Origin: Candidatus Pacearchaeota archaeon | Lineage (GTDB): Archaea; Nanobdellota; Nanobdellia; Pacearchaeales; GW2011-AR1 | Direction of reading: 5' to 3' | NCBI GenBank assembly: GCA_018304145.1 | Contig: JAGVWU010000001.1 | Span: forward strand, 144-64,143 | Length of the DNA stretch: 64,000 nt | Shown here: piece by piece, positions 1 to 64,000 of the stretch | Layout of the letters: each line of letters opens with the position of its first letter | Numbering within the stretch: the first letter of the stretch is position 1 | Position numbers and translations under genes: made by a program | Notes under the pieces: generated by a model | Told to the model about the DNA's origin: nothing | The model's input: only the letters and a program-made list of their open reading frames with translations | The model's database searches: none

Positions 1-38
1 TTATTACATTTTAAAGAAAAGAATAAAGGAATAATAAA

Positions 39-602
39 ATGAATATAGAAGAAGAAAAAGCATATATGAAAGAATATAGAGAAAAAAACAAAGACAGGAT
101 AAAAATACAAAATAATGCTTATATGAAATTATATAATCAAAAGAATAAGGAAATAATAAAGATAAGGAAGAAAAAATATCGTGAAAAGAATAGAGAAAGA
201 ACAAAGATAAGTAACAAAAGGTATTATGAAAAGAATAAAGATAGAATAAATCAAAGAAATAGAGAATATTGGAATAAGAATAAAGACAGGTTTCATATAA
301 AAAGTAAAGAATATCGTGAGAGGAACAAACATATTTTATCTTTAAAAAGCAAAAGAAATCGTGAAAAACTTATGCAAGATTTTCTTTCATATAAAAAAGA
401 TAAATGTTGTACTTTCTGTGGTTATAAGGAGTATCCTGAAATATTGCAGTTTCACCATAAAAATACTAAAGATAAATCTTTTGATATTTCAACCTTTAGA
501 AAAAAGAAATTAGCTTTATTAAAAACTGAAATGGATAAATGTATCTTATTATGCTCAAATTGTCATAGTTGGTTGCATTTTAATGAAAAGACAAATTTAT
601 AA
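39..602 (+). CDS. HNH-family endonuclease with N-terminal basic tandem-repeat region
   Basis: The C-terminus carries CxxC...FHHKN...CSNCHSWLH, a His-Asn-His (HNH) zinc-finger nuclease signature. The N-terminal ~110 aa consist of ~12-residue K/R/E/N-rich repeats (YxxKNKDRI-like). ATG at 39. Confidence 0.55.
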   Translation: MNIEEEKAYMKEYREKNKDRIKIQNNAYMKLYNQKNKEIIKIRKKKYREKNRERTKISNKRYYEKNKDRINQRNREYWNKNKDRFHIKSKEYRERNKHILSLKSKRNREKLMQDFLSYKKDKCCTFCGYKEYPEILQFHHKNTKDKSFDISTFRKKKLALLKTEMDKCILLCSNCHSWLHFNEKTNL

Positions 603-888
603 AATATATATTCTTTAGATTCGTATGGAAAAAGAGGTTAGAATGATAAAGAATAAAAACAAAGAGAAAATCCCACCCTATCCTTTTTGGAAGAAATTAT
701 TATGGTTTATTTTAGGTTTTATAATTGCTATGATGATTTTTTCCTGAATTATTCAACTCAACTTCAATTTGCATTATTTCTGAATTCAACAAAATCAATT
801 TTGCAAATTCTATTTTAGTCATCCAATAATTTCCTAATTCCCCATCATATCCTAATATTTATATAGTAAATCATCTTGTCAATTAAAA

Positions 889-2400
889 ATGGGGAAGAAG
901 ATATTTATATTTGCTATTGCTGTTCTGTTCTTGCTGACTCTGTTAATAAATATAAACAGCATAATATCTCAAACAAATCAAGATAATGACAATATTGAAA
1001 TCATTAAAATAATTGATATTTCTCCTCATACTCCTCCAATACTTATTCCAGTTGATTTTTCAATAGTCTTGGATAAATTTTATAATAATTTAACTTATCT
1101 ATGGGATTTTGGAGATGGAAGCTCACGGGCTATTACAGAAACCGGGGTCTTAATCCATACTTATCAAAGAAAAGGAGTTTATGAACTAAAAATAATAGTT
1201 TATAATTTAACAAACGAAGCAAATAAAACTGTGCAGATAAATGCAATTGCTCCTGGAGATTATATTAGTTCTATAATAGCCCTGTATAAAGAAGATTTAA
1301 ATAAACTTGATAGCCAAATAAATTCCCTTCCAGAATGGATAAAAGAGGAGGCTAAAAAAAATATAAGCATTAGTGATTTAAATTCAAGCATAATTGCCCA
1401 GGAAGAAAGATACAAAAATGCAACTTCTGATGATGAATATACAGACATAACAAAAAAATTATTGGAGATTGAAATTCCTTTTGGCTTTTTAGTAAGCGAA
1501 GAAATCAAGCCAACAGAGTGTTTTTTAAATGAAAACCAATTGGATTTGGAAGCCTTAAAAGAGATGGGTGCTGGAAATATTTCTGGCACAAGAGAAGATT
1601 ATTTTAAAGCAATTGAATTATGGGCTGTTGAAAATATCTATGTTTTATTTGAATCTAAAACTTATTCATATTATTACAGAGATAAGAACATAGAACCCTT
1701 ATTTTCTTATATGAAAATTAATTTTGAGCCTATAAAAAAAATTGATAAAATGTATTTGGTAATAAATGGAGATTCTGGAAAAATAATATTAAAAAACAGC
1801 ACTGAAATCAAGAAAAATCTTGGAAATGCAGCAGGAATAGTGATGAACAATTTGGACAGAGAGAAAAGTATAGAAATTTTATATCCTAAAAAAGTAAATG
1901 CCTTAAATTGCCATTTTTATTTTTCTCCAGATTTTAAAAAATTGGAAAAAAATGAAACTATCCTAGTTTGTGATAATGATGGTGTTTGTGACAGATGGGA
2001 AAACTATGTAAATTGCAGAAATGACTGCAAACCTTTCAAAATTACAATTACTTTGTTAATTATTCTTTTTGTATCTGCTTTTGCTGTTTATATTGCATTG
2101 CAAGAATGGTATAAGAAACGCTATGAATCTAAATTATTTTCAAATAAGAATGAACTATATAATATAATGAGTTTTATTAACAATTCATTAAAACAAGGTC
2201 TTAAAAAGTCAGATGTTTTTTACAAACTCAAGGAAATGAAATGGAATGGTGAACAATTAGGTTATGCATGGAACAAATTTCACGGAAAAAGAACTGGCAT
2301 GTTTGAAATTCCTGTATTTAAATGGTTTGAAAAAAGAAAAATTCAAAAAGAGCTTGAAAACAGGAACGGCAATCAGGTTTATAAGCGTAACAAATATTAA
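889..2400 (+). CDS. secreted / membrane-anchored PKD-domain protein
   Basis: N-terminal hydrophobic signal sequence. A WDFGDGS...HTY..G.Y.L.V.N PKD-domain signature lies near residue 70. A C-terminal TM helix (ITITLLIILFVSAFAVYIAL) is followed by a basic tail. Confidence 0.5.
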   Translation: MGKKIFIFAIAVLFLLTLLININSIISQTNQDNDNIEIIKIIDISPHTPPILIPVDFSIVLDKFYNNLTYLWDFGDGSSRAITETGVLIHTYQRKGVYELKIIVYNLTNEANKTVQINAIAPGDYISSIIALYKEDLNKLDSQINSLPEWIKEEAKKNISISDLNSSIIAQEERYKNATSDDEYTDITKKLLEIEIPFGFLVSEEIKPTECFLNENQLDLEALKEMGAGNISGTREDYFKAIELWAVENIYVLFESKTYSYYYRDKNIEPLFSYMKINFEPIKKIDKMYLVINGDSGKIILKNSTEIKKNLGNAAGIVMNNLDREKSIEILYPKKVNALNCHFYFSPDFKKLEKNETILVCDNDGVCDRWENYVNCRNDCKPFKITITLLIILFVSAFAVYIALQEWYKKRYESKLFSNKNELYNIMSFINNSLKQGLKKSDVFYKLKEMKWNGEQLGYAWNKFHGKRTGMFEIPVFKWFEKRKIQKELENRNGNQVYKRNKY

Positions 2401-2466
2401 ACAGCATAAGATTAATAAATACAAGACTCAATTAAAAAGATAGCAAAATGCGGATGTGATTTAAAA

Positions 2467-3102
2467 ATGCAAATACTAAGAGATTTCACAAAGAGAATTT
2501 TTAGCATCTTTTTTAAAAGAAAAAAGAATATCTCTCTTGGATTTTATGGGCCTCCAAATGCAGGCAAGACTTCTATAACAAACAGGATTTGCAAAGACTG
2601 GACTGGTGAAGAAATAGGCAAGGTAAGCAATATACCTCATGAAACAAGAAATGTGCAATTTAGAGAGGAAGTTGAGATTAAGTACAAAGAAAAAACAATG
2701 AAATTCAAACTAATTGACACTCCTGGAATTGCAACAAAAATTGACTATGAAAATTTTATGAAGTTTAAAATGAAAAAAAAACAAGCTCAAAAAAGAGCAA
2801 GAGAAGCTACGCAGGGCATAATTGAAGCTATAAAGTGGCTGGATGATGTGGATGCTGTTGTTATTGTTCTTGATGCGACTGAAGACCCTTATTCACAGGT
2901 AAATATAACTTTAATAGGGAATTTGGTTTCCAGAAAAATTCCGGTTCTTATTATAGCAAATAAAATTGATTTAAAAAAAGCAAACATAAAAAACATAGGG
3001 GCTGCATTTCCAGACTATGAAGTTGTTGGAATATCTGCAAAATTCGGGACAAACATGGAAGAATTTTATGAGGCTGTTTTTAAACTGGCAAAAAAAGCCT
3101 AG
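2467..3102 (+). CDS. small P-loop GTPase
   Basis: G1 GPPNAGKTS, G3 DTPGI, G4 NKIDL and SAK-like G5 motifs are all present. Length 211 aa. Confidence 0.7.
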   Translation: MQILRDFTKRIFSIFFKRKKNISLGFYGPPNAGKTSITNRICKDWTGEEIGKVSNIPHETRNVQFREEVEIKYKEKTMKFKLIDTPGIATKIDYENFMKFKMKKKQAQKRAREATQGIIEAIKWLDDVDAVVIVLDATEDPYSQVNITLIGNLVSRKIPVLIIANKIDLKKANIKNIGAAFPDYEVVGISAKFGTNMEEFYEAVFKLAKKA

Positions 3103-3163
3103 ATAAAGATTTAAATAGAAAAAATTCATTACTAAATATTGATTAAAAAAGAGGGAAAAAATA

Positions 3164-3553
3164 ATGAAGAAAACAAGCATAAAAGGGCTTACATTGCATT
3201 TCATGCCCTATAGCGAAATAGCAAAACTTGACACAGTTGAAAGAATAAAAAAATTATTAAAAATAATTCTTGACAATAAGGTTATTGTTTTGCAAGGCAA
3301 ACTGAAGCCTGAAGAAGAAACAAGATTAATTGAAGATACTATGATTATGATTGGGAATATAAAAGGATTCAAAGGTGTTGAGCTTGCTGTCATCTCCCCT
3401 GATTCTGAAAATGCTGGCTTTTTTGATAAAATGAAATTTGGTCTGGCAAAAGCCCTGGTTGGGCAACAGGCAGCCATAACAGTTATAGGTCCTGCAACAG
3501 TTGTTAAAGAAATGAAAAGGGACCCTAGAAAATTAGAAGTGATGATGAGATAG
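3164..3553 (+). CDS. conserved hypothetical protein, possible GTPase-associated partner
   Basis: Compact 129-aa ORF immediately downstream of the GTPase on the same strand, with normal residue composition. Resemblance to archaeal small proteins that co-occur with this GTPase type is from memory only. Confidence 0.4.
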   Translation: MKKTSIKGLTLHFMPYSEIAKLDTVERIKKLLKIILDNKVIVLQGKLKPEEETRLIEDTMIMIGNIKGFKGVELAVISPDSENAGFFDKMKFGLAKALVGQQAAITVIGPATVVKEMKRDPRKLEVMMR

Positions 3554-3563
3554 TCCCGTTTCA

Positions 3564-3591
3564 CTGTAAAATCTTTTGAATGATTTTACAG
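3564..3591. repeat. hairpin-palindrome CTGTAAAATC-TTTTGAATG-GATTTTACAG (GAAAATC family, conserved loop)
   Basis: Immediately downstream of the 129-aa gene. The loop TTTTGAATG matches the TTCTGAATG loops at 10913 and 13475. Confidence 0.55.
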
Positions 3592-3719
3592 ATACAGAAA
3601 ATTGGAAGTAATGATAAAGTAACTGAAATATTTACTATAAATTAAAGATGTTCTAAGTTGCATAATAATTTATATATACTCACTTTTTCTGAAGATTGTA
3701 TAAATACTAAAATCTAAAT

Positions 3720-4091
3720 ATGCCTCATAAATGCACACAATGCGGAAAATTGTATCCTGACGCAGCTTCAGAATTATTGAAAGGCTGTGAATGCGGGAGC
3801 AAATTTTTCTATTATATCAGAGAGGAAAAATTCCATGAACTTCAGGACATAGTTACTGAACTTAAGGATATAGACAAGATACAGATTGAAAAAGATATAA
3901 GAGAGGTAACTGAACAAAAACCTGATGAACCTGTTATTCTGGATTTGGAATCTGTAAAAATAATAGAACCTGGAAAATTTGAGATTGATATTTTGAATTT
4001 ATTCTCAAAAAAAAGAGTTCTTGTCTATGAATTAGAGGAAGGAAAATATATAATAGATTTGGCTTCGTCTCTTAAGAAAGATAAAAGATGA
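3720..4091 (+). CDS. Zn-ribbon protein
   Basis: N-terminal CTQCG...(15)...CECG four-Cys ribbon followed by an acidic region. Third gene of the GTPase / small-protein / Zn-ribbon same-strand trio. Confidence 0.45.
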   Translation: MPHKCTQCGKLYPDAASELLKGCECGSKFFYYIREEKFHELQDIVTELKDIDKIQIEKDIREVTEQKPDEPVILDLESVKIIEPGKFEIDILNLFSKKRVLVYELEEGKYIIDLASSLKKDKR

Positions 4092-4237
4092 TTTTTAATT
4101 ATTAGTTAATATCATGTGTGATAGGAAGAGTAAAGTCGGGTTTTTTAATCACATAACTCTTGCTTTTCTCACTCCACATTAATTTAATAATATTATATCA
4201 ACGGAAATAAATTTTTGGAAAATTTTTTCTTTGATAG

Positions 4238-4285
4238 ATAGGATAAGAAAGAGTAAATTATCCGAAAATTAATTTCTTATCCTAT
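4238..4285. promoter_or_regulatory. 13-bp perfect inverted repeat (ATAGGATAAGAAA ... TTTCTTATCCTAT, 22-bp spacer) about 100 bp upstream of trxA
   Basis: Read directly from the sequence. Lies in the 300-bp intergenic region before trxA. Confidence 0.4.
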
Positions 4286-4389
4286 AATTATATGAACAAC
4301 GTTTTTATTAATAAAAAAATATATTTTTCACAAGTAAAGTAAAAAGGTTTAAATACTAATTTTCTTAAGAAATAGTACAAGAGGCAAAA

Positions 4390-4716
4390 ATGGTTATTCA
4401 CATCAATGAAGATAATTTTGAGGAAGAAGTGAAAAAATCCGAAATACCGGTTATAATTGATTTTTGGGCTCCTTGGTGCGGGCCATGCCAGATGATGTCC
4501 AGTGTTTTTGAATCATTATCAAAAGAATATAAAAATAAAATTAAATTTGTAAAGATAAACACTGATGAAAATCAGGAACTTGCTCAAAAATTTGAAATTC
4601 GGGGAATACCCTGCCTGATAATAGTTAAGAGCTCTAAAGAGATTGATAGATTAGTTGGATTTTTATCTGAAAGTCAATTGAAACAAAAGATTGAGGATAT
4701 TTTAGAGAGGATTTAA
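4390..4716 (+). CDS. trxA: thioredoxin
   Basis: WAPWCGPCQ active-site motif. 108 aa. Confidence 0.85.
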   Translation: MVIHINEDNFEEEVKKSEIPVIIDFWAPWCGPCQMMSSVFESLSKEYKNKIKFVKINTDENQELAQKFEIRGIPCLIIVKSSKEIDRLVGFLSESQLKQKIEDILERI

Positions 4717-4850
4717 GATTTTGTTAATATACAAATTTAAATGAATATGACTTCGGTTTTTCAATTAAATATTTTTCATTGCTCAATTATTGCTTCACAC
4801 AATTTATCCTGCATAAACATTAATGATAATTATTTATATCCCAATTGGGT

Positions 4851-5285
4851 TTAAGTAGATGTTAAAACTGCTTGTTCAAGGGGCAAATGTAATCTTTTTG
4901 CAAGATCTAAAAGGTTATCCTGTCCTTCAGATAATAAAGTTACAATAATTTCTGGCATTTCAGTTGCTACTTTAATTTCAGGTCGTTTTGATTTTATTCT
5001 GCCAAAAAATTCTCTTCGTTTAGAATAGGTTATGATAATACCCCTAAATAAAAAAGATTTTTCATCGTAAAATTTATTTTGACAATTTATACCATAGAAA
5101 CCAGTATTTCCAAGAGGCAAACCCCGAGCTTCTCCAACAAGTCTTGGATATTCTAATTTATCTTTATCTTCCACCCTTATTCCTTCCCACTCCCTTCCTC
5201 CAAAATACCATTGTTCAACAAACCCTCTTATTGGATGAGCAGGTGCGACATCAGAGCTTATTTCTCTCATTAATATACCTAACAA
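4851..5285 (-). CDS. hypothetical protein
   Basis: 144-aa ORF with non-low-complexity composition (GFYGINCQN, C-terminal helix-rich segment). No family recognised. Confidence 0.35.
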   Translation of the reverse strand: MLGILMREISSDVAPAHPIRGFVEQWYFGGREWEGIRVEDKDKLEYPRLVGEARGLPLGNTGFYGINCQNKFYDEKSFLFRGIIITYSKRREFFGRIKSKRPEIKVATEMPEIIVTLLSEGQDNLLDLAKRLHLPLEQAVLTST

Positions 5286-5361
5286 ATATTATTTTTAAAC
5301 ATTATTGTGGTGTATTATTTTTAAAAATCAAATTTATATACTCTTCATTACATTATCTATT

Positions 5362-6267
5362 ATGGAAAAATATGATTTAATTATAATAGGGGCGGGCCCT
5401 GCAGGGCTTAGTGCTGCTGTTTATGCAGCAAGATACAAGCTTAAGACCCTCATTCTTTCAAAAAGCATGGGTGGGATGGCTGCTGTTGCTCACAAGGTCT
5501 GCAATTTTCCATCTTACACAGAAATAAAGGGCTTTGATTTAATGCAGAAATTCTTAAAACAAGTTGAAGAATTGAAGGTTCCAATAATCTATGATGAAAC
5601 TGTAAAAATTGAAAGAACAAAAAATGAGTTTTTAGTTATAACTAAAAATAAAAAATATAATTGCAAAAAAATTATTTTTGCAGGAGGTTGCGAGAGAATA
5701 AGGCTTAAAGTTAATGGAGAAGGAAAGTTTTTAGGAAAAGGAGTGAGTTATTGTGCAACTTGTGATGCTGCTTTTTTTAGAAATAAAATAGTATGTGTTG
5801 TTGGTGGAAGCGATGCTGCACTTACTGCTGCATTATTGTTGTCTGAATATGCCTCAAAAGTTTATATTATCTATAGAAAAGAAAATTTTTTCAGGTCAGA
5901 GCCTGCCTGGATTGAATTAGTTGAAAAAGAAAAGAAAATAGAGACAATATTCAATGAAGAAGTTGCTGAAATAATCGGTAAAAACAGTGTTGAGGAAATC
6001 AGGTTAAAATCAGGAAAATTATTAAAAACTAACGGAGTTTTTATTGAAATTGGCTCTGTTCCAGAAACAAAATCATTAGATTCCTTAAAGGTTAAAAAAA
6101 CAGATGCAGGATATATTATAACAGACAAGAATCAAAAGACAAATATAGCAGGATTATATGCTGCTGGAGATGTTATTGACAGCCAATTAAAACAGATTGT
6201 TACTGCGGCTTCACAGGGTGCTGTTGCAGCTTATTCTGTTTATCAGGAATTAAAGAGAGAGGAATGA
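5362..6267 (+). CDS. trxB: thioredoxin-disulfide reductase
   Basis: FAD-binding GAGPAG near the N-terminus, redox-active CATCD motif and a second GGSDAA dinucleotide motif. Start placed at MEKYDLIIIG rather than the upstream ORF start at 5305. Confidence 0.85.
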   Translation: MEKYDLIIIGAGPAGLSAAVYAARYKLKTLILSKSMGGMAAVAHKVCNFPSYTEIKGFDLMQKFLKQVEELKVPIIYDETVKIERTKNEFLVITKNKKYNCKKIIFAGGCERIRLKVNGEGKFLGKGVSYCATCDAAFFRNKIVCVVGGSDAALTAALLLSEYASKVYIIYRKENFFRSEPAWIELVEKEKKIETIFNEEVAEIIGKNSVEEIRLKSGKLLKTNGVFIEIGSVPETKSLDSLKVKKTDAGYIITDKNQKTNIAGLYAAGDVIDSQLKQIVTAASQGAVAAYSVYQELKREE

Positions 6268-6550
6268 TAATTAGAAATTAATTAGCTTTCTGAAAATATT
6301 TATTAAAAATAACCAAACTTTGTTAAGGTTATTTTTCCTACAAATTTTATTAATTTTACAATCCAGAATTTATAAAATCTGCAATCAAAGCAAAACTTCT
6401 CTTACAAAACTTATTGAACTTAGAATATTAACTATAGCTCTTAGAAATTTAGACTTGCTGAAAGCTGGTTAAATTTTAATTATTTTGCTTCAAAAACTTA
6501 AATTATATATCCTTAGTATAATTTAAATAATCCTCTTATTTATTTTTCAT

Positions 6551-7843
6551 ATGAAAAAAGAGATTAATTCTATTCTGAAAAAAGAGATTGAAAATATAAA
6601 ATTAGATAAAAAGACTTTTGATGAGATAAACAGAGTGTGCAGGGAATTTATTTATGTTCTAAAGAATCAATTAAAAAAGAAGAAAATAAAAGCAGAGGTT
6701 TTTCTCGGAGGAAGTTTGGCTAAAAACACTATAATTAAAAAAACTGAAAAAGACAAATATGATATAGATATATTTGTCAGATTTGATAAAAAGAGCTCTT
6801 TAAAAAAGACCTTGGAGAAAGATAATTTATCTGAAATCCTTGAAAAACTCCTTGATAAAAATGCTGTAAAAGTTCATGGTTCAAGAGATTATTATCAATT
6901 TCTTAAAAAAAATATAAGAATAGAAGTAATCCCTGTAAAGAAGATTAAAAATCCTGCGGCTGCTGAAAATGTTACTGATTTAAGCTATTTTCATGTTAAT
7001 TATGTTGTAAATAAGACAAAAAAAAATAGAAAATTAAGCAATGAAATAATGCTAGCAAAGGCATTTACATATGCGCAAAATTCTTATGGAGCAGAGAGTT
7101 ATATTCATGGATTTTCTGGCTATGCTCTTGAACTTTTGATATGCCATTACAAGAGTTTTTTAAAATTTATAGAAGCGGTTGCAAAATCTCAGGAAAGAAT
7201 TATTATAGATGATTCTAAATTTTATAAGAAAAAAGAAGAATTATTGATGGAAATGAATGAATCTAAGATTATTTCTCCTATAATTTTGATTGACCCTACA
7301 TTCAAAGAAAGAAATGCCCTTGCCGGGCTTTCAAAAGAAACTTTTGAAAAATTTAAAAAATCCTGCAAGGATTTTTTAGCAAATCCTTCTTCGTATTTTT
7401 TTACTAAAAAGAATATTTATGATGAATTAAAAAACAATAAAAATCTTAAAATAATTTCAGTAAAAACAAGCAAGCAAAAAGGCGATATTGCTGGAACAAA
7501 ATCAAAAAAATTCTTTGATTTTTTTGTTTATAATATTAAAAAGGAATTTGTTGTTAAAAATGGAGAGTTTGAATATGATGATGAAAAAAATATTGCTTAT
7601 TTTTATTTGATAGTTGATAAGAAAAATGAAGAGGTAATCAAAGGACCTCCGATTAATATTGTTGAACACCTCACAGGATTTAAAAAAGCACATCCTAATG
7701 TTTTTATTAAAGATGGAATTAGCTATGCAAAAATTGCCCATAATCTTTCATTCGAAGAGTTTTTAAAGAGGTTTTTAGAAAAAGACAAAAAGATTATAAA
7801 GGAGATGGGTGTTAGGGAAGTGAAGATTATTGATAAGAAATAA
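6551..7843 (+). CDS. cca: class I (archaeal) CCA-adding tRNA nucleotidyltransferase
   Basis: GGSLAKNT...DIDIFV (GS...DxD) nucleotidyltransferase motif near residue 55. Length about 430 aa, typical of archaeal CCA enzymes. Confidence 0.6.
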   Translation: MKKEINSILKKEIENIKLDKKTFDEINRVCREFIYVLKNQLKKKKIKAEVFLGGSLAKNTIIKKTEKDKYDIDIFVRFDKKSSLKKTLEKDNLSEILEKLLDKNAVKVHGSRDYYQFLKKNIRIEVIPVKKIKNPAAAENVTDLSYFHVNYVVNKTKKNRKLSNEIMLAKAFTYAQNSYGAESYIHGFSGYALELLICHYKSFLKFIEAVAKSQERIIIDDSKFYKKKEELLMEMNESKIISPIILIDPTFKERNALAGLSKETFEKFKKSCKDFLANPSSYFFTKKNIYDELKNNKNLKIISVKTSKQKGDIAGTKSKKFFDFFVYNIKKEFVVKNGEFEYDDEKNIAYFYLIVDKKNEEVIKGPPINIVEHLTGFKKAHPNVFIKDGISYAKIAHNLSFEEFLKRFLEKDKKIIKEMGVREVKIIDKK

Positions 7844-8059
7844 TAAATATTCCAATAATTATTAGATTAAAACTTTTGATAGTTCTTTTTTCATTTCTAA
7901 TCAAACATTCCTTTAATATTATTTCTGCTTCATCAAAATTACATCCACAGATATAATAAATCATCTCTTCAACTCTTTGTGTAAATTTTTCTTTATCCAT
8001 CTTTTTTATTTTATCTATTATCAAAAATTATTAATCTTTTAATGGTTTTGGTTGTAAAG

Positions 8060-8296
8060 TTAATCTCTTCTGGATATTCCTACTAAGGTTCCATTATTAT
8101 AGATTGCTAACACAGGTTTTCCTACTAACTCTTGAGGTGTAGAAGTTTCATAAACAGATAATAAATCTTTTATTTCAGGAGGATTTAAAAAAGCAACATT
8201 ATGATGGCTTCTTGGACCATAAACATGCACTCGACTAATTGTTCTTTCTACTACTCTTTTAATTTTAGTTGCTAAACATTCTTGTTCTGAGCCCAT
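8060..8296 (-). CDS. hypothetical small protein
   Basis: ORF 8060-8380 would overlap the TrmB 3' end. An internal start at MGSEQECL avoids that overlap. No family recognised. Confidence 0.2.
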   Translation of the reverse strand: MGSEQECLATKIKRVVERTISRVHVYGPRSHHNVAFLNPPEIKDLLSVYETSTPQELVGKPVLAIYNNGTLVGISRRD

Positions 8297-8327
8297 TCCA
8301 ATTATTTGATTTAATCTATATTTTATC

Positions 8328-9113
8328 TTATTTCTCGTCCCCAACAGCCTGTTCAAACATATATGACAATGATGAAGCAAAGAAGGGTGTGTTAAGCCAG
8401 ACAGCCATTTCTTCTGTTGGAGAATCTCCTTTTGAAATTATGAACAATATCTGGTCGTTGTCTGCTATAAAGAATTTAGCCTCCATCTTAATAGATTTTG
8501 CCTTGATTTTAAATTTATTGCCTATTTTCTTGACTTCTTTTTCATCTCCTGATAATGCAACTTTTATTTTCACATTTGAATGCTTTAATTTTTCAAAAAT
8601 AGAATAGAAAAATCTTGATTTTGCCTGAATTTCGTTTGCAGAAGAACAAATAATTACCTCTTTTTTTGCGCCTTCCAAAAGCTCCTTTATGTGATTATAA
8701 ATAGAGGATTTCCCTTTTATAGAACCTGAAATGTCTTCATGCTTCACGGGCTTTATCCCAACTGTATAAAGTTTTTCCAGTTCAGAATATTCCGGAGTGT
8801 CCCTTATTTTTGTGATTGTCTTTATTTTTTCATCAGCATTTCTAATAGCATTGGATTTTAATTTTTCAATTATTACATTTGGCTTTACTGCAATATACTT
8901 TACAGGTTTTCCAAGCTTCATAATTGCAAAACCTTGTTTTTCCAAACTTTCAAGAACATCATAAGTTCTGCTTCTTGGAACTCCTGAAATTTCTGCTATC
9001 TCTCCTGCGCTTGCAACACCCCTTCCAATCAAAGCAAGCCAGACTTTTGTTTCATAAATATTAAGATTAAAATGTTCCTTAATTTGTTTTATAAGTTCCT
9101 GTTTAATTATCAT
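8328..9113 (-). CDS. TrmB-family transcriptional regulator
   Basis: N-terminal winged HTH (KVWLALIGRGVASAGEIAEISGVPRSRTYDVLESLEKQG) typical of TrmB. 261 aa with a C-terminal effector-like domain. Confidence 0.7.
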   Translation of the reverse strand: MIIKQELIKQIKEHFNLNIYETKVWLALIGRGVASAGEIAEISGVPRSRTYDVLESLEKQGFAIMKLGKPVKYIAVKPNVIIEKLKSNAIRNADEKIKTITKIRDTPEYSELEKLYTVGIKPVKHEDISGSIKGKSSIYNHIKELLEGAKKEVIICSSANEIQAKSRFFYSIFEKLKHSNVKIKVALSGDEKEVKKIGNKFKIKAKSIKMEAKFFIADNDQILFIISKGDSPTEEMAVWLNTPFFASSLSYMFEQAVGDEK

Positions 9114-9114
9114 T

Positions 9115-9318
9115 TTATAATATTCTTTCCTCTAATTGAGGATTGTAAAGTGTTGATTGCAAAACTGGATGTCTAATTTTTTCAGCTGGCTGATTTAAAA
9201 ATTCTACTGTTTCTTCAGGAGTCATTGGTTTTGCAGATTCAGAAAATTTAAATCCTATTTCTCCCGAATAGGTTGTATTTAGTTGAGCTCTTGAATTATC
9301 CTTAACATCGGTTGTCAT
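9115..9318 (-). CDS. small hypothetical protein
   Basis: Its stop codon abuts the TrmB start codon, suggesting a translationally coupled position. No recognisable motif. Confidence 0.2.
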   Translation of the reverse strand: MTTDVKDNSRAQLNTTYSGEIGFKFSESAKPMTPEETVEFLNQPAEKIRHPVLQSTLYNPQLEERIL

Positions 9319-9425
9319 ATCTTTTTTTATACAAAAAGGGGTTTATAAATCTTATTGTAATGTTATTACTATATAATTAAAACAAAATCATAAAGTTTAT
9401 AAATAAGATTCATTGATTTTAGTTT

Positions 9426-10295
9426 ATGGAAATAAGGGTATTAAAAGGTTTCACTGTTGAAAATTGGAAACATAGATTTCTTCCGTCTGAAGATGTTTAT
9501 AGATTTTCTCAATCCGGCAAATCTGGGATTTTATCTGTTGCTGATGGAATAACAAGAGATCCTACTAACGGAACCTTGCCAAATTTAGATAGTATATTTG
9601 GAAAAGTTCAATTTGTTCTGGGTTATCCAAAACCCAGCCCTGCATTCTATGTTGCAAATATGTTTTGCAAATCTTTTAATTCTTATTTTGAATCAATGCC
9701 TTCTGGTAAAAGAATTAATGAAGATTCTATTTTTGAATCATTTAGAATTGCAAATCAAATTATAAGAAATTTTAATAATAAATTTTTTCCATATGCAGAG
9801 TTAGATTTTTTGAAAAGGGATTATACAGGATGTGTTGCATCAGGAGCTATTGCTGATGGAAGAGATGTTTTTTATGGTTATATTGCTGATTCGGGATTTA
9901 TTGTTTTGGATGATAAAGGGAATATAAGATTTAAAACTGAAAATGAAGGGCCAAACAGCAAAGGAAACATTGATGAAGATGTAGCTAAAAAATATAGGAC
10001 GGGATTTAAATTTCCTAAAGGAAGAACAATTATACGAAGTCAATATAGAAATAATCCTGACGAACCTCTTGCATATGGAGCTTTGACTGGACAAACAGAA
10101 GCTATGAATTACGTAAGAACGGGTTATTTTGAATTACAAGAAGGAGATGTTCCTATTGTCTTTACAGATGGTTTAGAAAGTGTTATACAAAGCCCTGAAT
10201 TTGCAGAAAAAATCAGAGAAAGAGATTTTAAAGGAATAAAAAAATTATGCAGGAGGAAAGTTAGAACTGAAGGTACTTTAGTTTGTGCATTATAA
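9426..10295 (+). CDS. PP2C/SpoIIE-like protein phosphatase (tentative)
   Basis: GILSVADGITRD resembles the PP2C metal-binding motif VADGMGG. C-terminal VFTDGLESV resembles the PP2C TDGL motif. Confidence 0.4.
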   Translation: MEIRVLKGFTVENWKHRFLPSEDVYRFSQSGKSGILSVADGITRDPTNGTLPNLDSIFGKVQFVLGYPKPSPAFYVANMFCKSFNSYFESMPSGKRINEDSIFESFRIANQIIRNFNNKFFPYAELDFLKRDYTGCVASGAIADGRDVFYGYIADSGFIVLDDKGNIRFKTENEGPNSKGNIDEDVAKKYRTGFKFPKGRTIIRSQYRNNPDEPLAYGALTGQTEAMNYVRTGYFELQEGDVPIVFTDGLESVIQSPEFAEKIRERDFKGIKKLCRRKVRTEGTLVCAL

Positions 10296-10821
10296 AATGA
10301 AATTCGATTTATCAAACCTATTAAAAATATCCATAATATTCCTGACCGGATTTTTAGCAGCTAATCTTTTTGGATTTTATTATGTATATGGCTCAGAGAT
10401 TCCTTTTTTAAAAAACTTTGGTTTTACAAATTTAAGTTACAATTCCGCTCCCTTTGATTTTATAAAAGAGAACCAAATAGAGGTTTATAATGACAGGATA
10501 ATAATAAGAATTGAAAATGCAAGTATTGGAAGCTATGCCCCTACTGGAAGCATGAGACCTATTCTTGATAAGGATTCAAATGGAATAAGGATAGTTCCAA
10601 AATCAGAAAATGACATTCATATTGGAGACATAATCAGTTTTGAGAATAGCTCTTTAGAAAAGACCTCTGAGAAATCAGAATTAATAATCCACAGGGTTAT
10701 TGAAAAGGGTATTGATGAGGATGGTGTTTATTTTATTACAAAAGGAGATAATAACAACATTAATGATGGAAAGATTAGATTTAATCAAATTAAATATCTG
10801 ACAATAGGTATGATATGGTGA
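10285..10821 (+). CDS. signal peptidase I (S26B / Sec11-type)
   Basis: N-terminal TM anchor. Catalytic-Ser box GSMRPIL (cf. SMEPT), HRV box and TKGDNN box. Confidence 0.7.
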   Translation: MHYKMKFDLSNLLKISIIFLTGFLAANLFGFYYVYGSEIPFLKNFGFTNLSYNSAPFDFIKENQIEVYNDRIIIRIENASIGSYAPTGSMRPILDKDSNGIRIVPKSENDIHIGDIISFENSSLEKTSEKSELIIHRVIEKGIDEDGVYFITKGDNNNINDGKIRFNQIKYLTIGMIW

Positions 10822-10883
10822 TAATATTTATAGTGAAAAACATAAATAATTGAGCAAAATCTTATGTTTTTCTCTCGACCAAA

Positions 10884-11021
10884 GAAAATCTTGAAGGGAT
10901 TTTCTGGGCCGTAGAAATCTTCTGAATGATTTCTCCGGTAGTCAAGGCATAACTGCTCAGTATTCAATGCAAGAAAATTCTTTCAGAAGAATTTTCTGCA
11001 CAGAAAATCCTGCAGATTTTC
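10884..11021. repeat. cluster of four tandem hairpin-palindromes (GAAAATC-loop-GATTTTC type)
   Basis: Hairpins at 10884-10904, 10913-10934 (loop TTCTGAATG), 10973-10996 and 11003-11021, read directly from the sequence. They lie between convergent genes. Confidence 0.6.
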
Positions 11022-11039
11022 ATGTGTCCTTGACTATAT

Positions 11040-11996
11040 TTAGACTAAATTAAGGCTAATCAATGCATAATACAAAATCATTCCAAGATAGATTCCCATT
11101 GTTAAAAAAGGCATTGCTGGATAGAATCTTTTCTTTTTTGCAAATAAGAATAACATCAGCAGGGCAAGTGCTGCAAACAAAGAAATGATTAATGAGGGGA
11201 TTATTGAGTGATAAGTTTTATAAAAAACTCCTGCTGCTATTATTGGAAAAATTACATCTCCTCCTCCTAAAATTGCAAGATTTATCTTTATTTTGGCTTT
11301 TTTAAACTGATTGTTTAAAACTTTTTCTCCTTTTTCAAGATATTTATCCTTTATTTGCTTTATTTTTAATTTTTCTTTTTTTTCAGCATATGGCAGGAAA
11401 AAACCTGTAAAAAATTTTAGATTTTCTATTTGATACTTAGCCATTTTTTGCATGAATTCAGAATGCCAGACTGCCCAGATATCATAAATTGAAATCAATA
11501 AAAGAAGTATCACTATTCCGAATGTATTGATTAATGGAACAAAAACAGCTGCTATTCCTGGATAAATCATTAACTCAGTCATGTTATGAACAATCATATT
11601 TCTTTTGAAAATTTTGAAATAAGCCAACGGGACTGCGAGGATTAATGCTATCAGGGAAACCATGCTTAATGAAATATTAAAATTTTTAATTAAAAGAAAA
11701 ATAACAACATTTATTGTCAAGCCAATGGCCATTGAAGTGACTGCAAAAAACCATATTCTTATGAAAGTTTCTGCTTTTATTTTTGTTAAAAGAAAAAACA
11801 AGCCTATTGCTATGACGAATGCTATCAGAATATTGATTATTGAAAAATTCTCTTTTACTTCTTCAGGGGGTTCCATCCCATATGGAAGAATCAGGCCATT
11901 ATTGTAAGTTTTGACAACAAAAAACCCAATTAGCTGAGTCAATAAAAACATTATTATTAAAATTGCAGTTATTTTTACGTTGTGTTTCATTCTCAC
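11040..11996 (-). CDS. presenilin / signal-peptide-peptidase-like GxGD intramembrane aspartyl protease
   Basis: Polytopic membrane protein with a YD motif (ISIYDIWAVW), a GxGD motif (LAILGGGDVIFP) and a PAL-like motif (PAMPF), in the order expected for the presenilin homologue (PSH) / SPP family. Confidence 0.6.
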   Translation of the reverse strand: MRMKHNVKITAILIIMFLLTQLIGFFVVKTYNNGLILPYGMEPPEEVKENFSIINILIAFVIAIGLFFLLTKIKAETFIRIWFFAVTSMAIGLTINVVIFLLIKNFNISLSMVSLIALILAVPLAYFKIFKRNMIVHNMTELMIYPGIAAVFVPLINTFGIVILLLLISIYDIWAVWHSEFMQKMAKYQIENLKFFTGFFLPYAEKKEKLKIKQIKDKYLEKGEKVLNNQFKKAKIKINLAILGGGDVIFPIIAAGVFYKTYHSIIPSLIISLFAALALLMLFLFAKKKRFYPAMPFLTMGIYLGMILYYALISLNLV

Positions 11997-12225
11997 AAGA
12001 AACTTAGAGTTTCTTCCAAGTAATTTTCCTCAGATAACAGATATTAACATATCTGTTGAACAAAAGAATTACTCATGAATAAAAACTTAAGTTAACTTCC
12101 TTTAAATTATATAGTAAAAAAGGTTTTTAAAGTTGCCTGCGTATATTAAATTGTTACAATGAATAAGTAATAAATATATTTTAAATCACAATAACGTTTA
12201 AAAAGCAATGGGGGATTAAATTAAC

Positions 12226-12810
12226 ATGCAAATTTTAGAAAGAACAAAAAATGAGATTGAGGCAAAGACAAGAACAATGTCTGATTTTTTGAAAATAGAA
12301 TATCTGGAATTGTGCTCAAAAAAATTTACAGATATTGAAATCCAGAGATTTTGTTATAAAGAACTGGCAAAACTTTATGAAAACAAATTTATGTATACAG
12401 AAGCCCTAAAATACATAACAAAGCTGAAAGGTGTTTGCATAATGCAGAGAGAGAAAGTTGATTGCTTGTTTAAGGAAATAGAATTATTAACTAAAAGCGG
12501 ATATTATGAAAAAGCAGATTTATCATTCAGAGAAGCTGTTAAAGAACTTAATGAAAATGACAGATTTGAACTAAAGAAAAGAATTACAGATGCTTACTAT
12601 GAAGAAGTTAAAAAATTGGAAAAATCCAGCAAATTTTCTGGAGTGATAAAGGTTTATGAAAATTTAATTCATTATGTTGTTGATAATGAAAGAATGCAGA
12701 TTAAAAGAAAAATGCTGGACCTTTATAAAAGATTGGGCAGAGTGAGAGAATCTATGCTGTTAGAAAAAGAATTAGAGGGGCATCCGGTTAAATCTGTTTC
12801 TGTGATTTAA
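12226..12810 (+). CDS. hypothetical protein (helical)
   Basis: 194-aa ORF with coding-like composition. No motif recognised. Confidence 0.35.
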   Translation: MQILERTKNEIEAKTRTMSDFLKIEYLELCSKKFTDIEIQRFCYKELAKLYENKFMYTEALKYITKLKGVCIMQREKVDCLFKEIELLTKSGYYEKADLSFREAVKELNENDRFELKKRITDAYYEEVKKLEKSSKFSGVIKVYENLIHYVVDNERMQIKRKMLDLYKRLGRVRESMLLEKELEGHPVKSVSVI

Positions 12811-12822
12811 TTAATATCTAAG

Positions 12823-13242
12823 ATGGCAAATTCAATACACGTTGGCTCAGCAGGAAGAATAATAACTGAAGGTCCCGCTGTTGATAAATTCACACTTCAT
12901 GGAGATTCTGTACAAAAATTTTATGATGTTCTAAGAGCTATAAATAATCCAAGATTACTTTTAGTTGGCTCTTCTTATTGGGGTTATAGTAATCATGATT
13001 TAAGTTATAATATAGAAGATGCTGCATTATATATTGGATTTTCAGCAGAATCTAAAAGAGTTAGAGGTCGGCTAAAAGAAATTAATTTTGCTGAAGTTAA
13101 AATTGGTGCTCAAACTAGAGAAAAAAGAGAAAAAGCATTAAGTAGACTAGAAGAAATCACTGGTTTTAGTTTTGCTGATCAAATAAGAAGATTAATTTAT
13201 GCTGAAGAAGAAACTTCACCAGAAGAAACAAAATCTGAATAG
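12823..13242 (+). CDS. hypothetical protein
   Basis: 139-aa ORF separated by only 12 nt from the previous gene. No motif recognised. Confidence 0.35.
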   Translation: MANSIHVGSAGRIITEGPAVDKFTLHGDSVQKFYDVLRAINNPRLLLVGSSYWGYSNHDLSYNIEDAALYIGFSAESKRVRGRLKEINFAEVKIGAQTREKREKALSRLEEITGFSFADQIRRLIYAEEETSPEETKSE

Positions 13243-13447
13243 AAATATTTTTATTAATCTTTATACTTTTTAGTTAATATTTATGCAGGTTTTGTTGTGA
13301 AAATAAAGATTGTTATGTTGTAAAAACAATTAACACTAAAATCCGAACCATTGATAATTAATTTACATGAATAATATTTAATAAGAATCTAGAATGCTTA
13401 TCTCAATCTAATTGTCTCTAAATTTCTAAGGATATTCGTCTCTGTAT

Positions 13448-13498
13448 ACAGAAAATTAAGAATTTTCTGTCCCATAAAAAATCTTCTGAATGATTTTT
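13448..13498. repeat. two hairpin-palindromes of the GAAAATC family (second has the conserved loop TTCTGAATG)
   Basis: CAGAAAATTAAGAATTTTCTG at 13448-13468 and AAAAAATCTTCTGAATGATTTTTT at 13475-13498. Confidence 0.55.
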
Positions 13499-13507
13499 TA
13501 GGTGCAT

Positions 13508-13576
13508 CGCATACTGAAACAAAAATCATCTTAGTCTTATAGTTTCTAAGTTACGCGGGACGTTTGTTTCAGTATG
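13508..13576. repeat. 13-bp perfect inverted repeat GCATACTGAAACA / TGTTTCAGTATGC spanning the aCPSF1 stop codon
   Basis: Arms at 13508-13520 and 13564-13576, read directly. Sits at the 3' end of the 13526-15412 gene. Confidence 0.5.
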
Positions 13577-15412
13577 CTGCAATTTGTAAATTGAAGAAGC
13601 TAAATCCAAGCATCTGCTTTGCTCTCCATGAACTATTATTATCCTGTTAGGATGCGGCTGGCATTTATTTGCAAAATCTAGAAGCTCTGTTCTTCCTGCA
13701 TGAGAAGTCAAGCCATCAATTGTAATCACATTCATATTGACTTCTATATTCTCTTCTTTTCCTTCAATATTCATCCTGACTTCTTTTACACCATCCTGAA
13801 CCTGCCTTCCAAGAGAACCGGGGCCCTGATAACATACAAAACAAATTTTGTTGTTTTTGTTTATTGAGAAATGCCTGAAATATTCCACAGACGCTCCTCC
13901 AACTAACATACCTGAAGTTGCAAGAACAACACAAGGGCCTCCTTCAATAACCTGTTTTCTTTCAGCAGCAGAACCGACTCTTTGAAAAACTTCTGAAATA
14001 AATGGATTATTGTTCTGAAAAACTTCTTTTCTGACCAGAGAATTTAAAAAATCAGGATAAGCTGTGTGAATTCCATTTATGTCCCAAATCATTCCATCAA
14101 TATATATTGGAACTTTTGGGAGAGAATTGTTCTTCATTGCTTCTGCTAAAATAAGCATTGTTTCCTGAGCTCTCCCTAATCCTAATTCAGGAATCAAAAC
14201 TTTTCCCCCTTGCCCTATGGTTTCTTTAATTTCATTAATCATCTGATCCTCTGCCTCTTTTCTTGGAGGAAGAACATTATTTTTCCCCCCATAAGTAGAT
14301 TCTATAATCATTGTTTCAAGCCTTGGAAAATTGGAAACAGCTCTTTCTAATAATTGAGATTTTAAAAATTTGAAATCTCCTGTATAAATCAGATTATGAG
14401 CCCCATTTCCAATATTTATATGGACTATTGAAGAACCTAAGGCATGTCCAGAATTATACAGAGTTATTCTCATGTCGGGAGCAATATCTGTAACTTCATT
14501 GTATTCAAGGCAAATAGTATGTTTAACCATTTCTTTTATATCTGTTGAAGAAAACAATGGAGCTGCTGCTTGTTTATACGCAACACCTATAAAATCAAGA
14601 GCTAAAAGAGCTGAAACATCTCTTGTGGGAGCTGTCATGTAAACAGGCCCTCTATATCCCATCTTAAATAAATATGGAATCAATCCGCTATGATCCAGAT
14701 GAGCGTGGCTTAAAATTATTGCATCTAATTCATTTATTTTAAATTCTGAAACATCCAAATATGGAAATTTTTCTTTACCCTTTCCAGCCACATTTATTCC
14801 ACAGTCCAGAAGAATTTTTGTTTGTGGAGTTGATAACAGAAAACAGCTTCTTCCAACCTGTCTTCCCCCTCCCAAAAATGTTATTCTAATCCATTCCTCA
14901 ACTTTTTCAGGATTCCATTCCTTGTAAATCTTTTTTCCCACGGAATTCAAGAATTTTTTTCTGGTATTATTGTTCTGATAAAGAACATCCCTTATATTTT
15001 CAGTTATTTTGCTTTCAATTGCAGGGCTTCTCTGAATCTGAGGTATCCATAAACTATTATCTTTGATTTCTTTTAAAATAAGCCCTGATTTTCCAATAAC
15101 CAATCCAGGCCTTTTTGCCTCAATAACAACAATGCTTCTTTGAGAATCAAAAAGAATAGCTGTTAATTCTGCTTCTTTAGGAACTGTCTCTCTGATTATT
15201 TTTTCAGTATCCTCTTCTGATTTTAAAAGTTTTTCATCTGCCCTTAATTCTATTCTTTTTTTAAATTTATTAACCAGCTCTTTGATTTTTCCTTCATTAT
15301 CCTTAAAAAATTCTATATCGTTTGTATAAAGAACAATATTAGCACCTTCAAAGTTCGCACTGCTTATTACTTTTGGTAATTCTTTCTGTATGTCTTTTAG
15401 AATATCTGCCAT
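13526..15412 (-). CDS. aCPSF1-type beta-CASP ribonuclease (KH domains + metallo-beta-lactamase)
   Basis: N-terminal KH GxxG motifs (VIGKSGLILKEI), metallo-beta-lactamase HAHLDHSG and the 628-aa length typical of archaeal CPSF1. Confidence 0.8.
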   Translation of the reverse strand: MADILKDIQKELPKVISSANFEGANIVLYTNDIEFFKDNEGKIKELVNKFKKRIELRADEKLLKSEEDTEKIIRETVPKEAELTAILFDSQRSIVVIEAKRPGLVIGKSGLILKEIKDNSLWIPQIQRSPAIESKITENIRDVLYQNNNTRKKFLNSVGKKIYKEWNPEKVEEWIRITFLGGGRQVGRSCFLLSTPQTKILLDCGINVAGKGKEKFPYLDVSEFKINELDAIILSHAHLDHSGLIPYLFKMGYRGPVYMTAPTRDVSALLALDFIGVAYKQAAAPLFSSTDIKEMVKHTICLEYNEVTDIAPDMRITLYNSGHALGSSIVHINIGNGAHNLIYTGDFKFLKSQLLERAVSNFPRLETMIIESTYGGKNNVLPPRKEAEDQMINEIKETIGQGGKVLIPELGLGRAQETMLILAEAMKNNSLPKVPIYIDGMIWDINGIHTAYPDFLNSLVRKEVFQNNNPFISEVFQRVGSAAERKQVIEGGPCVVLATSGMLVGGASVEYFRHFSINKNNKICFVCYQGPGSLGRQVQDGVKEVRMNIEGKEENIEVNMNVITIDGLTSHAGRTELLDFANKCQPHPNRIIIVHGEQSRCLDLASSIYKLQHTETNVPRNLETIRLR

Positions 15413-15485
15413 GCTATTTGATTAAAATTTATTAAATATCTCTAATAACTATTTACCACCTTAATTTTTTATTTTAAATTTAAAA

Positions 15486-16148
15486 TTACTTTATATTTTT
15501 ATATTCTGGAGTGATTTCTTGTGCGACTTCATGTTTTATACCTTTCTTTGTTATAGTGAACACATCAATTCCATTTCCACTTCCAGTGTCTCTTTGTGTT
15601 GAAGATTTTAGTGCTTCAATAACTAAATCTACTCCTTCTTTTATATCTATATTCTTTTTGTATTGTCTTTCCAATAAACCCAAAACATAGGGCATTCCAG
15701 AACCAAAATTAGCATCGTAATCTTCTACTTGAATAGCAGTTCCAGAAGGTTCTATTGAATAAAGTTCGGTTGTTCCATCTTCATTAAACCCTGCTACAAG
15801 AGTTCCAACAATTGAAGGAATCATTGTGGGCTGCCTGATGTTCCTGTAAGTAATCATTCCTATAAGATTAGCTGCCTCTTTAATGGTCGGTCTTTTCTTT
15901 GCCTTTAATTCTTTTAATCTTAATTCTGCTGCAATTATTTTCTTTTGCATTTCTATATCAGACATATTTCCTGTTCCAGCAATAACCAAATAGTCATTAA
16001 TCTGCACTGCTTTTTTTGCATTTTTCATTGCAATTAAATTTCCTGCTGTTGCTCTTCTATCAGAAGCCATTACAACTCCGTCCTTGCAGACTATTCCAAG
16101 TATGGTTGTTCCTGTCTTAAGAATACTATTTTTTAATTCATTATCCAT
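15486..16148 (-). CDS. psmB: proteasome beta subunit (with propeptide)
   Basis: Short propeptide followed by TTILGIVCKDGVVMASDRRAT, giving an N-terminal nucleophile Thr after processing. 220 aa. Confidence 0.85.
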   Translation of the reverse strand: MDNELKNSILKTGTTILGIVCKDGVVMASDRRATAGNLIAMKNAKKAVQINDYLVIAGTGNMSDIEMQKKIIAAELRLKELKAKKRPTIKEAANLIGMITYRNIRQPTMIPSIVGTLVAGFNEDGTTELYSIEPSGTAIQVEDYDANFGSGMPYVLGLLERQYKKNIDIKEGVDLVIEALKSSTQRDTGSGNGIDVFTITKKGIKHEVAQEITPEYKNIK

Positions 16149-16185
16149 TTTATTTAAAAATTCATTAGGGAATTTTTAAGCCACA

Positions 16186-16207
16186 AAAATCTTCTAAAAG
16201 ATTTTTT
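16186..16207. repeat. hairpin-palindrome AAAAATCTT-CTAAA-AGATTTTT (GAAAATC family)
   Basis: Downstream of psmB within the 590-bp non-coding stretch. Confidence 0.45.
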
Positions 16208-16739
16208 ATGTTTAAAAAAATTCTAAAACAAAAATGCTTTTGAATCCATTTAGAATTTATAATATTAGTGAGAAAAAAGGGTTTATAAAGTTTTCGAAGA
16301 AGAAAATTTTTGGATTTTTAACTTTAAAACTCTGGTGATATCCTGGTTATTCTAAAAAGCTTATGAACTTCAGAAGCACACATTCCCTCTAATCTTCCTG
16401 ATTTTTTTAGTTTATCAAATTCTGCTAATTTTTTATTTTGAGTATAAACAGGATGAATAAATTCATATGCTTTTTGCAGAAATTTTGTTAAATATTTTAT
16501 CATGATAATTGATATAGGGTTTAATTTCTGAGATTATAAAAACTTAGGTAACTCCCCTCCAATAGTAAAAAGCAGAAATGTTTTTAAATGAATTTTTGAT
16601 GAAGAGAATATGCAAGAAGAATTATAAAGAATCTATATTTATAAATAGTGTAACTAAAGTGTCTCACAATGTATTTTCAAGTTTTTGAAAAATGTCTCAG
16701 AGTGTGAGAAATTAACGGATTGTCAAAATATTATTTAGA

Positions 16740-17528
16740 TTAAGCTAACTTTCCAGAAATTAATAGAGGCTTGCAATAATTATTCCAAAGTTGATGTCCA
16801 TTTATATCAACAAGTTTTTGATGTTCTCTTATTAATGCGTTTACATCTCCATTATATGAATTAACAAGTAATTTCCCCGCAATTTGTGGAATATGTTCTG
16901 TTAAACTATGAGCTCTCATTGTCCTCTCAAAAAATTGATTTTCAGGATGCATGTAACTTATCGTTCTAAAGGCTTTTTCCCAATCATATTTCTCTGCCGC
17001 AAATCTTTGTTGTTCTAAGTGTGCTTGCCCTAATGGGGGAAAGAATTCATTTAAATTTAATTTAAATTCTCCAATCTTCAAAGGTTCAAGAATTCTATAG
17101 ACCAAATTTCCAAAACTCGATGAATAACCATTAAATTCTTTAAAGTCTTCAGGCCGAACTTTAATAGTTTCATTATCAACTACAACTACAGAGTGCGTTA
17201 CTTCTTCTGCTAACATCAAAGGATATCTTCCATTTGAAACTGCTCTATTGATTATTATGGCGTGATTATCTTTCCTGTATCTACAAGAACCAAAACTATC
17301 ATAAGTCCTACTTATAATGTCTCTTATAGCTTCTTCAGATGGAGATTCGGGATGAAACTCTAAAGTTTCTCTTACTTTCCAGCCCTCTTTATTTACATCT
17401 TCCACATTAAAAATTGCTAATATTGGCGGACCTCTCGAATCATTTTTAGAGAACAATCTAGACAGTTCTTGCCATTGTCTTTGAATATCTCCATATACAA
17501 ATTCTCTTGGAGATGTTTTAATATTCAT
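16740..17528 (-). CDS. hypothetical protein (orphan, isolated by long non-coding flanks)
   Basis: 262-aa ORF with normal residue complexity. Flanked by 590 bp and 190 bp of non-coding sequence, which is unusual in this compact genome. No family recognised. Confidence 0.45.
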   Translation of the reverse strand: MNIKTSPREFVYGDIQRQWQELSRLFSKNDSRGPPILAIFNVEDVNKEGWKVRETLEFHPESPSEEAIRDIISRTYDSFGSCRYRKDNHAIIINRAVSNGRYPLMLAEEVTHSVVVVDNETIKVRPEDFKEFNGYSSSFGNLVYRILEPLKIGEFKLNLNEFFPPLGQAHLEQQRFAAEKYDWEKAFRTISYMHPENQFFERTMRAHSLTEHIPQIAGKLLVNSYNGDVNALIREHQKLVDINGHQLWNNYCKPLLISGKLA

Positions 17529-17719
17529 TAGAAAGAAAAAAATATCCTATATATAAATCTTTGTATTATTAACTACTAATAAGTTACAAATATAACTATT
17601 TATGTCGTAAATTCTTTAATTTAGTTAAGGAGGTAACAAGAATTGTCATAAAACTTATTACATAAAGTATCATAAATCTTGTTACACGGTAATTTTATAA
17701 ATTATTACAAAAACAAAAT

Positions 17720-19768
17720 TCATTCAACCTTTGTAATACCATTCTCTTTCCTTATTCTTACAATATTGTCTACAAAGCTTTCTATTTTTTGTTCATGGCT
17801 TACTAAAATAAGCTGTTCTATATTTAATTGATTTAAAACATCCCTCATTTTATCCAGCTGCTGTTCTGAAAAACCATCTGTTGGCTCATCAAGAATAACA
17901 AGATTGGTTGTTTTTATGTTGCTGAGCATTGAATTTATTACCTGATTTAATGATAACCTATATGCAAGGGCAACTGAAGTTCTTTCTCCTCCTGAAAGAA
18001 AAGAATAATCCAATTCATAGTCCTGCTGTTCAATTACTGGAGAAAAATTATCATCTAACTTGGCTGAAAGAGAATCTGAAACAAGGATTGAAAACCATTT
18101 TGAAAACAGTTTAGAAAATTCCTCTTTAAGATTAAGCATTACCTGTTTTTCTGTAAAAAGGATTATGTCAAGGAATTTTTCCGAAATCCAGTATTCCAAT
18201 TCCCTTATTTTTTCTATTTTTTTCTTTAGCCCTTCCTTTTTTTCAATAGCCTGCTCTTTTTCTTTTATCTGCTGTTCTGAAAACTGAATTTCCTTATTTG
18301 TTTCTGCTTTTTTAATTGCAGACTCATTCTCTTTTTGTTTTGCTTCCCTTAATTCAGTATTTTTTTGTTCAAAAATAGAATCATATTTTGAATATTCAGT
18401 AATTGAAAAATCAATGGATTCTACATGGTTTTTCAGTAATTCCAAATCTTTTTCAAAGTATTTTTTTTGATTTTCCAAATCTTTCATCCTGTCTTCTTTT
18501 TCTTTTATTGTTTCTAATTTTATCCTCAAAAGTTCAAAATCTGATTTCTTTTTATTTAATTCTTCTTTATTATTTTTAATGGATTCTATATTCTGCAAAA
18601 GATACTTTTTCTTAAGATTAAAGGATTCTAAATTAATATCAATCACTTTCAAATCTTCATTAATTTTTGAAAGAATATTAGATTTATAATCAATCGGCAC
18701 ATCCTGAAGGCACGTTGGGCATTTTTTTAATGCAGATATTTTATTTTTCATATTCATCGTTTCCCTTTGTTTTGCATCCTCGGAATTAATCTGGCTTATT
18801 ATCTGAATGTATTCTTTTTGCAGGTTATCTTCCCTATTTTGTTCTTCTTTTATTTTTTTATTCAAAGAATCCAATTCCTCCTGCCTAAACATTATTTTCT
18901 TAGATTCTTCAATCTGAAGATTTAATGAATTAATGTTATTTTGAAGAGTCTTTGTTTGCTGTTTTTTTTCAGAAAAAAGCATCAAAGATTTGGATTTTTC
19001 ATTTTCAAGAACATTTTTTTGATTTATTTTTTCCTGAAGTATTTCCAAATCTTTCTCTTTTTCCACCCTTTTATGCACTAACTCTTCATGCTCCTGCTCT
19101 ACAATTTTCTTTTTTCTTTTTAATTCTAGTACAATTTCTTTTCTTTTGATTAAATCCTCTTTTAAGAAATCCAAGTCAAAAATCATTCCTTCGCTGGTTC
19201 TTATTTTTTCCCTTAATTTAGATGTTAATATAATAGAGTTCTCTACTATTCTTTTGTATTTATCTATTCCAAAAACATGCCTTAAGGTATTAAGCCTTAA
19301 TTCACCGGGTTCTAGAATAATCTGCTTCATTTCTTCCTGAGGAGTGTATACTGTAAATTTATATAACAGATTTGTTTTTTTGGAAAATTCTGAGGGATAG
19401 TTTAAAAGCTTCAGAACCCTGTTTTTAATTTCAGTCACGCTTTCTTCAAATTTTTCATTATCAATCATTATTGAAGCATAGTCCTGAGAAACTGTTTTTT
19501 TGACTCTTTTTAAGGTTCTTTCAATAATTATATTTTTATCATCTATCTCAAATTCCAAGATAACTTTTCCTTCATCATTTGCATTCCTCAATAGAGAAGT
19601 TCCTCTTTGGCCTGGCTGCAGGCCGAACAATGCAAATTCAATTGCTAGTAGAATAGTTGTTTTTCCAGAGCCTATATCTCCTGATAAAAGAGTCGAGCCT
19701 TTTGGAAAAACAACCTCCTGTTTTTCATAGCTTCTAAGATTTTCTATTGATATTTTTTTTATTATCAT
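17720..19768 (-). CDS. rad50: Rad50 DNA double-strand break repair ATPase
   Basis: Walker A LLSGDIGSGKTT, long coiled coil with a CPTC zinc hook, ABC signature LSGGERTSVALAYRL, Walker B LVILDEPTDGF and H-loop VSHE. Start placed at MIIKKISIENL. Confidence 0.85.
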   Translation of the reverse strand: MIIKKISIENLRSYEKQEVVFPKGSTLLSGDIGSGKTTILLAIEFALFGLQPGQRGTSLLRNANDEGKVILEFEIDDKNIIIERTLKRVKKTVSQDYASIMIDNEKFEESVTEIKNRVLKLLNYPSEFSKKTNLLYKFTVYTPQEEMKQIILEPGELRLNTLRHVFGIDKYKRIVENSIILTSKLREKIRTSEGMIFDLDFLKEDLIKRKEIVLELKRKKKIVEQEHEELVHKRVEKEKDLEILQEKINQKNVLENEKSKSLMLFSEKKQQTKTLQNNINSLNLQIEESKKIMFRQEELDSLNKKIKEEQNREDNLQKEYIQIISQINSEDAKQRETMNMKNKISALKKCPTCLQDVPIDYKSNILSKINEDLKVIDINLESFNLKKKYLLQNIESIKNNKEELNKKKSDFELLRIKLETIKEKEDRMKDLENQKKYFEKDLELLKNHVESIDFSITEYSKYDSIFEQKNTELREAKQKENESAIKKAETNKEIQFSEQQIKEKEQAIEKKEGLKKKIEKIRELEYWISEKFLDIILFTEKQVMLNLKEEFSKLFSKWFSILVSDSLSAKLDDNFSPVIEQQDYELDYSFLSGGERTSVALAYRLSLNQVINSMLSNIKTTNLVILDEPTDGFSEQQLDKMRDVLNQLNIEQLILVSHEQKIESFVDNIVRIRKENGITKVE

Positions 19769-20028
19769 ATTCGTATGGAAACCAAGGGTTTCACAAACAA
19801 AAAGCATTTATCTATCTTATTATTTAATTTGTAAATGCTTTTTGTTTCTAACAAGTCACCCTTCCTTTGAAGGTAACAAGTAATTTTCCTCATTATCATT
19901 TTATTTTTGTTAATGTTTATGCAGGACAGGTAAGGTAGTTGGAACATTAGTTTGTCTAGCTTTTTCATTTCACAACCCTCGATTACCCCTCTTCGCTTCT
20001 AAATTTATTGATTAATAATATTTTCATT

Positions 20029-21210
20029 TTACAACTCTATATTTAACACCTTATTTAATCCTGAAAATAATCTTGATTCAAAAACAGAGGAGTTTTCTCC
20101 CTCTTGTTTTTCTAAGCTCAAAGATTCAATCAATGGAAAAATTAATTTGTTTAAATTGGATGGGTTTTCTTTGTCATACTTTTTAACAAGAACATCTTCA
20201 ATTTTTTCCATTTCATAAGATTGAAGATTAACTTCAATTTCCTTTTTTCCTGCCTCAAGCTTGGAAGTGTTTTTTAAAAAGGAATATACCCCGTTTTTTT
20301 CAAGATAATCCTGAATTTCCTGGAATTTTATATCAGAGAGTTTTCCTTTTTTTAATTCTCCAAAAACTTTCAAAAGAACAATCCTATCTCTTAAATTCAG
20401 CCTTTTTAAGATTTCCAGGATTTGTTCTGTTCCTTTAAGAGCATCTTCCATCTCTACCTCTATCAGGTCCACTTCCTTTAATCTTATTTCTTTTCTTATA
20501 ATTTTAGTATAACCCTCTACATCTATTATGTAAAATGCCCCGTATTTTAGGTCTTCAAGCTCTTTAAAATTATTTGGAAAAGTCGGTCCTCCATACACAG
20601 CAGGTTTGTCATTGATTTCTTTTTCAAAATTAACATGAACATGTCCTAAGGCATAATAGTCTGCTTTTGGAAGTTCATTTAATGGAATTGAGTCAATTGG
20701 AATATTTTCAATTGCTTCTTTTATTGTTGTATGAAGCATTAGAATCCTAAAATAATTTGAATAAGGCTCTATTATCTCAATTTTCTTTAAAGAGCTCAAT
20801 TCCAATCCGGATTTTTTTCCAGGATAGCCGTAAATATAAAAAGATTTATGCATGATTGGTTTAAGAATAACTTTATCTTCATTTTCATCAAATTTGCAGA
20901 TTTCACAAAAACCTGATTTTTCCAAAACATCTAAGAAAGTTTTTCCTGAAACAGAATAATCATGGCTTCCTGCAATAATATAGGATTTTATCCCTGCTTC
21001 TTTTAATTTTCTGAATTCTGAGAAAGTATCCTTCAGGATTTCTATTGGGGGAAAGGGGCTGTCAAATAAATCTCCTGTGAAAAGAACAAATTCCACTTTT
21101 TCCTCAATACAGCATTCAATTGCTTTTTTAAAGGATTCTATGTTTAACAATTGCATTTCTGGCTGTCTCCAGCCTCCCAAATGGCTATCAGATATATGTG
21201 CAAATTTCAT
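20029..21210 (-). CDS. mre11: Mre11 nuclease
   Basis: Phosphoesterase motifs FAHISDSHLG, GDLFD, GSHD and GHVHV. Lies upstream of and co-oriented with rad50. Confidence 0.85.
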   Translation of the reverse strand: MKFAHISDSHLGGWRQPEMQLLNIESFKKAIECCIEEKVEFVLFTGDLFDSPFPPIEILKDTFSEFRKLKEAGIKSYIIAGSHDYSVSGKTFLDVLEKSGFCEICKFDENEDKVILKPIMHKSFYIYGYPGKKSGLELSSLKKIEIIEPYSNYFRILMLHTTIKEAIENIPIDSIPLNELPKADYYALGHVHVNFEKEINDKPAVYGGPTFPNNFKELEDLKYGAFYIIDVEGYTKIIRKEIRLKEVDLIEVEMEDALKGTEQILEILKRLNLRDRIVLLKVFGELKKGKLSDIKFQEIQDYLEKNGVYSFLKNTSKLEAGKKEIEVNLQSYEMEKIEDVLVKKYDKENPSNLNKLIFPLIESLSLEKQEGENSSVFESRLFSGLNKVLNIEL

Positions 21211-21278
21211 GTTCTTTTTACCTGAAAAACGTTATTTCAAGGATATATAAGAATGATTATAATAAGGAATATAATGGT

Positions 21279-21821
21279 TTATAGAAAGAATTCGTAAACA
21301 AACAGTTTCTCAAAGAACAGGTTTGTTTGATTTAAGAGTTTTATTTTATAGCCAAATTTTTTGGCTTGTTTTCTTATTATATCTGGTTTTGATAATGATG
21401 AAATTAACAAAAGGATTTTTCCATTTTTTTCTAGATGAGACTTTGCTTGTTTTAAGGACATGACAATAATCTCATAACCTTTTTTTCCTGCTGTTGTATC
21501 TTTTTCCTTATCATATTTGTTTTCAGGAAGATAAGGGGGATTGAAAATAATTAAATTAAATTTTTGTTTTTTATTGATATTTGAGAATAAATCACTTTTT
21601 ATTGCATTAAATCCCTTGAATTTTAGAAATTTGACTGCCTCGGCTGTAATATCTGCTGTTAAAATATTATTAAAACCTGATTCTCTGCAGGTTTTGGCTT
21701 GTATTCCAGAGCCAGAACCCATATCTAATATTTTAATATTTTTATATTTTATTTTTGATAGATATTTATTTAATGTTTCTGACATTAAATAAGAGTCTTC
21801 TGCTGGCTGGTAGATTTGCAT
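21279..21821 (-). CDS. HemK/Mtq2-like N5-glutamine (NPPY-class) methyltransferase
   Basis: SAM motif I ILDMGSGSGI and motif IV IIFNPPYL. 180 aa, typical of the archaeal Mtq2 / PrmC family. Confidence 0.65.
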   Translation of the reverse strand: MQIYQPAEDSYLMSETLNKYLSKIKYKNIKILDMGSGSGIQAKTCRESGFNNILTADITAEAVKFLKFKGFNAIKSDLFSNINKKQKFNLIIFNPPYLPENKYDKEKDTTAGKKGYEIIVMSLKQAKSHLEKNGKILLLISSLSKPDIIRKQAKKFGYKIKLLNQTNLFFEKLFVYEFFL

Positions 21822-21976
21822 TCTATTATGAAATAAAGAAGATTTTAATAGTTAATGATGATAGATTATTAAATTAATTATTTGGTTATGGCTTCTGTTG
21901 TTTTTTAATGAAAATGTTTCTTTCTTATTATTAACTCTTTCTTACCCCTTCTTGTCCTACCATAAATTAATAAATA

Positions 21977-22627
21977 TTAAGAGAAAAAAGCAAGTATCTT
22001 ATTCCTTAAAAGGATAGTGGATATTAAAACTCCTATAAGAAATAATAAGATTATTAATAAAATAATTTCTTTTTTATAATTTGATTTTTCAGGAGCTTCT
22101 TGAGCAATCTGAGGTTGAGATTGAGTTTGCAAGAGTGGTTGATGGGTTGGCTGAGGATATCTTGGAATTTGCATAGGTGTTTGTTTAGGTTGTTGAGAAA
22201 TTAAAGGAGGCTTCATTTGAATTTTAGGTGCAGAATTTGAAGAAATTTCTGACTTTATTTCACTATTAGTCGGAGTTCTTTGGGGCAATTGCTGAACAGA
22301 AGGATATCTAGGATTTAAATAAGAAAATTGCTGAATCTGCTGCAATTGACTTTGAGCAGGCAATTTTGGAGGGATGGGCATTCCTGAAATCATTGGTTGT
22401 GCAACTGGTGGACCAGGATTATTTTTTATTAATATATTTTTTTCTTCAGGCATAATTAGAAGATTTTTGTTGTTTGGAGACATTGGAACAAAACCAACAA
22501 ATTTTGAAGCATCTTGAACTTCATTTACAGGATATCCTGAATTAATCAGCACTCTCATTGCAGTTTCTAAACTCTCCCCCCTGTCAACAGCATTTCTTAA
22601 AGAAGTAACAATGTCTTCGTTTACCAT
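21977..22627 (-). CDS. Pro/Gln-rich protein with C-terminal TM anchor
   Basis: Folded N-terminal ~45 aa, then a long P/Q-rich low-complexity region, then a C-terminal hydrophobic helix (IILLIILLFLIGVLISTILL). Confidence 0.35.
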   Translation of the reverse strand: MVNEDIVTSLRNAVDRGESLETAMRVLINSGYPVNEVQDASKFVGFVPMSPNNKNLLIMPEEKNILIKNNPGPPVAQPMISGMPIPPKLPAQSQLQQIQQFSYLNPRYPSVQQLPQRTPTNSEIKSEISSNSAPKIQMKPPLISQQPKQTPMQIPRYPQPTHQPLLQTQSQPQIAQEAPEKSNYKKEIILLIILLFLIGVLISTILLRNKILAFFS

Positions 22628-22822
22628 TTTTAGTTAGTATATAAATAATACATAAGTTTTTATCCAAGTGAATTTGCAGATGATAAATTCATCGGTTATT
22701 TTATTATTAATTTATTAGGTGTAGCAAGAGCTTGATTCCTAAGCATTTTTTCAGTTTCGTTGATTTTATCATTAATTTCTCTCTTAACTTATACATTATT
22801 AAATTTGTTTTATTTATATTAA

Positions 22823-24163
22823 TTATTTGAATTCTAATTTTTGCTTATCGTGAATCAGATGAACATTTTTTTTATCTTTATAACCAAGCTCTTCTGCAAG
22901 CTCAACCATAGGAGCTGTTTTGTCATGACTTCCGTGAGCAGGCATTATATGTTCAGGGTTAATCAAGTTTATAAAATCTCTCAAGTCTTCTCTTCCAGCA
23001 TGCCCAGAAACATGGAGATTTGTGAATAATCTTACACCTCTCTTTTTTAATTTAGAATCTAATTTTTCCCTGTTTTCAATATTTATTTTTGTTGGTATAA
23101 CTGATGAAGAAAATATTACATGATCTCTTTCTCTGAACTGGAATGGAAGCTTGTTTTTAATTAATCTGTCCAAAATACTTCCAGGCTCTCCCTGATGCCC
23201 TGTGCACACAACCAGATGTTCGGCTCTCTGACTATTAATATGCCTTAGTTTTTTTTCAACTTGTTTCCTGTAAGCAACCAGCTCTATTTCTTTTCTAAAA
23301 GGGCACAAGTCAATTCCTGAAGCAGCACCCACATATCTATTCAGACTTCTACCAACAAAAACAACTTTCCTGTTTAATTGTTTTCCAAAATCAGTTATGG
23401 ATTTTAATCTTGCTATGTGTGAAGAGAAAGTTGTTACAAATAATCCTACATTTTTATTATCTGTTGTTAAAAGAACATCTTCCAAAAGAGTCCTTGCAAC
23501 TTTTTCACTTGCTGTTTTTCTTTCATCTCCAGAATACAAAGAATCAACAATAAGAACTTTGACTCCTTCTTTTGCAATCTCCCTTAATTTTTCATAATTT
23601 GGTTTTTGCCCCAAAATAGGATTATTGTCAAATTTAAAATCATTGGCATAAAGAACAACACCTTCATCAGTATGAAGAGCAAGCATAGATGTCTGCAAAG
23701 TCGAATGCGTGATATTAATAAAATCAAGTTTGTATTTTTTATTTTTTCCCTGTATATAACAGAAAGAATTAGGCTGTATAGTTTTTAGTTTATTATCAAG
23801 ATGATGCATTTTTTCATCATGCAAAAGAGTTTTTAAAACTTCAATTGTAAAAGGAGTTCCTATAATAGGACAATTATATCTGTGAGCCAAAAATGGAATT
23901 GCTCCAATATGGTCCAAATGTGCATGGCTTGGAATAATAGCACGAACTTTATTTCTTAATCCCAATCCGTCCAGCATATCATCAGACGGCACTGCTCCTA
24001 TTGCCCTTAGTCTTTTTTCTGTATAAACATTTTCAGACTCTTCTAATTCAACAATCGGGGGGAGGAACAAACCACAGTCAAAAAGAAAAACATCATCCTT
24101 TAATTCAACTGCAGTCATGTTTTTTCCAACTTCGCTAAAACCACCAATTCCGTAAATTTTCAT
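22823..24163 (-). CDS. RNase J-like metallo-beta-lactamase / beta-CASP ribonuclease
   Basis: IIPSHAHLDHIGAIPFL motif, N-terminal MKIYGIGG...FDCG. 446 aa, typical of archaeal RNase J / aCPSF2. Confidence 0.7.
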   Translation of the reverse strand: MKIYGIGGFSEVGKNMTAVELKDDVFLFDCGLFLPPIVELEESENVYTEKRLRAIGAVPSDDMLDGLGLRNKVRAIIPSHAHLDHIGAIPFLAHRYNCPIIGTPFTIEVLKTLLHDEKMHHLDNKLKTIQPNSFCYIQGKNKKYKLDFINITHSTLQTSMLALHTDEGVVLYANDFKFDNNPILGQKPNYEKLREIAKEGVKVLIVDSLYSGDERKTASEKVARTLLEDVLLTTDNKNVGLFVTTFSSHIARLKSITDFGKQLNRKVVFVGRSLNRYVGAASGIDLCPFRKEIELVAYRKQVEKKLRHINSQRAEHLVVCTGHQGEPGSILDRLIKNKLPFQFRERDHVIFSSSVIPTKINIENREKLDSKLKKRGVRLFTNLHVSGHAGREDLRDFINLINPEHIMPAHGSHDKTAPMVELAEELGYKDKKNVHLIHDKQKLEFK

Positions 24164-24306
24164 CTTAATTTTTTATTGATTTAATAATATTATGCAGGTT
24201 ATGAAGAGTGAAGTAAGTTAAATTTTATACTACTATAACCGTATAATATTATTTTTGATATTGCAATCCTCTTTTTATGGATATATTAATTACAGAAAGA
24301 ATGAAT

Positions 24307-25221
24307 TTAAATAGGTTTTGGATTGAAATCTTTTTTAAATTGTATTTTCCAAAATTTGTTTTTTGTGTCTATAATACAAGTTTCTCCAAGTGGAATTGTC
24401 AGATTAGGTTCTGAATGGCCAATTGGTTGATTCATAATAACCGGGCATTTAAAGTCTTGAAAAAAGTCTTTTAGGTAATTATTTATATTCTTGCCACAAT
24501 CTACAAAATTACCAAGAATAATCCCCTTAACATTATTAAACTTTCCTGCTAATTTAAGATGCCATAAAATATCCAATACCCAACCTTCTTTCATTTTTAC
24601 ATCTTCTATAAATAATATTTTATTATTTGTGTTAATTTCGTAATTTGTTCCTAATGACCTTTCGAGCAAGGTTAAATTTCCTCCAGCAATGTCTGCTCTT
24701 GCAAAGCCTTGTTTTAAAATATCTTGATTGTTTATAGCTATTTGATAATTCTTTTTATTAATAGCATCAAATAAACAAAGAATGGTTTTTTCATGATATT
24801 TTTTTATAGGTTTCCATAGATTTGGCCCATGCAAACATCTTTTTCCGGTTTTTTGATAGATAGTATTTAATAGAATAGTAATGTCACTATAACCTATTAA
24901 GGTTTTATTTGATTTTTTTATTAAATCATAATCTAAAAAAAGAAGTGTATGAACTGCACCCATTCCACCGATTATACTAAAAATAAACTTAGAATTTTTA
25001 TCATTGTATGCTAAATTAATTTCTTTAGCTCTTCGTTTATAATCTCCGGCATAATAATGATATTTATCAATAATGTCGGGAAGATAATTGACTTCAAAAT
25101 TCCAGTTTTTTAATATTTTTATTGCATTATTTAAAAGTTTTTTTCCACTATAACCTGAAGGAGAAATTAGAAAAGCATATCTTTTTTGATTAGAGATTTT
25201 ATTTTTATTTGAAACTGCCAT
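24307..25221 (-). CDS. LD-carboxypeptidase (peptidase S66, MccF/LdcA-like)
   Basis: GYSDITILLN matches the S66 catalytic Ser motif GYSDxTAL. Start placed at internal MAVSNKN so that it abuts the upstream ATP-grasp gene. Confidence 0.55.
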   Translation of the reverse strand: MAVSNKNKISNQKRYAFLISPSGYSGKKLLNNAIKILKNWNFEVNYLPDIIDKYHYYAGDYKRRAKEINLAYNDKNSKFIFSIIGGMGAVHTLLFLDYDLIKKSNKTLIGYSDITILLNTIYQKTGKRCLHGPNLWKPIKKYHEKTILCLFDAINKKNYQIAINNQDILKQGFARADIAGGNLTLLERSLGTNYEINTNNKILFIEDVKMKEGWVLDILWHLKLAGKFNNVKGIILGNFVDCGKNINNYLKDFFQDFKCPVIMNQPIGHSEPNLTIPLGETCIIDTKNKFWKIQFKKDFNPKPI

Positions 25222-25222
25222 T

Positions 25223-26140
25223 TTATGAACTGAATTTTCTTTCAACAGCTTGAACAATTGGGTCTGATAGATTATATGAATCAGTTTCATTTGCAGTTGT
25301 TGGCGGAGCAACACCTGTTCCAGAGCCATTTATTTCCAAAACATATTGTCCTCTGAAATCAACAGCCCCATAAAACATTCCTGTTTTTTCAATTACTTTT
25401 CTAGCAATTTCAATTTCTCTTGGTATGCCTTCCATTAAGTCAACGTTAGTGCATCTTTCTCTTCCAGGTTCCCCTTGTTTGAACATCCTTCTCCTTATTA
25501 TGCATTGACCATCTAAAAAAATATATCTTCTTTCTTCATTTGCTGGAATGTATTGTTCAAAAAGATATTCATCGATATCTTCAATTTTTTGCAAATCCTC
25601 AATTCTCTCTAAAAATTCAACACCCATGCTACATGCACCTATTCTTGGTTTTGCAATTATTCTTTCACCAGAAGCAACTAAATCTGAGAGTTCCTTTGGA
25701 GTTTTAATATCAAATCCATGTATCCATGGAAGTTCCAAAGTTTTTTGTTTTGGTTTATATTCATATGAAGTGCTTTCTGCTCTATTAAGAACAAGAGAAA
25801 ATTGTTTTTCCATTTGAAAAAGAAGGTCTATGAATCTTTTTGAAGCACTTGCTCCTTGTTCTTCATCTAAGCTGTACACAAAAAAAACATCACCTGATAA
25901 AGTTGCATCAGTTCTTTTTTTATAAAAACTACCATTACTAAATCCATAAGCACTTCTTGCATATAATCTGCCTAATTTATCATAGCAAATGTTTCTTGGA
26001 TGAACCACCTCTAAATCATGACCTCTTTTAACAAAAGCGTCAGCTAAAAATCTAGAACCCATATAACCCATTCCCTGCCCTTTTGCATTTGGGTCAAATT
26101 GGGTTTTAGCTTCTTCACTTAAACTGAGAGTAATCTTCAT
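25223..26140 (-). CDS. ATP-grasp ligase (GshB-like)
   Basis: IIAKPRIGACSMG, EQYIP...RYIFLDGQ and AVDFRGQYVLEINGSGTG follow the order of the ATP-grasp ATP-binding, central and C-terminal motifs, as in prokaryotic glutathione-synthetase-like enzymes. Confidence 0.6.
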   Translation of the reverse strand: MKITLSLSEEAKTQFDPNAKGQGMGYMGSRFLADAFVKRGHDLEVVHPRNICYDKLGRLYARSAYGFSNGSFYKKRTDATLSGDVFFVYSLDEEQGASASKRFIDLLFQMEKQFSLVLNRAESTSYEYKPKQKTLELPWIHGFDIKTPKELSDLVASGERIIAKPRIGACSMGVEFLERIEDLQKIEDIDEYLFEQYIPANEERRYIFLDGQCIIRRRMFKQGEPGRERCTNVDLMEGIPREIEIARKVIEKTGMFYGAVDFRGQYVLEINGSGTGVAPPTTANETDSYNLSDPIVQAVERKFSS

Positions 26141-26160
26141 TTTGTTAAATTTTAATTAAT

Positions 26161-27120
26161 TTAATACCAGAATATATTTTTTATAACCTTGTTAAATAAA
26201 ACCATGCCAGATTCTGCAAAATTCACCTCAGATTTAGATTTATTTAATATAGCAGAAATTATCATTTGCATCCTTTCAATATCATCTAAGCTGTCTACGA
26301 AATAACCTGCAGTAGGATTAACCTCTATAACATAAGGTCCTTTTTTAGTCATTATCACATCTGACTCGCTAAAAGACGCTCCAATAGCCTTGTTTGCTTG
26401 AATAGCAATTTCTCTTTCTGACTTATTTGCAGTATAATTCATTTCAATAGAACCGCCAGATGTTGATGCCATCCATTTATCCTTGGAATTTCTTGAAATA
26501 AAACTTCTTGCGTAAGAATATAGAAAATTACCCTCTACAACAGCCACCCTGCAATCATGTTCTCTGTTGGATTGAATAAATTTTTGTATTATAAAACCAG
26601 ATTTATAGCTTTGTTTTTTTGCTAAATCAAACATCTTATCCAAAGTATCTATTAATTCTTTTAATGAATAAACTTTGGTTACTTCATAACTTTTTCCACC
26701 GCAATTCCTCTTAACTACCAATGGAAATCCAAATTCTTTTATTGCTTTTTCTGAATTCTTTTTAATATCTCTTCTTGAACAAACAAAAATAGTTGGAGGG
26801 GTATTTATCCCATTTAATTTTAATTTCTTATATAATTTATATTTATTATAGTCTGCTAAAGATGCAGTGTAAGAATTAACACATCTTATCCCTTTTTTTT
26901 CAAGACTTTTTATTAATTTTAAAGTTTTGGATAGGGATTTAAAATCTCTTGAAGCAACACTGCTGTAAACCCTATTAAAAACTAAGTCAAAAGACAACAA
27001 GTCTTTTTCTGAAACATCTCTTATGTCAAAAAAACTGACAAAAGCTCCTTGTTCTTCAAATAATTCCTTGAATTTTGGTTCAGGAGCTTCTAGATCGTGA
27101 TGCAGTATTGCTATTTTCAT
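26161..27120 (-). CDS. ATP-grasp ligase (RimK-like)
   Basis: GFPLVVKRNCGGKSYEV, IIQKFIQ...DCRVAVVEG and VIEVNPTAGY are typical of RimK-type ATP-grasp ligases. Separated by only 20 bp from the preceding ATP-grasp gene. Confidence 0.65.
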   Translation of the reverse strand: MKIAILHHDLEAPEPKFKELFEEQGAFVSFFDIRDVSEKDLLSFDLVFNRVYSSVASRDFKSLSKTLKLIKSLEKKGIRCVNSYTASLADYNKYKLYKKLKLNGINTPPTIFVCSRRDIKKNSEKAIKEFGFPLVVKRNCGGKSYEVTKVYSLKELIDTLDKMFDLAKKQSYKSGFIIQKFIQSNREHDCRVAVVEGNFLYSYARSFISRNSKDKWMASTSGGSIEMNYTANKSEREIAIQANKAIGASFSESDVIMTKKGPYVIEVNPTAGYFVDSLDDIERMQMIISAILNKSKSEVNFAESGMVLFNKVIKNIFWY

Positions 27121-27395
27121 TTATTCATAAATACATTCCCCTCCTTTATCTGAAAATCATAAGGATTTTCAGTCTCTTTTAAAGGTTTAATTTTGGAAAA
27201 AACAAGTATCTATATTTAAATCTTTCGCAACTATTTTATAGTTATGATAACTTATATTTTAATCAGATTTTATTTTTAGATAATTCTTGATTTTATTTTT
27301 ATAGAACATTAACCCTTTAAAAATGTTTTTATAGCGGATTTTCGTAATTAAGCTATGAAAAAAGCTCTCTGTCAAAAAGAGACTTTGGAGAGAAA

Positions 27396-27719
27396 ATGAA
27401 AAAAAGAGATGATAAAATTAGAATAAGCCATAACAAAAAATTATTGGTGGTTATAATAATACTTATTTTTTTACTTGCTTTATTAATTTATTTTATTTTG
27501 AAAAACAGTAATCAAAATAATATTCCTGTTGAAAAAGAATGTGTTAATGATGAAGATTGTTTTGCTTCAGCATGCTGTCATGCTGAATTCTGTGTTGCAA
27601 AAGATAAAGCACCGATATGCGATAAAATATTCTGTTCGCAGGTTTGTTCAGGGCCTTTAGATTGTAATAAAGGACATTGCGGATGTGTTAATGGCAGATG
27701 TTCAGTGATTAAAAATTAA
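27396..27719 (+). CDS. Cys-rich small membrane-anchored protein
   Basis: N-terminal TM anchor followed by a ~60-aa domain with 14 Cys (CVNDEDCFASACCHAEFC...CGCVNGRC). Transcribed divergently from the ATP-grasp operon. Confidence 0.45.
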   Translation: MKKRDDKIRISHNKKLLVVIIILIFLLALLIYFILKNSNQNNIPVEKECVNDEDCFASACCHAEFCVAKDKAPICDKIFCSQVCSGPLDCNKGHCGCVNGRCSVIKN

Positions 27720-27861
27720 ATTTTATTAATAGATAATATTAAGAATAAATTAAAAGTAGATAATAAATAAACATTGGTAATGCAAATGAAAGACAAATCC
27801 ATTGCATATATACAAAATTTTAAGATATTAGAATTAATAATATAAGCTAGATAAAAAAGAG

Positions 27862-30621
27862 ATGATAAATAAAAAAATATTAATTTTATTTGTATTTTTA
27901 TTAATCATATTTGAAATATTCCTAATAAGCTCTTCTGAAAATGAGGATAAAATAGACTCTCATGTGTATGAGAGTTTAAAAGAAGATTATGAAGCGAAAG
28001 TAATTATTGAAATAAAGAATATTTCTTCTGAAATAGAAAAAAGAGATATTAAAAAAGATATTGAAGAAAAAATTGATGATAAAATAAAACATGATTTTGG
28101 AGACGAGATTGCTGTAGAAGTTTCAAAAGAAGAATTAATTGAATTAAAAAACAATCCTAATGTTGAGTCCATAAAATTGGACAAGCCCATAAGGGCTTTT
28201 TTAACAGATTCTGTTCCTTTGATAAATGCAAGCGCTGTCTGGCCGATAAAAATCAATAATTTTAATATAACTGGAATTGATGAAACTATCTGTATAATAG
28301 ACACTGGAATTAATTTTGCTCATTCTGATTTAATTGGGAAAAACAAGACCTGCATAATTGATTGTGTTGGAAAAGCATGTGTTGAAAACTGTTTAATTGC
28401 AGATGATAATGGACATGGAACTCATGTAGCAGGCATTGTTGCTGCAAATGGTGTTGCAAAAGGTGTTGCTGTTGGAGCTAATTTAATAGGGGTAAAGGCC
28501 TTGAATTCAGCTGGAGAAGGAAGCTCCAGTGATATTGATGCTGGAATTGATTGGTGCATTGCAAACGCAAATGCTTATAATATTTCTGTTATAAGCATGA
28601 GTTTAGGAACTGATTGTGATTTAACCCCCCAATATTGCTATAATGTTTATTGTGATTATGACTGGACAAGCACTGGAATAAAAATAGATAATGCAACTTC
28701 AAAAAATATTTCAGTTATAATAGCAACTGGGAATGATGGAAAAACAATAAATATTTCTGCCCCGGCCTGTATTAAAAACGCGACTGCTGTTGCTGCTACA
28801 AATAAAGATGATACAATTGCAAGTTATTCCAATAGAAACAGTCTTGTTGATTTTATTGCTCCTGGAACAAGCATAAGTTCAACAAGCAGTTCAGAAGGAT
28901 ATATCACTTATAGCGGAACATCCATGGCAGTCCCTCATGTTGCAGGAGCTTTTGCATTAATAAGAGAATTTTTCAGATTGCAGTATAACAGAAAACCAAC
29001 TTCTTTTGAAATATTAAAATTATTAAATTCAACTGGAAAATGGATAAATGATACTAGTGGAAACGGATTGAATTATTCAAGAGTTAATGTTTATTCTGCT
29101 TTAATTTCCAATGACAGCTCTGCTCCTTCTGTTAACTTAATTACTCCAACGAATGGAACCACCCAATTCAATACAAGTGTAAATTTAAGATGCAATGCTA
29201 ATGATGTCCTTTTATCAAATCTAAGTTTGTATGTATGGAATTCAACTAATAATGTTGTGAATATAACGAATCATACAACTATTGGCATAAACGCAGACGA
29301 GCAATTTATTTTGAATCTAAGTTATGGAGATTATAAATGGAATTGTCTTGCTTATGACAGCAAATCAAAATCAAGTTTTGCTGTATCAAATTTAAGCTTA
29401 ACAATTAGTGGATTAAGAGTTAATTTGATTTTTCCTTCAAATAATATTTATACAAATCAGAACAGAACCTTTAATTGCTCTGCAGAAACAGAATCTTCAA
29501 AAGCATTATCAAATATCACTTTTAATGTTTGGAATTCTTCTATGAATTTGATTTTTAATTCCACCAAGAATATTTCAGGAATTTCTAACTCTACTCTTTT
29601 TTATTATAATTTTACAAATGAAACAAGTTATTACTGGAACTGCAGGATATCTGATAATAATTCTGATTCGGTTTTTGGTGAATCCAATTTTACAATAGTT
29701 TATGACATAACAAAGCCGGATATTGGCATAATCAGCCCTGCTGACTCTTCATCATATAGTTCAAACTCCCAGTCAATAGATTTTAATTATAATGTTTCTG
29801 ATAATTACAATATTGCAAACTGCAGCTTGATTGTTAATAATGTTGCTAGTCTGACAAATTCATCTATAAACAATTTATCTTTAACACAAATTTTTACTCA
29901 GAGTTTTTCTCCTGGAAATTATAATTGGTCAATAAATTGCACTGATTTCTCTGGAAATTCAGAGAATTCCACTAATAGAAGTTTTTCAATCATCACTCCT
30001 CCAGCTCAGGTTGTTACAGCTTCTGGCGGTGGAGGCGGAGGAGGAAGCCCCTCAACCTTATATAAAACATACAATCCAAATATATCAGAAACTTCGGTTG
30101 GCTATACAAAAGAATTAAGCAAAAATGATAAAATACAATTTTCGTTCTTTGATTCAAACTCTATAAAACACACTTTGACTATAAATGAAATCAAGGCAGA
30201 TTCTGTGAATATAACAATTAAAAGCAATCCTCTTAATTTTTTGCTTGGAATAGGGCAGAGTATTAAATTGAATTTAAGTTCTGCTGATTATTATGATTTG
30301 TATATCAAATTAGACCTTATTGAAAATAATAAAGCCAAAATTACAATACAGACAATTCAGGAACAGATTCCTAAAATAAAGCAGCAGCCTGAAATCAGCG
30401 GAAATAATATAAAAGAAACTGAGAAACAATCTGAAGAGAATATAGATTATTTGAATAAGCAGATAAAAATTATCAAAATTTTCTTTTTTTCTGTTGTGAT
30501 AATATTTATAATAGTTATTGCATTGATATTATTGATTAAAAGAAAGCAAAATAAAAATAAAAAGAGCAAGATTAAAGAATATAAGGATGTATTTAATAAT
30601 CATCTTAAACCTAGAAAATGA
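27862..30621 (+). CDS. subtilisin-like serine protease (S8), cell-anchored
   Basis: Signal peptide. Catalytic triad boxes ICIIDTGINFAHSDL (Asp), HGTHVAGIVAA (His) and GTSMAVPHVAG (Ser). Repeated ~90-aa Ig/PKD-like modules, a GGGGGGGS linker and a C-terminal TM anchor with a basic tail. Confidence 0.85.
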   Translation: MINKKILILFVFLLIIFEIFLISSSENEDKIDSHVYESLKEDYEAKVIIEIKNISSEIEKRDIKKDIEEKIDDKIKHDFGDEIAVEVSKEELIELKNNPNVESIKLDKPIRAFLTDSVPLINASAVWPIKINNFNITGIDETICIIDTGINFAHSDLIGKNKTCIIDCVGKACVENCLIADDNGHGTHVAGIVAANGVAKGVAVGANLIGVKALNSAGEGSSSDIDAGIDWCIANANAYNISVISMSLGTDCDLTPQYCYNVYCDYDWTSTGIKIDNATSKNISVIIATGNDGKTINISAPACIKNATAVAATNKDDTIASYSNRNSLVDFIAPGTSISSTSSSEGYITYSGTSMAVPHVAGAFALIREFFRLQYNRKPTSFEILKLLNSTGKWINDTSGNGLNYSRVNVYSALISNDSSAPSVNLITPTNGTTQFNTSVNLRCNANDVLLSNLSLYVWNSTNNVVNITNHTTIGINADEQFILNLSYGDYKWNCLAYDSKSKSSFAVSNLSLTISGLRVNLIFPSNNIYTNQNRTFNCSAETESSKALSNITFNVWNSSMNLIFNSTKNISGISNSTLFYYNFTNETSYYWNCRISDNNSDSVFGESNFTIVYDITKPDIGIISPADSSSYSSNSQSIDFNYNVSDNYNIANCSLIVNNVASLTNSSINNLSLTQIFTQSFSPGNYNWSINCTDFSGNSENSTNRSFSIITPPAQVVTASGGGGGGGSPSTLYKTYNPNISETSVGYTKELSKNDKIQFSFFDSNSIKHTLTINEIKADSVNITIKSNPLNFLLGIGQSIKLNLSSADYYDLYIKLDLIENNKAKITIQTIQEQIPKIKQQPEISGNNIKETEKQSEENIDYLNKQIKIIKIFFFSVVIIFIIVIALILLIKRKQNKNKKSKIKEYKDVFNNHLKPRK

Positions 30622-30788
30622 AAGATTGTTCGCTTTACGACTCAACTAATGATGCTCGATTGTTTCCTCTTGCTCAACAATCTCGCTGATTTTTATTATT
30701 AATGATTTTTTTAACTCGACATCTAAGATGAAGAGCAAATTAAAGATAAGTAATTTATATAAACATCAATTAACTCTTTTTAATAAAG

Positions 30789-31067
30789 ATGAAACCACTA
30801 AAACCATCCCACAGAGAAAAGAAAAGATATATTTTGATTAAAGGCAGGGATGCTGACAAGAAAAATATTGATGAAGTTATTCTTGAATTTATAGGGGTTC
30901 TTGGTTATGCCGAAGCTTCGCCTAAAATTATAAAATCTGAAAAAGATAAGATTGTTTTAGCTGTAAACAGAGGAAGCTTGAACAAAATAAGGGCAAGTTT
31001 TTTAACCAGCAACAAAGATTTAAGAATTGAAAAAGTGAGTGGGAGTGTGGGAAAGGTGAAGAATTAA
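30789..31067 (+). CDS. RNase P protein subunit Pop5-like (tentative)
   Basis: N-terminal KPSHREKKRYILIKG resembles the Pop5 N-terminus (LPPS.R.K.RYI.F.I). Its position just upstream of psmA matches the archaeal exosome/proteasome superoperon. At 92 aa it is shorter than typical Pop5. Confidence 0.35.
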   Translation: MKPLKPSHREKKRYILIKGRDADKKNIDEVILEFIGVLGYAEASPKIIKSEKDKIVLAVNRGSLNKIRASFLTSNKDLRIEKVSGSVGKVKN

Positions 31068-31636
31068 GCGCTTGTTCTTGAGAAATCAAATAAAATTTTA
31101 AATTCATGAAAATCTTTTAAGCTGTAAAAGTTATCGCATCTTCTTGCAAGATGCTTGTCTCCAATACAAGCTGCGCAATTATTTTCAAGATCTATAAGGG
31201 GCAAATGAGTTCTTGTTTTTTTTTCAACCCTAATTTTATGACCGCAAATTTCATCAACAACATAAGTTATGCTTACATAATGCTCACATCCTTGATTTTC
31301 TTTTCCTGAACATTCCAAACATTTTGCATCTCCTTTTGATAATTGCATCCTTAAATCCCTTTTTCTTTTTGCTCTGCACCTTAGTGCACAAGTTCTATCA
31401 TAATAATCTTCACAATCTACATAAAAACTACAAGGATTTACAGAAACTTCTGCAGGATCTTCAGATTGTCCAGAGCTATTTGCTCCGTTGCATTGAAAGG
31501 CGCATTTATAGTTTATTGGTTCAAGATGGGATTTATGTAATAATCTTAAGTTATATATACATCTTCCAGAATTAATTTCTCTCGTTCCATGGTAAGTCCC
31601 TATAGTCTCTTCTGTAACCATTTCAAGCACTCTTTT
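31064..31636 (-). CDS. Cys-rich putative metal-binding protein
   Basis: More than 20 Cys in CxxC / CxC clusters (CAFQCNG, CALRCRAK, CLECSG, CAACIG). No radical-SAM CxxxCxxC. Start placed at internal MKRVLEM because the sequence upstream of it is AT-rich and promoter-like. Confidence 0.35.
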   Translation of the reverse strand, partial: KRVLEMVTEETIGTYHGTREINSGRCIYNLRLLHKSHLEPINYKCAFQCNGANSSGQSEDPAEVSVNPCSFYVDCEDYYDRTCALRCRAKRKRDLRMQLSKGDAKCLECSGKENQGCEHYVSITYVVDEICGHKIRVEKKTRTHLPLIDLENNCAACIGDKHLARRCDNFYSLKDFHEFKILFDFSRTSA

Positions 31637-31825
31637 CATATAATTTAAAAAAGAGAGTATATAATCATTTCTATAATTTATTGAGATAGGGGGTAAATTC
31701 GAAACCTTTAAAAATACACTTTTCTTACAATTTTTCGTAAGGAGAAACAAATAAGTTTCATTAACAAAGAAGAAATTCTTTATTATTTTCTTTGAATGAA
31801 ACAAAAATGATTATATTTAAGAAAA

Positions 31826-32545
31826 ATGGAAATACCAGACATGCAACATCAAGTAATGGGTTATGATAGAAGCGCAACCATGTTCTCGCCTGACGGGCAT
31901 ATTCTTCAGGTTGAATATGCTGAAAAAACTGTCAGATTAGGAACAGCAAGCATTGGAATAAATTGTTCAGATGGTGTATTAATAGTTGCTGACAAAGGAG
32001 TAAAAGACAGTTTGATTGTTCCTGAATCTGCTGACAAAATTTATGAAATAGATGAACATGTGATGGCAAGTGCTGCTGGATTTATCAGTGATGCAAGAAT
32101 TTTAATAAATCACATAAGAGTTTCTGCACAACAACACAGAGTTACTTACGATTCTCCTATTGATGTTGAAACAGTCATAAGGGAAATTGCAGACATTCAG
32201 CAGCAATATACGCAGCATCCGGGGGTAAGGCCTTTTGGAGTAGCGATAATAATTGCTGGAATTCAGGGCGGAGAATCAAAACTCTACACAAGCAATATAA
32301 CTGGAAATTATTTTGAATATCATGCTGTTGCAATTGGGGAAAATGATGAAAAAATAAAGGAAATCCTGAGAAAAAAATTCAGAAAAGATATGAAAATTGA
32401 AGAGGGAATAAAATTAAGCTTTGAAATTTTCAAGGAGATTATGAAAGACAAGTTTGATATAAATAGATTTAATGTTGTATATATAAATAAGGATGAAAAT
32501 AAACTTAAAAAATTAAAAACAGAGGATTTTAAGAAGTTTGAATAA
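31826..32545 (+). CDS. psmA: proteasome alpha subunit
   Basis: YDRSATMFSPDGHILQVEYA alpha-subunit signature. 239 aa. Confidence 0.9.
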   Translation: MEIPDMQHQVMGYDRSATMFSPDGHILQVEYAEKTVRLGTASIGINCSDGVLIVADKGVKDSLIVPESADKIYEIDEHVMASAAGFISDARILINHIRVSAQQHRVTYDSPIDVETVIREIADIQQQYTQHPGVRPFGVAIIIAGIQGGESKLYTSNITGNYFEYHAVAIGENDEKIKEILRKKFRKDMKIEEGIKLSFEIFKEIMKDKFDINRFNVVYINKDENKLKKLKTEDFKKFE

Positions 32546-32546
32546 G

Positions 32547-32804
32547 ATGAGACAAAGATTAGAAGTAAAATTATTGATAGGAAATAAAACCATTGTTGAT
32601 TTACAGGCTGAAACTGTTATTTCTCAAAGTTCTCCTGCAAATCCAATTAATATACTAAATATAGAAAAAGGTATTGATTTTGTAACTTCATATCAGCCTT
32701 TCAATGGAGTTCAAGATTTATATTTAAAATTAAGTAGGAAGGGTGAAGAAAGATCGCCTCAACATTACCAAATTCAAATTAAAGTAAAACCTAAAATAAA
32801 TTAA
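32547..32804 (+). CDS. small hypothetical protein inserted between psmA and SBDS gene
   Basis: 85-aa ORF that starts 2 nt after the psmA stop and ends 1 nt before the SBDS start. Composition is not low-complexity. No family recognised. Confidence 0.35.
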   Translation: MRQRLEVKLLIGNKTIVDLQAETVISQSSPANPINILNIEKGIDFVTSYQPFNGVQDLYLKLSRKGEERSPQHYQIQIKVKPKIN

Positions 32805-32805
32805 A

Positions 32806-33483
32806 ATGACCGACGTAATTTGCAGATACAAATCAGAGAAATTGAATTTTGAAACAATGGTAAATCTGGAAAATGCAATGAAAATGAAAAGGGGAGAGAA
32901 AATAAATATTAATGACGTTATTAGAGACAGGTTTGTTTATACTGACTTGAAAAAAGGCATGAGAGCAGGTTCTCCTGAAATGGAAAATGTTTTTGGAACA
33001 ACTGACTTTTTGCAGATTATGCAAAAGATTATCCAAAAAGGGCAATTAGAAACAACACAAGAATTTAGAGATGAAGCTCTTGAAACAAGAAGAAAACAAG
33101 TTGTGGAATTTTTATCTAAAAATGCAATGGATGCAAGAACTCTTCGACCTTTTACACCTGACATGATTGCAAATGCTATAAAAGAAGCAGGCGTTAAAAT
33201 TGACAACCAGTCTGTTGAAAAACAAATTGGAAGAATTATCGAGGAATTAAAAAAAATAATTCCAATCAAAATTGCAACCAAGAAAATAAGGATTAAGATA
33301 CCTCCTCAGTTCACTGGACAAACCTATGGCTTGGTTAATGAATACAAGGAGAAAGAAGAATGGTTTGCTGATGGAAATTTAGAGGTAGTTTTAAATATTC
33401 CAGTTGGCTTGCAGACAGAGTTTTATGATAAATTAAATTCCATAACACATGGAGCTGCTTTAACAAGCGAGATAAAAGAATAA
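32806..33483 (+). CDS. SBDS/Sdo1 family ribosome maturation protein
   Basis: MTDVICRYKS...VFGTTDFLQIMQKIIQKGQLETT matches the COG1500/SBDS N-terminal FYSH domain pattern. 225 aa. Canonical position after psmA. Confidence 0.65.
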   Translation: MTDVICRYKSEKLNFETMVNLENAMKMKRGEKININDVIRDRFVYTDLKKGMRAGSPEMENVFGTTDFLQIMQKIIQKGQLETTQEFRDEALETRRKQVVEFLSKNAMDARTLRPFTPDMIANAIKEAGVKIDNQSVEKQIGRIIEELKKIIPIKIATKKIRIKIPPQFTGQTYGLVNEYKEKEEWFADGNLEVVLNIPVGLQTEFYDKLNSITHGAALTSEIKE

Positions 33484-33627
33484 AATGATATCATTAATTA
33501 ATAAAACAATTAAAAGTGAAAAAATAGAAAGCCTAAGTTATGAATTGTAGGCAGAAATAAAAACAAATCACAGAAGCCACAAATTATTAAAATTAAACAT
33601 TACTAAAGATTAGAATAAAACAGTAAA

Positions 33628-34344
33628 ATGATATACAAAACAGAAGAAACAGAAAGTGAAAATAAGTTTGAAGAAAAAGAAACAAAAACAGAAAGAAGAC
33701 TGGTTATTCCCGGGGAAACTGTTGTCAGCGGTGAAGATTATCTTCCAGGAGATTTTACTAAAAAAGAAGGAAATGAAATTATTGCAAACAGATATGGGCT
33801 GGCTGAAATATCTGGAAGAGTTGTTAAAATAATTCCTATTTCAGGTGTTTTTGAGCCAAGAAGAGGAAATAATGTCATAGGCAGAGTCGAAGATATTAAT
33901 TTTTCCGGATGGATGATTGATATTGGAGGGCCTTATTCTTCATTCTTGCCTTTAATGGAATGCCCAAGATTCATAAACAGAAATAATATTGCTGAATTTG
34001 CAAATATTGGGGATGTCATTCATGCAAAAATACTAGGAGTCAAGAAAAGTGGAGCTGATTTAACTTTGAAATCAAGAGGATTAGGACCTTTAGAAGATGG
34101 AAGATTAATAAAAATAAATCCTCATAAAGTTCCAAGAGTAATTGGAAAAGAAGGAAGCATGATTAATATGATAAAGGATAATACAAAAACAGAAATAACA
34201 GTAGGGCAGAATGGATTCATATGGATAAAAGGAGAATTAGATGGAGAAGAAAAAGCTGAAAAATCAATCAATTTAATTGTTGAAGAATCTTCAAATGCAG
34301 GCTTGACTGAAAAAGTTGAAAAATTTCTTGGAGGGAAGAAATAA
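33628..34344 (+). CDS. rrp4: exosome RNA-binding subunit Rrp4 (S1 + KH)
   Basis: VIPGETV..GEDYLPG N-terminal domain, S1-like middle (GRVVKIIPISG...GNNVIGRV) and C-terminal KH GxxG (VIGKEGSMINMI). Canonical superoperon position. Confidence 0.75.
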   Translation: MIYKTEETESENKFEEKETKTERRLVIPGETVVSGEDYLPGDFTKKEGNEIIANRYGLAEISGRVVKIIPISGVFEPRRGNNVIGRVEDINFSGWMIDIGGPYSSFLPLMECPRFINRNNIAEFANIGDVIHAKILGVKKSGADLTLKSRGLGPLEDGRLIKINPHKVPRVIGKEGSMINMIKDNTKTEITVGQNGFIWIKGELDGEEKAEKSINLIVEESSNAGLTEKVEKFLGGKK

Positions 34345-34345
34345 A

Positions 34346-34537
34346 ATGGAACAAAAAAGAAAAAATTATTCATTATTTACGACTTATGATGGTAGAGGGA
34401 GAAGAGATATTGTATATCGTGAAGTTCGTGAAGGAACTGATAAAGTTTTTAATCAACCCACTGATTCAAGAGGAAAAAAATTATGTTCAAATGATCCTCA
34501 AATAAGATTAACTTTAGAGGTAAGAAATTGGATTTAA
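34346..34537 (+). CDS. small ORF between rrp4 and rrp41 (tentative)
   Basis: 63-aa ORF (MEQKRKNYS...) exactly filling the rrp4-rrp41 gap. Its stop abuts the rrp41 start. No motif recognised. Confidence 0.25.
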   Translation: MEQKRKNYSLFTTYDGRGRRDIVYREVREGTDKVFNQPTDSRGKKLCSNDPQIRLTLEVRNWI

Positions 34538-34538
34538 A

Positions 34539-35249
34539 ATGCCATACACAAAACGACCTGATAAGAGAAAATTTGATGAACTTAGGCCTATCAAAGCAGA
34601 AGTTGGAGTAATTCCAAATGCTGATGGAAGTGCTCTGTTTGCATTTGGTGGAACAGTTGCAATTGCTGCAATTTATGGTCCAAAACCATTGCATCCTCAG
34701 CATATGCAAGAACCTGACAGAGGAATTATAAGATGCAATTACAATATGCTTCCATTCTCGGTAACTGAAAGAGCAAAACCAGGACCAAACAGAAGGAGCA
34801 AAGAAATTTCAATGGTTGCTGGAAACGCATTAGCAAGTGTTGTTGATTTAACAAGATTTCCTGGAACTGTAATTGATGTTGATATATTAATTTTGCAGGC
34901 AAATGCTTCAACAAGATGCGCAGGAATAAATGCGGCTGCAATGGCATTGGCTCATGCAGGCATTGTTATGAAAGAAATGGTATCCAGTGTTTCAATTGGA
35001 AAAATCGATGATAAAATTGTTGTTGATTTAATAAAAGAAGAAGAAGATTGGGAAGAAGGAGAAGGTGCAACGGATATTCCATTTACAATGACCTCGAGGA
35101 CTCATCAGATAACTCATTTGCAATTAGATGGAAAAATACAAACTCATAGATTCAAAGAAGCAATGGAAGCTGCGAAAGAGGCTTGCAAGAAAATATTAAA
35201 ATATCAGGAAAGAGCATTGAAAGGAGAGAAGATTGATGAGACTAAATAA
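34539..35249 (+). CDS. rrp41: exosome catalytic subunit Rrp41 (RNase PH-like)
   Basis: KRPDKRKFDELRPIKAEVGVIPNADGSALFAFGGTVAIAAIYGPKP is a near-textbook archaeal Rrp41 N-terminus. 236 aa. Confidence 0.85.
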   Translation: MPYTKRPDKRKFDELRPIKAEVGVIPNADGSALFAFGGTVAIAAIYGPKPLHPQHMQEPDRGIIRCNYNMLPFSVTERAKPGPNRRSKEISMVAGNALASVVDLTRFPGTVIDVDILILQANASTRCAGINAAAMALAHAGIVMKEMVSSVSIGKIDDKIVVDLIKEEEDWEEGEGATDIPFTMTSRTHQITHLQLDGKIQTHRFKEAMEAAKEACKKILKYQERALKGEKIDETK

Positions 35250-35250
35250 A

Positions 35251-35565
35251 ATGGCCAAATATCAACAAGTAATAAGAGAACAATTAGAAAGAATGAATCC
35301 AGATGAATTAATGGCTCAATATCATTCATTAATTGATGTTTTCAAAGAAACAAGAGGAATTCCATTTGAAAGAAATCCTCAAACTCCAAGAGAAGAATTA
35401 ATTAGATTAATAGAAGCTGGACAAAGAAATTATTTAAAAGGTGAGATTACTGAGAGAAATATTTTAGATAGTTTAGATGTTTTAGCAGATCAATTAGTAG
35501 AATGGGGCGAAAGAACTGGAATGTCAGATAAACCTATTTTGGTTTCAGGAGGGCAAACACAATGA
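35251..35565 (+). CDS. hypothetical protein inserted between rrp41 and rrp42
   Basis: About 104 aa (MAKYQQVIREQLERMNPDEL...). It starts 2 nt after the rrp41 stop, and its TGA stop overlaps the rrp42 ATG (ATGA). It is Q/E/R-rich, unlike the surrounding K/N-rich proteins. No family recognised. Confidence 0.45.
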   Translation: MAKYQQVIREQLERMNPDELMAQYHSLIDVFKETRGIPFERNPQTPREELIRLIEAGQRNYLKGEITERNILDSLDVLADQLVEWGERTGMSDKPILVSGGQTQ

Positions 35566-36389
35566 AACTACCAAACATAAATAAAAGACGAATCATAACA
35601 CTTTTGAAAGAAGGAAAAAGATTAGATGGAAGAAAACCATTTGAACTTAGAGACATTGATATTGAAACTAGAGTTTCAATTAATGCTGAAGGAACTTCTC
35701 GTGTTAAAATAGGAAAAACAGAAGTTATTGTTGGTGTAAAAATGGACGTGCAAGAGCCGTATCCTGACCATGAAGACCAGGGAACAATGATAACATCAAT
35801 GGAATTTTCAGCTGCTTCTGGAGAGAGGCATGAATCAGGGCCTCCTCAAATGGATTCAATCGAAGTTGCAAGAGTTGTTGACAGAGGAATAAGAGAAAGC
35901 GGTTTCATTGACTGGAAAAAATTATGCATTAAAGAAGGAGAAAAAGTCTGGAGTGTTTTGATTGATATTTATTGCATTAATGATGATGGAAATGCTATGG
36001 ATGCAAGTGCTTTAGGAGCTGTTGCTGCATTAAAAGTTGCAAGATTTCCTGTGTATGATGAAAAAGAAGAAAGAGTAAAATTTGGAGAATTTACAGATAC
36101 TCCCTTACCATTGACTGAAAAACTGCCATTAACTTTAACTTTCCATAAAATAGGGGATAAATTAGTATTAGACCCAAATAGAGATGAAGAAGACTCTAGT
36201 GATGCAAGAATTACTTTAGCAGTTTCTTCTGTAAAAAAGGAAAAAATGATAAATGCAATGCAAAAAGGCGGAATAACTCCTTTTACAATTGAAGAAATGG
36301 AAAATGTTATTGAAGAAATTGAAAAAGCTTACGATAAGATATTGGCTGAAATAGAAAAAAAGATTAAACATATACTTAAGGAAAAGTAA
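35562..36389 (+). CDS. rrp42: exosome subunit Rrp42 (inactive RNase PH-like)
   Basis: KRRIITLLKEGKRLDGRKPFELRDIDIETRVSINAEGTSRVKIGKTEVIVGVK is typical of the archaeal Rrp42 N-terminus. 275 aa. Confidence 0.8.
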   Translation: MKLPNINKRRIITLLKEGKRLDGRKPFELRDIDIETRVSINAEGTSRVKIGKTEVIVGVKMDVQEPYPDHEDQGTMITSMEFSAASGERHESGPPQMDSIEVARVVDRGIRESGFIDWKKLCIKEGEKVWSVLIDIYCINDDGNAMDASALGAVAALKVARFPVYDEKEERVKFGEFTDTPLPLTEKLPLTLTFHKIGDKLVLDPNRDEEDSSDARITLAVSSVKKEKMINAMQKGGITPFTIEEMENVIEEIEKAYDKILAEIEKKIKHILKEK

Positions 36390-36407
36390 GTTTTATAAAG
36401 ATATATT

Positions 36408-36863
36408 TTGGAGTATAATAATATGGTAATTGAAAAACTCGAATTAAAATTTACAAAATATGAAATTGCAAGAATTTTAGGAGCTAGAAGTCTGCAATTA
36501 GCAATGGATGCTCCAATCCTTTTAAAATTAACAAAAGAAGAGGAAGAAGAATTAAATTATGATACCTTAAAAATAGCTGAAAAAGAGCTTGAGGCAGGTG
36601 TCCTTCCAATCACTGTAAAAAGGCCTTTACCTAAAAAATCAGAAAAAATAGTTAAAAAACTATCTGAAAAAGAAATAAAAGAAAAACTAGAAAAACAAGC
36701 TGAAGAAGAAAAAAAGCAAATGGAAGAGGAAAAAGAAGGGGTAAAAAATGAAGAAAAAGAGGAAAAAGAAATTACAGAAGAAGGGGAAATAATGGAAATA
36801 GCCAACCCCGAAGACGAAGCATTTTCAGAAAGTGAGAGTGAAAGTGAAGAAGAAATTGTTTAG
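36408..36863 (+). CDS. rpoK: RNA polymerase subunit Rpo6/RpoK with long K/E-rich acidic C-terminal extension
   Basis: KFTKYEIARILGARSLQLAMDAPILL matches the Rpo6/RPB6 core (TKYE.ARI.GARALQ). About 85 extra residues of KE-rich and acidic tail follow. Confidence 0.65.
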   Translation: MEYNNMVIEKLELKFTKYEIARILGARSLQLAMDAPILLKLTKEEEEELNYDTLKIAEKELEAGVLPITVKRPLPKKSEKIVKKLSEKEIKEKLEKQAEEEKKQMEEEKEGVKNEEKEEKEITEEGEIMEIANPEDEAFSESESESEEEIV

Positions 36864-36895
36864 TTCTTAGAATATAATTTATTCTGTTAAAATAT

Positions 36896-36925
36896 TTGTG
36901 GGGGGGTATTAATCCTTAGGATTAA
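36896..36925. repeat. TTGTGGGGGGGTA + 17-bp perfect palindrome TTAATCCTTAGGATTAA (copy A, putative recombination site)
   Basis: Palindrome at 36909-36925, preceded by a G7 run. The same palindrome recurs at 37894-37910. Confidence 0.6.
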
Positions 36926-36988
36926 GTTAGCTACATAAACCGAATAACTATAAGCTATTTTAGTTCAGGTTACGAATGGAGCGGTGAA

Positions 36989-37777
36989 CTAAACAGCTGG
37001 AAGATGAAGATAAACCTCTGCAGATCTGCTAGGAGTTTGTTTAAGTGGGATTACAAATCTTCTATCTTGCAATCCTAAATCTTCACTAGCCTTAAGAAGA
37101 ATATCGGGATTTGAATAACGTGGAACTATTCTACAAACTGGATGATCATGTTCACCTATAATTGATATTGATTGAGATAAAATTCCATGATTATTTTTCA
37201 GTTCATCTTGAAATTTACTGCAATATTGAGAATGACCTATATGTCCTGCTCCGCAATAAACTAATATTTTTGAAGATTGGTTAGTTTGTATTCTGGCTAG
37301 TAATCGTGCCCAAGCTTTATTTCTAACTTCTGGAGTTTCTTCAACATTGTCTAAATCTAATGCTATGACTTTCATCCCTGCGGATTTTGCAGCATCAATC
37401 ATTCCCAAATATAAATCTGGAAAGTTTTCGCCAAGCCGTGAGAATTCTTTTTGATGATAAGCCTTAATCTCATCAGGATTATCGCCTACACTGCAGTATC
37501 TGTCTATTGCTGGTTGCATTGATAATGATAACATTTCAGTTGCAAAATGTGTAATACCAAGACCCCAAAATTTGCTCATATTTTGTATGACTTCTTTTTT
37601 GGCTGCTTCACTGCCATGATACTCTCCAAAAAGAATTAGGGGTGCTAATCTAAAAAGAGGAGCATAATCTGCATCCTTTGGATTTGTTCTTTGAAGATAA
37701 GACAAAACTTCATCATAATTCGAATTAGAGTCATCAAATTCTTCTGTTCCAAATAGATTGTCTATAGTGTTGCTCAT
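36989..37777 (-). CDS. TraB/PrgY/GumN (TIKI-superfamily) protein
   Basis: LFGEYHGSEA (GxxH) near the N-terminus and VYCGAGHIGH (GAGH) near the C-terminus match the two conserved boxes of the TraB/PrgY pheromone-shutdown family. GC content is slightly higher than in neighbouring genes. Flanked by the two palindrome copies. Start placed at MSNTIDNLF. Confidence 0.45.
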   Translation of the reverse strand: MSNTIDNLFGTEEFDDSNSNYDEVLSYLQRTNPKDADYAPLFRLAPLILFGEYHGSEAAKKEVIQNMSKFWGLGITHFATEMLSLSMQPAIDRYCSVGDNPDEIKAYHQKEFSRLGENFPDLYLGMIDAAKSAGMKVIALDLDNVEETPEVRNKAWARLLARIQTNQSSKILVYCGAGHIGHSQYCSKFQDELKNNHGILSQSISIIGEHDHPVCRIVPRYSNPDILLKASEDLGLQDRRFVIPLKQTPSRSAEVYLHLPAV

Positions 37778-37884
37778 ATAAAAGGTTAAAATTAGAAGTT
37801 TATAAATCTTACTATATGTTACTACTACCTGATAACACATAATAATCCATTGCACAACAAATTTTCTAATATCTTGAGGAAAAA

Positions 37885-37928
37885 GTTGTGGACTTAATCC
37901 TTAGGATTAACTTATCGTGGGGGCGTTT
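37885..37928. repeat. TTGTGGAC + palindrome TTAATCCTTAGGATTAA (copy B) + TCGTGGGGGCGTTT (left copy of 14-bp direct repeat)
   Basis: Palindrome at 37894-37910 and 14-mer at 37915-37928, both read directly. Lies immediately upstream of the integrase gene. Confidence 0.6.
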
Positions 37929-37990
37929 GAGATTTGTTTGACACTCCTAACTAAGGCGGTTTTTAATAACAAAACCTCCTTATTTAAGGA

Positions 37991-39175
37991 ATGGAAGACA
38001 TACATAATTATAAACGAAGACTTGAAAGAACTCTCGAAAGGGTAAATAAACTTGATCTCTATCCAGAAGATAAGGAATTAATTTATAGATTCAAAGATCT
38101 TTGTATCTGTCAAAATATAAGTTATGGAAAATTAGATGCTTATCTATTCTATACAATAAAACTTACAAATTTCCTTCAAAAACCAATAAAGGAAGCCAAT
38201 AAAGAGGACATAATGAATGTTATAGCAAAACTTAATGAAACAAATTATAGTGAGCAAACCAAAAAATGTTTTAAAGTTTTACTTAAAAAATTATACAAAT
38301 ATATTAGAGGTATAGAAGGTAAAGGAGAATATCCTGAAGAGGTAAAATGGATGTCAACTACAATTTCTAGAAATCATCAAAAACTGCCTGATGAACTTAT
38401 TAATGAAAACGAAATAGAAAGTATTATTAGGGCTGCTCAAAATACGAGAGATAAAGCTTTAATTTCTATTCTTGCAGAATCAGGTTGCAGAGTTTCTGAA
38501 ATAGGTCTCATGAAAATAAAAAATGTTTCATTTGAAGAATATGGGACAAGAATAGCAGTTTCAGGAAAAACGGGATCAAGAAAAATATTAGTGATAAATA
38601 GTACACCTTATTTACAAGAGTGGATTAATCAACATCCATTAAATAACAATTCTGATTCTTTTCTATGGTACAATCCATTAAATAGCAAATATCTAAGTTA
38701 TACCCGAATTACCAGTATTCTAAAAACCGCAGCAAAAAGAGCAGGAATAAAGAAGAGAATTCATCCTCATTTGTTAAGGCATAGCAGAGCAACGAAAATG
38801 GCTACGGTAATGAGTGAAGCTTCCATGAAGCAATATTTTGGATGGACTCAGGGATCTTCAATGGCAGGAGTTTATGTTCATTTATCTGGAAAAGATACTG
38901 ATGATGCCATACTCAAAGCAAATGGAATTGAAATAACAAAAAAAGAAATGATTATAACAAAAATGAAACCTATTATTTGCAATAGATGTAAAACATCAAA
39001 CGAAGCAACAAATAGATTCTGTAAAATATGCGGTCTTCCTTTAACAAAGGAGATTGCAGAAGAAACAATAAAAGAAGATTCTGAAAAGAAAAAGTTTGAG
39101 GATATATTAGAAATTGCTTTATCGGATAAAAAAGTATTAGAAATGATTAAAGAGAAGATGAAAGTAATTTTATAG
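37991..39175 (+). CDS. tyrosine recombinase / integrase (XerC/D-phage integrase family) with C-terminal Zn ribbon
   Basis: Box I ESGCRVSEI (catalytic Arg), box II HPHLLRHSRATKMA (H-x-x-R-H) and catalytic Tyr in GVYVHL. C-terminal CNRCK...CKICG ribbon. Confidence 0.8.
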   Translation: MEDIHNYKRRLERTLERVNKLDLYPEDKELIYRFKDLCICQNISYGKLDAYLFYTIKLTNFLQKPIKEANKEDIMNVIAKLNETNYSEQTKKCFKVLLKKLYKYIRGIEGKGEYPEEVKWMSTTISRNHQKLPDELINENEIESIIRAAQNTRDKALISILAESGCRVSEIGLMKIKNVSFEEYGTRIAVSGKTGSRKILVINSTPYLQEWINQHPLNNNSDSFLWYNPLNSKYLSYTRITSILKTAAKRAGIKKRIHPHLLRHSRATKMATVMSEASMKQYFGWTQGSSMAGVYVHLSGKDTDDAILKANGIEITKKEMIITKMKPIICNRCKTSNEATNRFCKICGLPLTKEIAEETIKEDSEKKKFEDILEIALSDKKVLEMIKEKMKVIL

Positions 39176-40517
39176 GATTAAAATTTCCAAATTTTTCAAA
39201 AAATTCAGAAATAATCTTCTTAGCCTGATTATCTGTAAATTTTGATCTTGGGAAAAGCCCTGCCAAATCACCCCGATAATCTATTTCTAAAACAATTGGA
39301 TCTTCACATAATTTTGTGGTATCTCTTATTTTTATAAAATAAATATCAGTTATCTGCTTTTCTCTTTCCATTTTTGACCTTTCGATTATGCGCTTTATTT
39401 CGGGTCTTCTAAAAGAACCTCTTTGACCAAAGAGAATATTTCGGCTAATAATTTCTCTAATCTCCTCGCCTTTAACTGTTATAGGTTTGTAAATTAAAGG
39501 ATCATGATCAAAAACGCATATATCCCTGAGAAATTTTTTTGCTATAATTTTCATTTTCCCTCTAAAATCTATTCTATGAATTAACGTGGGATTTATTTCT
39601 CCAAATAGAATTTTGGCTAGTCTTTTTATCTGTCTTTCTTCTGTTGAAAATATAGTTATTGGAATATAATTTTTTCCTGATTTTTGTTCTGCCCATATTT
39701 CTATTTTATTAAAAGGTGGATAAATAATTTTATAAGGAAATCCTTTAAAGTTTAGTTTTATCACATTATTTTCTTTTTTTGGAATATAGTTAAGAATTAA
39801 TTTATTTTCTTCTTTTGTTATTTCTTCCATGTTATCTCTTATATATGGAAAATTTTTAATATTACTTAAAATGTGATCTAAAGAAGTATTTATAATTCTA
39901 AATTGAGATGCACAAACTATTAAGGGAAATGGAGCCTTTCTAACAATTGCTTTAAATTCAGCTTTATCACCAACTTGATTTAATATATCTTTTTTTAATG
40001 ATTTCATTTGATCAAGCATTTTTTTAAATCCCTGATTTTGTTGATCAGTTAATAAATCAATTTTTTGGTTTGTACTAACACATAATTCAGTAATTTTAGA
40101 TTGATATTCTTCCTCTATTTTAGCCCAGAGATGAGGATTAAGCCTTATTTTTTCTTTAAAAATATGATAAAACTCTGAGACTATTTTTTTTACATCTAAG
40201 TCCTTTTCTGTGGTGGTCTTTATATTTTCTCCAACAAGAGTTATACGAGTTAATTTATCAACACGAGGAATTTTAGAGTCCAAAACTAAATCTTTAACAG
40301 TTGGATTTTTTAGAAATCTTTTTATAAAATTCTTTGATTTAGGATATTTTTTAATCAATTCATTTAGAGTTTCCTCATAAATTTTTTCAAAGTTAGGTCT
40401 TAAAGCTTTATCAATTTTATTCTTAAAGAAATCATAAGCTACATTGGTTATAATTCCCAGAGCAGGATCTGTCAATCCCACAATTGCTAATTGGGCTGTT
40501 TTCTTAATGTCAACCAT
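39147..40517 (-). CDS. hypothetical protein
   Basis: 456-aa ORF, convergent with the integrase and overlapping its 3' end by about 29 nt. No motif recognised. Confidence 0.4.
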   Translation of the reverse strand: MVDIKKTAQLAIVGLTDPALGIITNVAYDFFKNKIDKALRPNFEKIYEETLNELIKKYPKSKNFIKRFLKNPTVKDLVLDSKIPRVDKLTRITLVGENIKTTTEKDLDVKKIVSEFYHIFKEKIRLNPHLWAKIEEEYQSKITELCVSTNQKIDLLTDQQNQGFKKMLDQMKSLKKDILNQVGDKAEFKAIVRKAPFPLIVCASQFRIINTSLDHILSNIKNFPYIRDNMEEITKEENKLILNYIPKKENNVIKLNFKGFPYKIIYPPFNKIEIWAEQKSGKNYIPITIFSTEERQIKRLAKILFGEINPTLIHRIDFRGKMKIIAKKFLRDICVFDHDPLIYKPITVKGEEIREIISRNILFGQRGSFRRPEIKRIIERSKMEREKQITDIYFIKIRDTTKLCEDPIVLEIDYRGDLAGLFPRSKFTDNQAKKIISEFFEKFGNFNPIKLLSSSL

Positions 40518-40579
40518 AATTTTTAAGGATAATCAAGTTTTTAGAATTTTCTAAATCAAAATTAATTAAAATTTTTTAA

Positions 40580-40849
40580 TCAATTTTCTTTATCCTCATA
40601 TATATACATCAAGAAAGGAATTCCTTCTTTTTCTCTTTTTATTTTTCTAATCCTTTTATCTAGTTCATCAAAATCTCGTGGATATTCTATTCGATAAGAA
40701 AATTTTGATCTTTTTTCTTTTAATTTTTGAAATTCGTTTATTAGATCCATTTTAAATCTAAGTACATTCCAAGCGCCTATACTTTCAGTATATGCCATTT
40801 TACCTTCAATCTCTATAATATTTTTTGGAGTTATAGCTTTCTTTTCCAT
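40580..40849 (-). CDS. small hypothetical protein
   Basis: 89-aa ORF with mixed composition. No motif recognised. Confidence 0.3.
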   Translation of the reverse strand: MEKKAITPKNIIEIEGKMAYTESIGAWNVLRFKMDLINEFQKLKEKRSKFSYRIEYPRDFDELDKRIRKIKREKEGIPFLMYIYEDKEN

Positions 40850-40956
40850 TTTCAGAGTATCACCTCTGAAATATATAATTCTTTAAATAAATTGGTGGAT
40901 ATAGTATATAACATTATAACACAACCCCTAGAGTTGCATATCCTTCGAACTATAGC

Positions 40957-40973
40957 ACAACCTAGGTGGTTGT
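40957..40973. promoter_or_regulatory. near-palindrome ACAACCTAGGTGGTTGT plus direct repeat ACACAACC(C)CTAG in the divergent promoter region upstream of the TrmB-like gene
   Basis: Read directly. A candidate operator in the 198-bp divergent intergenic region. Confidence 0.35.
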
Positions 40974-41047
40974 AGTTAAATTTAAAAATACCATCTTTCT
41001 GGTTAATTTATCCCTGTGGGAAAATGAGTTCTGTGATAATTTAGAAA

Positions 41048-41773
41048 ATGTCAAATCAAATAGAAACTTTAGATGCAAAACTACTAGGATTGAACAATTA
41101 CGAATTATCAGCTTATAAGTCATTGATAAAACTTGGTAAGAGCTCTGCGCCAGAGATAAGTAAAATTAGTACTGTTCCATATGGAAGAATTTACGATGTA
41201 TTGTATTCGCTTGAAGCTAAGGGGTATATTAAAACGATAACTGGTAAAACAAAATATTTCATTGCATCAGGTCCTAAAGAAATAATAAAACTAATTCAAG
41301 ATAAAAAGAAAGAGTTAGAGAATCTTGAAACAGAATTCGAAAAACTTGAACAAATATATGATACTAAAGAAGATGAACCAGTAATTATTGTTAAGGGTAA
41401 TAGAAATTTTCATAGAATTATCAAAGAAAAGCCTGAAGCAAAAAAATATCGTTATACAATAAAATATAATTCTGTAATAAATCCTGAATGGATTAAAGGT
41501 TATAAGAGTAAGTTAAGGAAAAAAATTGATATCAAGAATCTAGTAAGATATGATGAAAAAACAAAGAAAAATGTAATGAAATGGAAAAATGTTCTCCCTG
41601 AAATTAAAGCAATTGAAAATGAGGGAGTTGTGATGTCTTTAATTGACGATCATTATGTTATGATTGGATTGATTACTTCTAATTGTACTATTGTAATAAA
41701 AAATGAAGCACTTTGCAAGATTCTGAAAAAAATGTATCTTGCAACTTACGAAAAAGCAGAGGTGATAAAGTAA
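41048..41773 (+). CDS. TrmB-like winged-helix transcriptional regulator
   Basis: YELSAYKSLIKLGKSSAPEISKISTVPYGRIYDVLYSLEAKGYI is a TrmB-type HTH. First gene of a tightly coupled five-gene plus-strand operon. Confidence 0.6.
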   Translation: MSNQIETLDAKLLGLNNYELSAYKSLIKLGKSSAPEISKISTVPYGRIYDVLYSLEAKGYIKTITGKTKYFIASGPKEIIKLIQDKKKELENLETEFEKLEQIYDTKEDEPVIIVKGNRNFHRIIKEKPEAKKYRYTIKYNSVINPEWIKGYKSKLRKKIDIKNLVRYDEKTKKNVMKWKNVLPEIKAIENEGVVMSLIDDHYVMIGLITSNCTIVIKNEALCKILKKMYLATYEKAEVIK

Positions 41774-41774
41774 A

Positions 41775-42947
41775 ATGCAACAAAAACTTAAACAAAAACA
41801 ATCGAATCAAAATATTTCATGGAATAAATTAAGTTCAATTTCAAAAGTTTATCTTTTAGATATCTATAGAGATATTTTAGCAAATGAACAAATAAAAAAA
41901 TGCCAACTTTTGAATAATAGAGATGTTTATTTTAAAGATTCTAATATGACTTTACAAGGAACTTCTGTTTCAGGACTAAGCTCTCCGGCTATTTTAGATA
42001 GACCAATAATTTTTGATAAAAATAATTCTATCAAACAGAATCTTGATAAATTTACTTCAATTTTAGCAGAATGTTATTTAAAAAATATGAAAAATGATTT
42101 GAAAGTTTTCAAAAAAGCATTTCCTGATGATATTGAGCAATTCAGGAAAATTGGTACTTATTGGGTTGGACATATAAGTGCTAAAATGTTAGGATTAATT
42201 TTCAAGTTAGATATCGATATGGATAAACTTGATCCAAACAAATACAGAATCAATGTTCCATTTTATCAACTGATGAACAATTCTAAATATAGCAAATTAA
42301 AGAAACTATACTTAGAAAAAACTAATAATCATTCAATTAAATTTATATCAAAAAAAAGTTTTATTTTATCTGATTCAACAGGAGCAAGAGGAATTGTTAA
42401 TGACGTTAATTCAAAAGAAAGAAGTAGAATAAGAATTCTTGTTCCATCAAATGTTAATAATATTCTTTCAATAATTTCTAAATTAACTGTTAAGAAAATT
42501 AATTTATTAAAAAGCAAATATAAAGAAACTGAAAATTTAAATCTTAAATCATTGGCTTTAATCTGTAGTGATACAGATTCTCCAGAAGGAATTTATAGAG
42601 AATTGGAATGGCGTCCAATTGAGGGTTATCCCTTAACTCCTGGCTGTTTTATTCTAGGTTCAACAGGATCTTTGGATTTATATTGTTTACAAGCAAAATA
42701 TATTTACAGATTATCATTAGCTGCTCAAGAAGAAATGAAAAATAGTATAACCAGTAACATTAAAGGAAAATATACGCCTGTAGTTTGGTTCGGAGCATTA
42801 AGTCTTCACGCATTAACTGAGCATAAAATAGTTGACACTGAAAAATTATCAGAACTAAGATATGATGGAGATTATGATCCTAAAAAAGAGTTTTTACATT
42901 GGATAAATAGAGAAGGTAAAGAGTATCTTAAAGGAGATTTAAAATGA
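41775..42947 (+). CDS. hypothetical protein
   Basis: 390-aa ORF that starts 2 nt after the regulator stop, with an ATGA overlap onto the next gene. No motif recognised. Confidence 0.45.
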   Translation: MQQKLKQKQSNQNISWNKLSSISKVYLLDIYRDILANEQIKKCQLLNNRDVYFKDSNMTLQGTSVSGLSSPAILDRPIIFDKNNSIKQNLDKFTSILAECYLKNMKNDLKVFKKAFPDDIEQFRKIGTYWVGHISAKMLGLIFKLDIDMDKLDPNKYRINVPFYQLMNNSKYSKLKKLYLEKTNNHSIKFISKKSFILSDSTGARGIVNDVNSKERSRIRILVPSNVNNILSIISKLTVKKINLLKSKYKETENLNLKSLALICSDTDSPEGIYRELEWRPIEGYPLTPGCFILGSTGSLDLYCLQAKYIYRLSLAAQEEMKNSITSNIKGKYTPVVWFGALSLHALTEHKIVDTEKLSELRYDGDYDPKKEFLHWINREGKEYLKGDLK

Positions 42948-43780
42948 GAATATTAGTAATAGGTGATCTACATGGAGAATTTCCTGAGAGTGTTCGAGAA
43001 GTAATAAAAAAGGAAAAAATAGATTTAATCCTTTCAACAGGTGACTTTGCTAATTTTGATAACTATAGAAAAATAAAATTTGATAAAATAGATAAAACAA
43101 ACTTTGCTAAAAACAAAGTCAAAGATCATATTCAAAATGATGAATATCAAAAGATGATTAATGAAATTATAAAATCTATGGAAAAACCCTTAGAAGTTTT
43201 AGATTCTTTTAATATTCCTGTTTATTCAATTTATGGAAATCTTGATTATACAAACTATGAAGTTAACAAACATAAAATAAAATCTAATAGTTTAAACAGA
43301 ATTATTAAGAAATCAAAAAATATTAAATTATTCCGAGAAGGATTTGTTGATTTTGATGATTTACAAATATTATTATTTTCAGGATATAGAAAAAATTATT
43401 TAAAATATGCTCCAAAGAAAACAAAGAAAGTTGATAGATTAAATAAGGGTTGGAAAGACAGACTTTCAAAAATATTTTCACAAATCAAACCAAATAAACC
43501 AGTTTTATTTTTATTCCATGATCCTCCAAAAGATACTAAATTAGATTTGATAAATAATCCAAATAGCCCAATGAATGGAAAGCATGTTGGAGACGAGATT
43601 ATAAGAGAATTTATAGAAAAATATCAACCTCAAGTTGCTATTTGTGGACATATGCACGAAACACAAGGAACTGACCAGATAAAAAAATCTCTAGTTATAA
43701 ATGCAGGTTATGGAAGAGTCGGACAATTTTTAATTTTGGATATTAATGGTGATGAAATTAAATATGATTTGAGGAAATAA
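42944..43780 (+). CDS. calcineurin-like metallophosphoesterase
   Basis: MRILVIGDLHGEF (motif I), GDF (motif II) and GHMHE (motif V). Confidence 0.75.
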   Translation: MRILVIGDLHGEFPESVREVIKKEKIDLILSTGDFANFDNYRKIKFDKIDKTNFAKNKVKDHIQNDEYQKMINEIIKSMEKPLEVLDSFNIPVYSIYGNLDYTNYEVNKHKIKSNSLNRIIKKSKNIKLFREGFVDFDDLQILLFSGYRKNYLKYAPKKTKKVDRLNKGWKDRLSKIFSQIKPNKPVLFLFHDPPKDTKLDLINNPNSPMNGKHVGDEIIREFIEKYQPQVAICGHMHETQGTDQIKKSLVINAGYGRVGQFLILDINGDEIKYDLRK

Positions 43781-43781
43781 A

Positions 43782-44321
43782 ATGACAAAAACAAATTTAG
43801 TTTTATTGACAGGGCTTCCAGCAGCAGGAAAAAGTACAGTTGCACAGAGATTAGTTAGGGAAAATGGTTTTGCTATTTTATCCACAGATGATTTAAGACA
43901 ATCATTATTTCAGCAAACTTATGAAGAATTAGCAAAAGATGGAAAAAGAAAAGATGAAGTAGTAAGAAAGATTATTGATTATTCTAAATTACAGATTTTA
44001 GCAGCAGGTTGTGATTTGGTTATTGACTCAACTGCCCCTACAGAAAAATTCAGAAGGAGAATGTTAGAGCTACCAAAAGATCTTGAACAAACCATTAAGA
44101 AAACTATTTTATATGTAAGTGCTGGAGAATTTGTTAGAAATTCAAGACATATTTCTAGAGGAGGTTCTGGGGTTGCTTTGGAAACTATTCAAGGATTTTG
44201 GAAAGAGCCTCGAGATGGATTTTGTGGTGCTAGTTTATATTCTATTTATAATAATAGCGACAGTGATATAGGAAAATTGTATAGAGATGTTACAGATTTT
44301 TATGAGTGGTTGAAGGGATAA
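43782..44321 (+). CDS. P-loop kinase (AAA_33 / zeta-toxin / polynucleotide-kinase-like)
   Basis: Walker A LLTGLPAAGKSTVAQRL at the N-terminus and Walker B-like DLVIDST. 179 aa. Starts 2 nt after the phosphoesterase gene. Confidence 0.65.
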   Translation: MTKTNLVLLTGLPAAGKSTVAQRLVRENGFAILSTDDLRQSLFQQTYEELAKDGKRKDEVVRKIIDYSKLQILAAGCDLVIDSTAPTEKFRRRMLELPKDLEQTIKKTILYVSAGEFVRNSRHISRGGSGVALETIQGFWKEPRDGFCGASLYSIYNNSDSDIGKLYRDVTDFYEWLKG

Positions 44322-44372
44322 TTTTGGTATAAGAGTTGATAAGTTTAATAAGCCTTTATTTTATGTTTATAT

Positions 44373-45446
44373 ATGCCATCGGAATCTATTGAACATCTAG
44401 AATTGAAGCGAAAAGCGAGAGAAATCTTAACTAATAAATATGGATTTAAAGATAATGAAATAACTGAAGAATATCCTCATATTTTGTCTAATGGTGTAAG
44501 AATTGAAATTGACGTTTTCGCAAAGAATAGTAATGGATTAAAAGCGATTGAATGTGGAAGTGTTAGTAAGTTAAAATTAATTACTATGAAAAATGAATTC
44601 GGAAAAGAAAATGTTATTCATATTCCATACTCTGAAGCGGTGTTAAAATCATTATTTTATGGAGATAAAGATTTATCTTCAAAAAAACAATTACTAAAAG
44701 CAGTTTTTAATGAAGAAATTTATGAAAAATTAAAGGAAGATAAAGACTATGGGTTTCTAGAATATAATGATAAAAATAAGGATTATTTTTATATTGGAAG
44801 ATTTGAATCTTGGATGGCTTTTCCAACAAATAGAAGTATTATTGATGGCAGAAAATTAATGTATGAAATTAACTTTACTATTTCTTATATTGATAAAGAA
44901 ACCTATGAAATAACTATAAATGCTGAAACAAATGATTCTGTAAGTCAATATATTGAATTAACTGATAATACTAAAGACAAAATATTTGATGAATTAAAAA
45001 AATTACCTTCAAATTTTTTTACTCAAGATGGAATAAAATTCAAAACTGAAAAGAGAAGACTTCCACCTTTACCGAGAAATTGGGAGGTTACAGAACCTAC
45101 CCCCTGCAATCAACTAACAAAGGAAAAATTAATAGAAATAGAGAATAGATTAAAGTGGTATTTAAGCGAAGGTGGAAAATTTGAAGAATATCCAATACTT
45201 TCATTGGTAAGAATAAATGTTAGAAAAAAAGATTTAGCAAAAACCTTACTTATATTAAAGCCCATTTATTTACTATCATTTAAGTTTAAAACAAAAAAAG
45301 AAGAAAAAGCCGTTCATGATAGTTTGGAATCATTAAAACAGAGAAGGAATGCAATATTAAGTGGATTTATTCCAGAAGCAACACAAGAAGAATATGAAGA
45401 CCTTGAAGTTCAAATAGCAAAGATGCAAAAAGAATTAGATGAATAG
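44373..45446 (+). CDS. hypothetical protein (N-terminal region possibly restriction-endonuclease-like)
   Basis: 357-aa ORF. The N-terminal ~80 aa contain RIEIDVFAK ... AIECGS, which weakly resembles a PD-(D/E)xK core. Not secure. Confidence 0.4.
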   Translation: MPSESIEHLELKRKAREILTNKYGFKDNEITEEYPHILSNGVRIEIDVFAKNSNGLKAIECGSVSKLKLITMKNEFGKENVIHIPYSEAVLKSLFYGDKDLSSKKQLLKAVFNEEIYEKLKEDKDYGFLEYNDKNKDYFYIGRFESWMAFPTNRSIIDGRKLMYEINFTISYIDKETYEITINAETNDSVSQYIELTDNTKDKIFDELKKLPSNFFTQDGIKFKTEKRRLPPLPRNWEVTEPTPCNQLTKEKLIEIENRLKWYLSEGGKFEEYPILSLVRINVRKKDLAKTLLILKPIYLLSFKFKTKKEEKAVHDSLESLKQRRNAILSGFIPEATQEEYEDLEVQIAKMQKELDE

Positions 45447-45450
45447 AATA

Positions 45451-46020
45451 TTATTCTTCCACTTTATTACCTCTCCAAAAATAAAGGTCTAGATAGCATC
45501 TATCACAGTTATATTCTTCGTTTGAAACTTGCTTAGCAAATTTTTGTAAATTATAGCTGTCTTCTTTTATTAAACTCTTAATATTATTCCATCTTAATTT
45601 TATTCCTTTTTGTTCTGCCATCTCAACTAATTTCTTTGCATTTGGATTGTCTAAAGGAACTTCTAAAAAAGGAATTATTTTATTTAACCCATACTCTTTA
45701 GAGAGAAATATATCGTGTGAAGACTGAAATAAGAATATGTTCAACGCTTTTCTTGCTATTCCCCAGCTTTTAGAATGAATTTTTTCTTTCAGAAGATTAG
45801 TCTGTTCATCTAGTTTATTTAAAAAATCAGATTCAGATAAAGTATTATTAAAAATATTGAGGTCAAAACTTTTTAGAAATTCTCTTGTTAAGTTTATTGT
45901 TCCAGTAGGTTGTCCTCGTAAGGTGGATGGACCTATTGAAATGTTTGATATTCTTTTTTGAACTAACTTTATAAATGATACCATTTTAATTATTCTTCCA
46001 TCTCTTCCCAAGCACACCAT
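45451..46020 (-). CDS. hypothetical protein (last gene of the R-M-linked operon)
   Basis: 189-aa ORF overlapping the upstream Cas4-like gene by about 30 nt. No motif recognised. Confidence 0.35.
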   Translation of the reverse strand: MVCLGRDGRIIKMVSFIKLVQKRISNISIGPSTLRGQPTGTINLTREFLKSFDLNIFNNTLSESDFLNKLDEQTNLLKEKIHSKSWGIARKALNIFLFQSSHDIFLSKEYGLNKIIPFLEVPLDNPNAKKLVEMAEQKGIKLRWNNIKSLIKEDSYNLQKFAKQVSNEEYNCDRCYLDLYFWRGNKVEE

Positions 46021-46661
46021 TCACATTCTCCATGCTCATGTTTTCTAGGACAAGGTCCATTAAGTAGTTTAATTGCTTTCTTCCAAATGTTCTCGGCGTT
46101 TTTTACATCTATTTTCATCTTAACAAGTTTAGTCTCGAAGATTACTTCTCCAGTTTCCTTGACTTCTTTTGGATAATAAAACAACAAGAAAGAATAATCT
46201 TCGGTTTCATAACCATTTTCCCTAAAAAGATAGTTGTAAAAATCAAGTTGGTTTTGATAATGTTTGTGTGTATCTTCCTTTAATGGAAACCCACGAGTTT
46301 TATAATCTAATATAATTATTTTCTTGCCTTTTGTTAAAAGATTGTCTATTGCACCGTGCAATATGTTACCTTCATTGTCCTTAATTGAAATACCTTTGAA
46401 GTTGCTTCTCCAAACTTTAAGCAACTCAACATCATTAAACAAATTACAGTCTTTGCATTCCTTGTTTTCTCGAAGTTCAGGGGGAAGTTTACCTTTCTCC
46501 ATAAATTTATCAAAATGCTTTTTTAGAATTGCATCCATTCCACTTGGAAGGGATGGGAATATTGTATCTGGTCTTTTTTTCTCTTTATTATAATGCAACC
46601 AGAAACATCTAGGGCAATCTTCTATTAAGGATAAAGATGATGGTGAGAGTTTATATGGCAT
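45990..46661 (-). CDS. Cas4/RecB-like PD-(D/E)xK nuclease with Fe-S Cys cluster
   Basis: N-terminal Cys (CPRCFW). Motif II GAIDNLL, motif III IIILDYKT (D-x-K) and a tyrosine-containing Q/Y-type motif. C-terminal CPRKHEHGECEWC supplies three further Cys. This arrangement is characteristic of Cas4/AddB-type nucleases. Confidence 0.55.
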   Translation of the reverse strand: MPYKLSPSSLSLIEDCPRCFWLHYNKEKKRPDTIFPSLPSGMDAILKKHFDKFMEKGKLPPELRENKECKDCNLFNDVELLKVWRSNFKGISIKDNEGNILHGAIDNLLTKGKKIIILDYKTRGFPLKEDTHKHYQNQLDFYNYLFRENGYETEDYSFLLFYYPKEVKETGEVIFETKLVKMKIDVKNAENIWKKAIKLLNGPCPRKHEHGECEWCAWEEMEE

Positions 46662-46662
46662 T

Positions 46663-47772
46663 TTATTTATTATCTGTTGCTGTAAGAAATTTTTTTAATG
46701 TTTCTCCTCTTTCTTCGGCTTTTTTAGAAAGAACTTCGGATAAAGCATTATTTTTCAATTGAGGTATTGCGATTTTTATTTTTTCTCCCATTTCAACTCT
46801 AATCATTTTATTTATAATGTCTTTTTCTATCATTGGTGCTTTACTATACATCGATATAATAGAATATTTGTTTTGTAATATATTGCCTCTATCTTCGTTG
46901 CATTTGATAAATTTACAGTTTAATCCATAATTTATATAATTTTTATAAACTGTTTCTTTTTCAACTAAATGCCAATTCATTAAATCTATGTTAAATAAAT
47001 CATTCCACTCTTCATAATTAAAATCTTTTTTCATTGAAAGTGGTATACTCATCTCTATAGATTTCAGATATTTACTCGAAGAAATTAAGAAATTAAGTGG
47101 GTTGTTATAACTTCTACCCCTTTCTTTTAATTCTTTAAGATATGCTCTTAAATCTTTGTCTTTATGACCAAAAAATGTATCATCATCTCCTTTTATTATT
47201 TCAGGTGTTATGAATATTTTATCATCCTTCTCTTTTAATGCCCAAAGAAATAAATTATATTTTATCTCTTTTGCCTTTGAAGTTATTTCAGTTACACAAG
47301 GTTTTTGAGTTGCTAAAACAAATTCTTTATCTATAATATCTCCAACTAAACTTTTATAAAAATCTAATATTCTCATTCTTCTACCCTCGATAGTATTAGT
47401 AATTTCTATATTCTCAACAACTTCTTTTGAATATTCTTTTAAACCATTCATAATAGAAATTGCATTATGTGCTGATACACCTTCTTTTACACTTATAAGA
47501 ATTATATTTTTATTTCCATATAATAAAATATCAAAATTCTTTTCTTTGAAAAAAAATAAGGGTTCTGTCCTAACAAATTTAATAGGAGAATCATTTGAAT
47601 TAAAAGCAAAAATAATTATACCAATATCATTTATTTCACTACGATTAACTGCTATCTGACTATGAATGCTTCCCTCATATTCTTTTGATAATTTAGCTCT
47701 CATATCATCAACTTTCTTTTTAAGAATAATCTTCATTTTCTTACTGTTCTCGGAATTTATTTTGGAACTCAT
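46663..47772 (-). CDS. hypothetical protein
   Basis: 369-aa ORF tightly coupled to its neighbours (2-nt spacing on both sides). No motif recognised. Confidence 0.45.
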   Translation of the reverse strand: MSSKINSENSKKMKIILKKKVDDMRAKLSKEYEGSIHSQIAVNRSEINDIGIIIFAFNSNDSPIKFVRTEPLFFFKEKNFDILLYGNKNIILISVKEGVSAHNAISIMNGLKEYSKEVVENIEITNTIEGRRMRILDFYKSLVGDIIDKEFVLATQKPCVTEITSKAKEIKYNLFLWALKEKDDKIFITPEIIKGDDDTFFGHKDKDLRAYLKELKERGRSYNNPLNFLISSSKYLKSIEMSIPLSMKKDFNYEEWNDLFNIDLMNWHLVEKETVYKNYINYGLNCKFIKCNEDRGNILQNKYSIISMYSKAPMIEKDIINKMIRVEMGEKIKIAIPQLKNNALSEVLSKKAEERGETLKKFLTATDNK

Positions 47773-47773
47773 T

Positions 47774-48829
47774 TTAGTATATTATCTTTGTCAATTGGTC
47801 TATTTTTTCAGTAAGAAATCTGTGAAATCTTACTATAGAAACAAAACTTGATTTATATTTTGGGATAATTGTAAATCTCTTTCCGTCTGAAGTCATTGAA
47901 AATATATTTCCTTTCTGTTCATCAACAACATTTGAACTAAAAATAACCGAACCCTCTTCTAATTTAGTATTGTAAACACTAAAATTATTTTTTTCCATCA
48001 CTGTTAAAAACTCACGAAATTCTTCAAATGAAATGTCTTTTTCTATTTCAAAAATCACCTGTTTAGTTTCAAGAATTTCTCTACCATTTTCTTTTTTAAT
48101 ATCCATTTTTGCACTTTCCATCTCTTGATTATCTTTTATGACCATTTCTATAAATCTTTCAATAATATTATTCAAAAAATCCTCTACTTTTCCATAATAT
48201 AATGTATAATACCCTCTCTTGTTTATTTTGAATTTAAATGAATTTGGAATAACAAACTCGATAGCTTGTGGGAGAACACCATATACAAATCTCATTTCTT
48301 CAAAAGCTGTTTTGGCATCATCTCCTGTATATTCTATATCTCTATAGAACATAGGTCTCTTACATTCCTGTTTACCCATGTCCACTTTTTTACCGTGGAA
48401 GTAAGTCATATAACTTCCTTCAATCTTTAATATAATATCCTTCAAGTTATCAAAATAAGAGGGAGGTAGCCATAAATAGTATACATTTGGAATATTGTCT
48501 ATAATTCCAAATAGAGTTCTATACAAATCACTAATTCCATTAAAAGTGAAGATAAAATAAATTTCTTTATATTTTGAATGCCTTAATAAGTAATAATCTA
48601 CTTCACGGTTCTCTTTATGTAACTGATATATTTTTGAAAAATGAATTATTTCTCCAAAGGAGGAATTATCTATTATAAATTCATTTTCTTCTAATTTCTC
48701 ATAAATTGAATCTAATTCATCATTTAAAAAAATAGTAATTATTTGTAAATTTTTATTATTATCCTTTAAAGTATCATTACAAAGACCACAGAATGAACTT
48801 GCAGAATATTTTTGAATTGGTAATTTCAT
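47774..48829 (-). CDS. hypothetical protein
   Basis: 351-aa ORF, first gene after hsdR (100-bp gap). No motif recognised. Confidence 0.45.
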   Translation of the reverse strand: MKLPIQKYSASSFCGLCNDTLKDNNKNLQIITIFLNDELDSIYEKLEENEFIIDNSSFGEIIHFSKIYQLHKENREVDYYLLRHSKYKEIYFIFTFNGISDLYRTLFGIIDNIPNVYYLWLPPSYFDNLKDIILKIEGSYMTYFHGKKVDMGKQECKRPMFYRDIEYTGDDAKTAFEEMRFVYGVLPQAIEFVIPNSFKFKINKRGYYTLYYGKVEDFLNNIIERFIEMVIKDNQEMESAKMDIKKENGREILETKQVIFEIEKDISFEEFREFLTVMEKNNFSVYNTKLEEGSVIFSSNVVDEQKGNIFSMTSDGKRFTIIPKYKSSFVSIVRFHRFLTEKIDQLTKIIY

Positions 48830-48929
48830 TTTATTTTGACCTCTCTCAAACTGAATGTAATACTTTTTTATACTTTTTTGCTATTTATTCACTCACATAT
48901 AATAGTAAAATTATGCTCTTTCACACGTT

Positions 48930-51923
48930 TTACTTTTTATTCAGCCTCTTGTACACTTTATCTAGCATCCAGTCTTTGACAGTTTCTGCAAAATCTTTGT
49001 CATCCATTATTTTCTTAAATATGTCTTGATTTTGCTCCATACGGTCTATAACCTTATTGATAAATACATCTTGAAAACCATATTTAAAGTTCTCAACAGA
49101 ATTTGTTTTTGCTTGTTTTGAAAGTTTTTCGTCAGCAACAAGTTCTTCTTCAATTTGGTCAAAAAATAGTTTATCTGCTTCTGTAAAATCTGTTCCAAAC
49201 CTTTCATTTAAAATCTTAATTATTTCTGAAAGTTTTGCATATTCTTCTTTTTCTTCTCTTACCCCTGCAGTATTAAGTGGTTTTAACCATCCTTCTTTTC
49301 CTTTTTCTAGTGATATACTTCCCTCATTTATTTTTTGAAGTCTGTAATATTCTAATGCAACTTCATCACCAAGTTTAAATCTTTCAGATAAATCTTTTCT
49401 AGGCAGTTTATTTACTAATAATCTTCCATAAGCATAAAACTTTTCTAAATCACTGTCTTGAAAAGGCATAATTTGGGATAAAAAAGAATATACTCTTAAG
49501 AAAACAGTCAACATATGTTTAAATTCCTCTTGTTTTTCTGTTTTATCTATTGCTCTAAATCTTGAAACTGCTGGGTCTATATACGAGTTTAATAATGAAT
49601 GGTCTTTAATTGATTGATATTTTGCTGATTTAAAAAACACTTTACAGAAGTTTTCGACATCTAACTTATCAATAACCCCTCTTTCTTCTATCTTATATTT
49701 TAAGTCATAGAGTTTATTTGGGTCTGTTGTTTCTTCAAGGAGTGTAATCTCATAATAGGGTTGGAAAGCATTAATTATATCTGAATCATCATTTACAAAA
49801 TCTAAAATAAAGGTATCTTCTTTTCCCGGACAAGTCCTATTTAATCTTGATAGAGTTTGAACTGCTTTTATTCCTGATAACTTTTTATCCACATACATAG
49901 TATGCAGAAGTGGTTGGTCATAACCTGTTTGATATTTATCAGCAACTAACAATAATTGGTATTCATTAGTATTAAATTTATCAGGAAGTTCTTTTTCACC
50001 AAACTGATTCATTTTTGGTTCTGTATATTCTTTTCCATCTTTTACTATTCCTGAAAATGCAACAATAGCCTTGATGTCGTTATATTTATTCTTTTTAAGA
50101 TAATCATCAAATTCTCTCTTGTACCTAACTACGTGAAGCCTTGAAGGAGTAATAACCATTGCTTTTGCCTTACCTCCAATTTTTTTCATTGTAACTTGTC
50201 TAAAATGCTCTATCATAACTTCTGTTTTTTGTGCGAGATTATGAGGATGTAAAGCAACAAATCTTGCTATCGCTCTTTTTGCCTTTTTCTTGTTTATTTT
50301 TGGGTCATCTTCGATTTGTTTGGATAATCTAAAGAAAGTTTGGTAGGTTGTATAATTTTTAAGAACATCTATAATGAAACCCTCTTCTATTGCCTGCCTC
50401 ATAGAATATAAATGAAATGGTTCTGGCTTTCCAGTTATTTTGTTTTTAACACCAAAAATTTCAAGGGTTTTTGCTTTTGGTGTTGCAGTAAATCCAAAAA
50501 AACTTAAATTTTTATGCATCCCTCTTGCTTCCATAGATTTTCTTATTTCATCTTCTGTATCTACTTGTTTTTCTAGTTCTGTTGAATCTTTTTTTATTGC
50601 TTCATCAAAATCTTTATAACTCAAGACTTCTTTCATTTTTTTAGATGCCTCTCCACCTTGTGAAGAGTGTACTTCATCTATAATCAGAGCATAATTTCTT
50701 TTTGGAAGTTCACCTATTGTTTCAATAATATAGGGGAATTTCTGTAAGGTTGTTATAATAATTTTTGTTCCAGACTTTAATGCTTCAGATAGTTGTTTGG
50801 AATTTTTATCTATTTTTTCAACTACTCCTTTTTTATGCTCAAACTGATAAATAGTATTTTGAAGTTGTTGGTCTAAAACTAATCTATCAGTAACTACAAT
50901 AATTGAATCAAATACAGGTTTGTCTTTTTTATTGTGCAAACTTGATAATCTATAAGCAAGCCACGCAATAGAATTACTCTTGCCACTTCCTGCTGAATGT
51001 TGAATCAAATAGTTTTTTCCAGTTCCATTTTCTTTTGTATCTGCCTCTAATTTTAGAACACAATCTAATTGATGGTAACGAGGAAAAAGCATTGATTCTT
51101 TTTTTATTGTTTTTCCTTCAATCTTAAATTCTTCAATTTGGATGTGCATAAACCTTCCAACAATATCCATAAAACTATCTCTCTCTAAAATTTCTTCCCA
51201 TAGATAAGAAGTTTTGTAACCTTTGGGATTTGAGGGATTTCCAGCACCATTTTCAAAGCCCTTATTAAATGGCAAGAACTTAACATCTCCTTCAAGTTTT
51301 GTTGTTAAAAAAATATTATCTGTATCAACAGCAAAATGAACTAATGCTCTTTTCTTAAACTGGAATATTAATTCATTGGGGTCGCGATCTTCTTTGAATT
51401 GTCTTTTTGCATTTTCAACATCTTGTCCTGTAAATTGATTTTTTAATTCAATTGTAGCGATAGGCAGTCCATTAATTGAAATCAACATATCAAGAGAATT
51501 TTCATTCTTCAAGCTGTATTTTACCTGTCGTGTCAAGGTCAACTTATTCATCTGATATAATTTTTCTGTCTGGGGATTTAACCCACTCGCAGGTCTAAAA
51601 AAAGCAATCTTAAATCTTACCCCATAATCAATAATTCCATTTCTTAAAACATCAAGTGTACCTCTGCTATCAAGTTCCTTAACTAATCTTTGTAAGAATT
51701 TTGTTTCAACATCTACTCTATGAATACCAGATAGTTTTTTCCATTCATTTGGTTGACTTTCTTTAATAAAAGAAAAAAGAACATTTGTATCCAATGCAAT
51801 TTCTTTATTGAAATCTTTTGCATTTCCTTTAAGAAAACCACCTTTATCTTTACCTGTTAAAAAATCCTCTATAGCTGTTTCAAAAGCTTTTTCATTTGTT
51901 ATTGACACCATCTTTTTATTCAC
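48930..51923 (-). CDS. hsdR: Type I restriction enzyme R subunit
   Basis: SF2 helicase motif I QHSAGSGKSNS and motif II IIDEVH. 997 aa. N-terminal nuclease region. Overlaps the hsdS 3' end. Confidence 0.85.
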   Translation of the reverse strand: MNKKMVSITNEKAFETAIEDFLTGKDKGGFLKGNAKDFNKEIALDTNVLFSFIKESQPNEWKKLSGIHRVDVETKFLQRLVKELDSRGTLDVLRNGIIDYGVRFKIAFFRPASGLNPQTEKLYQMNKLTLTRQVKYSLKNENSLDMLISINGLPIATIELKNQFTGQDVENAKRQFKEDRDPNELIFQFKKRALVHFAVDTDNIFLTTKLEGDVKFLPFNKGFENGAGNPSNPKGYKTSYLWEEILERDSFMDIVGRFMHIQIEEFKIEGKTIKKESMLFPRYHQLDCVLKLEADTKENGTGKNYLIQHSAGSGKSNSIAWLAYRLSSLHNKKDKPVFDSIIVVTDRLVLDQQLQNTIYQFEHKKGVVEKIDKNSKQLSEALKSGTKIIITTLQKFPYIIETIGELPKRNYALIIDEVHSSQGGEASKKMKEVLSYKDFDEAIKKDSTELEKQVDTEDEIRKSMEARGMHKNLSFFGFTATPKAKTLEIFGVKNKITGKPEPFHLYSMRQAIEEGFIIDVLKNYTTYQTFFRLSKQIEDDPKINKKKAKRAIARFVALHPHNLAQKTEVMIEHFRQVTMKKIGGKAKAMVITPSRLHVVRYKREFDDYLKKNKYNDIKAIVAFSGIVKDGKEYTEPKMNQFGEKELPDKFNTNEYQLLLVADKYQTGYDQPLLHTMYVDKKLSGIKAVQTLSRLNRTCPGKEDTFILDFVNDDSDIINAFQPYYEITLLEETTDPNKLYDLKYKIEERGVIDKLDVENFCKVFFKSAKYQSIKDHSLLNSYIDPAVSRFRAIDKTEKQEEFKHMLTVFLRVYSFLSQIMPFQDSDLEKFYAYGRLLVNKLPRKDLSERFKLGDEVALEYYRLQKINEGSISLEKGKEGWLKPLNTAGVREEKEEYAKLSEIIKILNERFGTDFTEADKLFFDQIEEELVADEKLSKQAKTNSVENFKYGFQDVFINKVIDRMEQNQDIFKKIMDDKDFAETVKDWMLDKVYKRLNKK

Positions 51924-53250
51924 TCCTTAAATCAATTTTACCTGTGACTGCCTCGTATATCAATGAAGTCTTATACTCATTTAATAGCTCTATCTCTTTT
52001 TCTATTTTACTAACGGTTTTATCTATTTTAGAGGTTTCGGTTTCAATGTAATATACAATTTGTTGTTGCTCTGGAAGGGGTGGAATAGGAATAAATATCT
52101 CTTTAACATTACTGCTATTTAAATGTGGATGGAGAGCTCCTGTTTGTATAGATTTTAAACTATGAAATCCAAAATTAGAATTTAAAAGAAAGGAAAAGAA
52201 TTTGCTATTAATAGTCTTTTTAGGTGTAATTAAAATAAGTGCGTGGCAATTACAACCTACAAATTCTTCATTTACTACTGCTACTTGACCAATATCCCCA
52301 GTTTGTACAATTAAAATATCATTTTTTTGTAAAATAGACCTTGAATGTTCATTTGACCATTCTTCAGAAACATAATAAGGATGATTGAATATAATTTGAT
52401 TGTTTTTAATATGCAATGATTGTATATATCTTATTCCCTTATCTTTTAGAATGTCTCTCGTTGGACCAACATAACCATTTGTAATTTTATCGCAAATCCT
52501 ACTAATTATTGAAGTTTCCCACTTTTCAGGTATAAATCCAATCCATTCTATTCCTGAATCTTTCATTTTTGCTTTTGTATTAATACCTTTTGTTACAGAA
52601 TTATTAATTAAAGATTGTCTTTTTTCTTTTAATAATTCAATTAATTTTTCTTTTTTAGAAACTAATTTTTCAATAAATAAAGTATATTTATCAAGATATT
52701 TTGATATTATTTCTTGTTCTTTAAGTGGAGGTAATATTACCAAAGCATTTCTAAATTCATCTCTACCCAAAATTTGTCTTGTAGTTCCCTTACAATTAGC
52801 AGAAAAATAAAAAAGAACATTAGGATTATTACACAAATATTTTTTATAAGAATGATTGACTTCATTTTTAAATTCAAATCTTAAAACGTGATAACTAAAT
52901 ACAGTATTGGGTAATTCACAATCAATAACAGCTGATAGTCCAATATCTATTTCTGTTTCAGAACTGGGGGTAAATATTAAATCTCCTTTTTTAACAGGAT
53001 GTTTTTCTTTTTGTTCTTCTGATACAGAAACAACCATATATTCCCTTTTATCATCTAAAACTTTATCCTTATTTCCATAAATATTCATATAATTAATCAT
53101 TTTTACTAACGGTTGATTGGGCAGTGTTTTTTTATCTATACCACTGGATGAAAATTTACCAATATTTCCTAATCTTGTCACATCCCAATCTTCAGGTATT
53201 TTTCCAACCCAATTAATTAAAGAATCCTTGTATTTTGGATATGGTTTCAT
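51916..53250 (-). CDS. hsdS: Type I restriction-modification specificity subunit
   Basis: Two target-recognition halves, each followed by a conserved LPPL(K/P)EQ(E/Q)xI repeat. N-terminal INWVGKIPEDWDV is typical of HsdS. Confidence 0.75.
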   Translation of the reverse strand: MKPYPKYKDSLINWVGKIPEDWDVTRLGNIGKFSSSGIDKKTLPNQPLVKMINYMNIYGNKDKVLDDKREYMVVSVSEEQKEKHPVKKGDLIFTPSSETEIDIGLSAVIDCELPNTVFSYHVLRFEFKNEVNHSYKKYLCNNPNVLFYFSANCKGTTRQILGRDEFRNALVILPPLKEQEIISKYLDKYTLFIEKLVSKKEKLIELLKEKRQSLINNSVTKGINTKAKMKDSGIEWIGFIPEKWETSIISRICDKITNGYVGPTRDILKDKGIRYIQSLHIKNNQIIFNHPYYVSEEWSNEHSRSILQKNDILIVQTGDIGQVAVVNEEFVGCNCHALILITPKKTINSKFFSFLLNSNFGFHSLKSIQTGALHPHLNSSNVKEIFIPIPPLPEQQQIVYYIETETSKIDKTVSKIEKEIELLNEYKTSLIYEAVTGKIDLRSE

Positions 53251-53251
53251 T

Positions 53252-54973
53252 TTATTTAATGATTTCTTTCATCATACCTTCAGTTTGTTTTTCTAATTCT
53301 AAAATATCTTTCTTTATTTGTTCAAGAGTTCTTAAAGGTTTAAATTCGTAGAAATATTTTGTAAAGCTTATTTCATATCCTTTTCTTGTTTTTGTTTCAT
53401 CAATCCAAGCATCAGGATTATAGGGTAAAACCTCTCTTTCGAAATACTTTTTTATATCTTCTTTAAGAGGAACATTTTCTGTATCTCTTAAATCTGAGTC
53501 TGATTTAGGTTTACCATTTTTATCTTTAACGACCTTCCCATTTTCAATCAAAGGTCTTTCAACTGTAATTTGCCAATATCCAAAATCCTCATTATCAAAA
53601 ATCTTACAATATTTATTTTCCTTGAAATCTCCATAGATATTTGTTATTTCTTCAATATGATTTTTTCCAATCTCATTTCTTTTGTTGCCTAAACTTTTTT
53701 TCATCTTATTATAAAAACTAATAGCATTAATCAATTGAACCTTTCCTTTTCTTTCTTTAGGTTTCCTATTTGTAACAATAAAAACATAAGTAAAAATCCC
53801 AGTATTATAGAAAAGTTGGTCAGGCATAGCAATAATTGCTTCAAGCCAGTCATTTTCAATTATCCATTTTCTTATATCACTTTCCCCACTTCCTGCACCA
53901 CCTGAAAATAATGGAGAGCCATTAAAAACAATACCAATTCTTGAACCACTATTTGAAGGTTTCATTTTAGAAATCATATGTTGCAAGAATAATAAAGAGC
54001 CATCACTGATTCTCGGAAGTCCTGCACCAAATCTTCCCTCAAATCCATTTTCTTCATACTCATTTTTAATCTGCTTTTCAACTTTTTTCCATTCAACTCC
54101 GAAAGGTGGATTTGAAAGCATATAATCGAACTTTTCATTTATTAACCCATCATTTGAAAAAGAATTTCCAAGAATAATATTTGACATATTCTGCCCTTTA
54201 ATTAACATATCAGATTTACATATAGCATAAGATTCAGGATTAAGTTCCTGACCAAAAACCTCAAGTCTTGAATCTGGATTAAATTCACGCAAATATTCTT
54301 CTGCAATGGATAACATTCCACCAGTTCCACAGGCAGGGTCATATAGCGTCTTGACAATTCCTTCTTTGGTAAGTATATCTTTATCATCCATAAACAAAAG
54401 ATTAACCATAAGTCTTATTACCTCTCTAGGTGTAAAATGCTCTCCTGCTGTTTCATTAGATAGTTCTGAAAACTTCCTAATCAACTCTTCAAAGATATAA
54501 CCCATCTGAATGTTGTTAACCTTACTGGGATGTAAATCAATTTCAGAAAACTTTTGTATAATCAGGTAAAGCAAGTCTGCCTCATCTAATTTGTTGATGT
54601 GTTCTTCAAATCCAAAGTGTTCTATTATCTCTCTTGCATTATCTGAAAATCCGTTTATGAAATCTTTAAGGTTTGCGGCAATATGTTCAGGGTCGGATTT
54701 AAATTTTTCAAAAGTGAACTTGCTCTTGTTATGAAAGTTTAACCCTGCAATGTTGTTCAATACTGGGTCTATGTTTTGAATTTTCTTTTCTTTTATTTTT
54801 GGAAGATAATCCAAGACCTTTTGTTTGGTTGGTTCAAGAACACAATCCAGCCTTCTTAAAATTGTTAGGGGAAGAATTACTTTGCCATAGTCTGCCTGTT
54901 TATAATCACCTCTTAATAAATCTGCAACACTCCAGATAAAGTTCGCTAAATCATTTACTTTTATTTGTTCCAT
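53252..54973 (-). CDS. hsdM: Type I restriction-modification N6-adenine DNA methyltransferase subunit
   Basis: N-terminal HsdM domain (FIWSVADLLRGDYK), SAM motif I DPACGTGGML and catalytic NPPFG. Start placed at MEQIKVNDL. The upstream ORF start at 55039 is less likely. Confidence 0.85.
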   Translation of the reverse strand: MEQIKVNDLANFIWSVADLLRGDYKQADYGKVILPLTILRRLDCVLEPTKQKVLDYLPKIKEKKIQNIDPVLNNIAGLNFHNKSKFTFEKFKSDPEHIAANLKDFINGFSDNAREIIEHFGFEEHINKLDEADLLYLIIQKFSEIDLHPSKVNNIQMGYIFEELIRKFSELSNETAGEHFTPREVIRLMVNLLFMDDKDILTKEGIVKTLYDPACGTGGMLSIAEEYLREFNPDSRLEVFGQELNPESYAICKSDMLIKGQNMSNIILGNSFSNDGLINEKFDYMLSNPPFGVEWKKVEKQIKNEYEENGFEGRFGAGLPRISDGSLLFLQHMISKMKPSNSGSRIGIVFNGSPLFSGGAGSGESDIRKWIIENDWLEAIIAMPDQLFYNTGIFTYVFIVTNRKPKERKGKVQLINAISFYNKMKKSLGNKRNEIGKNHIEEITNIYGDFKENKYCKIFDNEDFGYWQITVERPLIENGKVVKDKNGKPKSDSDLRDTENVPLKEDIKKYFEREVLPYNPDAWIDETKTRKGYEISFTKYFYEFKPLRTLEQIKKDILELEKQTEGMMKEIIK

Positions 54974-55110
54974 ACCCAAACACCTATTATTATTACTATA
55001 ATAGGTTCTATTTAAAGTTATTTTAGACCATTTAGCCACCTAGTGCAAAGCTTTGCTTCTTATGGCGGCTTTTTTATATTTTTTGTTAATTTTATATTAT
55101 ATAAAATGGA

Positions 55111-55139
55111 AAAGCCACCTAAAAAGCTTGGTGGCTTTT
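55111..55139 (-). terminator. intrinsic-terminator-like hairpin (GCCACC-N-GGTGGC followed by T-run) directly after the VirB4-like gene stop
   Basis: AAAAGCCACCTAAAAAGCTTGGTGGCTTTT. On the minus-strand RNA the stem is followed by a U-run. A second related hairpin (AGCCACC...GCAAAGCTTTGC...GGCGGCT + T6) lies at 55042-55086. Confidence 0.5.
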
Positions 55140-58127
55140 TTAGCTATTTAAAAATAGTTTTTCAATTTTATTTTGAATATATCTATTATCAGTTGTTTCT
55201 GCTAAGTTTGAATAGGAAGGACCTATTTTTTTATTAGTCATAACAAAAAACCAATTTTTTCCATAAAGTTTATTATTATTCTTTACTTTTTCCATTAATG
55301 CTTTTCTGTTTGTTTCTAAAGTTTTCCCAGTTTCAACTTCTATTGCATATTTTTGACCTTTTACTTCAAATATAATGTCTGGTTTTATAGTTTCATACAT
55401 TTTTACTTTGTCAGTAAATTTTTTAATGAAGTAATATAGCTGATAACACATAAAAGCATGAGGAAGGCTTTCATTAGATCTTGGAAAAACCATATATCTT
55501 TGTAATTTTTTTGTTTTAAAACTTTTTGCTTCAAATTGTTTATAACCTTTTGATTCAAGATAAATTATATCTTCTGTAGATAGTTTGCTCATTCTAAAAA
55601 TACCTCTTTCTTCGTTTAGAGTTATATTAATTTCTTTTTGCTCTTGTTTTATTGGTTTTTGTTCAATTGGTTTTTTATTATTTTTTAAAAGTATTTCATC
55701 TGCATTAGTAGTTATTATTTCATGCTCTTTTTCAGAAGCTACTATTTTTATTTTAGAGTGATCATCTTCCATTATAAGAAGCCCTTCTCCAACCATTGCT
55801 GTTAATAATAAAACTCTTTCAGAACCGCTTAAATGAAATATTTTTTGTATACTTTCTATTACAGCAGGTTTTTGTCTTAATAATAATGTGTAAGAACTGT
55901 TTGCTAAAACAGATCTTCCAGCCTTGGAGTTTAACATATCTTCTACTTCTTGATTGATTAAGAATAGCCCCATATTAAATTTTCTACAGGTTTTAACTAT
56001 TTCAAATAAGTAAGAAGAATCTTGAGATCTTGAAAGTAAAGCCCATGCTTCATCAATAACTAATATTTTTCTTTTAAGATCTCTTTTCATTTTTGTGTAA
56101 ACATAATCTAGAACAAGAAACATCATAGTTGGTTTAATTTGTCTAGGTAATTTTCCAATATCAAAACAAATAAAATCATTATCAAAATTAATGTTTGTAT
56201 GTTGATCAAGAAAAGAAAAAACTCCTTTAACATAAATATTCATCCTATTAATTAAACTTCTTATAGATATTTTTTCAAGACTTGTAGCTCTTTTTTCCAT
56301 TATTATCAATCGCTTTAATACATCTTGCATTCTTGGAGGGGCATATTCCCAAGTTCGAGGATTATTCATAATAATTCCTTTTTTCTCATAAGCGTCTGTT
56401 AATGCTTTGTCAAGAAATGTTTTTTGAGGCTCTGATAAATCACCTAACATTATGGGCATTAATTCCATTAATGCAAGACGCTTTTCAGGATAAGTATGAC
56501 CCATTAAATCTAATGGATTTATTATTGTATCAGAATCTCTTGCTAAATCTATTCTTTGACCTTGAAACTTTTCAACAAGACCTGCATACTCTCCCTGAGG
56601 GTCAATTATGATTACTTTTGTTCCGCTTAATAAATGTCTTGAAATTAATAATTTTGCAAGATAACTTTTTCCTGATCCAGAAGAAGCCAAACAGACTCCA
56701 TTTGCATTGGATAATTTGAATATATCTCTTATAATTGGAATATTACTTTTTCCAAGACCAAGCCAAATACCTGTAGGGTCAAATTTAAAGAACTGAGTTG
56801 TAAATGGAAAAAATGCAGATAGTGCAGAAGTAGGAATATTTCTTTTAACATTAAGAGAATTATCAATGAATGGGAGACAAGATTTGTATCCTTGAACCAT
56901 TCTAAACAATGGTTGTCTTGGAATTATTAACATTGAGTTTAATTCTGATTCAACTGTTTTTGTTAAGAGGTCAAGTTCTTTTTTACTGGGGGCTTGACAA
57001 TTGATAAATAAACTTACATTAAATAGTCGTTCTTCTCCTTTTTGTAGATTTTCAAGAATTCCTAAAGTGTCTCTATATTTAATTTCAAGACTAGGATTTA
57101 ATTGATTCTTTATTTTTGCTGAATATAAATCTGCTCTTTGTTTTTGTAGTTCTTTATTTAAGTTTACCATTGTTGTTTCAATGTTACTCGTTTCTATTTG
57201 TATTGAAATGTTAAAATTTCCAGAAAAACTGATTAGTCTATCTAAAAATCCAGTTTCAACTTTTCTTGGGTAACCATGAGCATAAATTGTACGATAAAAT
57301 TTTCCATCAATTTCTAAGTGATCAATATTATTCTTTATTTCTCTTGGAAGAATAGAAATATTATTTCCGGCATAAAATATTTGCCTAAATAAACTATCAA
57401 AATCATTTTTGTTCAATCTTTTTGTTTTAAGATGTAAACTGTTTAATCTTTCTTCACAAATCTTAACTTGATTTTCAATATTAGTTGTTTCCTGGATAAC
57501 TACATAAAAATTTCTATTCAAAACTTTATTTTTTGAAATCAACTCTACTAAATGAGTTTTATATTCTTCATAAATTGCCATATTTTCTTCTGATTGATTA
57601 ATATTTTCTTTTAGATTATCAAGATAACTTTCTAAAGAAAGTTCTTCAGTGGTTATTAAAATCTGAAGTGGAAAATCAAGTGAATTAAGAAATTTTTGAA
57701 ATGATAATGTTATTGCCTCTTGCTCATTTGTTGGTTTTATCTGAAAATTTAATGATTCAACTTTTAATACTGCTAATTTTTTCTTGTTAGAATAAATTAC
57801 TTCTTTTTCTATATTATCCAGTCTAATAAGATTTTGAATATCTTTTTGCTTATTTATATGCCTAAATCTATACCAGCTTATCCAATTTTTCAGATGTTCT
57901 AAAAAATTAAAGAAAATAAAACCTATTCCTATCAAAGCAGGTATTAAAGCTAAAAATATTCTTATATATAAGTTAAAATGAAAACTAAAAATAATAAAAA
58001 GTGATATTGGAAAAAATAAAAAAGCCCATACTAATTGCTTAAAATCAAGCCCAAAAACAATTATTTCCTTATATTCAAGTTGTTGAGGTATTTCATACAT
58101 ATTATATTGCTCCAATAGTTTTTGCAA
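55140..58127 (-). CDS. VirB4/TrbE-family conjugation ATPase with C-terminal restriction-endonuclease-like (PD-(D/E)xK) domain
   Basis: N-terminal TM helices. Walker A LASSGSGKSYLAKLL and Walker B ILVIDEAWALL in the C-terminal half, as in VirB4. A final ~130-aa domain carries KPDIIFEVKGQKYAIEVETG (hhhD...ExK / IEVE), resembling Hjc/NERD/Mrr-type nuclease cores. Confidence 0.6.
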   Translation of the reverse strand: MQKLLEQYNMYEIPQQLEYKEIIVFGLDFKQLVWAFLFFPISLFIIFSFHFNLYIRIFLALIPALIGIGFIFFNFLEHLKNWISWYRFRHINKQKDIQNLIRLDNIEKEVIYSNKKKLAVLKVESLNFQIKPTNEQEAITLSFQKFLNSLDFPLQILITTEELSLESYLDNLKENINQSEENMAIYEEYKTHLVELISKNKVLNRNFYVVIQETTNIENQVKICEERLNSLHLKTKRLNKNDFDSLFRQIFYAGNNISILPREIKNNIDHLEIDGKFYRTIYAHGYPRKVETGFLDRLISFSGNFNISIQIETSNIETTMVNLNKELQKQRADLYSAKIKNQLNPSLEIKYRDTLGILENLQKGEERLFNVSLFINCQAPSKKELDLLTKTVESELNSMLIIPRQPLFRMVQGYKSCLPFIDNSLNVKRNIPTSALSAFFPFTTQFFKFDPTGIWLGLGKSNIPIIRDIFKLSNANGVCLASSGSGKSYLAKLLISRHLLSGTKVIIIDPQGEYAGLVEKFQGQRIDLARDSDTIINPLDLMGHTYPEKRLALMELMPIMLGDLSEPQKTFLDKALTDAYEKKGIIMNNPRTWEYAPPRMQDVLKRLIIMEKRATSLEKISIRSLINRMNIYVKGVFSFLDQHTNINFDNDFICFDIGKLPRQIKPTMMFLVLDYVYTKMKRDLKRKILVIDEAWALLSRSQDSSYLFEIVKTCRKFNMGLFLINQEVEDMLNSKAGRSVLANSSYTLLLRQKPAVIESIQKIFHLSGSERVLLLTAMVGEGLLIMEDDHSKIKIVASEKEHEIITTNADEILLKNNKKPIEQKPIKQEQKEINITLNEERGIFRMSKLSTEDIIYLESKGYKQFEAKSFKTKKLQRYMVFPRSNESLPHAFMCYQLYYFIKKFTDKVKMYETIKPDIIFEVKGQKYAIEVETGKTLETNRKALMEKVKNNNKLYGKNWFFVMTNKKIGPSYSNLAETTDNRYIQNKIEKLFLNS

Positions 58128-58932
58128 CGATTGCGGTTTTTGCGATAGGTCCCATGACTTTAGAAGCCGCTTTAATCAATACAAAAAGCAAAAGGACAAA
58201 AGTAGAGATTATCACAAGATCAAAAGATCCTATAACAATTAAAATTTTTATATCGCTTAAAGAATTAAGTAGTAATAATCTTGAAGCAGTTAAGAATATC
58301 AAAGAGTAAAAAAATGGTAGAAAGATTAAAACCATTAATCCATTTATTATAAGTTTGCCGTAATTATGCAGAGGACTAATAAAATAAAAGAATATACCTA
58401 TTGCAAAAAATATAACTCCTGAACTAACAGCAATATATCTAATCATAAGAATCAATGATGTAATAATCAAATGAATAATGTATAAACCTAAAAATATTAT
58501 TTCTAAAGCTAGATTGGAAAAACTTTCAGATGTATAATTAAAAAAATCATTTCCAGCTATATTCAATACTCCTTTTGTTAATCCTGATGAGATCAAAAGA
58601 ATTAATTCATAAATATAATAACTGGTCTGAACCAGAACTATCATTATTAAAGTATTTTTTAAAGAGGTTTTTGCTTTTTCTCTTTCTTCTGGACTTTCTC
58701 CAGATATAATAAATTTGAATCCTATCCAAATTAGCAGTAAACCATAAAATAAAGATAAAACATAAATAATAACTCCCCAGACATCTGCAAATATTGAAAT
58801 ATTTACAGGTTCTGATAAGAGTTTATAATTAAGATTCAGGAAGGGTTGTAGAGCCATGTTGATTAAATCTACGATAAAACCAAACAAGTACTCTATAACA
58901 CAACCTCCCGGATCTGTAATGCTGCAACTCAT
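58102..58932 (-). CDS. polytopic membrane protein (VirB6/TrbL-like candidate) with TrbC-like N-terminal motif
   Basis: Seven or more predicted TM helices. N-terminal IISGESPEEREKAKTSLKNTLIMIVLV is paralogous to the adjacent 123-aa protein. Confidence 0.4.
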   Translation of the reverse strand: MSCSITDPGGCVIEYLFGFIVDLINMALQPFLNLNYKLLSEPVNISIFADVWGVIIYVLSLFYGLLLIWIGFKFIISGESPEEREKAKTSLKNTLIMIVLVQTSYYIYELILLISSGLTKGVLNIAGNDFFNYTSESFSNLALEIIFLGLYIIHLIITSLILMIRYIAVSSGVIFFAIGIFFYFISPLHNYGKLIINGLMVLIFLPFFYSLIFLTASRLLLLNSLSDIKILIVIGSFDLVIISTFVLLLFVLIKAASKVMGPIAKTAIVAKTIGAI

Positions 58933-58933
58933 T

Positions 58934-59263
58934 TTAATTTCCTAAAATCAGCTTAACCACAAAAGGAGCTGCCCAGATAACCATCAGACCTATGATAACA
59001 TACATTACCATATTTTTTGCTTTCTCTCTTTTTCCTGGATCTGATCCACTCATTATATAAGTGATTCCAGCAAACAACAATACTAGACCTGCAATCATTG
59101 TGACTGCATATTTTACAAGGTCGTAAATTGTTTGTAATGGTTTTAGTATTTGGTCAAAATCGCTATTTGATGCAGCTAAAATAAAACTAATCTGAAACAA
59201 AAGCAATACAAATAAAAAACAATAAATCAACAATGCTTTGTTTTTTGGTTTTCCTTGTGCCAT
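58934..59263 (-). CDS. VirB2/TrbC-like pilin-like small membrane protein
   Basis: About 110 aa with an N-terminal signal/TM segment, a mature region and a second hydrophobic helix (MSGSDPGKREKAKNMVMYVIIGLMVIWAAP). This topology matches TrbC/VirB2 pilins. Confidence 0.4.
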   Translation of the reverse strand: MAQGKPKNKALLIYCFLFVLLLFQISFILAASNSDFDQILKPLQTIYDLVKYAVTMIAGLVLLFAGITYIMSGSDPGKREKAKNMVMYVIIGLMVIWAAPFVVKLILGN

Positions 59264-59463
59264 TTTATTACCTCCTGAAATTTTTTCTTTTCTTTGTACT
59301 TGCAACTTAAAACATTAAAGCAAGTCTTGCAAAAGTCTGCTTCATCTGTTCTAAGTTCCTTTCCGCATAAGATGCATTTTTTCATGAAAACTTTATTTTT
59401 GAGAACTTTATATAATACCGAGTGAAACTTTTTGTACAAAATTTTGTACAAAAAATTGTACAA
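59227..59463 (-). CDS. small Zn-ribbon protein (tentative)
   Basis: CILCGKEL...CKTCF four-Cys ribbon in a 78-aa ORF. Overlaps the start of the downstream gene. Confidence 0.25.
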   Translation of the reverse strand: MYNFLYKILYKKFHSVLYKVLKNKVFMKKCILCGKELRTDEADFCKTCFNVLSCKYKEKKKFQEVIKWHKENQKTKHC

Positions 59464-59633
59464 TCTTTTTCACTCGGACATATTTAAGAAGTATAATTTT
59501 ACCTTTTTTATGCAAAATCAAAATAATGATTCAAAAAATAAAGAAAAGAAAGACGAGTTAAATAACGAGAATAAAACTTCTCTTCCAAAATGGATTCTAA
59601 TTTTAAAAAAAGCGTTAGAGGAGGATAAAAATA

Positions 59634-60671
59634 ATGATTCCAATAAATAAAATCTATAATTGTGAGGTATTAGAAGGATTAAAAAAATTACCTGATAACT
59701 CAATTGATTGCATAGTCACAAGTCCTCCCTATTGGAATCTTAGAGATTATAGAGTTGATAGTCAAATTGGTTTAGAAAATCATCCTGACGAATATATTAG
59801 AAAAATTATTGATATTATGAAAGAATTTAGAAGAGTTCTAAAACCAACTGGGACAATTTGGTTAAATCTTGGTGATTCATATTATAAAAATAAAGGAAGA
59901 GATTGTAAATCTAATTGGCTTCAGCATAAACAGAAACTCCTTATTCCTTTTAGAGTTGCTATTAAATGCCAAGATGATTTAGGTTTGATTCTTAGAAACG
60001 ATATAACCTGGATTAAACAATGGTGCAATTTTAAAACAAAAGATTCAGCCGGAAGTGTTACACCCACATCTGTAAAAGACAGATTAAATACTCATTCTGA
60101 ATCAATTTTCTTTTTTGTTAAAGATAAAAAATATTATTTTAATATTGATAAAATAAAAATTCCATGCAGAGATTTAAAAATTAAAACTGGAAAAAATCCT
60201 GGTGATTCAATTATTTTTCCTTTAGAACCAAGTAGAGAGAAACATTATGCAATGTTTCCAAAAACACTGCCTGAATTTTGCATTAAAGCTGGTTGCCCTG
60301 AAATGGTCTGTAAAAAATGTGGAACTCCCTTATTAAAAATAAAAGTTGGAGGAAATATTAATTCATTTAATTTTAGAGTGAGGGACGTTAAAAAAGGTAG
60401 AATCAAAAGTTTGGATAGAAGAGCTTCTTCAAAAGAGACTAAAAAATATAATGAAAAGAGTTATATGCCTAAATCTAAAGAAAAAATCATCCTGGCTTGT
60501 TCCTGCAATTCTGGGTTTAAACCAGGGATTGTTTTAGATCCTTTCATGGGTTCTGGAACAACTGCATTAGTTGCTAAAAGACTAAACAGAAATTTTATTG
60601 GTTTTGAATTAAACAAAGATTATCTTAAAATTATTGAGAAAAGACTATCTCAGGAGTTTTCTAATGAATAA
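59634..60671 (+). CDS. beta-class DNA methyltransferase (N4-cytosine or N6-adenine), orphan
   Basis: Motif IV IVTSPPYW precedes motif I DPFMGSGTT, the beta-class order. An internal CKKCGTPLL insertion is present. No obvious cognate restriction enzyme adjacent. Confidence 0.8.
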   Translation: MIPINKIYNCEVLEGLKKLPDNSIDCIVTSPPYWNLRDYRVDSQIGLENHPDEYIRKIIDIMKEFRRVLKPTGTIWLNLGDSYYKNKGRDCKSNWLQHKQKLLIPFRVAIKCQDDLGLILRNDITWIKQWCNFKTKDSAGSVTPTSVKDRLNTHSESIFFFVKDKKYYFNIDKIKIPCRDLKIKTGKNPGDSIIFPLEPSREKHYAMFPKTLPEFCIKAGCPEMVCKKCGTPLLKIKVGGNINSFNFRVRDVKKGRIKSLDRRASSKETKKYNEKSYMPKSKEKIILACSCNSGFKPGIVLDPFMGSGTTALVAKRLNRNFIGFELNKDYLKIIEKRLSQEFSNE

Positions 60672-60918
60672 TCAAAGTGAGAAACCTAGATTGGGTTTAT
60701 ACAACTTACTATTTAGAAGATTAGATGAATTACAAAGACAAAGTAAAAAAGAAATAATTCCGTTTCCAATGGTGTTTGTAAAATTATGCAGTAATTTTTC
60801 TATAAAGAAAAATGAATGTTGGGAATTATTATTTTTAATAAGAGATATGGGAATTATTGAGATTATTCCGCATCATGGGATAAGGTTGAAAGAAGAAATT
60901 AATTTTAAAATTGGGTAA
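60664..60918 (+). CDS. small hypothetical protein
   Basis: About 84-aa ORF overlapping the MTase stop. No motif recognised. Confidence 0.25.
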   Translation: MNNQSEKPRLGLYNLLFRRLDELQRQSKKEIIPFPMVFVKLCSNFSIKKNECWELLFLIRDMGIIEIIPHHGIRLKEEINFKIG

Positions 60919-60996
60919 TTTATAAGATTACAGTTTATTAGAATGAATTCTTAAAGATTAGCAAAGTTTATTTACGAATATCATTTAATATATTAT

Positions 60997-61347
60997 ATGG
61001 TATGTAAAAATATTAAAGAATTTGAACAAAGATGGGAGGACATAAGTAAAAAGATAGAAAAAAGTAGTTTAACCAGAAAGCAAGCTGGTGGAATAGTTAA
61101 AAATTTCTTTGAAGAAATTAAAATATTTAGTGTTAATAATCATCTTTATGGGAAAAAAGAAGAACCATTTGATTTCTTCTTTGCAATAACCGAAATTAGC
61201 ACTTCTCTATATGTTTCTTTACAAATAGCTATATCTAATTATGAAGAAAAACATGGAATTACATTATTTGCAAAAATTTTTGGAAATAGAGAATTTAAAA
61301 TAGATATAAACGCAATAAAAAATGAAATTAATAATAAATTCGTTTAA
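60997..61347 (+). CDS. hypothetical protein
   Basis: 116-aa ORF, last gene before the right-hand direct repeat. Confidence 0.3.
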   Translation: MVCKNIKEFEQRWEDISKKIEKSSLTRKQAGGIVKNFFEEIKIFSVNNHLYGKKEEPFDFFFAITEISTSLYVSLQIAISNYEEKHGITLFAKIFGNREFKIDINAIKNEINNKFV

Positions 61348-61457
61348 ATTCAATAGTCCACCACTATTCTCTAAAATAGGGGTCTTTAAATACTAATTTG
61401 TCCTCGGTAAATTAATTATAATAAACACTTTGGGGTGTTAAACAAATCACTTGAACC

Positions 61458-61471
61458 TCGTGGGGGCGTTT
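61458..61471. repeat. right copy of 14-bp direct repeat TCGTGGGGGCGTTT (putative attR)
   Basis: Exact match to 37915-37928. Embedded in AT-rich non-coding DNA. Confidence 0.6.
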
Positions 61472-61710
61472 ATCTTAAAACTAATCTATATTTTGGGAAA
61501 CCAAAAGATTTAATATTTATAATTAATTCTTTTTATAGTGAGAAAAATGAAATGTCTGTAATTAACAAGAATATAGATAAAACTATTAATACAATAAAAC
61601 CTCTTTTTAACATAATAACTAAATGAAATGTATATTTATAAATTTTCTTCTTTTTTGTTATGAGAATATATTTTAGTATAATTTTTAAATATTAAATTAT
61701 TGTATTTATC

Positions 61711-62148
61711 ATGGAGAAAAAAAGAGAAAAAACAAAAATACGCAACAAAAATCTGCATCATGCTTTTGTTAAAATTCTTTTGAAATCTCCTGTTACTAAT
61801 ATCAAATTTTCCAAAGGAAAAATTTCTCTTAATTTTTTCAATCATAAAATCTCAGATAAAATTAGCATCAAAAGAGAAGACCATGTTGCAGAATGGAGCA
61901 GAAAAAGAAAAGAAATATTCATAGACAGAAATTTTAGTGAAAAAGAAAAGGAAAAATCCTTCAGGGCATTATGCATACATGAACTGATTGAAAGATTTTT
62001 ATCAAAAACTTTTGGGCTTAATATTGATAAAGAAGCGCATCTTGTTGCAACACAGAAAGAAAAAGAATATTTAAAAAATATAAAAGGAAACTGGAGAAGT
62101 CATGAACTAAAAGTATTCTGGGACTGGCATAAGCTCGGAGAACACTGA
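61711..62148 (+). CDS. hypothetical protein
   Basis: 145-aa K-rich ORF. No motif recognised. Confidence 0.3.
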   Translation: MEKKREKTKIRNKNLHHAFVKILLKSPVTNIKFSKGKISLNFFNHKISDKISIKREDHVAEWSRKRKEIFIDRNFSEKEKEKSFRALCIHELIERFLSKTFGLNIDKEAHLVATQKEKEYLKNIKGNWRSHELKVFWDWHKLGEH

Positions 62149-62870
62149 TGAAATTTGAAAAAATAAAAATCAATAGAAAACTTTTTTATTGGACCTGGAG
62201 AGACCTGCCATTTTTGCCATATGCCTGGCTGGAAGAAAAAGACTTGAAAGATTTACCTAAACCTTTTCTTTTGACGGAAATCCATCCTGATTGTCCTATA
62301 GGTCTTGAAACACAAGACAAAGAAGATTTTACAAATATGATAAAACTTCCGGATAGTTTTGATAAATTAAATTTAGATAAAAGTTTAAGAAAGGATTTGA
62401 AAAGAGTTGAGAAAAAGAATGAGAATATAAAATTAATATATAATGAAAAAGATGCTCTTGATAAAAGCAAAAAATGGTTCTTGGAATTATGGAAGGAAAA
62501 CAGGAAAGATTTTCAAAGAAGGCTTAAATTATGGAAGGAAAAATGCTATACTATTAGTGCATACCTGAACAAAGAGCTTATTGCAGTCCATATTGCAATG
62601 AAAGAAAAAAATACTATTTTCTACTTTGGCTGCTGGTGGAACAGAAAATACAAAGACTTATCCACTCCGACTTTTTTGCTTAAAAAAGACTTAGAAAAAG
62701 CAATAAAAGATAAGATTAAGTATTATGACTTGGAAATTGGTGATGAATTTTACAAGAAAAAATGGGGGGTTATTGAAAAGCCTACAAAATATTATGCAGT
62801 ACTTACAAAAGAACTGGCTGATTATCTGAGGATTAAAGATTATGTTGAAATAAAACAAAGTCAAATATAA
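62148..62870 (+). CDS. hypothetical protein, possibly GNAT-fold (FemAB/acetyltransf_6-like)
   Basis: C-terminal YYDLEIGDEFYKKKWG resembles the conserved end of BioF2/CelD-like GNAT proteins. Weak. Confidence 0.3.
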   Translation: MKFEKIKINRKLFYWTWRDLPFLPYAWLEEKDLKDLPKPFLLTEIHPDCPIGLETQDKEDFTNMIKLPDSFDKLNLDKSLRKDLKRVEKKNENIKLIYNEKDALDKSKKWFLELWKENRKDFQRRLKLWKEKCYTISAYLNKELIAVHIAMKEKNTIFYFGCWWNRKYKDLSTPTFLLKKDLEKAIKDKIKYYDLEIGDEFYKKKWGVIEKPTKYYAVLTKELADYLRIKDYVEIKQSQI

Positions 62871-62891
62871 ATAATGAATTATATTTGTGGC

Positions 62892-63701
62892 TCATTTCTT
62901 AAAAGCAGGAGTTTTTGCTGCAAAAGGCTTTATTGTGCCTCCATGAAATGGCTTTGATATTTCTATTTTAGTGGTATTAGGCAGAGAATTTATAAAATTG
63001 CTAATTGAATAATTTATTTTTTGAGAAGAAGTTATAATTTCTAAAGCAGGAGTAACTGGAACATTTGCATAAGGAAAAGAACTAATTGGAGTAATTACTG
63101 GTTCATCTGCAATCTGATTAGCAGGAGGATTTACTATGACTGGAGTTTGCACAAGAGAAACAACAAAAATTGTTGCTCTCATAAAATTATGGAAATTGCA
63201 ATGATAATTAAAAGTTCCGGGAGAATTAAAAGTATAGCTAAAACTATCTCCGGGCTGTAAAACAGGGGAATTTAATTCACTTCCAGAATCTGAAGTTACA
63301 GTATGTATTGTGTTATCATTATTTGTCCATGCAACACTGTCTCCAATATTTATTGTCAATGATGAAGGGGAAAATGCAAAATTAATAATATTTACTGGAG
63401 GATCAGACAATTCTAAATTTTTTGAAGTTTCAGGCATAATAATTGTAATAGAATTATCTAGAGATTTAAAATCACCAAATCTTTCAGATTTGTACCGCAC
63501 CTTAAAAGGTGCAGTTTGTTGTGAATTTGGTAAGCCCTGTGAAATAAACCCAGTAACCTCCTTAGCTCCAAATTTAAAGTTGGAGTTTATTTCTCCGAAA
63601 TAAAAAAAAGTGCTTCCTGAAAAAAACTGCAAAAAGACTATTAACACAAAAATAATTATCAATATAATAATCAAAAGAATTATCTGATTTTTTTTATTCA
63701 T
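62892..63701 (-). CDS. membrane-anchored cupredoxin (plastocyanin/halocyanin-like blue copper protein)
   Basis: N-terminal TM anchor. Type-1 copper ligand pattern H(TV)...C(NF)H(NF)M (IHTVTSD ... YHCNFHNFM) within a C-terminal beta-rich domain. Confidence 0.65.
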   Translation of the reverse strand: MNKKNQIILLIIILIIIFVLIVFLQFFSGSTFFYFGEINSNFKFGAKEVTGFISQGLPNSQQTAPFKVRYKSERFGDFKSLDNSITIIMPETSKNLELSDPPVNIINFAFSPSSLTINIGDSVAWTNNDNTIHTVTSDSGSELNSPVLQPGDSFSYTFNSPGTFNYHCNFHNFMRATIFVVSLVQTPVIVNPPANQIADEPVITPISSFPYANVPVTPALEIITSSQKINYSISNFINSLPNTTKIEISKPFHGGTIKPFAAKTPAFKK

Positions 63702-63763
63702 TTTATTAAATTCTAATGATTTTAATTCCAATATAAATATATTGTTATAGCAGGATAATAATT

Positions 63764-64000
63764 TTAATCATCTTCATATTCCGCATCCTCTTCATCAGAT
63801 TTGGAAATAGTCATATTTTTTATAAAGCTGGTTTTATTCTGAAGTTCTGATAAAGCAACATTCTGGTTTAAATCTCTTATATAATAAGTATCAAGCAGAG
63901 AATTTGCAGTGGCTGAATGTCCACTTCCTTTTCCATTTTTTGTATTATAGAGAGATGTTGCATCTATCCCACATCCTTTTAAAATCTCACTTTCTCCTCC
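63764..64000 (-). CDS. partial CDS (C-terminal end only, runs off the window)
   Basis: Open minus-strand frame ending ...SKSDEEDAEYEDD-stop at 63764. The N-terminus lies beyond 64000. Confidence 0.3.
   Translation of the reverse strand, partial: GGESEILKGCGIDATSLYNTKNGKGSGHSATANSLLDTYYIRDLNQNVALSELQNKTSFIKNMTISKSDEEDAEYEDD

What the first reader, a model, noticed from the sequence alone, without database searches (positions are those of the whole stretch)
37885..61471. About 23.6 kb integrated plasmid-like / conjugative element bounded by a 14-bp GC-rich direct repeat, inserted right after the exosome superoperon
The exact 14-mer TCGTGGGGGCGTTT occurs only at 37915-37928 and 61458-61471. A chance match of that length and GC content is very unlikely in a 64 kb, roughly 70 percent AT sequence. 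A tyrosine integrase with all catalytic boxes sits 60 bp inside the left repeat. The interval carries a VirB4/TrbE-like ATPase, VirB2/TrbC-like and VirB6-like membrane proteins, a complete Type I R-M system, an orphan MTase, a TrmB regulator and several nuclease-like proteins. Taken together this is a mobile element, not core chromosome. Integrative conjugative elements are poorly described in DPANN-like archaea.
Basis: partly seen in the sequence, partly recalled or inferred. Interest (0 to 1): 0.8.

Follow-up and report, generated by a model that had tools for sequence, protein, structure and literature searches.

The report
Integrated mobile element in tiny archaeon
A 23.6 kb stretch of a Pacearchaeota (DPANN) genome is an integrated mobile element, bounded by a 14-base repeat next to its integrase, that carries a stripped-down conjugation-type pilus and ATPase module shared by hundreds of related elements in these ultra-small archaea.

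Summary
TCGTGGGGGCGTTT occurs exactly twice (37915-37928, 61458-61471) and is the least probable repeated 14-mer in the window. An intact tyrosine integrase starts 62 nt inside the left copy.

Independent support for att sites:
- 19-nt inverted arms lie just inside both copies.
- A 95%-identical integrase in another genome (L166) has the same 14-mer at the same position, and its left flank is unrelated.
- In 63%-identical relatives a tRNA-Ser 3' end sits where the 14-mer sits here.

The pilin, polytopic membrane protein and VirB4 cluster is conserved in 80 of 80 related metagenome loci. An integrase lies upstream in about half of those with enough flank, often beside a tRNA. One relative (L108) is bounded by a 12-nt tRNA-Asp repeat.

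So this is one member of a widespread family of DPANN integrative elements. Three things are not shown:
- Conjugation: there is no coupling protein, relaxase or replication gene.
- An empty site or a circular junction.
- A tRNA target in this window.

"VirB6-like" rests on position only. VirB4 carries a conserved C-terminal PD-(D/E)XK nuclease-like domain. ChaN lies between rpoK and attL, and synteny with the closest relative already ends at 36890.

The parts
37915..37928 (+). attL core, the left copy of the 14-bp direct repeat TCGTGGGGGCGTTT
   Evidence: An identical core sits at the same distance from the 95%-identical integrase in L166. It aligns with the 3' end of tRNA-Ser in L168 and L124.
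37929..37947 (+). Inner arm at attL, GAGATTTGTTTGACACTCC. Inverted partner of 61432-61450. Candidate integrase-binding site.
   Evidence: 16 of 19 complementary; 2 of 3000 random window pairs score as high. The motif ATTTGTTTRACACYCC with 0-1 mismatch occurs only at attL, attR and L166 attL; the other hits carry 2 mismatches and look like chance coding matches.
37991..39175 (+). Tyrosine integrase (394 aa) with a C-terminal CxxC...CxxC zinc ribbon. The gene is intact after integration (pNOB8-like mode).
   Evidence: Pfam Phage_integrase 9e-24. NCBIfam XerA-like at 123 bits, below the 220-bit cut-off. R167, K193, H260, R263, W285, Y295 and four Cys are invariant in 27 homologs. More than 1290 homologs.
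39147..40517 (-). Unknown 456-aa protein. Absent from the related element L166.
   Evidence: No family in Pfam, PADLOC, PHROGs or NCBIfam. L166 comparison.
40580..40849 (-). Conserved 89-aa protein ('u89') that accompanies the integrase/att end of these elements. Candidate excision or regulatory factor (inferred).
   Evidence: Adjacent to the integrase in L166, L168 and L169. Present in 16-18 of 80 VirB4 loci, typically as the distal gene.
41048..41773 (+). TrmB-family transcription regulator
   Evidence: Pfam TrmB 6e-17. Syntenic in L166.
41775..42947 (+). Unknown 390-aa protein. Conserved with L166.
   Evidence: No family hit. 84% nucleotide identity with L166.
42944..43780 (+). Calcineurin-like metallophosphoesterase
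   Evidence: Pfam Metallophos 1.6e-19. PADLOC candidate PDC-S10 6.5e-13.
43782..44321 (+). AAA_33 P-loop kinase-like protein
   Evidence: Pfam AAA_33 6e-16. PADLOC VakA 5e-5.
44373..46020 (.). Two unknown genes: 44373-45446 (+) and 45451-46020 (-)
   Evidence: No family hits.
45990..46661 (-). Cas4-like PD-(D/E)XK nuclease with a Cys cluster
   Evidence: Pfam PDDEXK_1 7e-15 and Cas_Cas4 1.6e-5. PADLOC Cas4 1e-9. Homologs in 6 other VirB4 loci.
46663..48829 (-). Two unknown genes: a 369-aa protein, and a 351-aa protein matching AF_0896_M / phrog_24372
48930..55039 (-). Complete Type I restriction-modification system: HsdR 48930-51923, HsdS 51916-53250, HsdM 53252-55039 (probable start 54973)
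   Evidence: Pfam HSDR_N, ResIII and SWI2_SNF2; Methylase_S x2; HsdM_N plus N6_Mtase 5.5e-61. R-M genes also lie directly downstream of VirB4 in several relatives.
55140..58100 (-). VirB3(PrgI-like TM)-VirB4 ATPase fused to a C-terminal wHTH plus PD-(D/E)XK nuclease-like domain. 986 aa from the conserved MYEIPQQ start; the longest ORF runs to 58127.
58102..58932 (-). Polytopic (about 7-helix) membrane protein in the VirB6 position, with an N-terminal pilin-like domain
   Evidence: Pfam T4SS_pilin 2.9e-7 only. 20 of 46 homologs hit T4SS_pilin and none hit TrbL/VirB6. hhalign against CD1112 VirB6-like gives probability 0.1. AF2 from a single sequence gives pLDDT 62. Present in 73 of 80 loci.
58934..59305 (-). 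VirB2/TrbC-type T4SS pilin (probable start 59263, 109 aa)
   Evidence: Pfam T4SS_pilin 2.6e-15 and TrbC 1.1e-10, both above the cut-offs. Present in 62-68 of 80 loci.
59634..60671 (+). N4/N6 DNA methyltransferase with no partner endonuclease, divergent from the pilin gene
   Evidence: Pfam N6_N4_Mtase 1.1e-46. PADLOC MTase_II 6e-74. A DNA MTase lies within 5 kb upstream of VirB4 in 26 of 41 loci with enough flank.
60664..61347 (+). Two small genes: u94 (60664-60918) and u116 (60997-61347)
   Evidence: No families. u94 homologs lie between the integrase and the pilin gene in L112, L115, L124 and L138, and upstream of the pilin gene in L109 and L118, where no integrase is within the locus.
61432..61450 (+). 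Inner arm at attR, GGGGTGTTAAACAAATCAC. Inverted partner of 37929-37947.
61458..61471 (+). attR core, the right copy of the 14-bp direct repeat

Best explanation
Window 37915-61471 is an integrated mobile genetic element in a Candidatus Pacearchaeota (DPANN) chromosome. It belongs to a large family of DPANN integrative elements.

Integration. A pNOB8-style tyrosine integrase recombined a short core on a circular element (attP) with a matching chromosomal sequence. That left the 14-bp core as a direct repeat at both ends (attL and attR). The integrase gene stayed intact 62 nt inside attL, and inverted 19-nt arms, probably integrase-binding sites, lie just inside each core. Related integrases use the 3' end of tRNA genes. 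Here the target appears to be a decayed tRNA-like remnant, not a live tRNA.

Family hallmark module. It comprises a VirB2/TrbC pilin, a pilin-domain polytopic membrane protein, and a VirB3-VirB4 ATPase of the monoderm (MPF-FATA-like) type. An orphan DNA methyltransferase is read divergently from it.

Inferred, not shown. After excision, this minimal type IV apparatus builds a pilus or channel that moves the element's DNA between cells. The nuclease-like domain fused to VirB4 is the candidate DNA-processing activity, standing in for the missing relaxase. The methyltransferase protects the DNA from restriction on entry. The Type I R-M system, the Cas4-like nuclease and the phosphoesterase/kinase genes are cargo or defence.

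Confidence by step: integrated element with these ends, about 0.8; self-transfer by conjugation, about 0.4.
For: - Repeat. It is exact, unique and the least probable 14-mer repeat in the window. It is absent from about 2.1 Mb of related loci except next to the 95%-identical integrase of L166/L167.
- Arms. 16 of 19 inverted; empirical p about 7e-4. The motif recurs only at the att sites and at L166 attL.
- Left boundary. L166 comes from another aquifer and is 92.6% identical at nucleotide level over the integrase gene. It is homologous from window 37893 rightwards and unrelated to the left.
- tRNA equivalence. In L168/L169 (integrase 63% identical) a tRNA-Ser ends 61 nt before the integrase ATG. 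Here the core ends 62 nt before it. L124 has tRNA-Ser and L112 has tRNA-Asp followed by decayed att remnants.
- Integrase. All catalytic residues are invariant.
- Family pattern. The pilin, membrane protein and VirB4 genes are conserved in 80 loci. An integrase lies within 10 kb upstream in 12 of 26 loci with enough flank, often directly beside a tRNA.
- Complete relative. L108 is a 16.4 kb element bounded by a 12-nt repeat of the tRNA-Asp 3' end, with inverted GGGTGT arms.
- Tandem copies. L133 and L144 are two elements in tandem.
- VirB4 identity. PDB 4AG5 1.9e-35; ICE-type NCBIfam models 1e-89 to 1e-93; the closest plasmid homologs are CD1110-family conjugation ATPases.
- Nuclease-like fold of the C-terminal domain.
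- Composition. GC is 27.6% inside against 29.7% outside.
Against: - No empty site or circular junction was found. The attB 22-mer gave 0 hits in JGI metagenomes and attP gave 0 in viral contigs.
- The integrase and both flank genes occur in nearly equal numbers of assemblies (43, 41 and 40 index blocks), always in the occupied state. The element may therefore be fixed or immobile.
- The right boundary rests only on the repeat, the arm and the family pattern. Only 2.7 kb of right flank exists before every assembly ends.
- Neither end has a tRNA.
- No VirD4/TraG coupling ATPase, relaxase or replication initiator was detected. Every characterised conjugative system, including Sulfolobus plasmids and thaumarchaeal ICEs (PMC6563490), has a VirD4-type partner.
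- VirB6 homology is not detectable.
- The compositional difference is small.
Confidence: 0.72

Rival explanations
1. A domesticated or fixed island. The region entered as an integrative element but is now a stable part of the chromosome. On this reading the pilin/VirB4 module does not move the element. It works for the cell, either as a Ced/Ted-like DNA-import system or, as proposed for Patescibacteria and nanohaloarchaea, as a contact or secretion device towards a host cell.
For: - All assemblies are in the occupied state and no attB was found.
- The gene set (pilin, polytopic protein and VirB4 only, with no coupling protein or relaxase) equals the minimal Ced/Ted composition and the Patescibacteria T4SS composition (PMC9905601, PMC12102498).
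- VirB4 homologs are very common in Pacearchaeota and Nanoarchaeota MAGs: more than 690 full-length homologs, and 468 stretches in JGI metagenomes.
- VirB4-like ATPases are already proposed as host-interaction devices in nanohaloarchaea (PMC10266531).
Against: - The module is repeatedly found directly inside integrase/tRNA-bounded units, in tandem copies, and next to orphan methyltransferases, R-M systems and group II introns. That is a mobile neighbourhood, not a conserved chromosomal one.
- The integrase and both att cores here are intact and identical.
- Sequence affinity is to ICE or plasmid VirB4 of monoderm bacteria. The CedD model scores only 31 bits against a 600-bit cut-off.
Confidence: 0.3
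2. A composite island. The variable region downstream of rpoK starts at about 36.89 kb and includes ChaN. It was built by successive insertions at one hot spot. The 14-bp repeats delimit only the latest unit, which is itself a mosaic of three parts: an integrase/TrmB/phosphoesterase module, a defence block, and a pilin/VirB4/methyltransferase module.
For: - Synteny with the closest relative L022 stops at 36890.
- A degenerate core copy (36896-36909, 3 mismatches) and an exact 17-nt palindrome flank ChaN on both sides.
- The ChaN homologs lie in other contexts, one of them next to a tRNA.
- L166 shares only the left module (37.9-44.2 kb) and then diverges.
- The closest VirB4 loci share only the right module.
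- L112 shows arrays of decayed att remnants.
Against: - This is compatible with the main explanation rather than opposed to it.
- The degenerate core alone is not significant: 0.7 matches are expected at up to 3 mismatches.
- No internal third copy of the core splits the 23.6 kb interval.
Confidence: 0.35
3. The 14-mer pair is a coincidence or a regulatory motif, and the interval is ordinary chromosome that happens to hold an integrase and defence genes.
For: The window contains 195 repeated 14-mers. No empty site was found.
Against: - The other repeated 14-mers are AT-rich. This one is 9/14 GC in a 29% GC sequence, where 1e-5 occurrences are expected, and 0 of 100 shuffles reproduce it.
- It has inverted arms.
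- The core is conserved next to the orthologous integrase in L166 while its flanks diverge.
- It is positionally equivalent to tRNA 3' ends.
Confidence: 0.03

Closest known systems
Archaeal integrative-conjugative elements and conjugative plasmids (thaumarchaeal ICEs, PMC6563490; Sulfolobus pNOB8-type plasmids)
   Same: A tyrosine integrase whose gene stays intact. Short direct repeats at the ends, with tRNA-type targets in family members. VirB4-type ATPase, membrane proteins and pilins. No canonical relaxase. R-M and methyltransferase cargo.
   Different: Those elements carry a VirB4 plus VirD4/TraG ATPase pair, are much larger (median 64 kb), and encode replication or ParB/TFIIB modules. This one has no VirD4, no recognisable replication module, is 23.6 kb, and its VirB4 is fused to a nuclease-like domain.
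Ced and Ted DNA-import systems of Thermoproteota (PMC9905601)
   Same: A minimal set of VirB2-like pilin, polytopic membrane protein and VirB4-like ATPase, without coupling protein or relaxase.
   Different: Ced and Ted are chromosomal and damage-induced, and are not flanked by integrases. Here the module sits on integrase/att-bounded units. Sequence affinity is to bacterial monoderm conjugation ATPases, not to the Ced ATPases.
Patescibacteria (CPR) T4SS related to the MPF-FATA class (PMC12102498)
   Same: Ultra-small episymbiont lineage. VirB4 of monoderm type with PrgI/VirB3 and VirB2-like pilins, mostly without relaxase. Bacterial MAG loci L083 and L084 hold VirB4-like genes 39-41% identical.
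   Different: In CPR the genes are often near the origin and are thought to be co-opted for host interaction; that paper found no VirB3-VirB4 fusions. Here VirB3-like TM helices are fused to VirB4 in most family members, a nuclease-like domain is added, and the genes are linked to integrases.
Mycoplasma/Clostridial ICE VirB4 families (NCBIfam Mbov_0397, CD1110) and the Mbov_0395 pilin-like protein
   Same: These are the best-scoring curated models for the ATPase (312 and 300 bits) and for both small membrane proteins. The plasmid homologs are CD1110-family conjugation ATPases.
   Different: All scores are below the curated cut-offs. Identity is 23-31%. No plasmid homolog covers the C-terminal 180 residues. 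The C. botulinum plasmid pCDC3875 inspected here also encodes a VirD4-like coupling protein (CD1115 family) and is typed as carrying a MOBP relaxase.
Nanohaloarchaeal SPEARE-type giant proteins with a VirB4/TraG-like domain (PMC10266531)
   Same: A DPANN lineage with VirB4-family ATPases proposed to belong to a type IV-like apparatus.
   Different: Those are giant surface proteins with Ig-like repeats, proposed to act on the host. No pilin/integrase-bounded element is described for them.

Membership tests
Tyrosine-recombinase integrative element (pNOB8-type integration) | Tyrosine recombinase with the catalytic R-K-H-R-H/W-Y set | tested here: met
   Pfam Phage_integrase 9e-24 covering 3-169 of 172. 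R167, K193, H260, R263, W285 and Y295 are invariant in 27 homologs.
Tyrosine-recombinase integrative element (pNOB8-type integration) | Integrase gene intact in the integrated state, next to one end | tested here: met
   The 394-aa ORF is the same length as more than 100 homologs at 98-100% coverage. It starts 62 nt from attL.
Tyrosine-recombinase integrative element (pNOB8-type integration) | Direct repeats (att core) at both ends | tested here: met
   14-bp exact repeat with inverted inner arms.
Tyrosine-recombinase integrative element (pNOB8-type integration) | Integration into a tRNA gene | tested here: not met
   No tRNA in the window by ARAGORN, with or without introns, or by Rfam. Relatives L112, L124, L168 and L108 do use tRNA 3' ends. 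The core aligns with those ends.
Tyrosine-recombinase integrative element (pNOB8-type integration) | Empty site (attB) or excised circle (attP) observed | tested here: inconclusive
   attB scan of JGI metagenomes: 0. attP scan of viral contigs: 0. Relatives are not syntenic beyond rpoK. Raw reads could not be searched.
Conjugative element (ICE) with a type IV secretion system | VirB4-family ATPase | tested here: met
Conjugative element (ICE) with a type IV secretion system | Type IV coupling protein (VirD4/TraG/TcpA) | tested here: not met
   No second ATPase of this kind among the element ORFs of 85 aa or more, nor among the clusters conserved across the 80 related loci.
Conjugative element (ICE) with a type IV secretion system | Relaxase / oriT | tested here: not met
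   No relaxase family hit. Known archaeal conjugative plasmids and ICEs also lack canonical relaxases (PMC6563490, PMC9905601). oriT was not tested.
Conjugative element (ICE) with a type IV secretion system | VirB2/TrbC-type pilin | tested here: met
   PF18895 at 56.7 bits and PF04956 at 42 bits, both above the cut-offs.
Conjugative element (ICE) with a type IV secretion system | VirB6/TrbL-type polytopic channel protein | tested here: inconclusive
   Polytopic protein in the right position, but there is no TrbL/VirB6 hit in 46 homologs. hhalign against CD1112 gives probability 0.1. The model is low-confidence.
Conjugative element (ICE) with a type IV secretion system | VirB3/PrgI-like membrane segment | tested here: inconclusive
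   PrgI E 0.009 on residues 13-86 of VirB4. Many homologs carry a precomputed PF12666 hit. This part is a separate ORF in about 10 loci.
Conjugative element (ICE) with a type IV secretion system | Demonstrated cell-to-cell transfer | not testable with these tools
   Uncultivated organism.
Ced/Ted DNA-import system | Minimal pilin + polytopic protein + VirB4-like ATPase, chromosomal, not on a mobile element | tested here: not met
   The composition matches, but the module is integrase/att-bounded here and in relatives. CedD model: 30.8 bits against a 600-bit cut-off.
Type I restriction-modification system | HsdR, HsdM and HsdS (two target-recognition domains) in one operon | tested here: met
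PD-(D/E)XK nuclease superfamily (C-terminal domain of VirB4) | Restriction-endonuclease-like fold with conserved acidic residues | tested here: met

The most novel reading that the evidence does not exclude
DPANN archaea carry a large, undescribed family of tRNA-integrating elements that transfer DNA with a three-protein type IV apparatus, without a coupling ATPase or relaxase. On this reading the PD-(D/E)XK domain fused to VirB4 cuts or processes the DNA at the channel. That would be a relaxase-independent form of conjugation, and possibly a route for gene flow among ultra-small archaea or between them and their hosts.
Probability: 0.22. Interest if true: 0.8.

Novelty: new variant of a known kind. 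Interest (0 to 1): 0.6.

Why it matters
Mobile elements of DPANN archaea are almost undescribed. Six full-text searches of the paper library found no description of integrative or conjugative elements in Pacearchaeota, Woesearchaeota or Nanoarchaeota.

This window gives a cleanly bounded example of a family that occurs hundreds of times in groundwater and sediment metagenomes. The family links a conserved integrase/att system to a minimal conjugation-type machine.

If the machine moves DNA, it would explain how genome-reduced, host-dependent archaea exchange genes. It would also define the smallest known conjugation apparatus.

If instead it serves host contact, it parallels the essential T4SS of Patescibacteria and would point to convergent symbiont biology in the two ultra-small radiations.

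The att architecture (core plus arms) and the VirB4-nuclease fusion are directly testable in vitro.

Tried and rejected
- Empty site. A ChaN search of GTDB genomes found no relatives. The two ChaN homologs, at 81% and 75% identity, lie in unrelated contexts. 64 genome loci anchored on Rrp41 show the exosome operon conserved up to rpoK, but none carries ChaN, the integrase or the right-flank genes. The closest relative, L022, diverges at 36890 into a methyltransferase, uS2 and rRNA. An exact attB 22-mer scan of JGI metagenomes gave 0 hits.
- Circular junction. attP and core-plus-arm patterns in viral contigs gave 0 hits.
- Viral collection. No integrase or VirB4 relatives were found there.
- tRNA or ncRNA at the ends. 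ARAGORN and Rfam are negative for the window. ARAGORN without the intron option missed a real intron-containing tRNA in L018, so I repeated it with introns.
- Unknown ORFs (456, 390, 357, 189, 369, 116, 94 and 89 aa). There are no informative hits in Pfam, PADLOC, PHROGs or NCBIfam, so no Rep or relaxase candidate could be named.
- VirB6 homology. The single-sequence model was too poor to search. hhalign against a Clostridium VirB6-like protein was negative.
- Second att ends in relatives. Only L108 has both ends inside the fetched locus.
- L015 looked like a rearranged variant, but it is a chimeric contig.
- Composition. There is only a 2-point GC drop and a modest tetranucleotide shift, so this is weak evidence.

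Full report
**Observation**

The 14-mer TCGTGGGGGCGTTT occurs exactly twice in the window, at 37915-37928 and 61458-61471, both on the + strand. Nothing else appears at up to 2 mismatches, and no shuffle reproduces two copies. The window is 29% GC and holds 195 repeated 14-mers. Nearly all are AT-rich, and this one is the least probable (log10 p = -9.8; 1e-5 occurrences expected).

- a tyrosine integrase, 37991-39175
- a TrmB regulator
- a metallophosphoesterase
- an AAA_33 kinase-like protein
- a Cas4-like PD-(D/E)XK nuclease
- a complete Type I R-M system (HsdR, HsdS, HsdM)
- a VirB4-type ATPase
- a TrbC/VirB2 pilin
- an N4/N6 DNA methyltransferase

Upstream lie SBDS, Rrp4, Rrp41, Rrp42 and RpoK, then a ChaN-like gene on the minus strand (36989-37777). 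The element therefore does not directly abut rpoK. Public records name the organism Candidatus Pacearchaeota.

**Are the repeats att sites?**

Four independent lines say yes.

1. Inverted arms. Immediately inside each copy lies a 19-nt arm in inverted orientation: GAGATTTGTTTGACACTCC at 37929-37947 and GGGGTGTTAAACAAATCAC at 61432-61450. They are 16 of 19 complementary. Only 2 of 3000 random pairs of 40-nt windows from this sequence do as well. In 2.1 Mb of related DNA the arm motif recurs, at 0-1 mismatch, only at these two sites and at the L166 site; the remaining hits have 2 mismatches and look like chance matches in coding sequence. Joined head to tail, the ends give arm, 7 nt, core, arm, which is the layout of an attP.

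2. A relative with a different left flank. L166/L167 come from the Hainich aquifer. Their integrase is 95% identical at protein level and 92.6% at nucleotide level. The identical 14-mer sits at the same distance from the integrase gene. L166's homology to the window begins at 37893, and everything to the left is unrelated. The left edge of the mobile unit is therefore within about 20 nt of the core.

3. tRNA ends in the same position. In L168/L169 (integrase 63% identical) a tRNA-Ser(TGA) ends 61 nt before the integrase start codon. Here the core ends 62 nt before it. L124 has a tRNA-Ser and L112 a tRNA-Asp in the same place. In an alignment of seven integrase-upstream regions the only invariant block is GGCGT, the end of the tRNA acceptor stem, and it falls inside the window's core.

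4. A complete relative. L108 has a different integrase clade but the same pilin/VirB4 module. It is bounded by a 12-nt direct repeat of the tRNA-Asp 3' end, 16.4 kb apart, with inverted GGGTGT-containing arms.

The integrase itself has the full R-K-H-R-W-Y set and a C-terminal four-cysteine ribbon, all invariant in 27 homologs. It scores well below the XerA cut-off, so it is not the chromosome-dimer resolvase.

**What is missing at the ends**

Neither end has a tRNA. The sequence left of the core, in both the window and L166, aligns loosely with a T-arm. L112 shows three decayed att remnants between its tRNA and its integrase. I therefore infer that the target here is a tRNA-derived remnant. 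This is inference, not a demonstrated fact.

No empty site could be found.
- The ChaN homologs sit in other contexts.
- 64 related genomes keep the exosome operon up to rpoK but share nothing downstream of it.
- The closest relative, L022 (84-86% nucleotide identity), loses synteny at window 36890, before ChaN.
- An exact attB 22-mer is absent from JGI metagenomes.
- The integrase and both flank genes occur in similar numbers of assemblies (43, 41 and 40 index blocks), always in the occupied arrangement.

The right flank is only 2.7 kb long, because every assembly ends at about 64.13 kb, apparently at a repeated gene. The right boundary therefore rests on the repeat, its arm, and the family pattern that the att site lies 2-3.5 kb from the pilin gene on the u94 side.

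**The type IV module**

The ATPase.
- It matches the solved VirB4 of Thermoanaerobacter (4AG5, 1.9e-35).
- It matches NCBIfam models for Mycoplasma-ICE and Clostridial CD1110 VirB4 at 1e-89 to 1e-93, both below their cut-offs.
- Its best plasmid relatives are conjugation ATPases of monoderm bacteria at 23-31% identity.
- Its N-terminus carries PrgI/VirB3-like membrane helices. These form a separate ORF in about ten related loci.

The pilin. It passes the curated Pfam thresholds for T4SS_pilin and TrbC.

The gene between pilin and ATPase. It encodes a helical polytopic protein whose only detectable similarity is a pilin-like N-terminal domain. VirB6/TrbL homology was sought and not found. 'VirB6-like' is therefore positional.

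No VirD4-type coupling protein, relaxase or replication protein was detected in the element. None appears among the gene clusters conserved across 80 related loci either.

**The family**

VirB4 has more than 690 full-length homologs at 52-68% identity in Pacearchaeota, Nanoarchaeota and Woesearchaeota MAGs, and 468 stretches in JGI metagenomes. In the 80 best loci:
- The order pilin, optional secreted 455-aa or 131-aa protein, polytopic protein, VirB4 is conserved.
- A DNA methyltransferase lies upstream in 26 of 41 loci with enough flank.
- A tyrosine integrase lies within 10 kb upstream in 12 of 26 loci with enough flank, frequently directly beside a tRNA-Asp, tRNA-Ser or tRNA-Cys.
- R-M systems, Cas4-like nucleases, group II intron reverse transcriptases and Fic proteins fill the variable parts.
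- Two elements sit in tandem on a 965 kb contig (L133 and L144).
- The small protein u89 travels with the integrase/att end.

This is the signature of a mobile-element family, not of a conserved chromosomal operon.

**Mechanism**

Shown: an intact integrase, identical cores, inverted arms, a VirB4/pilin module, an orphan methyltransferase, and R-M cargo.

Inferred:
- Integrase-mediated excision to a 23.5 kb circle.
- Assembly of a VirB2-type pilus and channel by the VirB3-VirB4 ATPase and the polytopic protein.
- Transfer of the element's DNA, with the fused nuclease-like domain as the processing enzyme.
- Protection of the incoming DNA by the methyltransferase.

The missing coupling protein is the main argument against self-transfer. 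The same minimal gene set imports DNA in Ced/Ted (PMC9905601) and is thought to serve host interaction in Patescibacteria (PMC12102498). I put about 0.8 on 'integrated element with these ends' and about 0.4 on 'self-transmissible'.

**Comparison with what is known**

The closest described archaeal counterparts are thaumarchaeal ICEs and Sulfolobus conjugative plasmids. They share the integrase logic and the lack of relaxases, but they carry a VirB4/VirD4 pair and are far larger (PMC6563490).

Six full-text searches found no description of integrative or conjugative elements in Pacearchaeota, Woesearchaeota or Nanoarchaeota. The only DPANN VirB4 report concerns nanohaloarchaeal giant proteins (PMC10266531).

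**Verdict**

I rate this a new variant of a known kind. The 'mobile element' interpretation is supported. The 'conjugative', 'VirB6-like' and 'right after the exosome operon' details are not.

Noticed in passing
window 36893-36929 and 37884-37914 (flanking ChaN, 36989-37777): The ChaN-like gene is bracketed by an exact 17-nt palindrome, TTAATCCTTAGGATTAA, each copy preceded by TTGTGG. A degenerate copy of the att core (TTGTGGGGGGGTAT, 36896-36909) lies exactly where synteny with the closest relative L022 ends (36890). ChaN may itself be an older insertion at the same hot spot.
   Followed up: partly
L012 12341-12433 (about window 64.05-64.14 kb): All assemblies of this contig (64-72 kb, from many samples) stop at the same point, just inside an ORF starting MKLTKSKLTETLRKLNSGKTVYQARKIANVS. 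It is probably a repeated, IS-like gene that breaks assembly.
   Followed up: no
window 55140-55680 (C-terminal 160-180 residues of VirB4): A wHTH plus PD-(D/E)XK nuclease-like domain is fused to VirB4. It is conserved across the DPANN family and is not covered by any of the listed plasmid VirB4 homologs. It has 692 representatives in the 50%-identity protein library, always at the C-terminal end of the protein.
   Followed up: yes
L018 830-943 and 690-740: The 81% ChaN relative has an intron-containing tRNA that ARAGORN misses without the intron option. With introns it is called 'tRNA-Stop (tta)'. A second copy of the tRNA 5' end and a GGGGGGCGTT motif lie nearby.
   Followed up: no
L133 and L144 (contig Ga0208977_1000003, 216-261 kb): Two integrase/pilin/VirB4 elements lie in tandem on a 965 kb DPANN contig.
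   Followed up: partly
L112 1-400 (same sample as the window's source contig): A second, 55%-related element in the same metagenome has a tRNA-Asp followed by three decayed att-like remnants before its integrase. The contig ends there.
   Followed up: partly
L093, L100, L104, L110, L119, L130, L136, L146, L161 and others: Group II intron reverse-transcriptase genes sit next to VirB4 in about 12 of 80 related loci.
   Followed up: no
window 35233-35565: About 0.3 kb of extra DNA with a 109-110 aa ORF of unknown function lies between Rrp41 and Rrp42. It is absent from the closest relative L022, where the two genes are 48 nt apart.
   Followed up: no
L015 1-594: Contig Ga0103680_10011867 is chimeric. 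High-GC foreign coding DNA is joined to the truncated membrane-protein gene of the element.
   Followed up: yes
L083 19867-20682 and L084 19986-20669: Bacterial MAG loci fetched through an RNase PH match carry VirB4-like genes 39-41% identical to the window's ATPase over 236-280 residues. This hints at a link to bacterial (possibly CPR) T4SS.
   Followed up: no
window 42944-44321 and L166 5778-7994: The metallophosphoesterase plus AAA_33 kinase-like pair is conserved with L166, where a sigma70_r4-like gene is inserted between them. The pair gives weak hits to candidate defence models (PDC-S10, VakA).
   Followed up: no

Follow-up and report, generated by a model that had tools for sequence, protein, structure and literature searches.

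A conserved four-gene operon, encoding in order a TrmB-like regulator, a 390-aa protein, a metallophosphoesterase (MPE) and a P-loop kinase, lies in the window (the whole 64,000-nucleotide stretch of DNA analysed here) beside a conserved, divergently oriented 89-aa gene. The cassette is tentatively read as cargo of an integrative, conjugation-type element in a tiny symbiotic archaeon, a Pacearchaeota-like member of the DPANN, where it would serve as an accessory operon that regulates itself. Its enzymes could form a regulated pathway that tailors or salvages a small phosphorylated molecule, a possibility slightly favoured over RNA/DNA end repair or defence. If so, the payoff would be the trapping or modification of a salvaged metabolite.

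A sequence-only reading had joined five genes into one coupled transcriptional and functional unit. All five ORFs are present at the coordinates and lengths given here, and by their junctions and SD motifs the first four belong together: the genes for the TrmB-like regulator (41048–41773, + strand; 241 aa), the 390-aa protein (41775–42947, + strand), the MPE (42944–43780, + strand; 278 aa) and, last in the operon, the kinase (43782–44321, + strand; 179 aa). The successive junctions are TAA-A-ATG, an ATGA overlap and TAA-A-ATG, with an SD ahead of each coupled start (GAGGTGAT, AGGAGA and GAGGAAA). Read directly, this arrangement would give a polycistronic, translationally coupled mRNA encoding three enzymes.

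The fifth gene (44373–45446, + strand; 357 aa) is a neighbour and not a conserved cassette member. A 51-nt AT-rich spacer that lacks an SD separates it from the kinase gene, and none of the four diverged cassette copies (L003/L004, L005, L006 and L015) contains it, so that the operon comprises four genes, not five. A TATA-like TTTAATAA stands about 25 nt ahead of its ATG, and the only contigs that carry the gene, L001 and L002, are identical to the window; the proposed partnership with the cassette was therefore dropped. Searches of the five products with profile HMMs and structures assigned families to the TrmB-like protein, the MPE and the kinase, and none to the 390-aa or 357-aa protein. 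The latter has no Pfam, NCBIfam, PADLOC or PHROG family and no relatives in viral contigs, and gave only a sub-threshold match to HEPN_MAE_28990 (0.012).

Five diverged DPANN contexts that differ in their flanks share the core gene order, extra genes sometimes being inserted between core genes. The kinase–MPE–390-aa adjacency thus recurs elsewhere, whereas synteny with a 357-aa partner does not. Across the five conserved genes (the core four and the 89-aa gene), dN/dS is 0.03–0.33 at dS values from 0.4 to saturation; this purifying selection on all five makes the cassette real, well beyond chance. In the window the cassette lies within a mobile element, as had been proposed, together with an integrase, type I RM genes, a VirB4/TraC-like ATPase and VirB2/TrbC pilins. 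Integrase- and RM-rich variable regions host it in most contexts. It adjoins an integrase in three of the five, type I RM loci lie near it in three, and genes for reverse transcriptase, an AAA_5 ATPase, Fic, Macro and PD-(D/E)XK proteins occur nearby.

Defence genes accumulate in such settings, which counts against a tailoring role. The element's regulator operon might instead express the cassette as a module against viruses or for abortive infection, much as lambda cI-rexAB is expressed. Upon infection, the kinase or the ligase-like enzyme would modify or deplete a nucleotide or some component of the host or virus, and the MPE would counteract or reset this. The MPE matches the PADLOC candidate PDC-S10 (6.5e-13, residues 172–255 only) and the kinase matches VakA (4.9e-5); in one variant operon a HExxH protein directly follows TrmB and a sigma-70-region-4 protein is also present, modular variation that is typical of defence loci. 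A defence role is nevertheless improbable, as no validated system was matched and the PADLOC matches involve unvalidated candidates or are both weak and partial. The earlier domain calls of TrmB, MPE and AAA_33 stood, but Zeta_toxin scored only 0.0014, under its cut-off. Moreover, TrmB and MPE homologues at locus L024 have housekeeping genes as neighbours, CDC48 and GatD for example, polysaccharide-synthesis genes flank the cassette at L005, and relatives of the 390-aa protein are absent from the viral contigs, plasmids and BFVD searched.

The kinase matches AAA_33 (6e-16) and, in NCBIfam, PSTK (1.8e-8). Its suspected resemblance to polynucleotide kinases held up: the T4 Pnk kinase domain is its best solved-structure relative (3.2e-6, residues 6–153), phrog_505 'polynucleotide kinase' is matched at 5.3e-15, and all 26 phage tblastn matches listed are Pnk-type genes, several beside RNA ligases, a uniformity that is partly a composition effect because the phage database holds few other AAA_33 kinases. 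Residues K17, S18, D36, R39, R122 and R126 align with T4 residues K15, S16, D35, R38, R122 and R126, including the DDxRQS motif, and all six are invariant in all orthologues. Arg38 of T4 Pnk contacts the 3′-phosphate of the terminal nucleotide; the retention of Arg39, together with the polynucleotide kinases being the closest relatives, argues against the tailoring reading. The clear metabolic-kinase homology that would have overturned the earlier suggestion was not found; in NCBIfam, PSTK, P-loop homoserine kinase and adenylate kinases outrank bacterial Pnkp.

With a kinase gene next to an MPE gene, as in the Pnkp family, the cassette could be a split RNA/DNA end-healing and sealing system, a functional analogue of bacterial Pnkp/Hen1 or of T4 Pnkp plus Rnl. 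The kinase would convert 5′-OH to 5′-phosphate ends, the MPE would convert 2′,3′-cyclic or 3′-phosphate to 3′-OH ends, and the 390-aa protein would be a new sealing enzyme. An optional methyltransferase would mark the junction, and the targets would be tRNA or rRNA cleaved by ribotoxins or by anticodon nucleases, the classical partners of type I RM loci like those near the cassette. The Pnkp/Hen1 system of Clostridium thermocellum (kinase, metallophosphoesterase and ligase domains plus the Hen1 methyltransferase) offers a close parallel in layout, since here too a kinase with the Pnk Asp/Arg set adjoins an MPE and a ligase-like enzyme, and one variant operon (L003/4) has a SAM methyltransferase gene between the 390-aa and MPE genes.

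The differences make end healing rather unlikely. Relative to Pnkp/Hen1, the cassette is archaeal, its genes are separate, not fused, and differently ordered, and a TrmB regulator lies within the operon; the variant methyltransferase has its best matches among carboxyl O-methyltransferases (BioC, Mtf2 and Tam) and is not Hen1-like. The MPE has GNLD and groups with Metallophos_3/aq_1956, in contrast to the lambda-phosphatase type of Pnkp with GDxxDRG/GNHE, and the 390-aa protein looks weakly CofE-like, without an adenylyltransferase ligase signature. T4 polynucleotide kinase-phosphatase (PseT) aligns with the kinase over the whole length of its kinase domain and is its best PHROG and phage tblastn match among those listed, but identity is only 26–35%, the kinase lacks the DxDxT (HAD) phosphatase domain, for which a separate MPE gene stands in, and no Rnl-type ligase is found near the cassette. 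Given the MPE type, the features of the 390-aa protein and the lack of a validated defence match, RNA repair or abortive infection, as the sequence-only reading had it, retains some probability, though the evidence supports another reading better.

The MPE (Metallophos, PF00149, 1.6e-19; Metallophos_3, PF14582, 9.8e-19; phrog_1649, 1.2e-17) is a binuclear enzyme with intact motifs (GD8xH10G, GD34, GN99LD, H192 and GH236xH238), and its best solved-structure relative is aq_1956 (2yvt, 1.6e-7), a protein without known function. At L024, a full-length, 30%-identical MPE occurs with a 45%-identical TrmB homologue, a HAD hydrolase and an APH-fold kinase. This recurrence of TrmB and MPE with a non-homologous kinase speaks against end healing and slightly favours tailoring or salvage; the APH fold is known for small-molecule and protein substrates. 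The parallel is a single example, and two further MPE homologues have no kinase neighbour.

Salvage of nucleotides from RNA breakdown products might also account for a Pnk-like kinase, as T4 Pnk accepts nucleoside 3′-monophosphates. The kinase would act on the 5′-OH of 3′-NMPs or short oligonucleotides and the MPE would remove 2′,3′-cyclic or 3′-phosphates, yielding 5′-NMPs for an archaeon unable to make nucleotides; DPANN archaea depend on scavenged building blocks. On another Pacearchaeota contig, a 31%-identical MPE homologue lies beside MBL-fold and DHH phosphoesterases. Such a role is highly improbable, as it explains neither the most conserved gene, that of the 390-aa enzyme, which would be left with an accessory function, nor the methyltransferase variant, and gives no reason for restriction to a rare mobile cassette.

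The 390-aa gene is the most constrained of the cassette (dN/dS 0.06–0.11), and its family is extremely rare, with 12 relatives among 5.8e9 clusters and 20 clusters among 1.84e9 (1.84 billion) representatives. The protein has no Pfam, NCBIfam, PADLOC or PHROG family and no PDB sequence match; profile searches of Pfam, NCBIfam and the PDB gave no match to nucleotidyltransferase ligases or RtcB, and most of the invariant residues are acidic, small or polar, in contrast to a KxDG-type lysine motif. Sealing-type features, as expected of a nucleic-acid ligase, were thus not found. An AF2 model (pLDDT 82, pTM 0.86) weakly matched a single fold in Foldseek searches of the PDB, that of CofE, which accounted for all of the top five hits (E 0.044–0.45, probability up to 0.72, TM on target up to 0.44). 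The hhalign comparison with CofE was not significant (P 0.11), yet it was collinear, and placed the invariant residues D200, D266 and T267 opposite or beside the CofE motifs containing D109, D150 and T151. On the modelled fold, the protein is probably a remote CofE-fold, NTP- and metal-dependent ligase, although the statistically weak link (Foldseek E 0.04) tells against the tailoring reading.

CofE, FbiB-N and chlamydial FolC2 (COG1478, PF01996) are GTP- and Mn-dependent gamma-glutamyl ligases, and share with the 390-aa protein the collinear motifs S-x-K, D-S/T, L-x-P-x-N/D, D-T, G-x-x-G and a P-hydrophobic strand followed by G. The 390-aa protein differs in lacking significant sequence or profile similarity and in its length: it has about 140 additional residues, with a helix at the N-terminus and an inserted helical segment of some 40 residues. 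The cofactors that the CofE family glutamylates differ, being F420 and, in Chlamydia, folate (PMC1971073). The cassette has no linked genes for F420 or folate, nor any candidates for supplying a substrate. As a DPANN archaeon, the host is not expected to make F420.

The neighbours of other 390-aa family members point to small molecules and away from end healing. An AstE/AspA (aspartoacylase-like) deacylase gene lies immediately upstream of distant relatives at three independent loci (L008, L014 and L017), with an M20 ArgE/DapE deacylase downstream at L014; adjacency to such acyl-amino-acid hydrolases fits CofE-like amide chemistry. SAM methyltransferases adjoin family members at L003/4, L009/10 and L025, the last being a NeuB/DegT/N-acetyltransferase/M28-like sugar-modification cluster.

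The TrmB-like protein carries the TrmB HTH (PF01978, 6.4e-17). It matches the NCBIfam TrmB, TrmBL1 and TrmBL2 models at 1e-10 to 1e-15, in its N-terminal part only and at 40–57 bits, far below the equivalog cut-offs of 500–650. TrmB proteins are metabolite (sugar)-sensing regulators. Like these archaeal regulators, the protein has an N-terminal winged-helix domain, and a candidate operator, a palindrome, lies in the promoter region of its gene; unlike them, the protein is short, and its sugar-binding domain has no recognisable match.

The 89-aa gene (40580–40849, − strand) and the promoter region that it shares with the operon had escaped the earlier reader. In each of the five diverged contexts the gene lies immediately upstream of that for TrmB (phmmer 1e-22 to 1e-58), and its product, 45–82% identical across loci with dN/dS of about 0.2, matched nothing in family searches, including PHROG. 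The divergent region (40850–41047) contains the palindrome CACAAC-N7-GTTG twice (40920–40936 and 40956–40972), a TATA-like TTTAAAAA at about 40981–40988 and an SD, GTGAT, ahead of the TrmB ATG; on its own strand the 89-aa gene has a strong, conserved SD, AGAGGTGATA. A five-locus alignment shows conservation of the palindrome, TTTAAAAA and SD within a region that is only 66% identical overall. The palindrome pattern has three matches in the window against 0.23 expected, two of them in the divergent region; it is a candidate TrmB operator.

For a small-molecule pathway, the substrate class, step order and ligase chemistry would be as follows. The TrmB-like protein would bind the CACAAC-N-GTTG palindrome, which separates the promoter of its gene from that of the 89-aa gene, and would let go of the palindrome in response to a small ligand. 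The three enzymes would share one phosphate-bearing small substrate, nucleotide-linked, sugar-linked or cofactor-like, scavenged from the host. The Pnk/PSTK-type kinase would phosphorylate a hydroxyl adjacent to a phosphate, and the binuclear MPE would remove or cleave a phosphoester. The 390-aa enzyme, with NTP and a divalent metal held by D200, D266 and T267, would activate a carboxylate for amide-bond formation, for example the addition of glutamate. Variant operons add further genes, putatively for tailoring, among them those for the carboxyl-type SAM methyltransferase and the HExxH protein.

All five open reading frames that the sequence-only reading had joined into one coupled operon were confirmed on the forward strand, at 41048-41773 (TrmB-like regulator, 241 aa), 41775-42947 (390-aa protein), 42944-43780 (metallophosphoesterase, MPE, 278 aa), 43782-44321 (P-loop kinase, 179 aa) and 44373-45446 (357-aa protein), in a window of DPANN archaeal origin that is AT-rich (GC 0.25-0.34). 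Its domain calls also hold, with matches to the TrmB helix–turn–helix (6.4e-17), Metallophos (1.6e-19), Metallophos_3 (9.8e-19) and AAA_33 (6e-16); the 390-aa and 357-aa proteins matched no family in Pfam, NCBIfam, PADLOC or PHROGs. The TrmB/390-aa, 390-aa/MPE and MPE/kinase junctions are TAA-A-ATG, ATGA and TAA-A-ATG, in that order, and each downstream start is preceded by a good Shine–Dalgarno (SD) motif (GAGGTGAT, AGGAGA and GAGGAAA, respectively). The coupled unit thus stands for the first four genes but not for the fifth, as the 357-aa gene is set apart by a 51-nt AT-rich spacer without an SD. A TATA-like TTTAATAA lies ~25 nt 5′ of its ATG, and this combination suggests that the 357-aa gene is carried on its own, possibly leaderless, transcript.

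Furthermore, the 357-aa protein did not hold up as a conserved partner: in loci screened with the window proteins, its gene was present solely on contigs identical to the window and was missing from the other diverged cassette contexts. The protein gave a sub-threshold HEPN-like match in its C-terminal part (HEPN_MAE_28990, 0.012), Csm3 matches at chance level and no relatives among the viral contigs searched. By eye, its N-terminal E...EIDVF...ECG pattern resembles a PD-(D/E)XK nuclease.

The contigs that carry exact or near relatives of the 390-aa protein were identified, and every locus was screened with the window proteins. A common gene order, comprising a divergent 87-94-aa gene followed by the TrmB, 390-aa, MPE and kinase genes, was found in five diverged contexts: the window (identical to loci L001/L002), L003/L004/L013, L005, L006 and L015. 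The adjacency of kinase, MPE and 390-aa genes, which the sequence-only reading had proposed to check in other elements, is therefore syntenic across all five. The flanks vary from context to context; an integrase, a reverse transcriptase alongside an AAA_5 ATPase, type I restriction–modification (RM), Fic/Macro/LemA genes and polysaccharide genes are among them. Genes inserted between core genes in L003 and L015 leave the tight coupling intact; in L003 the 390-aa and MPE genes are separated by one for a 194-aa SAM methyltransferase, and in L015 each core junction holds one extra gene, encoding a 219-aa HExxH protein, a 215-aa protein or a 277-aa sigma-70-region-4 protein. Pairwise dS among the cassette copies ranges from 0.4 to saturated, with dN/dS of 0.06-0.11 (390-aa gene), 0.03-0.15 (TrmB and MPE) and about 0.1-0.3 (kinase and 89-aa genes). 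The five conserved genes are real and under selection, with the strongest constraint on the 390-aa gene.

In the expanded L015 operon (2569-7994), the HExxH gene lies directly 3′ of TrmB, the 215-aa protein has no assigned family, and the 277-aa protein carries a bacterial sigma-70 region 4 domain (4.3e-11) that is unusual in an archaeon. L003 also encodes a second small MPE (174 aa; 10404-10928, reverse strand), with a weak PdeM-like match below the cut-off (1.9e-7), which is convergent to the kinase gene and is followed by LemA and Macro-domain genes.

The regulator has the winged-helix DNA-binding domain of the TrmB family (PF01978, 6.4e-17, 61.6 bits against a cut-off of 25.6), but the C-terminal sugar-binding domain of TrmB/TrmBL1 was not matched. 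NCBIfam TrmB models scored 40-57 bits against cut-offs of 500-650 and spanned only residues 11-124, 11-166 or 11-202; the protein is ~100 aa shorter than TrmB. In the promoter region shared with the divergent 89-aa gene (40850-41047), the conserved elements are a CACAAC-N-GTTG palindrome, a TTTAAAAA box and the two SDs, against an overall identity of only 66%. The palindrome is duplicated in the window; its pattern has three matches in 64 kb against 0.23 expected, two of which lie in this promoter region, and it is a candidate TrmB operator. The 89-aa protein (40580-40849, reverse strand) was also considered as a LysW-like carrier or RimK-type substrate, and this was ruled out because its C-terminus is not conserved.

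The proposed resemblance of the kinase to polynucleotide kinase is well founded. T4 polynucleotide kinase (Pnk) provides, with its kinase domain, the best solved relative by sequence (3.2e-6, residues 6-153 against 4-152), and the protein matches the PHROG 'polynucleotide kinase' family at 5.3e-15. In the alignment, GxxxxGKS, D36, R39, R122 and R126 are the counterparts of T4 Pnk K15/S16, D35, R38, R122 and R126, and five orthologues all retain the P-loop Lys/Ser, the DDLRQS motif (DDYRQS in T4, carrying D35 and R38) and both arginines without change. As judged from these alignments, the kinase possesses the features expected of a 5′-OH polynucleotide kinase module, namely a P-loop, a catalytic Asp and phosphate-binding Arg residues. 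Twenty-six phage records match it by tblastn; among the 15 matches listed, all fall on Pnk/PseT-type, ATPase or unnamed genes, and several adjoin RNA ligase genes. NCBIfam models, all of them matched far below their cut-offs, rank PSTK first (1.8e-8), followed by P-loop homoserine kinase, adenylate kinases and bacterial Pnkp (TIGR04075, 1.6e-4). Clear homology to a metabolic kinase, which had been named as evidence against the end-healing idea, was looked for and not found. Taken together, the T4 Pnk, PHROG, phage and NCBIfam matches identify it as a Pnk/PSTK-like AAA_33 kinase, the substrate of which is not readable from sequence. The alternative label of zeta-toxin-like kinase is not sustained (PF06414, E 0.0014, 18.6 bits against a cut-off of 22.3), and a search for a zeta-type toxin–antitoxin arrangement gave no epsilon-like antitoxin gene, the gene before the kinase being the MPE.

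The MPE retains all binuclear-centre motifs (GD8xH10G, GD34, GN99, H192 and GH236xH238) and belongs to the Metallophos_3/aq_1956 (2yvt) group, which itself has no assigned function; its match to YfcE is weak. Compared with the lambda-phosphatase-type motifs GDxHG, GDxxDRG and GNHE, the MPE has GDLHG, TGDFAN (no DRG) and GNLD (no His), so that the GNHE of the Pnkp phosphatase is replaced by GNLD. Comparison with the Pnkp/Hen1 system shows that the cassette shares its kinase module, with likeness at the sequence level and the catalytic residue set kept. In contrast, the lambda-phosphatase-type MPE is absent, its place being taken by an MPE of another type; the adenylyltransferase ligase with its lysine nucleophile is absent, TIGR04075 matching the kinase alone; and the window operon has no methyltransferase at all, hence no Hen1 3′-terminal 2′-O-methyltransferase partner. 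Because three of these four defining features fail, the cassette is not a member of Pnkp/Hen1, and it resembles kinase–phosphoesterase–ligase cassettes in logic only. The L003 methyltransferase, whose best matches are BioC, Mtf2 and Tam-type enzymes, was rejected as a Hen1, as no Hen1 model was among its matches.

The 390-aa protein, identical to J4429_00250 ('hypothetical protein', Candidatus Pacearchaeota archaeon), represents a new, very rare family. Only 12 members were found in a 5.8-billion-cluster index and 20 representatives among 1.84 billion, with none in plasmids (tblastn) or viral contigs (pattern scans). In a 16-sequence alignment, 19 positions are invariant (E38, K41, G62-T63-S64, K137, D200, N228, D266, D268, P289-G290, G295, R312, S327, P335, R362-Y363 and E372), a pattern that reads as enzyme-like. 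A KxDG-like motif is absent from the invariant columns, and even with E values up to 10 admitted, Pfam, NCBIfam and PDB sequences gave the protein no ligase-family match. A first AF2 model from 12 close sequences was unusable (pLDDT 52) and was replaced by a confident AlphaFold model from the 16-sequence alignment, which includes distant representatives (pLDDT 82, pTM 0.86). Foldseek gave this model no strong match in the PDB; the best five were all Archaeoglobus fulgidus CofE (E 0.044-0.45; highest probability 0.72, highest TM on the target 0.44). CofE is the GTP/Mn-dependent F420-0:γ-glutamyl ligase.

None of the 16 family members matched PF01996 or the TIGR models at E up to 10, and hhalign against a CofE profile was not significant (probability 0.5%, P 0.11). 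Profile–profile comparison was tried with a single FbiB sequence, with an actinobacterial profile and with a profile including A. fulgidus CofE. As all three comparisons were non-significant, the CofE link is kept as a lead, short of demonstrated membership of the CofE family for the 390-aa protein. Even so, the CofE hallmark motifs all follow in the same order along the non-significant alignment, in which D266 and T267 face CofE D150 and T151, and D200 lies next to the GxDxSN motif with D109. In the A. fulgidus CofE structure, D109, D150 and T151 are reported to be metal/nucleotide-site residues with metal-ligand roles. The 390-aa protein is probably, though not established to be, a remote CofE-fold NTP-dependent ligase. 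CofE-family enzymes act on more than one cofactor, namely F420 and, in Chlamydia, folate (PMC1971073); no F420 (cofC/cofD/cofG/H) or folate genes were found in the window or the related loci inspected.

The 390-aa family includes a short subfamily (313-340 aa, 25-34% identity). In three independent loci, L008 (952-2719), L014 from Woesearchaeota (6990-10172) and L017 (7110-8897), an AstE/AspA-type zinc deacylase gene lies directly 5′ of the short-subfamily gene, forming a conserved, unannotated ligase–hydrolase pair in DPANN genomes. The L014 deacylase has aspartoacylase as its best NCBIfam match (1.9e-19), and an M20 ArgE/DapE deacylase follows the short-subfamily gene. Among other family members, the P0014 gene comes after a SAM methyltransferase, and P0015 lies in a nonulosonic-acid or sugar-modification cluster with an AAT-like/methyltransferase fusion, a DUF4910/M28-like protein, an AMP-binding enzyme, an N-acetyltransferase, NeuB and DegT. 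These neighbours all belong to small-molecule amide/carboxylate chemistry, and none to nucleic-acid ends.

A second architecture is seen in locus L024 of another MAG (GCA_964591655.1; 1529-5882). It encodes a full-length, 45%-identical TrmB (8e-73), divergent from an operon in which genes for a HAD hydrolase and an APH-fold kinase are joined by those for a full-length MPE of 30% identity and a LAGLIDADG-like 334-aa protein; this operon stands among housekeeping genes. The APH fold is known for small-molecule and protein substrates. The set of TrmB, this MPE clade and a kinase thus recurs, in a single example, with a non-homologous kinase. Two other MPE homologues (L012 and L023) lack a neighbouring kinase.

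The kinase points to polynucleotide or nucleotide substrates, whereas a small molecule is suggested by the ligase-like enzyme, the family of the regulator, the type of methyltransferase and L024. It is tentatively proposed that the cassette encodes a pathway, controlled by TrmB, that tailors or salvages a small substrate bearing a phosphate. In such a pathway, the kinase would phosphorylate a hydroxyl, the MPE would remove or cleave a phosphoester, and the CofE-like 390-aa enzyme would form an amide on a carboxylate. Healing and sealing of RNA/DNA ends is considered unlikely, and plain nucleotide salvage is judged the least likely of the readings. It is very doubtful that the 390-aa protein is a new NTP-dependent ligase class of CofE-like fold acting on nucleic-acid or nucleotide substrates, and that it forms, with the Pnk-like kinase and MPE, a hitherto unknown, conjugative-element-borne archaeal end-healing/sealing or nucleic-acid-modifying system that protects DPANN from ribotoxins or restriction.

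The operon is real, conserved, well-delimited and uncharacterised, and is a good target for biochemistry, with no surprising mechanism as yet. If established, its function would give a role to a very rare enzyme family, which may extend the CofE ligase fold past cofactor glutamylation. It would also show which enzymatic cargo is spread by integrative T4SS-bearing elements of genome-reduced DPANN archaea, be it salvage/tailoring of host-derived metabolites or new repair/defence chemistry.

The suspected mobile-element location was verified by an integrase, type I RM, a VirB4/TraC-like ATPase and TrbC/VirB2-type pilins. The integrase (37991-39175; PF00589, 9.3e-24) adjoins housekeeping genes, an archaeal proteasome/SBDS/exosome/Rpb6 cluster lying upstream in the window. 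Downstream of the cassette are a complete type I RM system within 48930-55039 and, on the reverse strand at 55140-59305, the VirB4/TraC-like ATPase (995 aa, TraG P-loop 1.6e-24) and two pilin genes; a DNA methylase gene occupies the same variable region as the pilins. Their co-occurrence in one region suggests an integrative conjugative-type element of a DPANN archaeon, a class of element on which literature searches gave nothing informative. No convincing att-site direct repeats bounding the element were detected, and its boundaries were not found; the window contains no tRNA or Rfam element, and no tRNA target for integration was seen.

Beside hsdR, a tightly coupled four-gene cluster (45451-48829, reverse strand) is a candidate uncharacterised defence module. 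Its products are a 351-aa protein (Pfam AF_0896_M; phrog_24372, 4.8e-27), a 369-aa protein with a sub-threshold DUF1024 match, a 223-aa stand-alone Cas4-like PD-(D/E)XK nuclease (6.9e-15) and a 189-aa protein whose gene overlaps the nuclease gene by 31 nt. The neighbourhood of the cassette points weakly to a defence or abortive-infection module, a role that is decidedly improbable; no PADLOC system was matched. PADLOC-DB v2 gave no complete match to any validated defence system gene set and no match to the 390-aa or 357-aa protein; the MPE partially matched the unvalidated candidate PDC-S10 (6.5e-13, residues 172-255) and the kinase had weak matches, such as VakA (4.9e-5); literature searches on PDC-S10/VakA gave nothing informative.

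A 456-aa ORF on the reverse strand is convergent with the integrase gene and overlaps its 3′ end by 29 nt (39147-39175); it is limited to window-identical contigs, with other or no genes at this position in L003 and L015. Just ahead of the integrase, a near-identical 21-nt palindromic motif (TTAATCCTTAGGATTAA-) occurs at both ends of a gene for a 288-aa ChaN/Cofac_haem_bdg-like protein, at 36909-36929 and 37894-37914, and may represent paired terminators or a site of recombination.

What the first reader, a model, noticed from the sequence alone, without database searches (positions are those of the whole stretch)
55140..58127. VirB4/TrbE-like conjugation ATPase carries a C-terminal restriction-endonuclease-like nuclease domain
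The Walker A (GSGKS) and Walker B (DEAW) boxes and the N-terminal TM helices fit VirB4. The last ~130 residues form a separate domain with KPDIIFEVKGQKYAIEVETG, a PD-(D/E)xK / Hjc / NERD-like core. A nuclease fused to the type IV secretion motor ATPase is atypical. It could process transferred DNA or act as an exclusion or defense function.
Basis: partly seen in the sequence, partly recalled or inferred. Interest (0 to 1): 0.6.

Follow-up and report, generated by a model that had tools for sequence, protein, structure and literature searches.

The report
VirB4 secretion motor fused to nuclease
A DPANN archaeon's type IV secretion motor (VirB4) carries at its tail a well-folded, strictly conserved DNA-cutting domain of a so far unnamed family, which may be the missing DNA-processing enzyme of archaeal DNA transfer systems.

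Summary
ORF 55140-58127(-) encodes a 995-aa VirB3-like/VirB4 ATPase. After a flexible linker it ends in an independently folded domain of about 155 aa (AF2 pLDDT 92) with PD-(D/E)xK nuclease topology. The catalytic signature is E886...P916-D917...E930-x-E932, the rare BamHI-type ExE variant rather than ExK.

H890, D917, E930, E932 and G934 are invariant in 188 diverse copies. The domain matches no Pfam or NCBIfam family. Its nearest relatives, all sub-threshold, are the CoiA competence nuclease and AHJR-like families. It is not Hjc, NERD, Mrr or a MOB_C relaxase.

The fusion is the rule in Pacearchaeota/Woesearchaeota VirB4s (118 of 120 top homologues). It sits in a minimal module of pilin, VirB6-like protein and VirB4-nuclease, often with a divergent DNA methylase, and with no VirD4-like ATPase or relaxase found nearby.

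The same domain also occurs split from VirB4 (L005). It also occurs as 2TM-coiled-coil-anchored or stand-alone proteins directly beside tyrosine integrases at island edges (14 of 21).

Best reading: an active, motor-tethered DNA-processing endonuclease of an archaeal DNA-transfer apparatus. Whether it acts on the donor or the recipient side is unresolved. I found no prior description. New variant of a known kind; interest about 0.6.

The parts
55140..58127 (-). Whole ORF: VirB3-like TM hairpin + VirB4 ATPase + linker + nuclease tail (995 aa from TTG; the likely true start is the ATG at 58100, giving 986 aa; stop codon 55140-55142)
57912..58043 (-). N-terminal TM hairpin (residues 29-48 and 53-72), VirB3/PrgI-like
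   Evidence: AF2 helices; weak PrgI hit, E 0.009, residues 13-86, below cut-off
55707..57830 (-). VirB4 body (residues ~100-807): TraC-like N-domain plus P-loop ATPase. Walker A at 56664-56678, Walker B at 56043-56054
55611..55706 (-). K/E/Q/N-rich flexible linker (residues 808-839)
   Evidence: pLDDT below 50 for 808-825 in the full-length model; variable and gap-rich among homologues; composition
55488..55601 (-). Small beta-alpha-beta-beta module at the start of the tail (residues 843-880), possibly DNA-binding
   Evidence: AF2 secondary structure; conserved L849, Y856, L857, K874, E876; function inferred only
55143..55478 (-). PD-(D/E)xK nuclease core (residues 884-995), topology alpha-beta-beta-beta-alpha-beta. 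E886-S-x-x-H890 = 55458-55472; P916-D917 = 55377-55382; E930-V-E932-T-G = 55326-55340; K947 = 55287-55289
58102..58932 (-). Polytopic membrane protein directly upstream (276 aa), VirB6/TrbL-like position in the operon
   Evidence: T4SS_pilin hit 2.9e-7 over residues 55-101; the equivalent gene in L005 hits TrbL_3 weakly; this cluster is present in 45 of 60 fused loci
58934..59305 (-). TrbC/VirB2-type T4SS pilin (109-123 aa)
   Evidence: T4SS_pilin 2.6e-15, TrbC 1.1e-10; within 6 kb in 46 of 64 fused loci
59634..60671 (+). N6_N4 DNA methyltransferase, transcribed divergently from the pilin gene; a recurrent syntenic partner
   Evidence: N6_N4_Mtase 1.1e-46; upstream in 20 of 43 loci with enough flank, 18 of them divergent

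Best explanation
The tail is a catalytically active, metal-dependent PD-(D/E)xK endonuclease with a BamHI-type E...D...ExE site. A flexible linker of about 30 residues holds it at the cytoplasmic base of a minimal archaeal type IV secretion-like DNA-transfer machine made of a VirB2 pilin, a VirB6-like channel protein and VirB3-VirB4. As VirB4 oligomerises, several nuclease domains hang beside the channel entrance and cut the DNA substrate there. In this way they supply the DNA-processing step (nicking or end generation) that relaxases, delivered by a VirD4 coupling protein, supply in bacterial conjugation. My preferred version is donor-side. An integrated element is excised by its tyrosine integrase, nicked or cut by the tethered nuclease, and fed directly into the motor, which makes both a separate relaxase and a coupling ATPase unnecessary. 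The unfused, membrane-anchored copies encoded next to integrases would be the equivalent 'mobilisation' gene of islands that borrow the machine.

Shown: the domain architecture, the fold class, conservation of the catalytic-type residues, and the gene contexts. Inferred: catalytic activity, DNA as the substrate, the direction of transfer, and the relaxase-like role.
For: Fold and active site. The AF2 model of the tail has pLDDT 92.4 and alpha-beta-beta-beta-alpha-beta topology. The top Foldseek matches in PDB and BFVD are almost all PD-(D/E)xK nucleases. D917 lies at the start of beta2 and E930-x-E932 on beta3, the canonical positions. H890, D917, E930, E932 and G934 are invariant in 188 of 188 complete domains, E886 in 183 of 188, and K947 is K or R in 187 of 188. 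An E/D/ExE site is catalytically competent in BamHI and OkrAI (PMC3025578).

Link to the T4SS. The domain is fused to VirB4 in 118 of 120 closest homologues and in 64 of 85 genome and metagenome loci. In L005 a tail-less VirB4 is followed, with overlapping stop and start, by a 2TM + coiled-coil + tail protein, i.e. a split version. The pilin and VirB6-like genes are adjacent. No second VirB4/VirD4-like ATPase or relaxase family was found in the window or among the conserved neighbours.

Link to mobile DNA. 14 of 21 unfused copies lie within 300 bp of a tyrosine recombinase gene, in some cases right after a tRNA gene. 11 of 64 fused modules have an integrase 2-5 kb upstream. R-M cargo is frequent. 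Fused and unfused tails are intermixed by sequence.

Precedents. MOB_C relaxases are PD-(D/E)XK enzymes, and no relaxase is known for archaeal conjugative plasmids or for Ced/Ted (PMC12857230; PMC9905601).
Against: The nearest sequence and structure relatives are CoiA-type competence nucleases, which act on imported DNA, not MOB_C relaxases: Replic_Relax was hit by only 1 of 36 tails at E 0.25. The composition (VirB2 + VirB6 + VirB4, no VirD4) matches the Ced/Ted import systems as well as it matches a donor machine. No oriT-like site or element boundaries were found in the window. Most fused loci (53 of 64) show no integrase within the 8-kb flanks. The substrate of these DPANN T4SSs is unknown and need not be DNA.
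Confidence: 0.45

Rival explanations
1. Recipient-side processing. The machine imports DNA, like Ced/Ted. The tethered nuclease then works on the incoming strand, either as a CoiA-like structure-specific endonuclease that resolves recombination intermediates, or as a degradative nuclease that turns host DNA into nucleotides for a DPANN cell that cannot make them.
For: The minimal VirB2 + VirB6-like + VirB4 composition without VirD4 or relaxase equals Ced/Ted (PMC9905601). The most recurrent Pfam signal is CoiA_nuc (6 of 36 tails, best E 4.6e-4), covering the catalytic core at 17.7 bits against a 20.3-bit cut-off. The best BFVD structural match is a phage 'Competence protein'. CoiA is an experimentally shown PD-(D/E)XK structure-specific endonuclease with an atypical signature that acts on imported DNA (bioRxiv 10.1101/2024.02.06.579203). 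Nucleotide-auxotrophic episymbionts with T4SS pili have been proposed to take host nucleic acids (bioRxiv 10.64898/2026.06.21.733656).
Against: All CoiA similarity is sub-threshold, and CoiA's zinc-finger N-domain and C-domain are absent. The tight pairing of unfused copies with integrases at island edges, the multiple copies per genome and the R-M cargo look like mobile-element biology rather than a housekeeping uptake or salvage system. A purely degradative role does not explain the conserved small beta-alpha-beta-beta module or the membrane-anchored paralogues.
Confidence: 0.3
2. Restriction or entry exclusion. The tail is the endonuclease partner of the syntenic DNA methyltransferase. Tethered at the channel, it cleaves unmethylated DNA that enters, while the cell's own DNA is protected by methylation.
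For: An N6_N4 methyltransferase is upstream in 20 of 43 fused loci, 18 of them divergent from the pilin gene, and directly follows an unfused tail gene in L088. The ExE signature is otherwise known from type II enzymes of the BamHI group. The window's own tail gives one weak PADLOC hit (PDC-S05, E 2.5e-4) and two other tails give weak REase_II hits (E 0.005-0.01). Type I R-M and other defence genes flank many loci.
Against: The methylase is missing from about half of the fused loci and from nearly all unfused ones (1 of 21). The tail is conserved at 30-50% identity with many invariant non-catalytic residues across a huge clade, unlike the fast-diverging specificity of restriction enzymes. The PADLOC signal is in 1 of 36 members only. 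Methylases are also common anti-restriction cargo of conjugative elements (own knowledge).
Confidence: 0.12
3. Non-catalytic module. The domain keeps the nuclease fold but serves as a DNA-binding or substrate-docking adaptor, a degenerate nuclease, because the canonical lysine is replaced by glutamate.
For: Loss of the ExK lysine. Swapping Lys and Glu at this position severely reduces cleavage in BamHI (Glu113 to Lys) and in EcoRV and EcoRI (Lys to Glu) (PMC3025578). No biochemical data exist.
Against: All four acidic positions plus H890 are essentially invariant in 188 sequences across three architectures. Degenerate nuclease folds usually lose such positions. The same E/D/ExE set is active in BamHI and OkrAI.
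Confidence: 0.08
4. Toxin or abortive-infection effector. A HerA/VirB4-type ATPase controls a nuclease effector, as in HerA-associated defence systems, and the machine is not a DNA conduit.
For: Foldseek lists HerA-NurA, HerA-Sir2 and DndH among the more distant ATPase matches. The locus lies among R-M genes.
Against: The ATPase is a complete VirB4 with the TraC-like N-domain and a VirB3-like hairpin, and it is co-operonic with a VirB2 pilin and a VirB6-like protein. PADLOC finds no system-level match.
Confidence: 0.05

Closest known systems
VirB4/TraC ATPases of monoderm-type (MPF-FATA) T4SSs, and the archaeal Ced/Ted DNA-import systems (CedB/TedB with VirB2-like and VirB6-like partners)
   Same: Complete VirB4 architecture and fold. 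The operon carries a VirB2/TrbC pilin and a polytopic VirB6-like protein. As in Ced/Ted, there is no VirD4 and no relaxase nearby.
   Different: None of those carries a C-terminal nuclease. Sequence similarity to the Ced ATPase model is marginal (NF053655 CedD, E 1.2e-7, far below cut-off). The best NCBIfam models are bacterial ICE VirB4s, also below their equivalog cut-offs. The host is DPANN (Pacearchaeota), not Thermoproteota.
CoiA competence nuclease (Pfam CoiA_nuc PF06054)
   Same: PD-(D/E)xK core with a non-canonical catalytic signature. It begins with an E-S-x-x-H-type helix and continues with PD and an (I/V)E-x-(E/Q) beta strand. It has the best recurrent Pfam signal and the best viral structure match. 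It acts on DNA that has crossed a membrane through an uptake machine.
   Different: All scores are below the gathering threshold (at most 17.7 against 20.3 bits). The CoiA zinc-finger N-domain and C-domain are missing. CoiA is a soluble stand-alone bacterial protein, not fused to a motor.
BamHI/OkrAI type II restriction endonucleases
   Same: The same rare catalytic constellation, Glu...Asp...Glu-x-Glu, on the PD-(D/E)xK scaffold, with a two-metal mechanism in BamHI.
   Different: No detectable sequence similarity, and BamHI is not among the top 50 fold matches. Those are soluble, sequence-specific dimers with a cognate methylase. The tail is conserved across a whole clade and tethered to a membrane machine.
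MOB_C relaxases (TraX of pAD1, MobC of CloDF13)
   Same: PD-(D/E)XK-fold enzymes that prepare DNA for T4SS transfer without a covalent intermediate. This is the functional analogy of the best explanation.
   Different: No reproducible sequence signal (Replic_Relax in 1 of 36 tails, E 0.25). MOB_C proteins are separate soluble proteins recruited through a coupling protein. Homology is not supported.
HerA-NurA and other FtsK/HerA-superfamily ATPase-nuclease pairs
   Same: A hexameric translocase of the same ATPase superfamily working with a nuclease on the DNA it moves.
   Different: NurA has an RNase H-like fold and is a separate subunit. HerA is soluble and is not part of a membrane channel.

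Membership tests
VirB4/TraC T4SS ATPase | P-loop ATPase core with Walker A and Walker B | tested here: met
   GSGKS 484-488 and DEAW 692-695; P-loop_TraG 1.6e-24, AAA_10 and DUF87 all above their cut-offs
VirB4/TraC T4SS ATPase | Full-length VirB4 fold including the N-terminal domain | tested here: met
   Foldseek to R388 TrwK/VirB4 at E 4e-23 over ~830 columns; 28-30% identity to the T. pseudethanolicus VirB4 C-domain; PF26593 TraC-like on the N-terminal part. NCBIfam VirB4 models hit at 5.8e-93 and 4.2e-89 but below their equivalog cut-offs
VirB4/TraC T4SS ATPase | Encoded with other T4SS parts (VirB2 pilin, VirB6-like, VirB3) | tested here: met
   TrbC/T4SS_pilin gene and a polytopic membrane gene lie directly upstream. 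Pilin is within 6 kb in 46 of 64 loci. The VirB3/PrgI-like N-terminal hairpin is only weakly supported (E 0.009)
PD-(D/E)xK nuclease superfamily | Alpha-beta-beta-beta-alpha-beta core fold | tested here: met
   AF2 pLDDT 92.4 with that order of elements. Top PDB and BFVD Foldseek matches are nearly all PD-(D/E)xK proteins, but each is weak (best E 1-2e-3, TM 0.3-0.45)
PD-(D/E)xK nuclease superfamily | Acidic residue at the start of beta2 (PD) and (D/E)-x-K on beta3 | tested here: inconclusive
   P916-D917 and E930 are present and invariant. The third position is E932, not K. This is the BamHI-type variant, active in BamHI and OkrAI
PD-(D/E)xK nuclease superfamily | Catalytic residues converge on one metal site; nuclease activity | not testable with these tools
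CoiA_nuc (PF06054) | Score at or above the Pfam gathering threshold (20.3 bits) | tested here: not met
   6 of 36 tails hit, best E 4.6e-4. Best listed scores are 17.7 and 15.3 bits, covering profile positions 1-57, the catalytic core
CoiA_nuc (PF06054) | CoiA architecture (N-terminal zinc finger, C-terminal extension) | tested here: not met
   The tail has a Cys-free beta-alpha-beta-beta module in front of the core and nothing after it. CoiA architecture as described in bioRxiv 10.1101/2024.02.06.579203
Hjc / AHJR-like archaeal Holliday junction resolvases | Family HMM above threshold; E...D...E-x-K signature | tested here: not met
   AHJR-like in 3 of 36 tails, best E 0.01. P0272 scores 16.7 bits against a 26.1-bit cut-off. 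Hjc structures align over only 72-80 columns at E 0.1-0.5. The lysine is replaced by E932
NERD / Mrr_cat | Family HMM match | tested here: not met
   Neither family is among the 25 most frequent listed for the 36 tails at E<=10, nor in the full tables of the window tail at E<=1 or of ten tail-only proteins at E<=0.5
MOB_C relaxases (PD-(D/E)XK relaxases) | Sequence membership. The only relaxase-type Pfam family that gave any signal was Replic_Relax PF13814 | tested here: not met
   1 of 36 tails, E 0.25. Whether PF13814 fully represents MOB_C was not verified
MOB_C relaxases (PD-(D/E)XK relaxases) | Site-specific nicking at an oriT | not testable with these tools
   No oriT is defined, and no conserved repeat was found in the window
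Ced/Ted DNA-import systems | VirB2-like + VirB6-like + VirB4-like genes without VirD4 or relaxase | tested here: met
   composition as defined in PMC9905601
Ced/Ted DNA-import systems | Sequence relatedness to CedB/TedB; import of DNA | tested here: not met
   Only NF053655 CedD at E 1.2e-7 and 30.8 bits, against a 600-bit cut-off. The direction of transfer is not testable
Type II restriction-modification pair | Nuclease always accompanied by a cognate methyltransferase | tested here: inconclusive
   The methylase is upstream in 20 of 43 fused loci but in only 1 of 21 unfused loci

The most novel reading that the evidence does not exclude
The tail is the archaeal counterpart of a relaxase. It would be a PD-(D/E)xK nickase physically fused to the VirB4 motor, replacing both the relaxase and the VirD4 coupling protein. 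The membrane-anchored copies encoded next to tyrosine integrases would mark a hidden population of mobilisable genomic islands in DPANN archaea that use the same machine. That would define a new mode of conjugative DNA processing.
Probability: 0.25. Interest if true: 0.85.

Novelty: new variant of a known kind. Interest (0 to 1): 0.62.

Why it matters
How archaeal DNA-transfer machines (conjugative plasmids, Ced, Ted) generate and handle their DNA substrate is an acknowledged gap. No relaxase homologue has been found (PMC9905601; PMC12857230). Here a strictly conserved nuclease domain is welded to the motor ATPase itself, across a large clade of ultra-small, host-dependent archaea. The same domain travels with integrases. 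This yields a concrete, testable candidate for the missing DNA-processing activity. It also defines a new, unannotated PD-(D/E)xK family with the rare ExE active site. Finally, it gives a sequence marker (E-S-x-x-H...PD...ExETG...WFFVVT) for finding T4SS modules and integrated islands in DPANN genomes, and it bears on whether these episymbionts exchange, export or consume DNA.

Tried and rejected
(1) MOB_C/Replic_Relax lead. The window tail gave PF13814 at E 0.25, but only 1 of 36 tails does so. Rejected as homology and kept only as a functional analogy.

There are no hits or only sub-threshold ones.

(3) A profile search of PDB sequences found nothing relevant: one spurious PCNA hit at E 0.31.

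(4) tblastn of the tail against 72,556 plasmids and 50,697 phage genomes found no match at E<=1.

(6) att-like direct repeats bracketing the integrase-to-T4SS region (34-64 kb) were sought, but only short AT-rich imperfect matches turned up. The promoter and terminator scan was no better than shuffles.

(7) A second tail copy, or a second VirB4/VirD4-like ATPase, in the window: none.

(8) The idea that 'tail-only' ORFs next to integrases are target-site duplications of the virB4 3' end. Rejected because they contain the entire ~160-residue domain and many have their own TM and coiled-coil N-termini.

(9) The idea that the unfused 2TM proteins always accompany a tail-less VirB4. This is true only in L005, with a fragment in L081.

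(10) The tail as the strict partner of the methylase. The association is too incomplete.
Full report
OBSERVATION. The ORF at 55140-58127 (minus strand) is real: 995 aa from a TTG start. Public gene calls for the identical protein, named 'ATP-binding protein, Candidatus Pacearchaeota archaeon', start nine codons later at the ATG at 58100, giving 986 aa. Walker A (GSGKS, residues 484-488) and Walker B (DEAW, 692-695) are present, and the quoted tail motif is residues 915-934.

Residues ~13-805 are a VirB4/TraC-type ATPase. The evidence is Pfam P-loop_TraG (1.6e-24), AAA_10 and DUF87, and NCBIfam VirB4_plasma (5.8e-93) and the CD1110 family (4.2e-89). A full-length AF2 model (pLDDT 76) matches R388 TrwK/VirB4 at E 4e-23 over about 830 columns. 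Two N-terminal TM helices (29-48, 53-72) give a weak PrgI/VirB3-like signal.

THE TAIL IS A SEPARATE, FOLDED, CONSERVED DOMAIN. No Pfam or NCBIfam model matches residues 830-995. The extra Pfam label that homologues carry in a newer release (PF26593) is 'TraC-like' and lies N-terminal to the ATPase core.

With a 36-sequence alignment, AF2 folds the tail at pLDDT 92.4 and pTM 0.86. In the full-length model it follows a low-confidence K/E/Q/N-rich linker (808-839). The order of elements is:
- a small beta-alpha-beta-beta module (843-880);
- a helix starting at E886-S-x-x-H890;
- a short strand;
- a strand preceded by P916-D917;
- a strand carrying E930-V-E932-T-G;
- helices carrying K947;
- a strand WFFVMT (959-964);
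- a helix with Y972, then a last strand and helix.

This is the PD-(D/E)xK topology, with the acidic residues at their canonical places.

Foldseek against PDB returns almost only PD-(D/E)xK proteins: YaeQ, the Cdn1/Can2 nuclease domains, NucS/EndoMS, R.BspD6I, McrC, TnsA, Hjc, RecU and Mus81. All are weak (best E 2e-3, TM 0.3-0.4). Against viral models the best match is a phage 'Competence protein' (E 1.2e-3, probability 1.0, 167 columns).

Conservation is strict. In 188 complete domains drawn from 1.84 billion representatives and from reference genomes, H890, D917, E930, E932 and G934 never vary. E886 is kept in 183, and K947 is K or R in 187.

The signature is therefore E...PD...ExE, not ExK. 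BamHI (E77, D94, E111, E113) and OkrAI use exactly this set with two metals, and it is rare among restriction enzymes (PMC3025578). I could not measure the spatial clustering of the residues because model coordinates are not exposed.

FAMILY ASSIGNMENT. Scanning all 36 tails one by one, the most recurrent Pfam signal is CoiA_nuc (6 of 36, best E 4.6e-4), then AHJR-like (3 of 36). Replic_Relax appears once, and NERD and Mrr_cat are not among the families listed.

In tail-only relatives, CoiA_nuc aligns from profile position 1 to about 57 onto the stretch S-x-x-H...KPD...AIEIE. That is the catalytic core, at 15-18 bits against a 20.3-bit cut-off. CoiA was recently shown to be a structure-specific PD-(D/E)XK endonuclease with an atypical signature that resolves D-loops during natural transformation (bioRxiv 10.1101/2024.02.06.579203).

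So the tail is a new, unannotated PD-(D/E)xK family whose nearest neighbour is CoiA_nuc. It is not a member of CoiA_nuc, Hjc, NERD, Mrr or MOB_C. Unfused members carry no Pfam label at all, even in the newer release.

DISTRIBUTION AND ARCHITECTURES. Of the 120 closest VirB4 homologues (53-68% identity; Pacearchaeota, Woesearchaeota, Nanoarchaeota), 118 keep the tail. A scan of one genome per species found 80 loci. All come from DPANN assemblies, apart from a few bins labelled Methanosarcinales or Gammaproteobacteria, which are probably mis-binned. Some genomes hold two or three copies. Nothing similar exists in the plasmid or phage collections.

There are three architectures:
- fused to VirB4 (64 of 85 locus ORFs);
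- one to four (mostly two) N-terminal TM helices, a K/E-rich coiled-coil-like linker, then the tail (270-420 aa);
- the tail alone (160-240 aa).

By the positive-inside rule, the basic stretch after TM2 places the tail of the anchored form in the cytoplasm, as in the VirB4 fusion (inference).

In L005 a tail-less VirB4 (856 aa, 64% identical to the query over 83% of it) is followed, with overlapping stop and start, by a 377-aa 2TM + linker + tail protein. This is a natural split of the fusion. By identity clustering, tails of the three architectures are intermixed, so the domain has moved between contexts repeatedly. One caveat: some short ORFs may be contig-end fragments.

GENE CONTEXT. In the window, the operon on the minus strand reads TrbC/VirB2 pilin (58934-59305), polytopic VirB6-like protein (58102-58932), then VirB4-nuclease. 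An N6_N4 DNA methylase (59634-60671) is transcribed divergently, and a type I R-M system (hsdM, hsdS, hsdR; 48930-55039) lies downstream.

Across 60 independent fused loci the recurrent neighbours are:
- pilin and VirB6-like proteins: 45 loci;
- the small methylase: 27 loci (upstream in 20 of 43 loci with enough flank, 18 divergent from the pilin);
- a Cys-rich surface protein of about 405 aa with a C-terminal TM: 27 loci (absent from the window);
- a protein of about 64 aa with weak ribbon-helix-helix hits (CopG, NikA-like): 17 loci;
- type I R-M genes: 9-11 loci;
- a tyrosine integrase 2-5 kb upstream: 9-11 loci.

No second VirB4/VirD4-like ATPase or relaxase-type family appears among the conserved neighbours or in the window.

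The unfused copies behave differently. 14 of 21 lie within 300 bp of a tyrosine-recombinase gene, and these recombinases belong to two families. Three examples on long contigs all read integrase, then 13-20 bp, then the tail gene, then methylases, Fic or R-M genes, next to housekeeping genes. In L090 and L027 a tRNA gene lies immediately before the integrase.

The window itself is chromosomal, with aCPSF1/FttA, Rad50-Mre11, RNase J and the CCA-adding enzyme. A tyrosine integrase sits at 37991-39175. I could not define element borders.

MECHANISM. Shown: a VirB4 motor with a tethered, independently folded PD-(D/E)xK domain whose catalytic-type residues are under strict selection; a physical and genomic link to a minimal T4SS; and a link of the same domain to integrases and island edges.

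Inferred: the domain is an active metal-dependent endonuclease that works on the DNA handled by the machine. I favour a DNA-processing role (confidence about 0.45). Because VirB4 oligomerises, several nuclease domains on linkers of about 30 residues would surround the cytoplasmic mouth of the channel, where they could nick or cut the substrate and hand it to the motor. This would explain the absence of both relaxase and coupling protein.

PD-(D/E)XK relaxases (MOB_C) are a functional precedent, and the lack of any known archaeal relaxase is an acknowledged gap (PMC12857230; PMC9905601). The integrase-tail pairs would then be the analogue of the integrase-plus-mobilisation-gene modules of mobilisable islands.

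The main rival (about 0.3) is recipient-side action on imported DNA, either CoiA-like resolution of recombination intermediates or degradation for nucleotide salvage. It is favoured by the Ced/Ted-like composition and the CoiA affinity. A restriction or exclusion role with the syntenic methylase (about 0.12), a non-catalytic adaptor (about 0.08) and a defence-effector role (about 0.05) are less likely, for the reasons listed under rivals.

NOVELTY. Full-text searches found no description of a VirB4-nuclease fusion or of this domain family. The closest discussion concerns nanohaloarchaeal 'SPEARE' giant proteins with a VirB4-like domain, where a claimed endonuclease domain was later disputed (PMC10266531). 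That is a different protein.

The components are of known kinds: a VirB4 and a PD-(D/E)xK nuclease. The combination, the new family with an ExE site, and its second life next to integrases make this a new variant of a known kind. Interest is 0.62. A specialist would be moderately surprised, and the finding gives a direct experimental handle on how archaeal T4SS-like machines process DNA.

Noticed in passing
L087-L091 and genome loci L027, L029, L036, L037, L050, L053, L058, L060, L061, L067, L070, L071, L074, L075, L084: Unfused copies of the tail domain (2TM + coiled-coil + tail, or tail alone) form a tight two-gene module with a tyrosine recombinase (gaps of 3-300 bp; two integrase families). 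The modules sit at the edge of islands carrying methylases, Fic and R-M genes. In L090 and L027 a tRNA gene directly precedes the integrase.
   Followed up: partly
window 48930-55039 (-): A complete type I restriction-modification system (hsdM 53252-55039, hsdS 51916-53250, hsdR 48930-51923) lies immediately downstream of the VirB4-nuclease gene. Type I R-M genes recur near the fused gene in 9-11 of 60 related loci.
   Followed up: partly
window 59634-60671 (+) and 59513-59650 (+): An N6_N4 DNA methyltransferase is transcribed divergently from the pilin gene, preceded by a 46-aa ORF that overlaps its start. A methylase in this position recurs in 18 of 43 related loci. In 17 of 60 loci a protein of about 64 aa with weak ribbon-helix-helix hits (CopG, NikA-like) lies upstream of the module, nearly always on the opposite strand. 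The window's 46-aa ORF gave no Pfam hit.
   Followed up: partly
related loci (e.g. L066 3-1220; L005 2378-3709): A Cys-rich, probably extracellular protein of about 405-443 aa with a C-terminal TM helix lies between the pilin and the VirB6-like gene in 27 of 60 fused loci. It is absent from this window. It has no Pfam match and could be an adhesin or pilus-tip protein.
   Followed up: no
window 37991-39175 (+): A tyrosine integrase (Phage_integrase 9.3e-24) lies 16 kb from the T4SS module. Between them are a TrmB regulator, a metallophosphoesterase, an AAA_33 kinase, an AF_0896_M-domain protein and a PDDEXK_1/Cas4-like nuclease (45990-46661). This is possibly one integrated island, but no att repeats were found.
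   Followed up: partly
window 36909-36929 and 37894-37914: Two copies (95% identical) of a 21-nt sequence containing the palindrome TTAATCCTTAGGATTAA flank the minus-strand gene 36989-37855, just upstream of the integrase gene.
   Followed up: no
window 17720-21210 (-): A Rad50-like (695 aa) and Mre11-like metallophosphoesterase (393 aa) gene pair lies about 35 kb from the T4SS module. Rad50/HerA genes were noted next to Ted systems in Thermoproteales (PMC9905601). Here the distance suggests coincidence.
   Followed up: no
window 58100 vs 58127: The mechanical ORF starts at a TTG (58127) and overlaps the upstream gene by 26 nt. Public gene calls use the ATG at 58100, which begins right after the upstream gene's stop and is the more likely start.
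   Followed up: yes
genome loci L018, L031, L043, L044, L053, L057, L061, L064, L067: Several contigs carrying this DPANN-type gene belong to bins labelled 'uncultured Methanosarcinales' or 'Gammaproteobacteria'. Protein P0050 is named as from 'Methanococcoides sp. SA1'. These are probably mis-binned or contaminating DPANN contigs, although transfer to hosts cannot be excluded.
   Followed up: no
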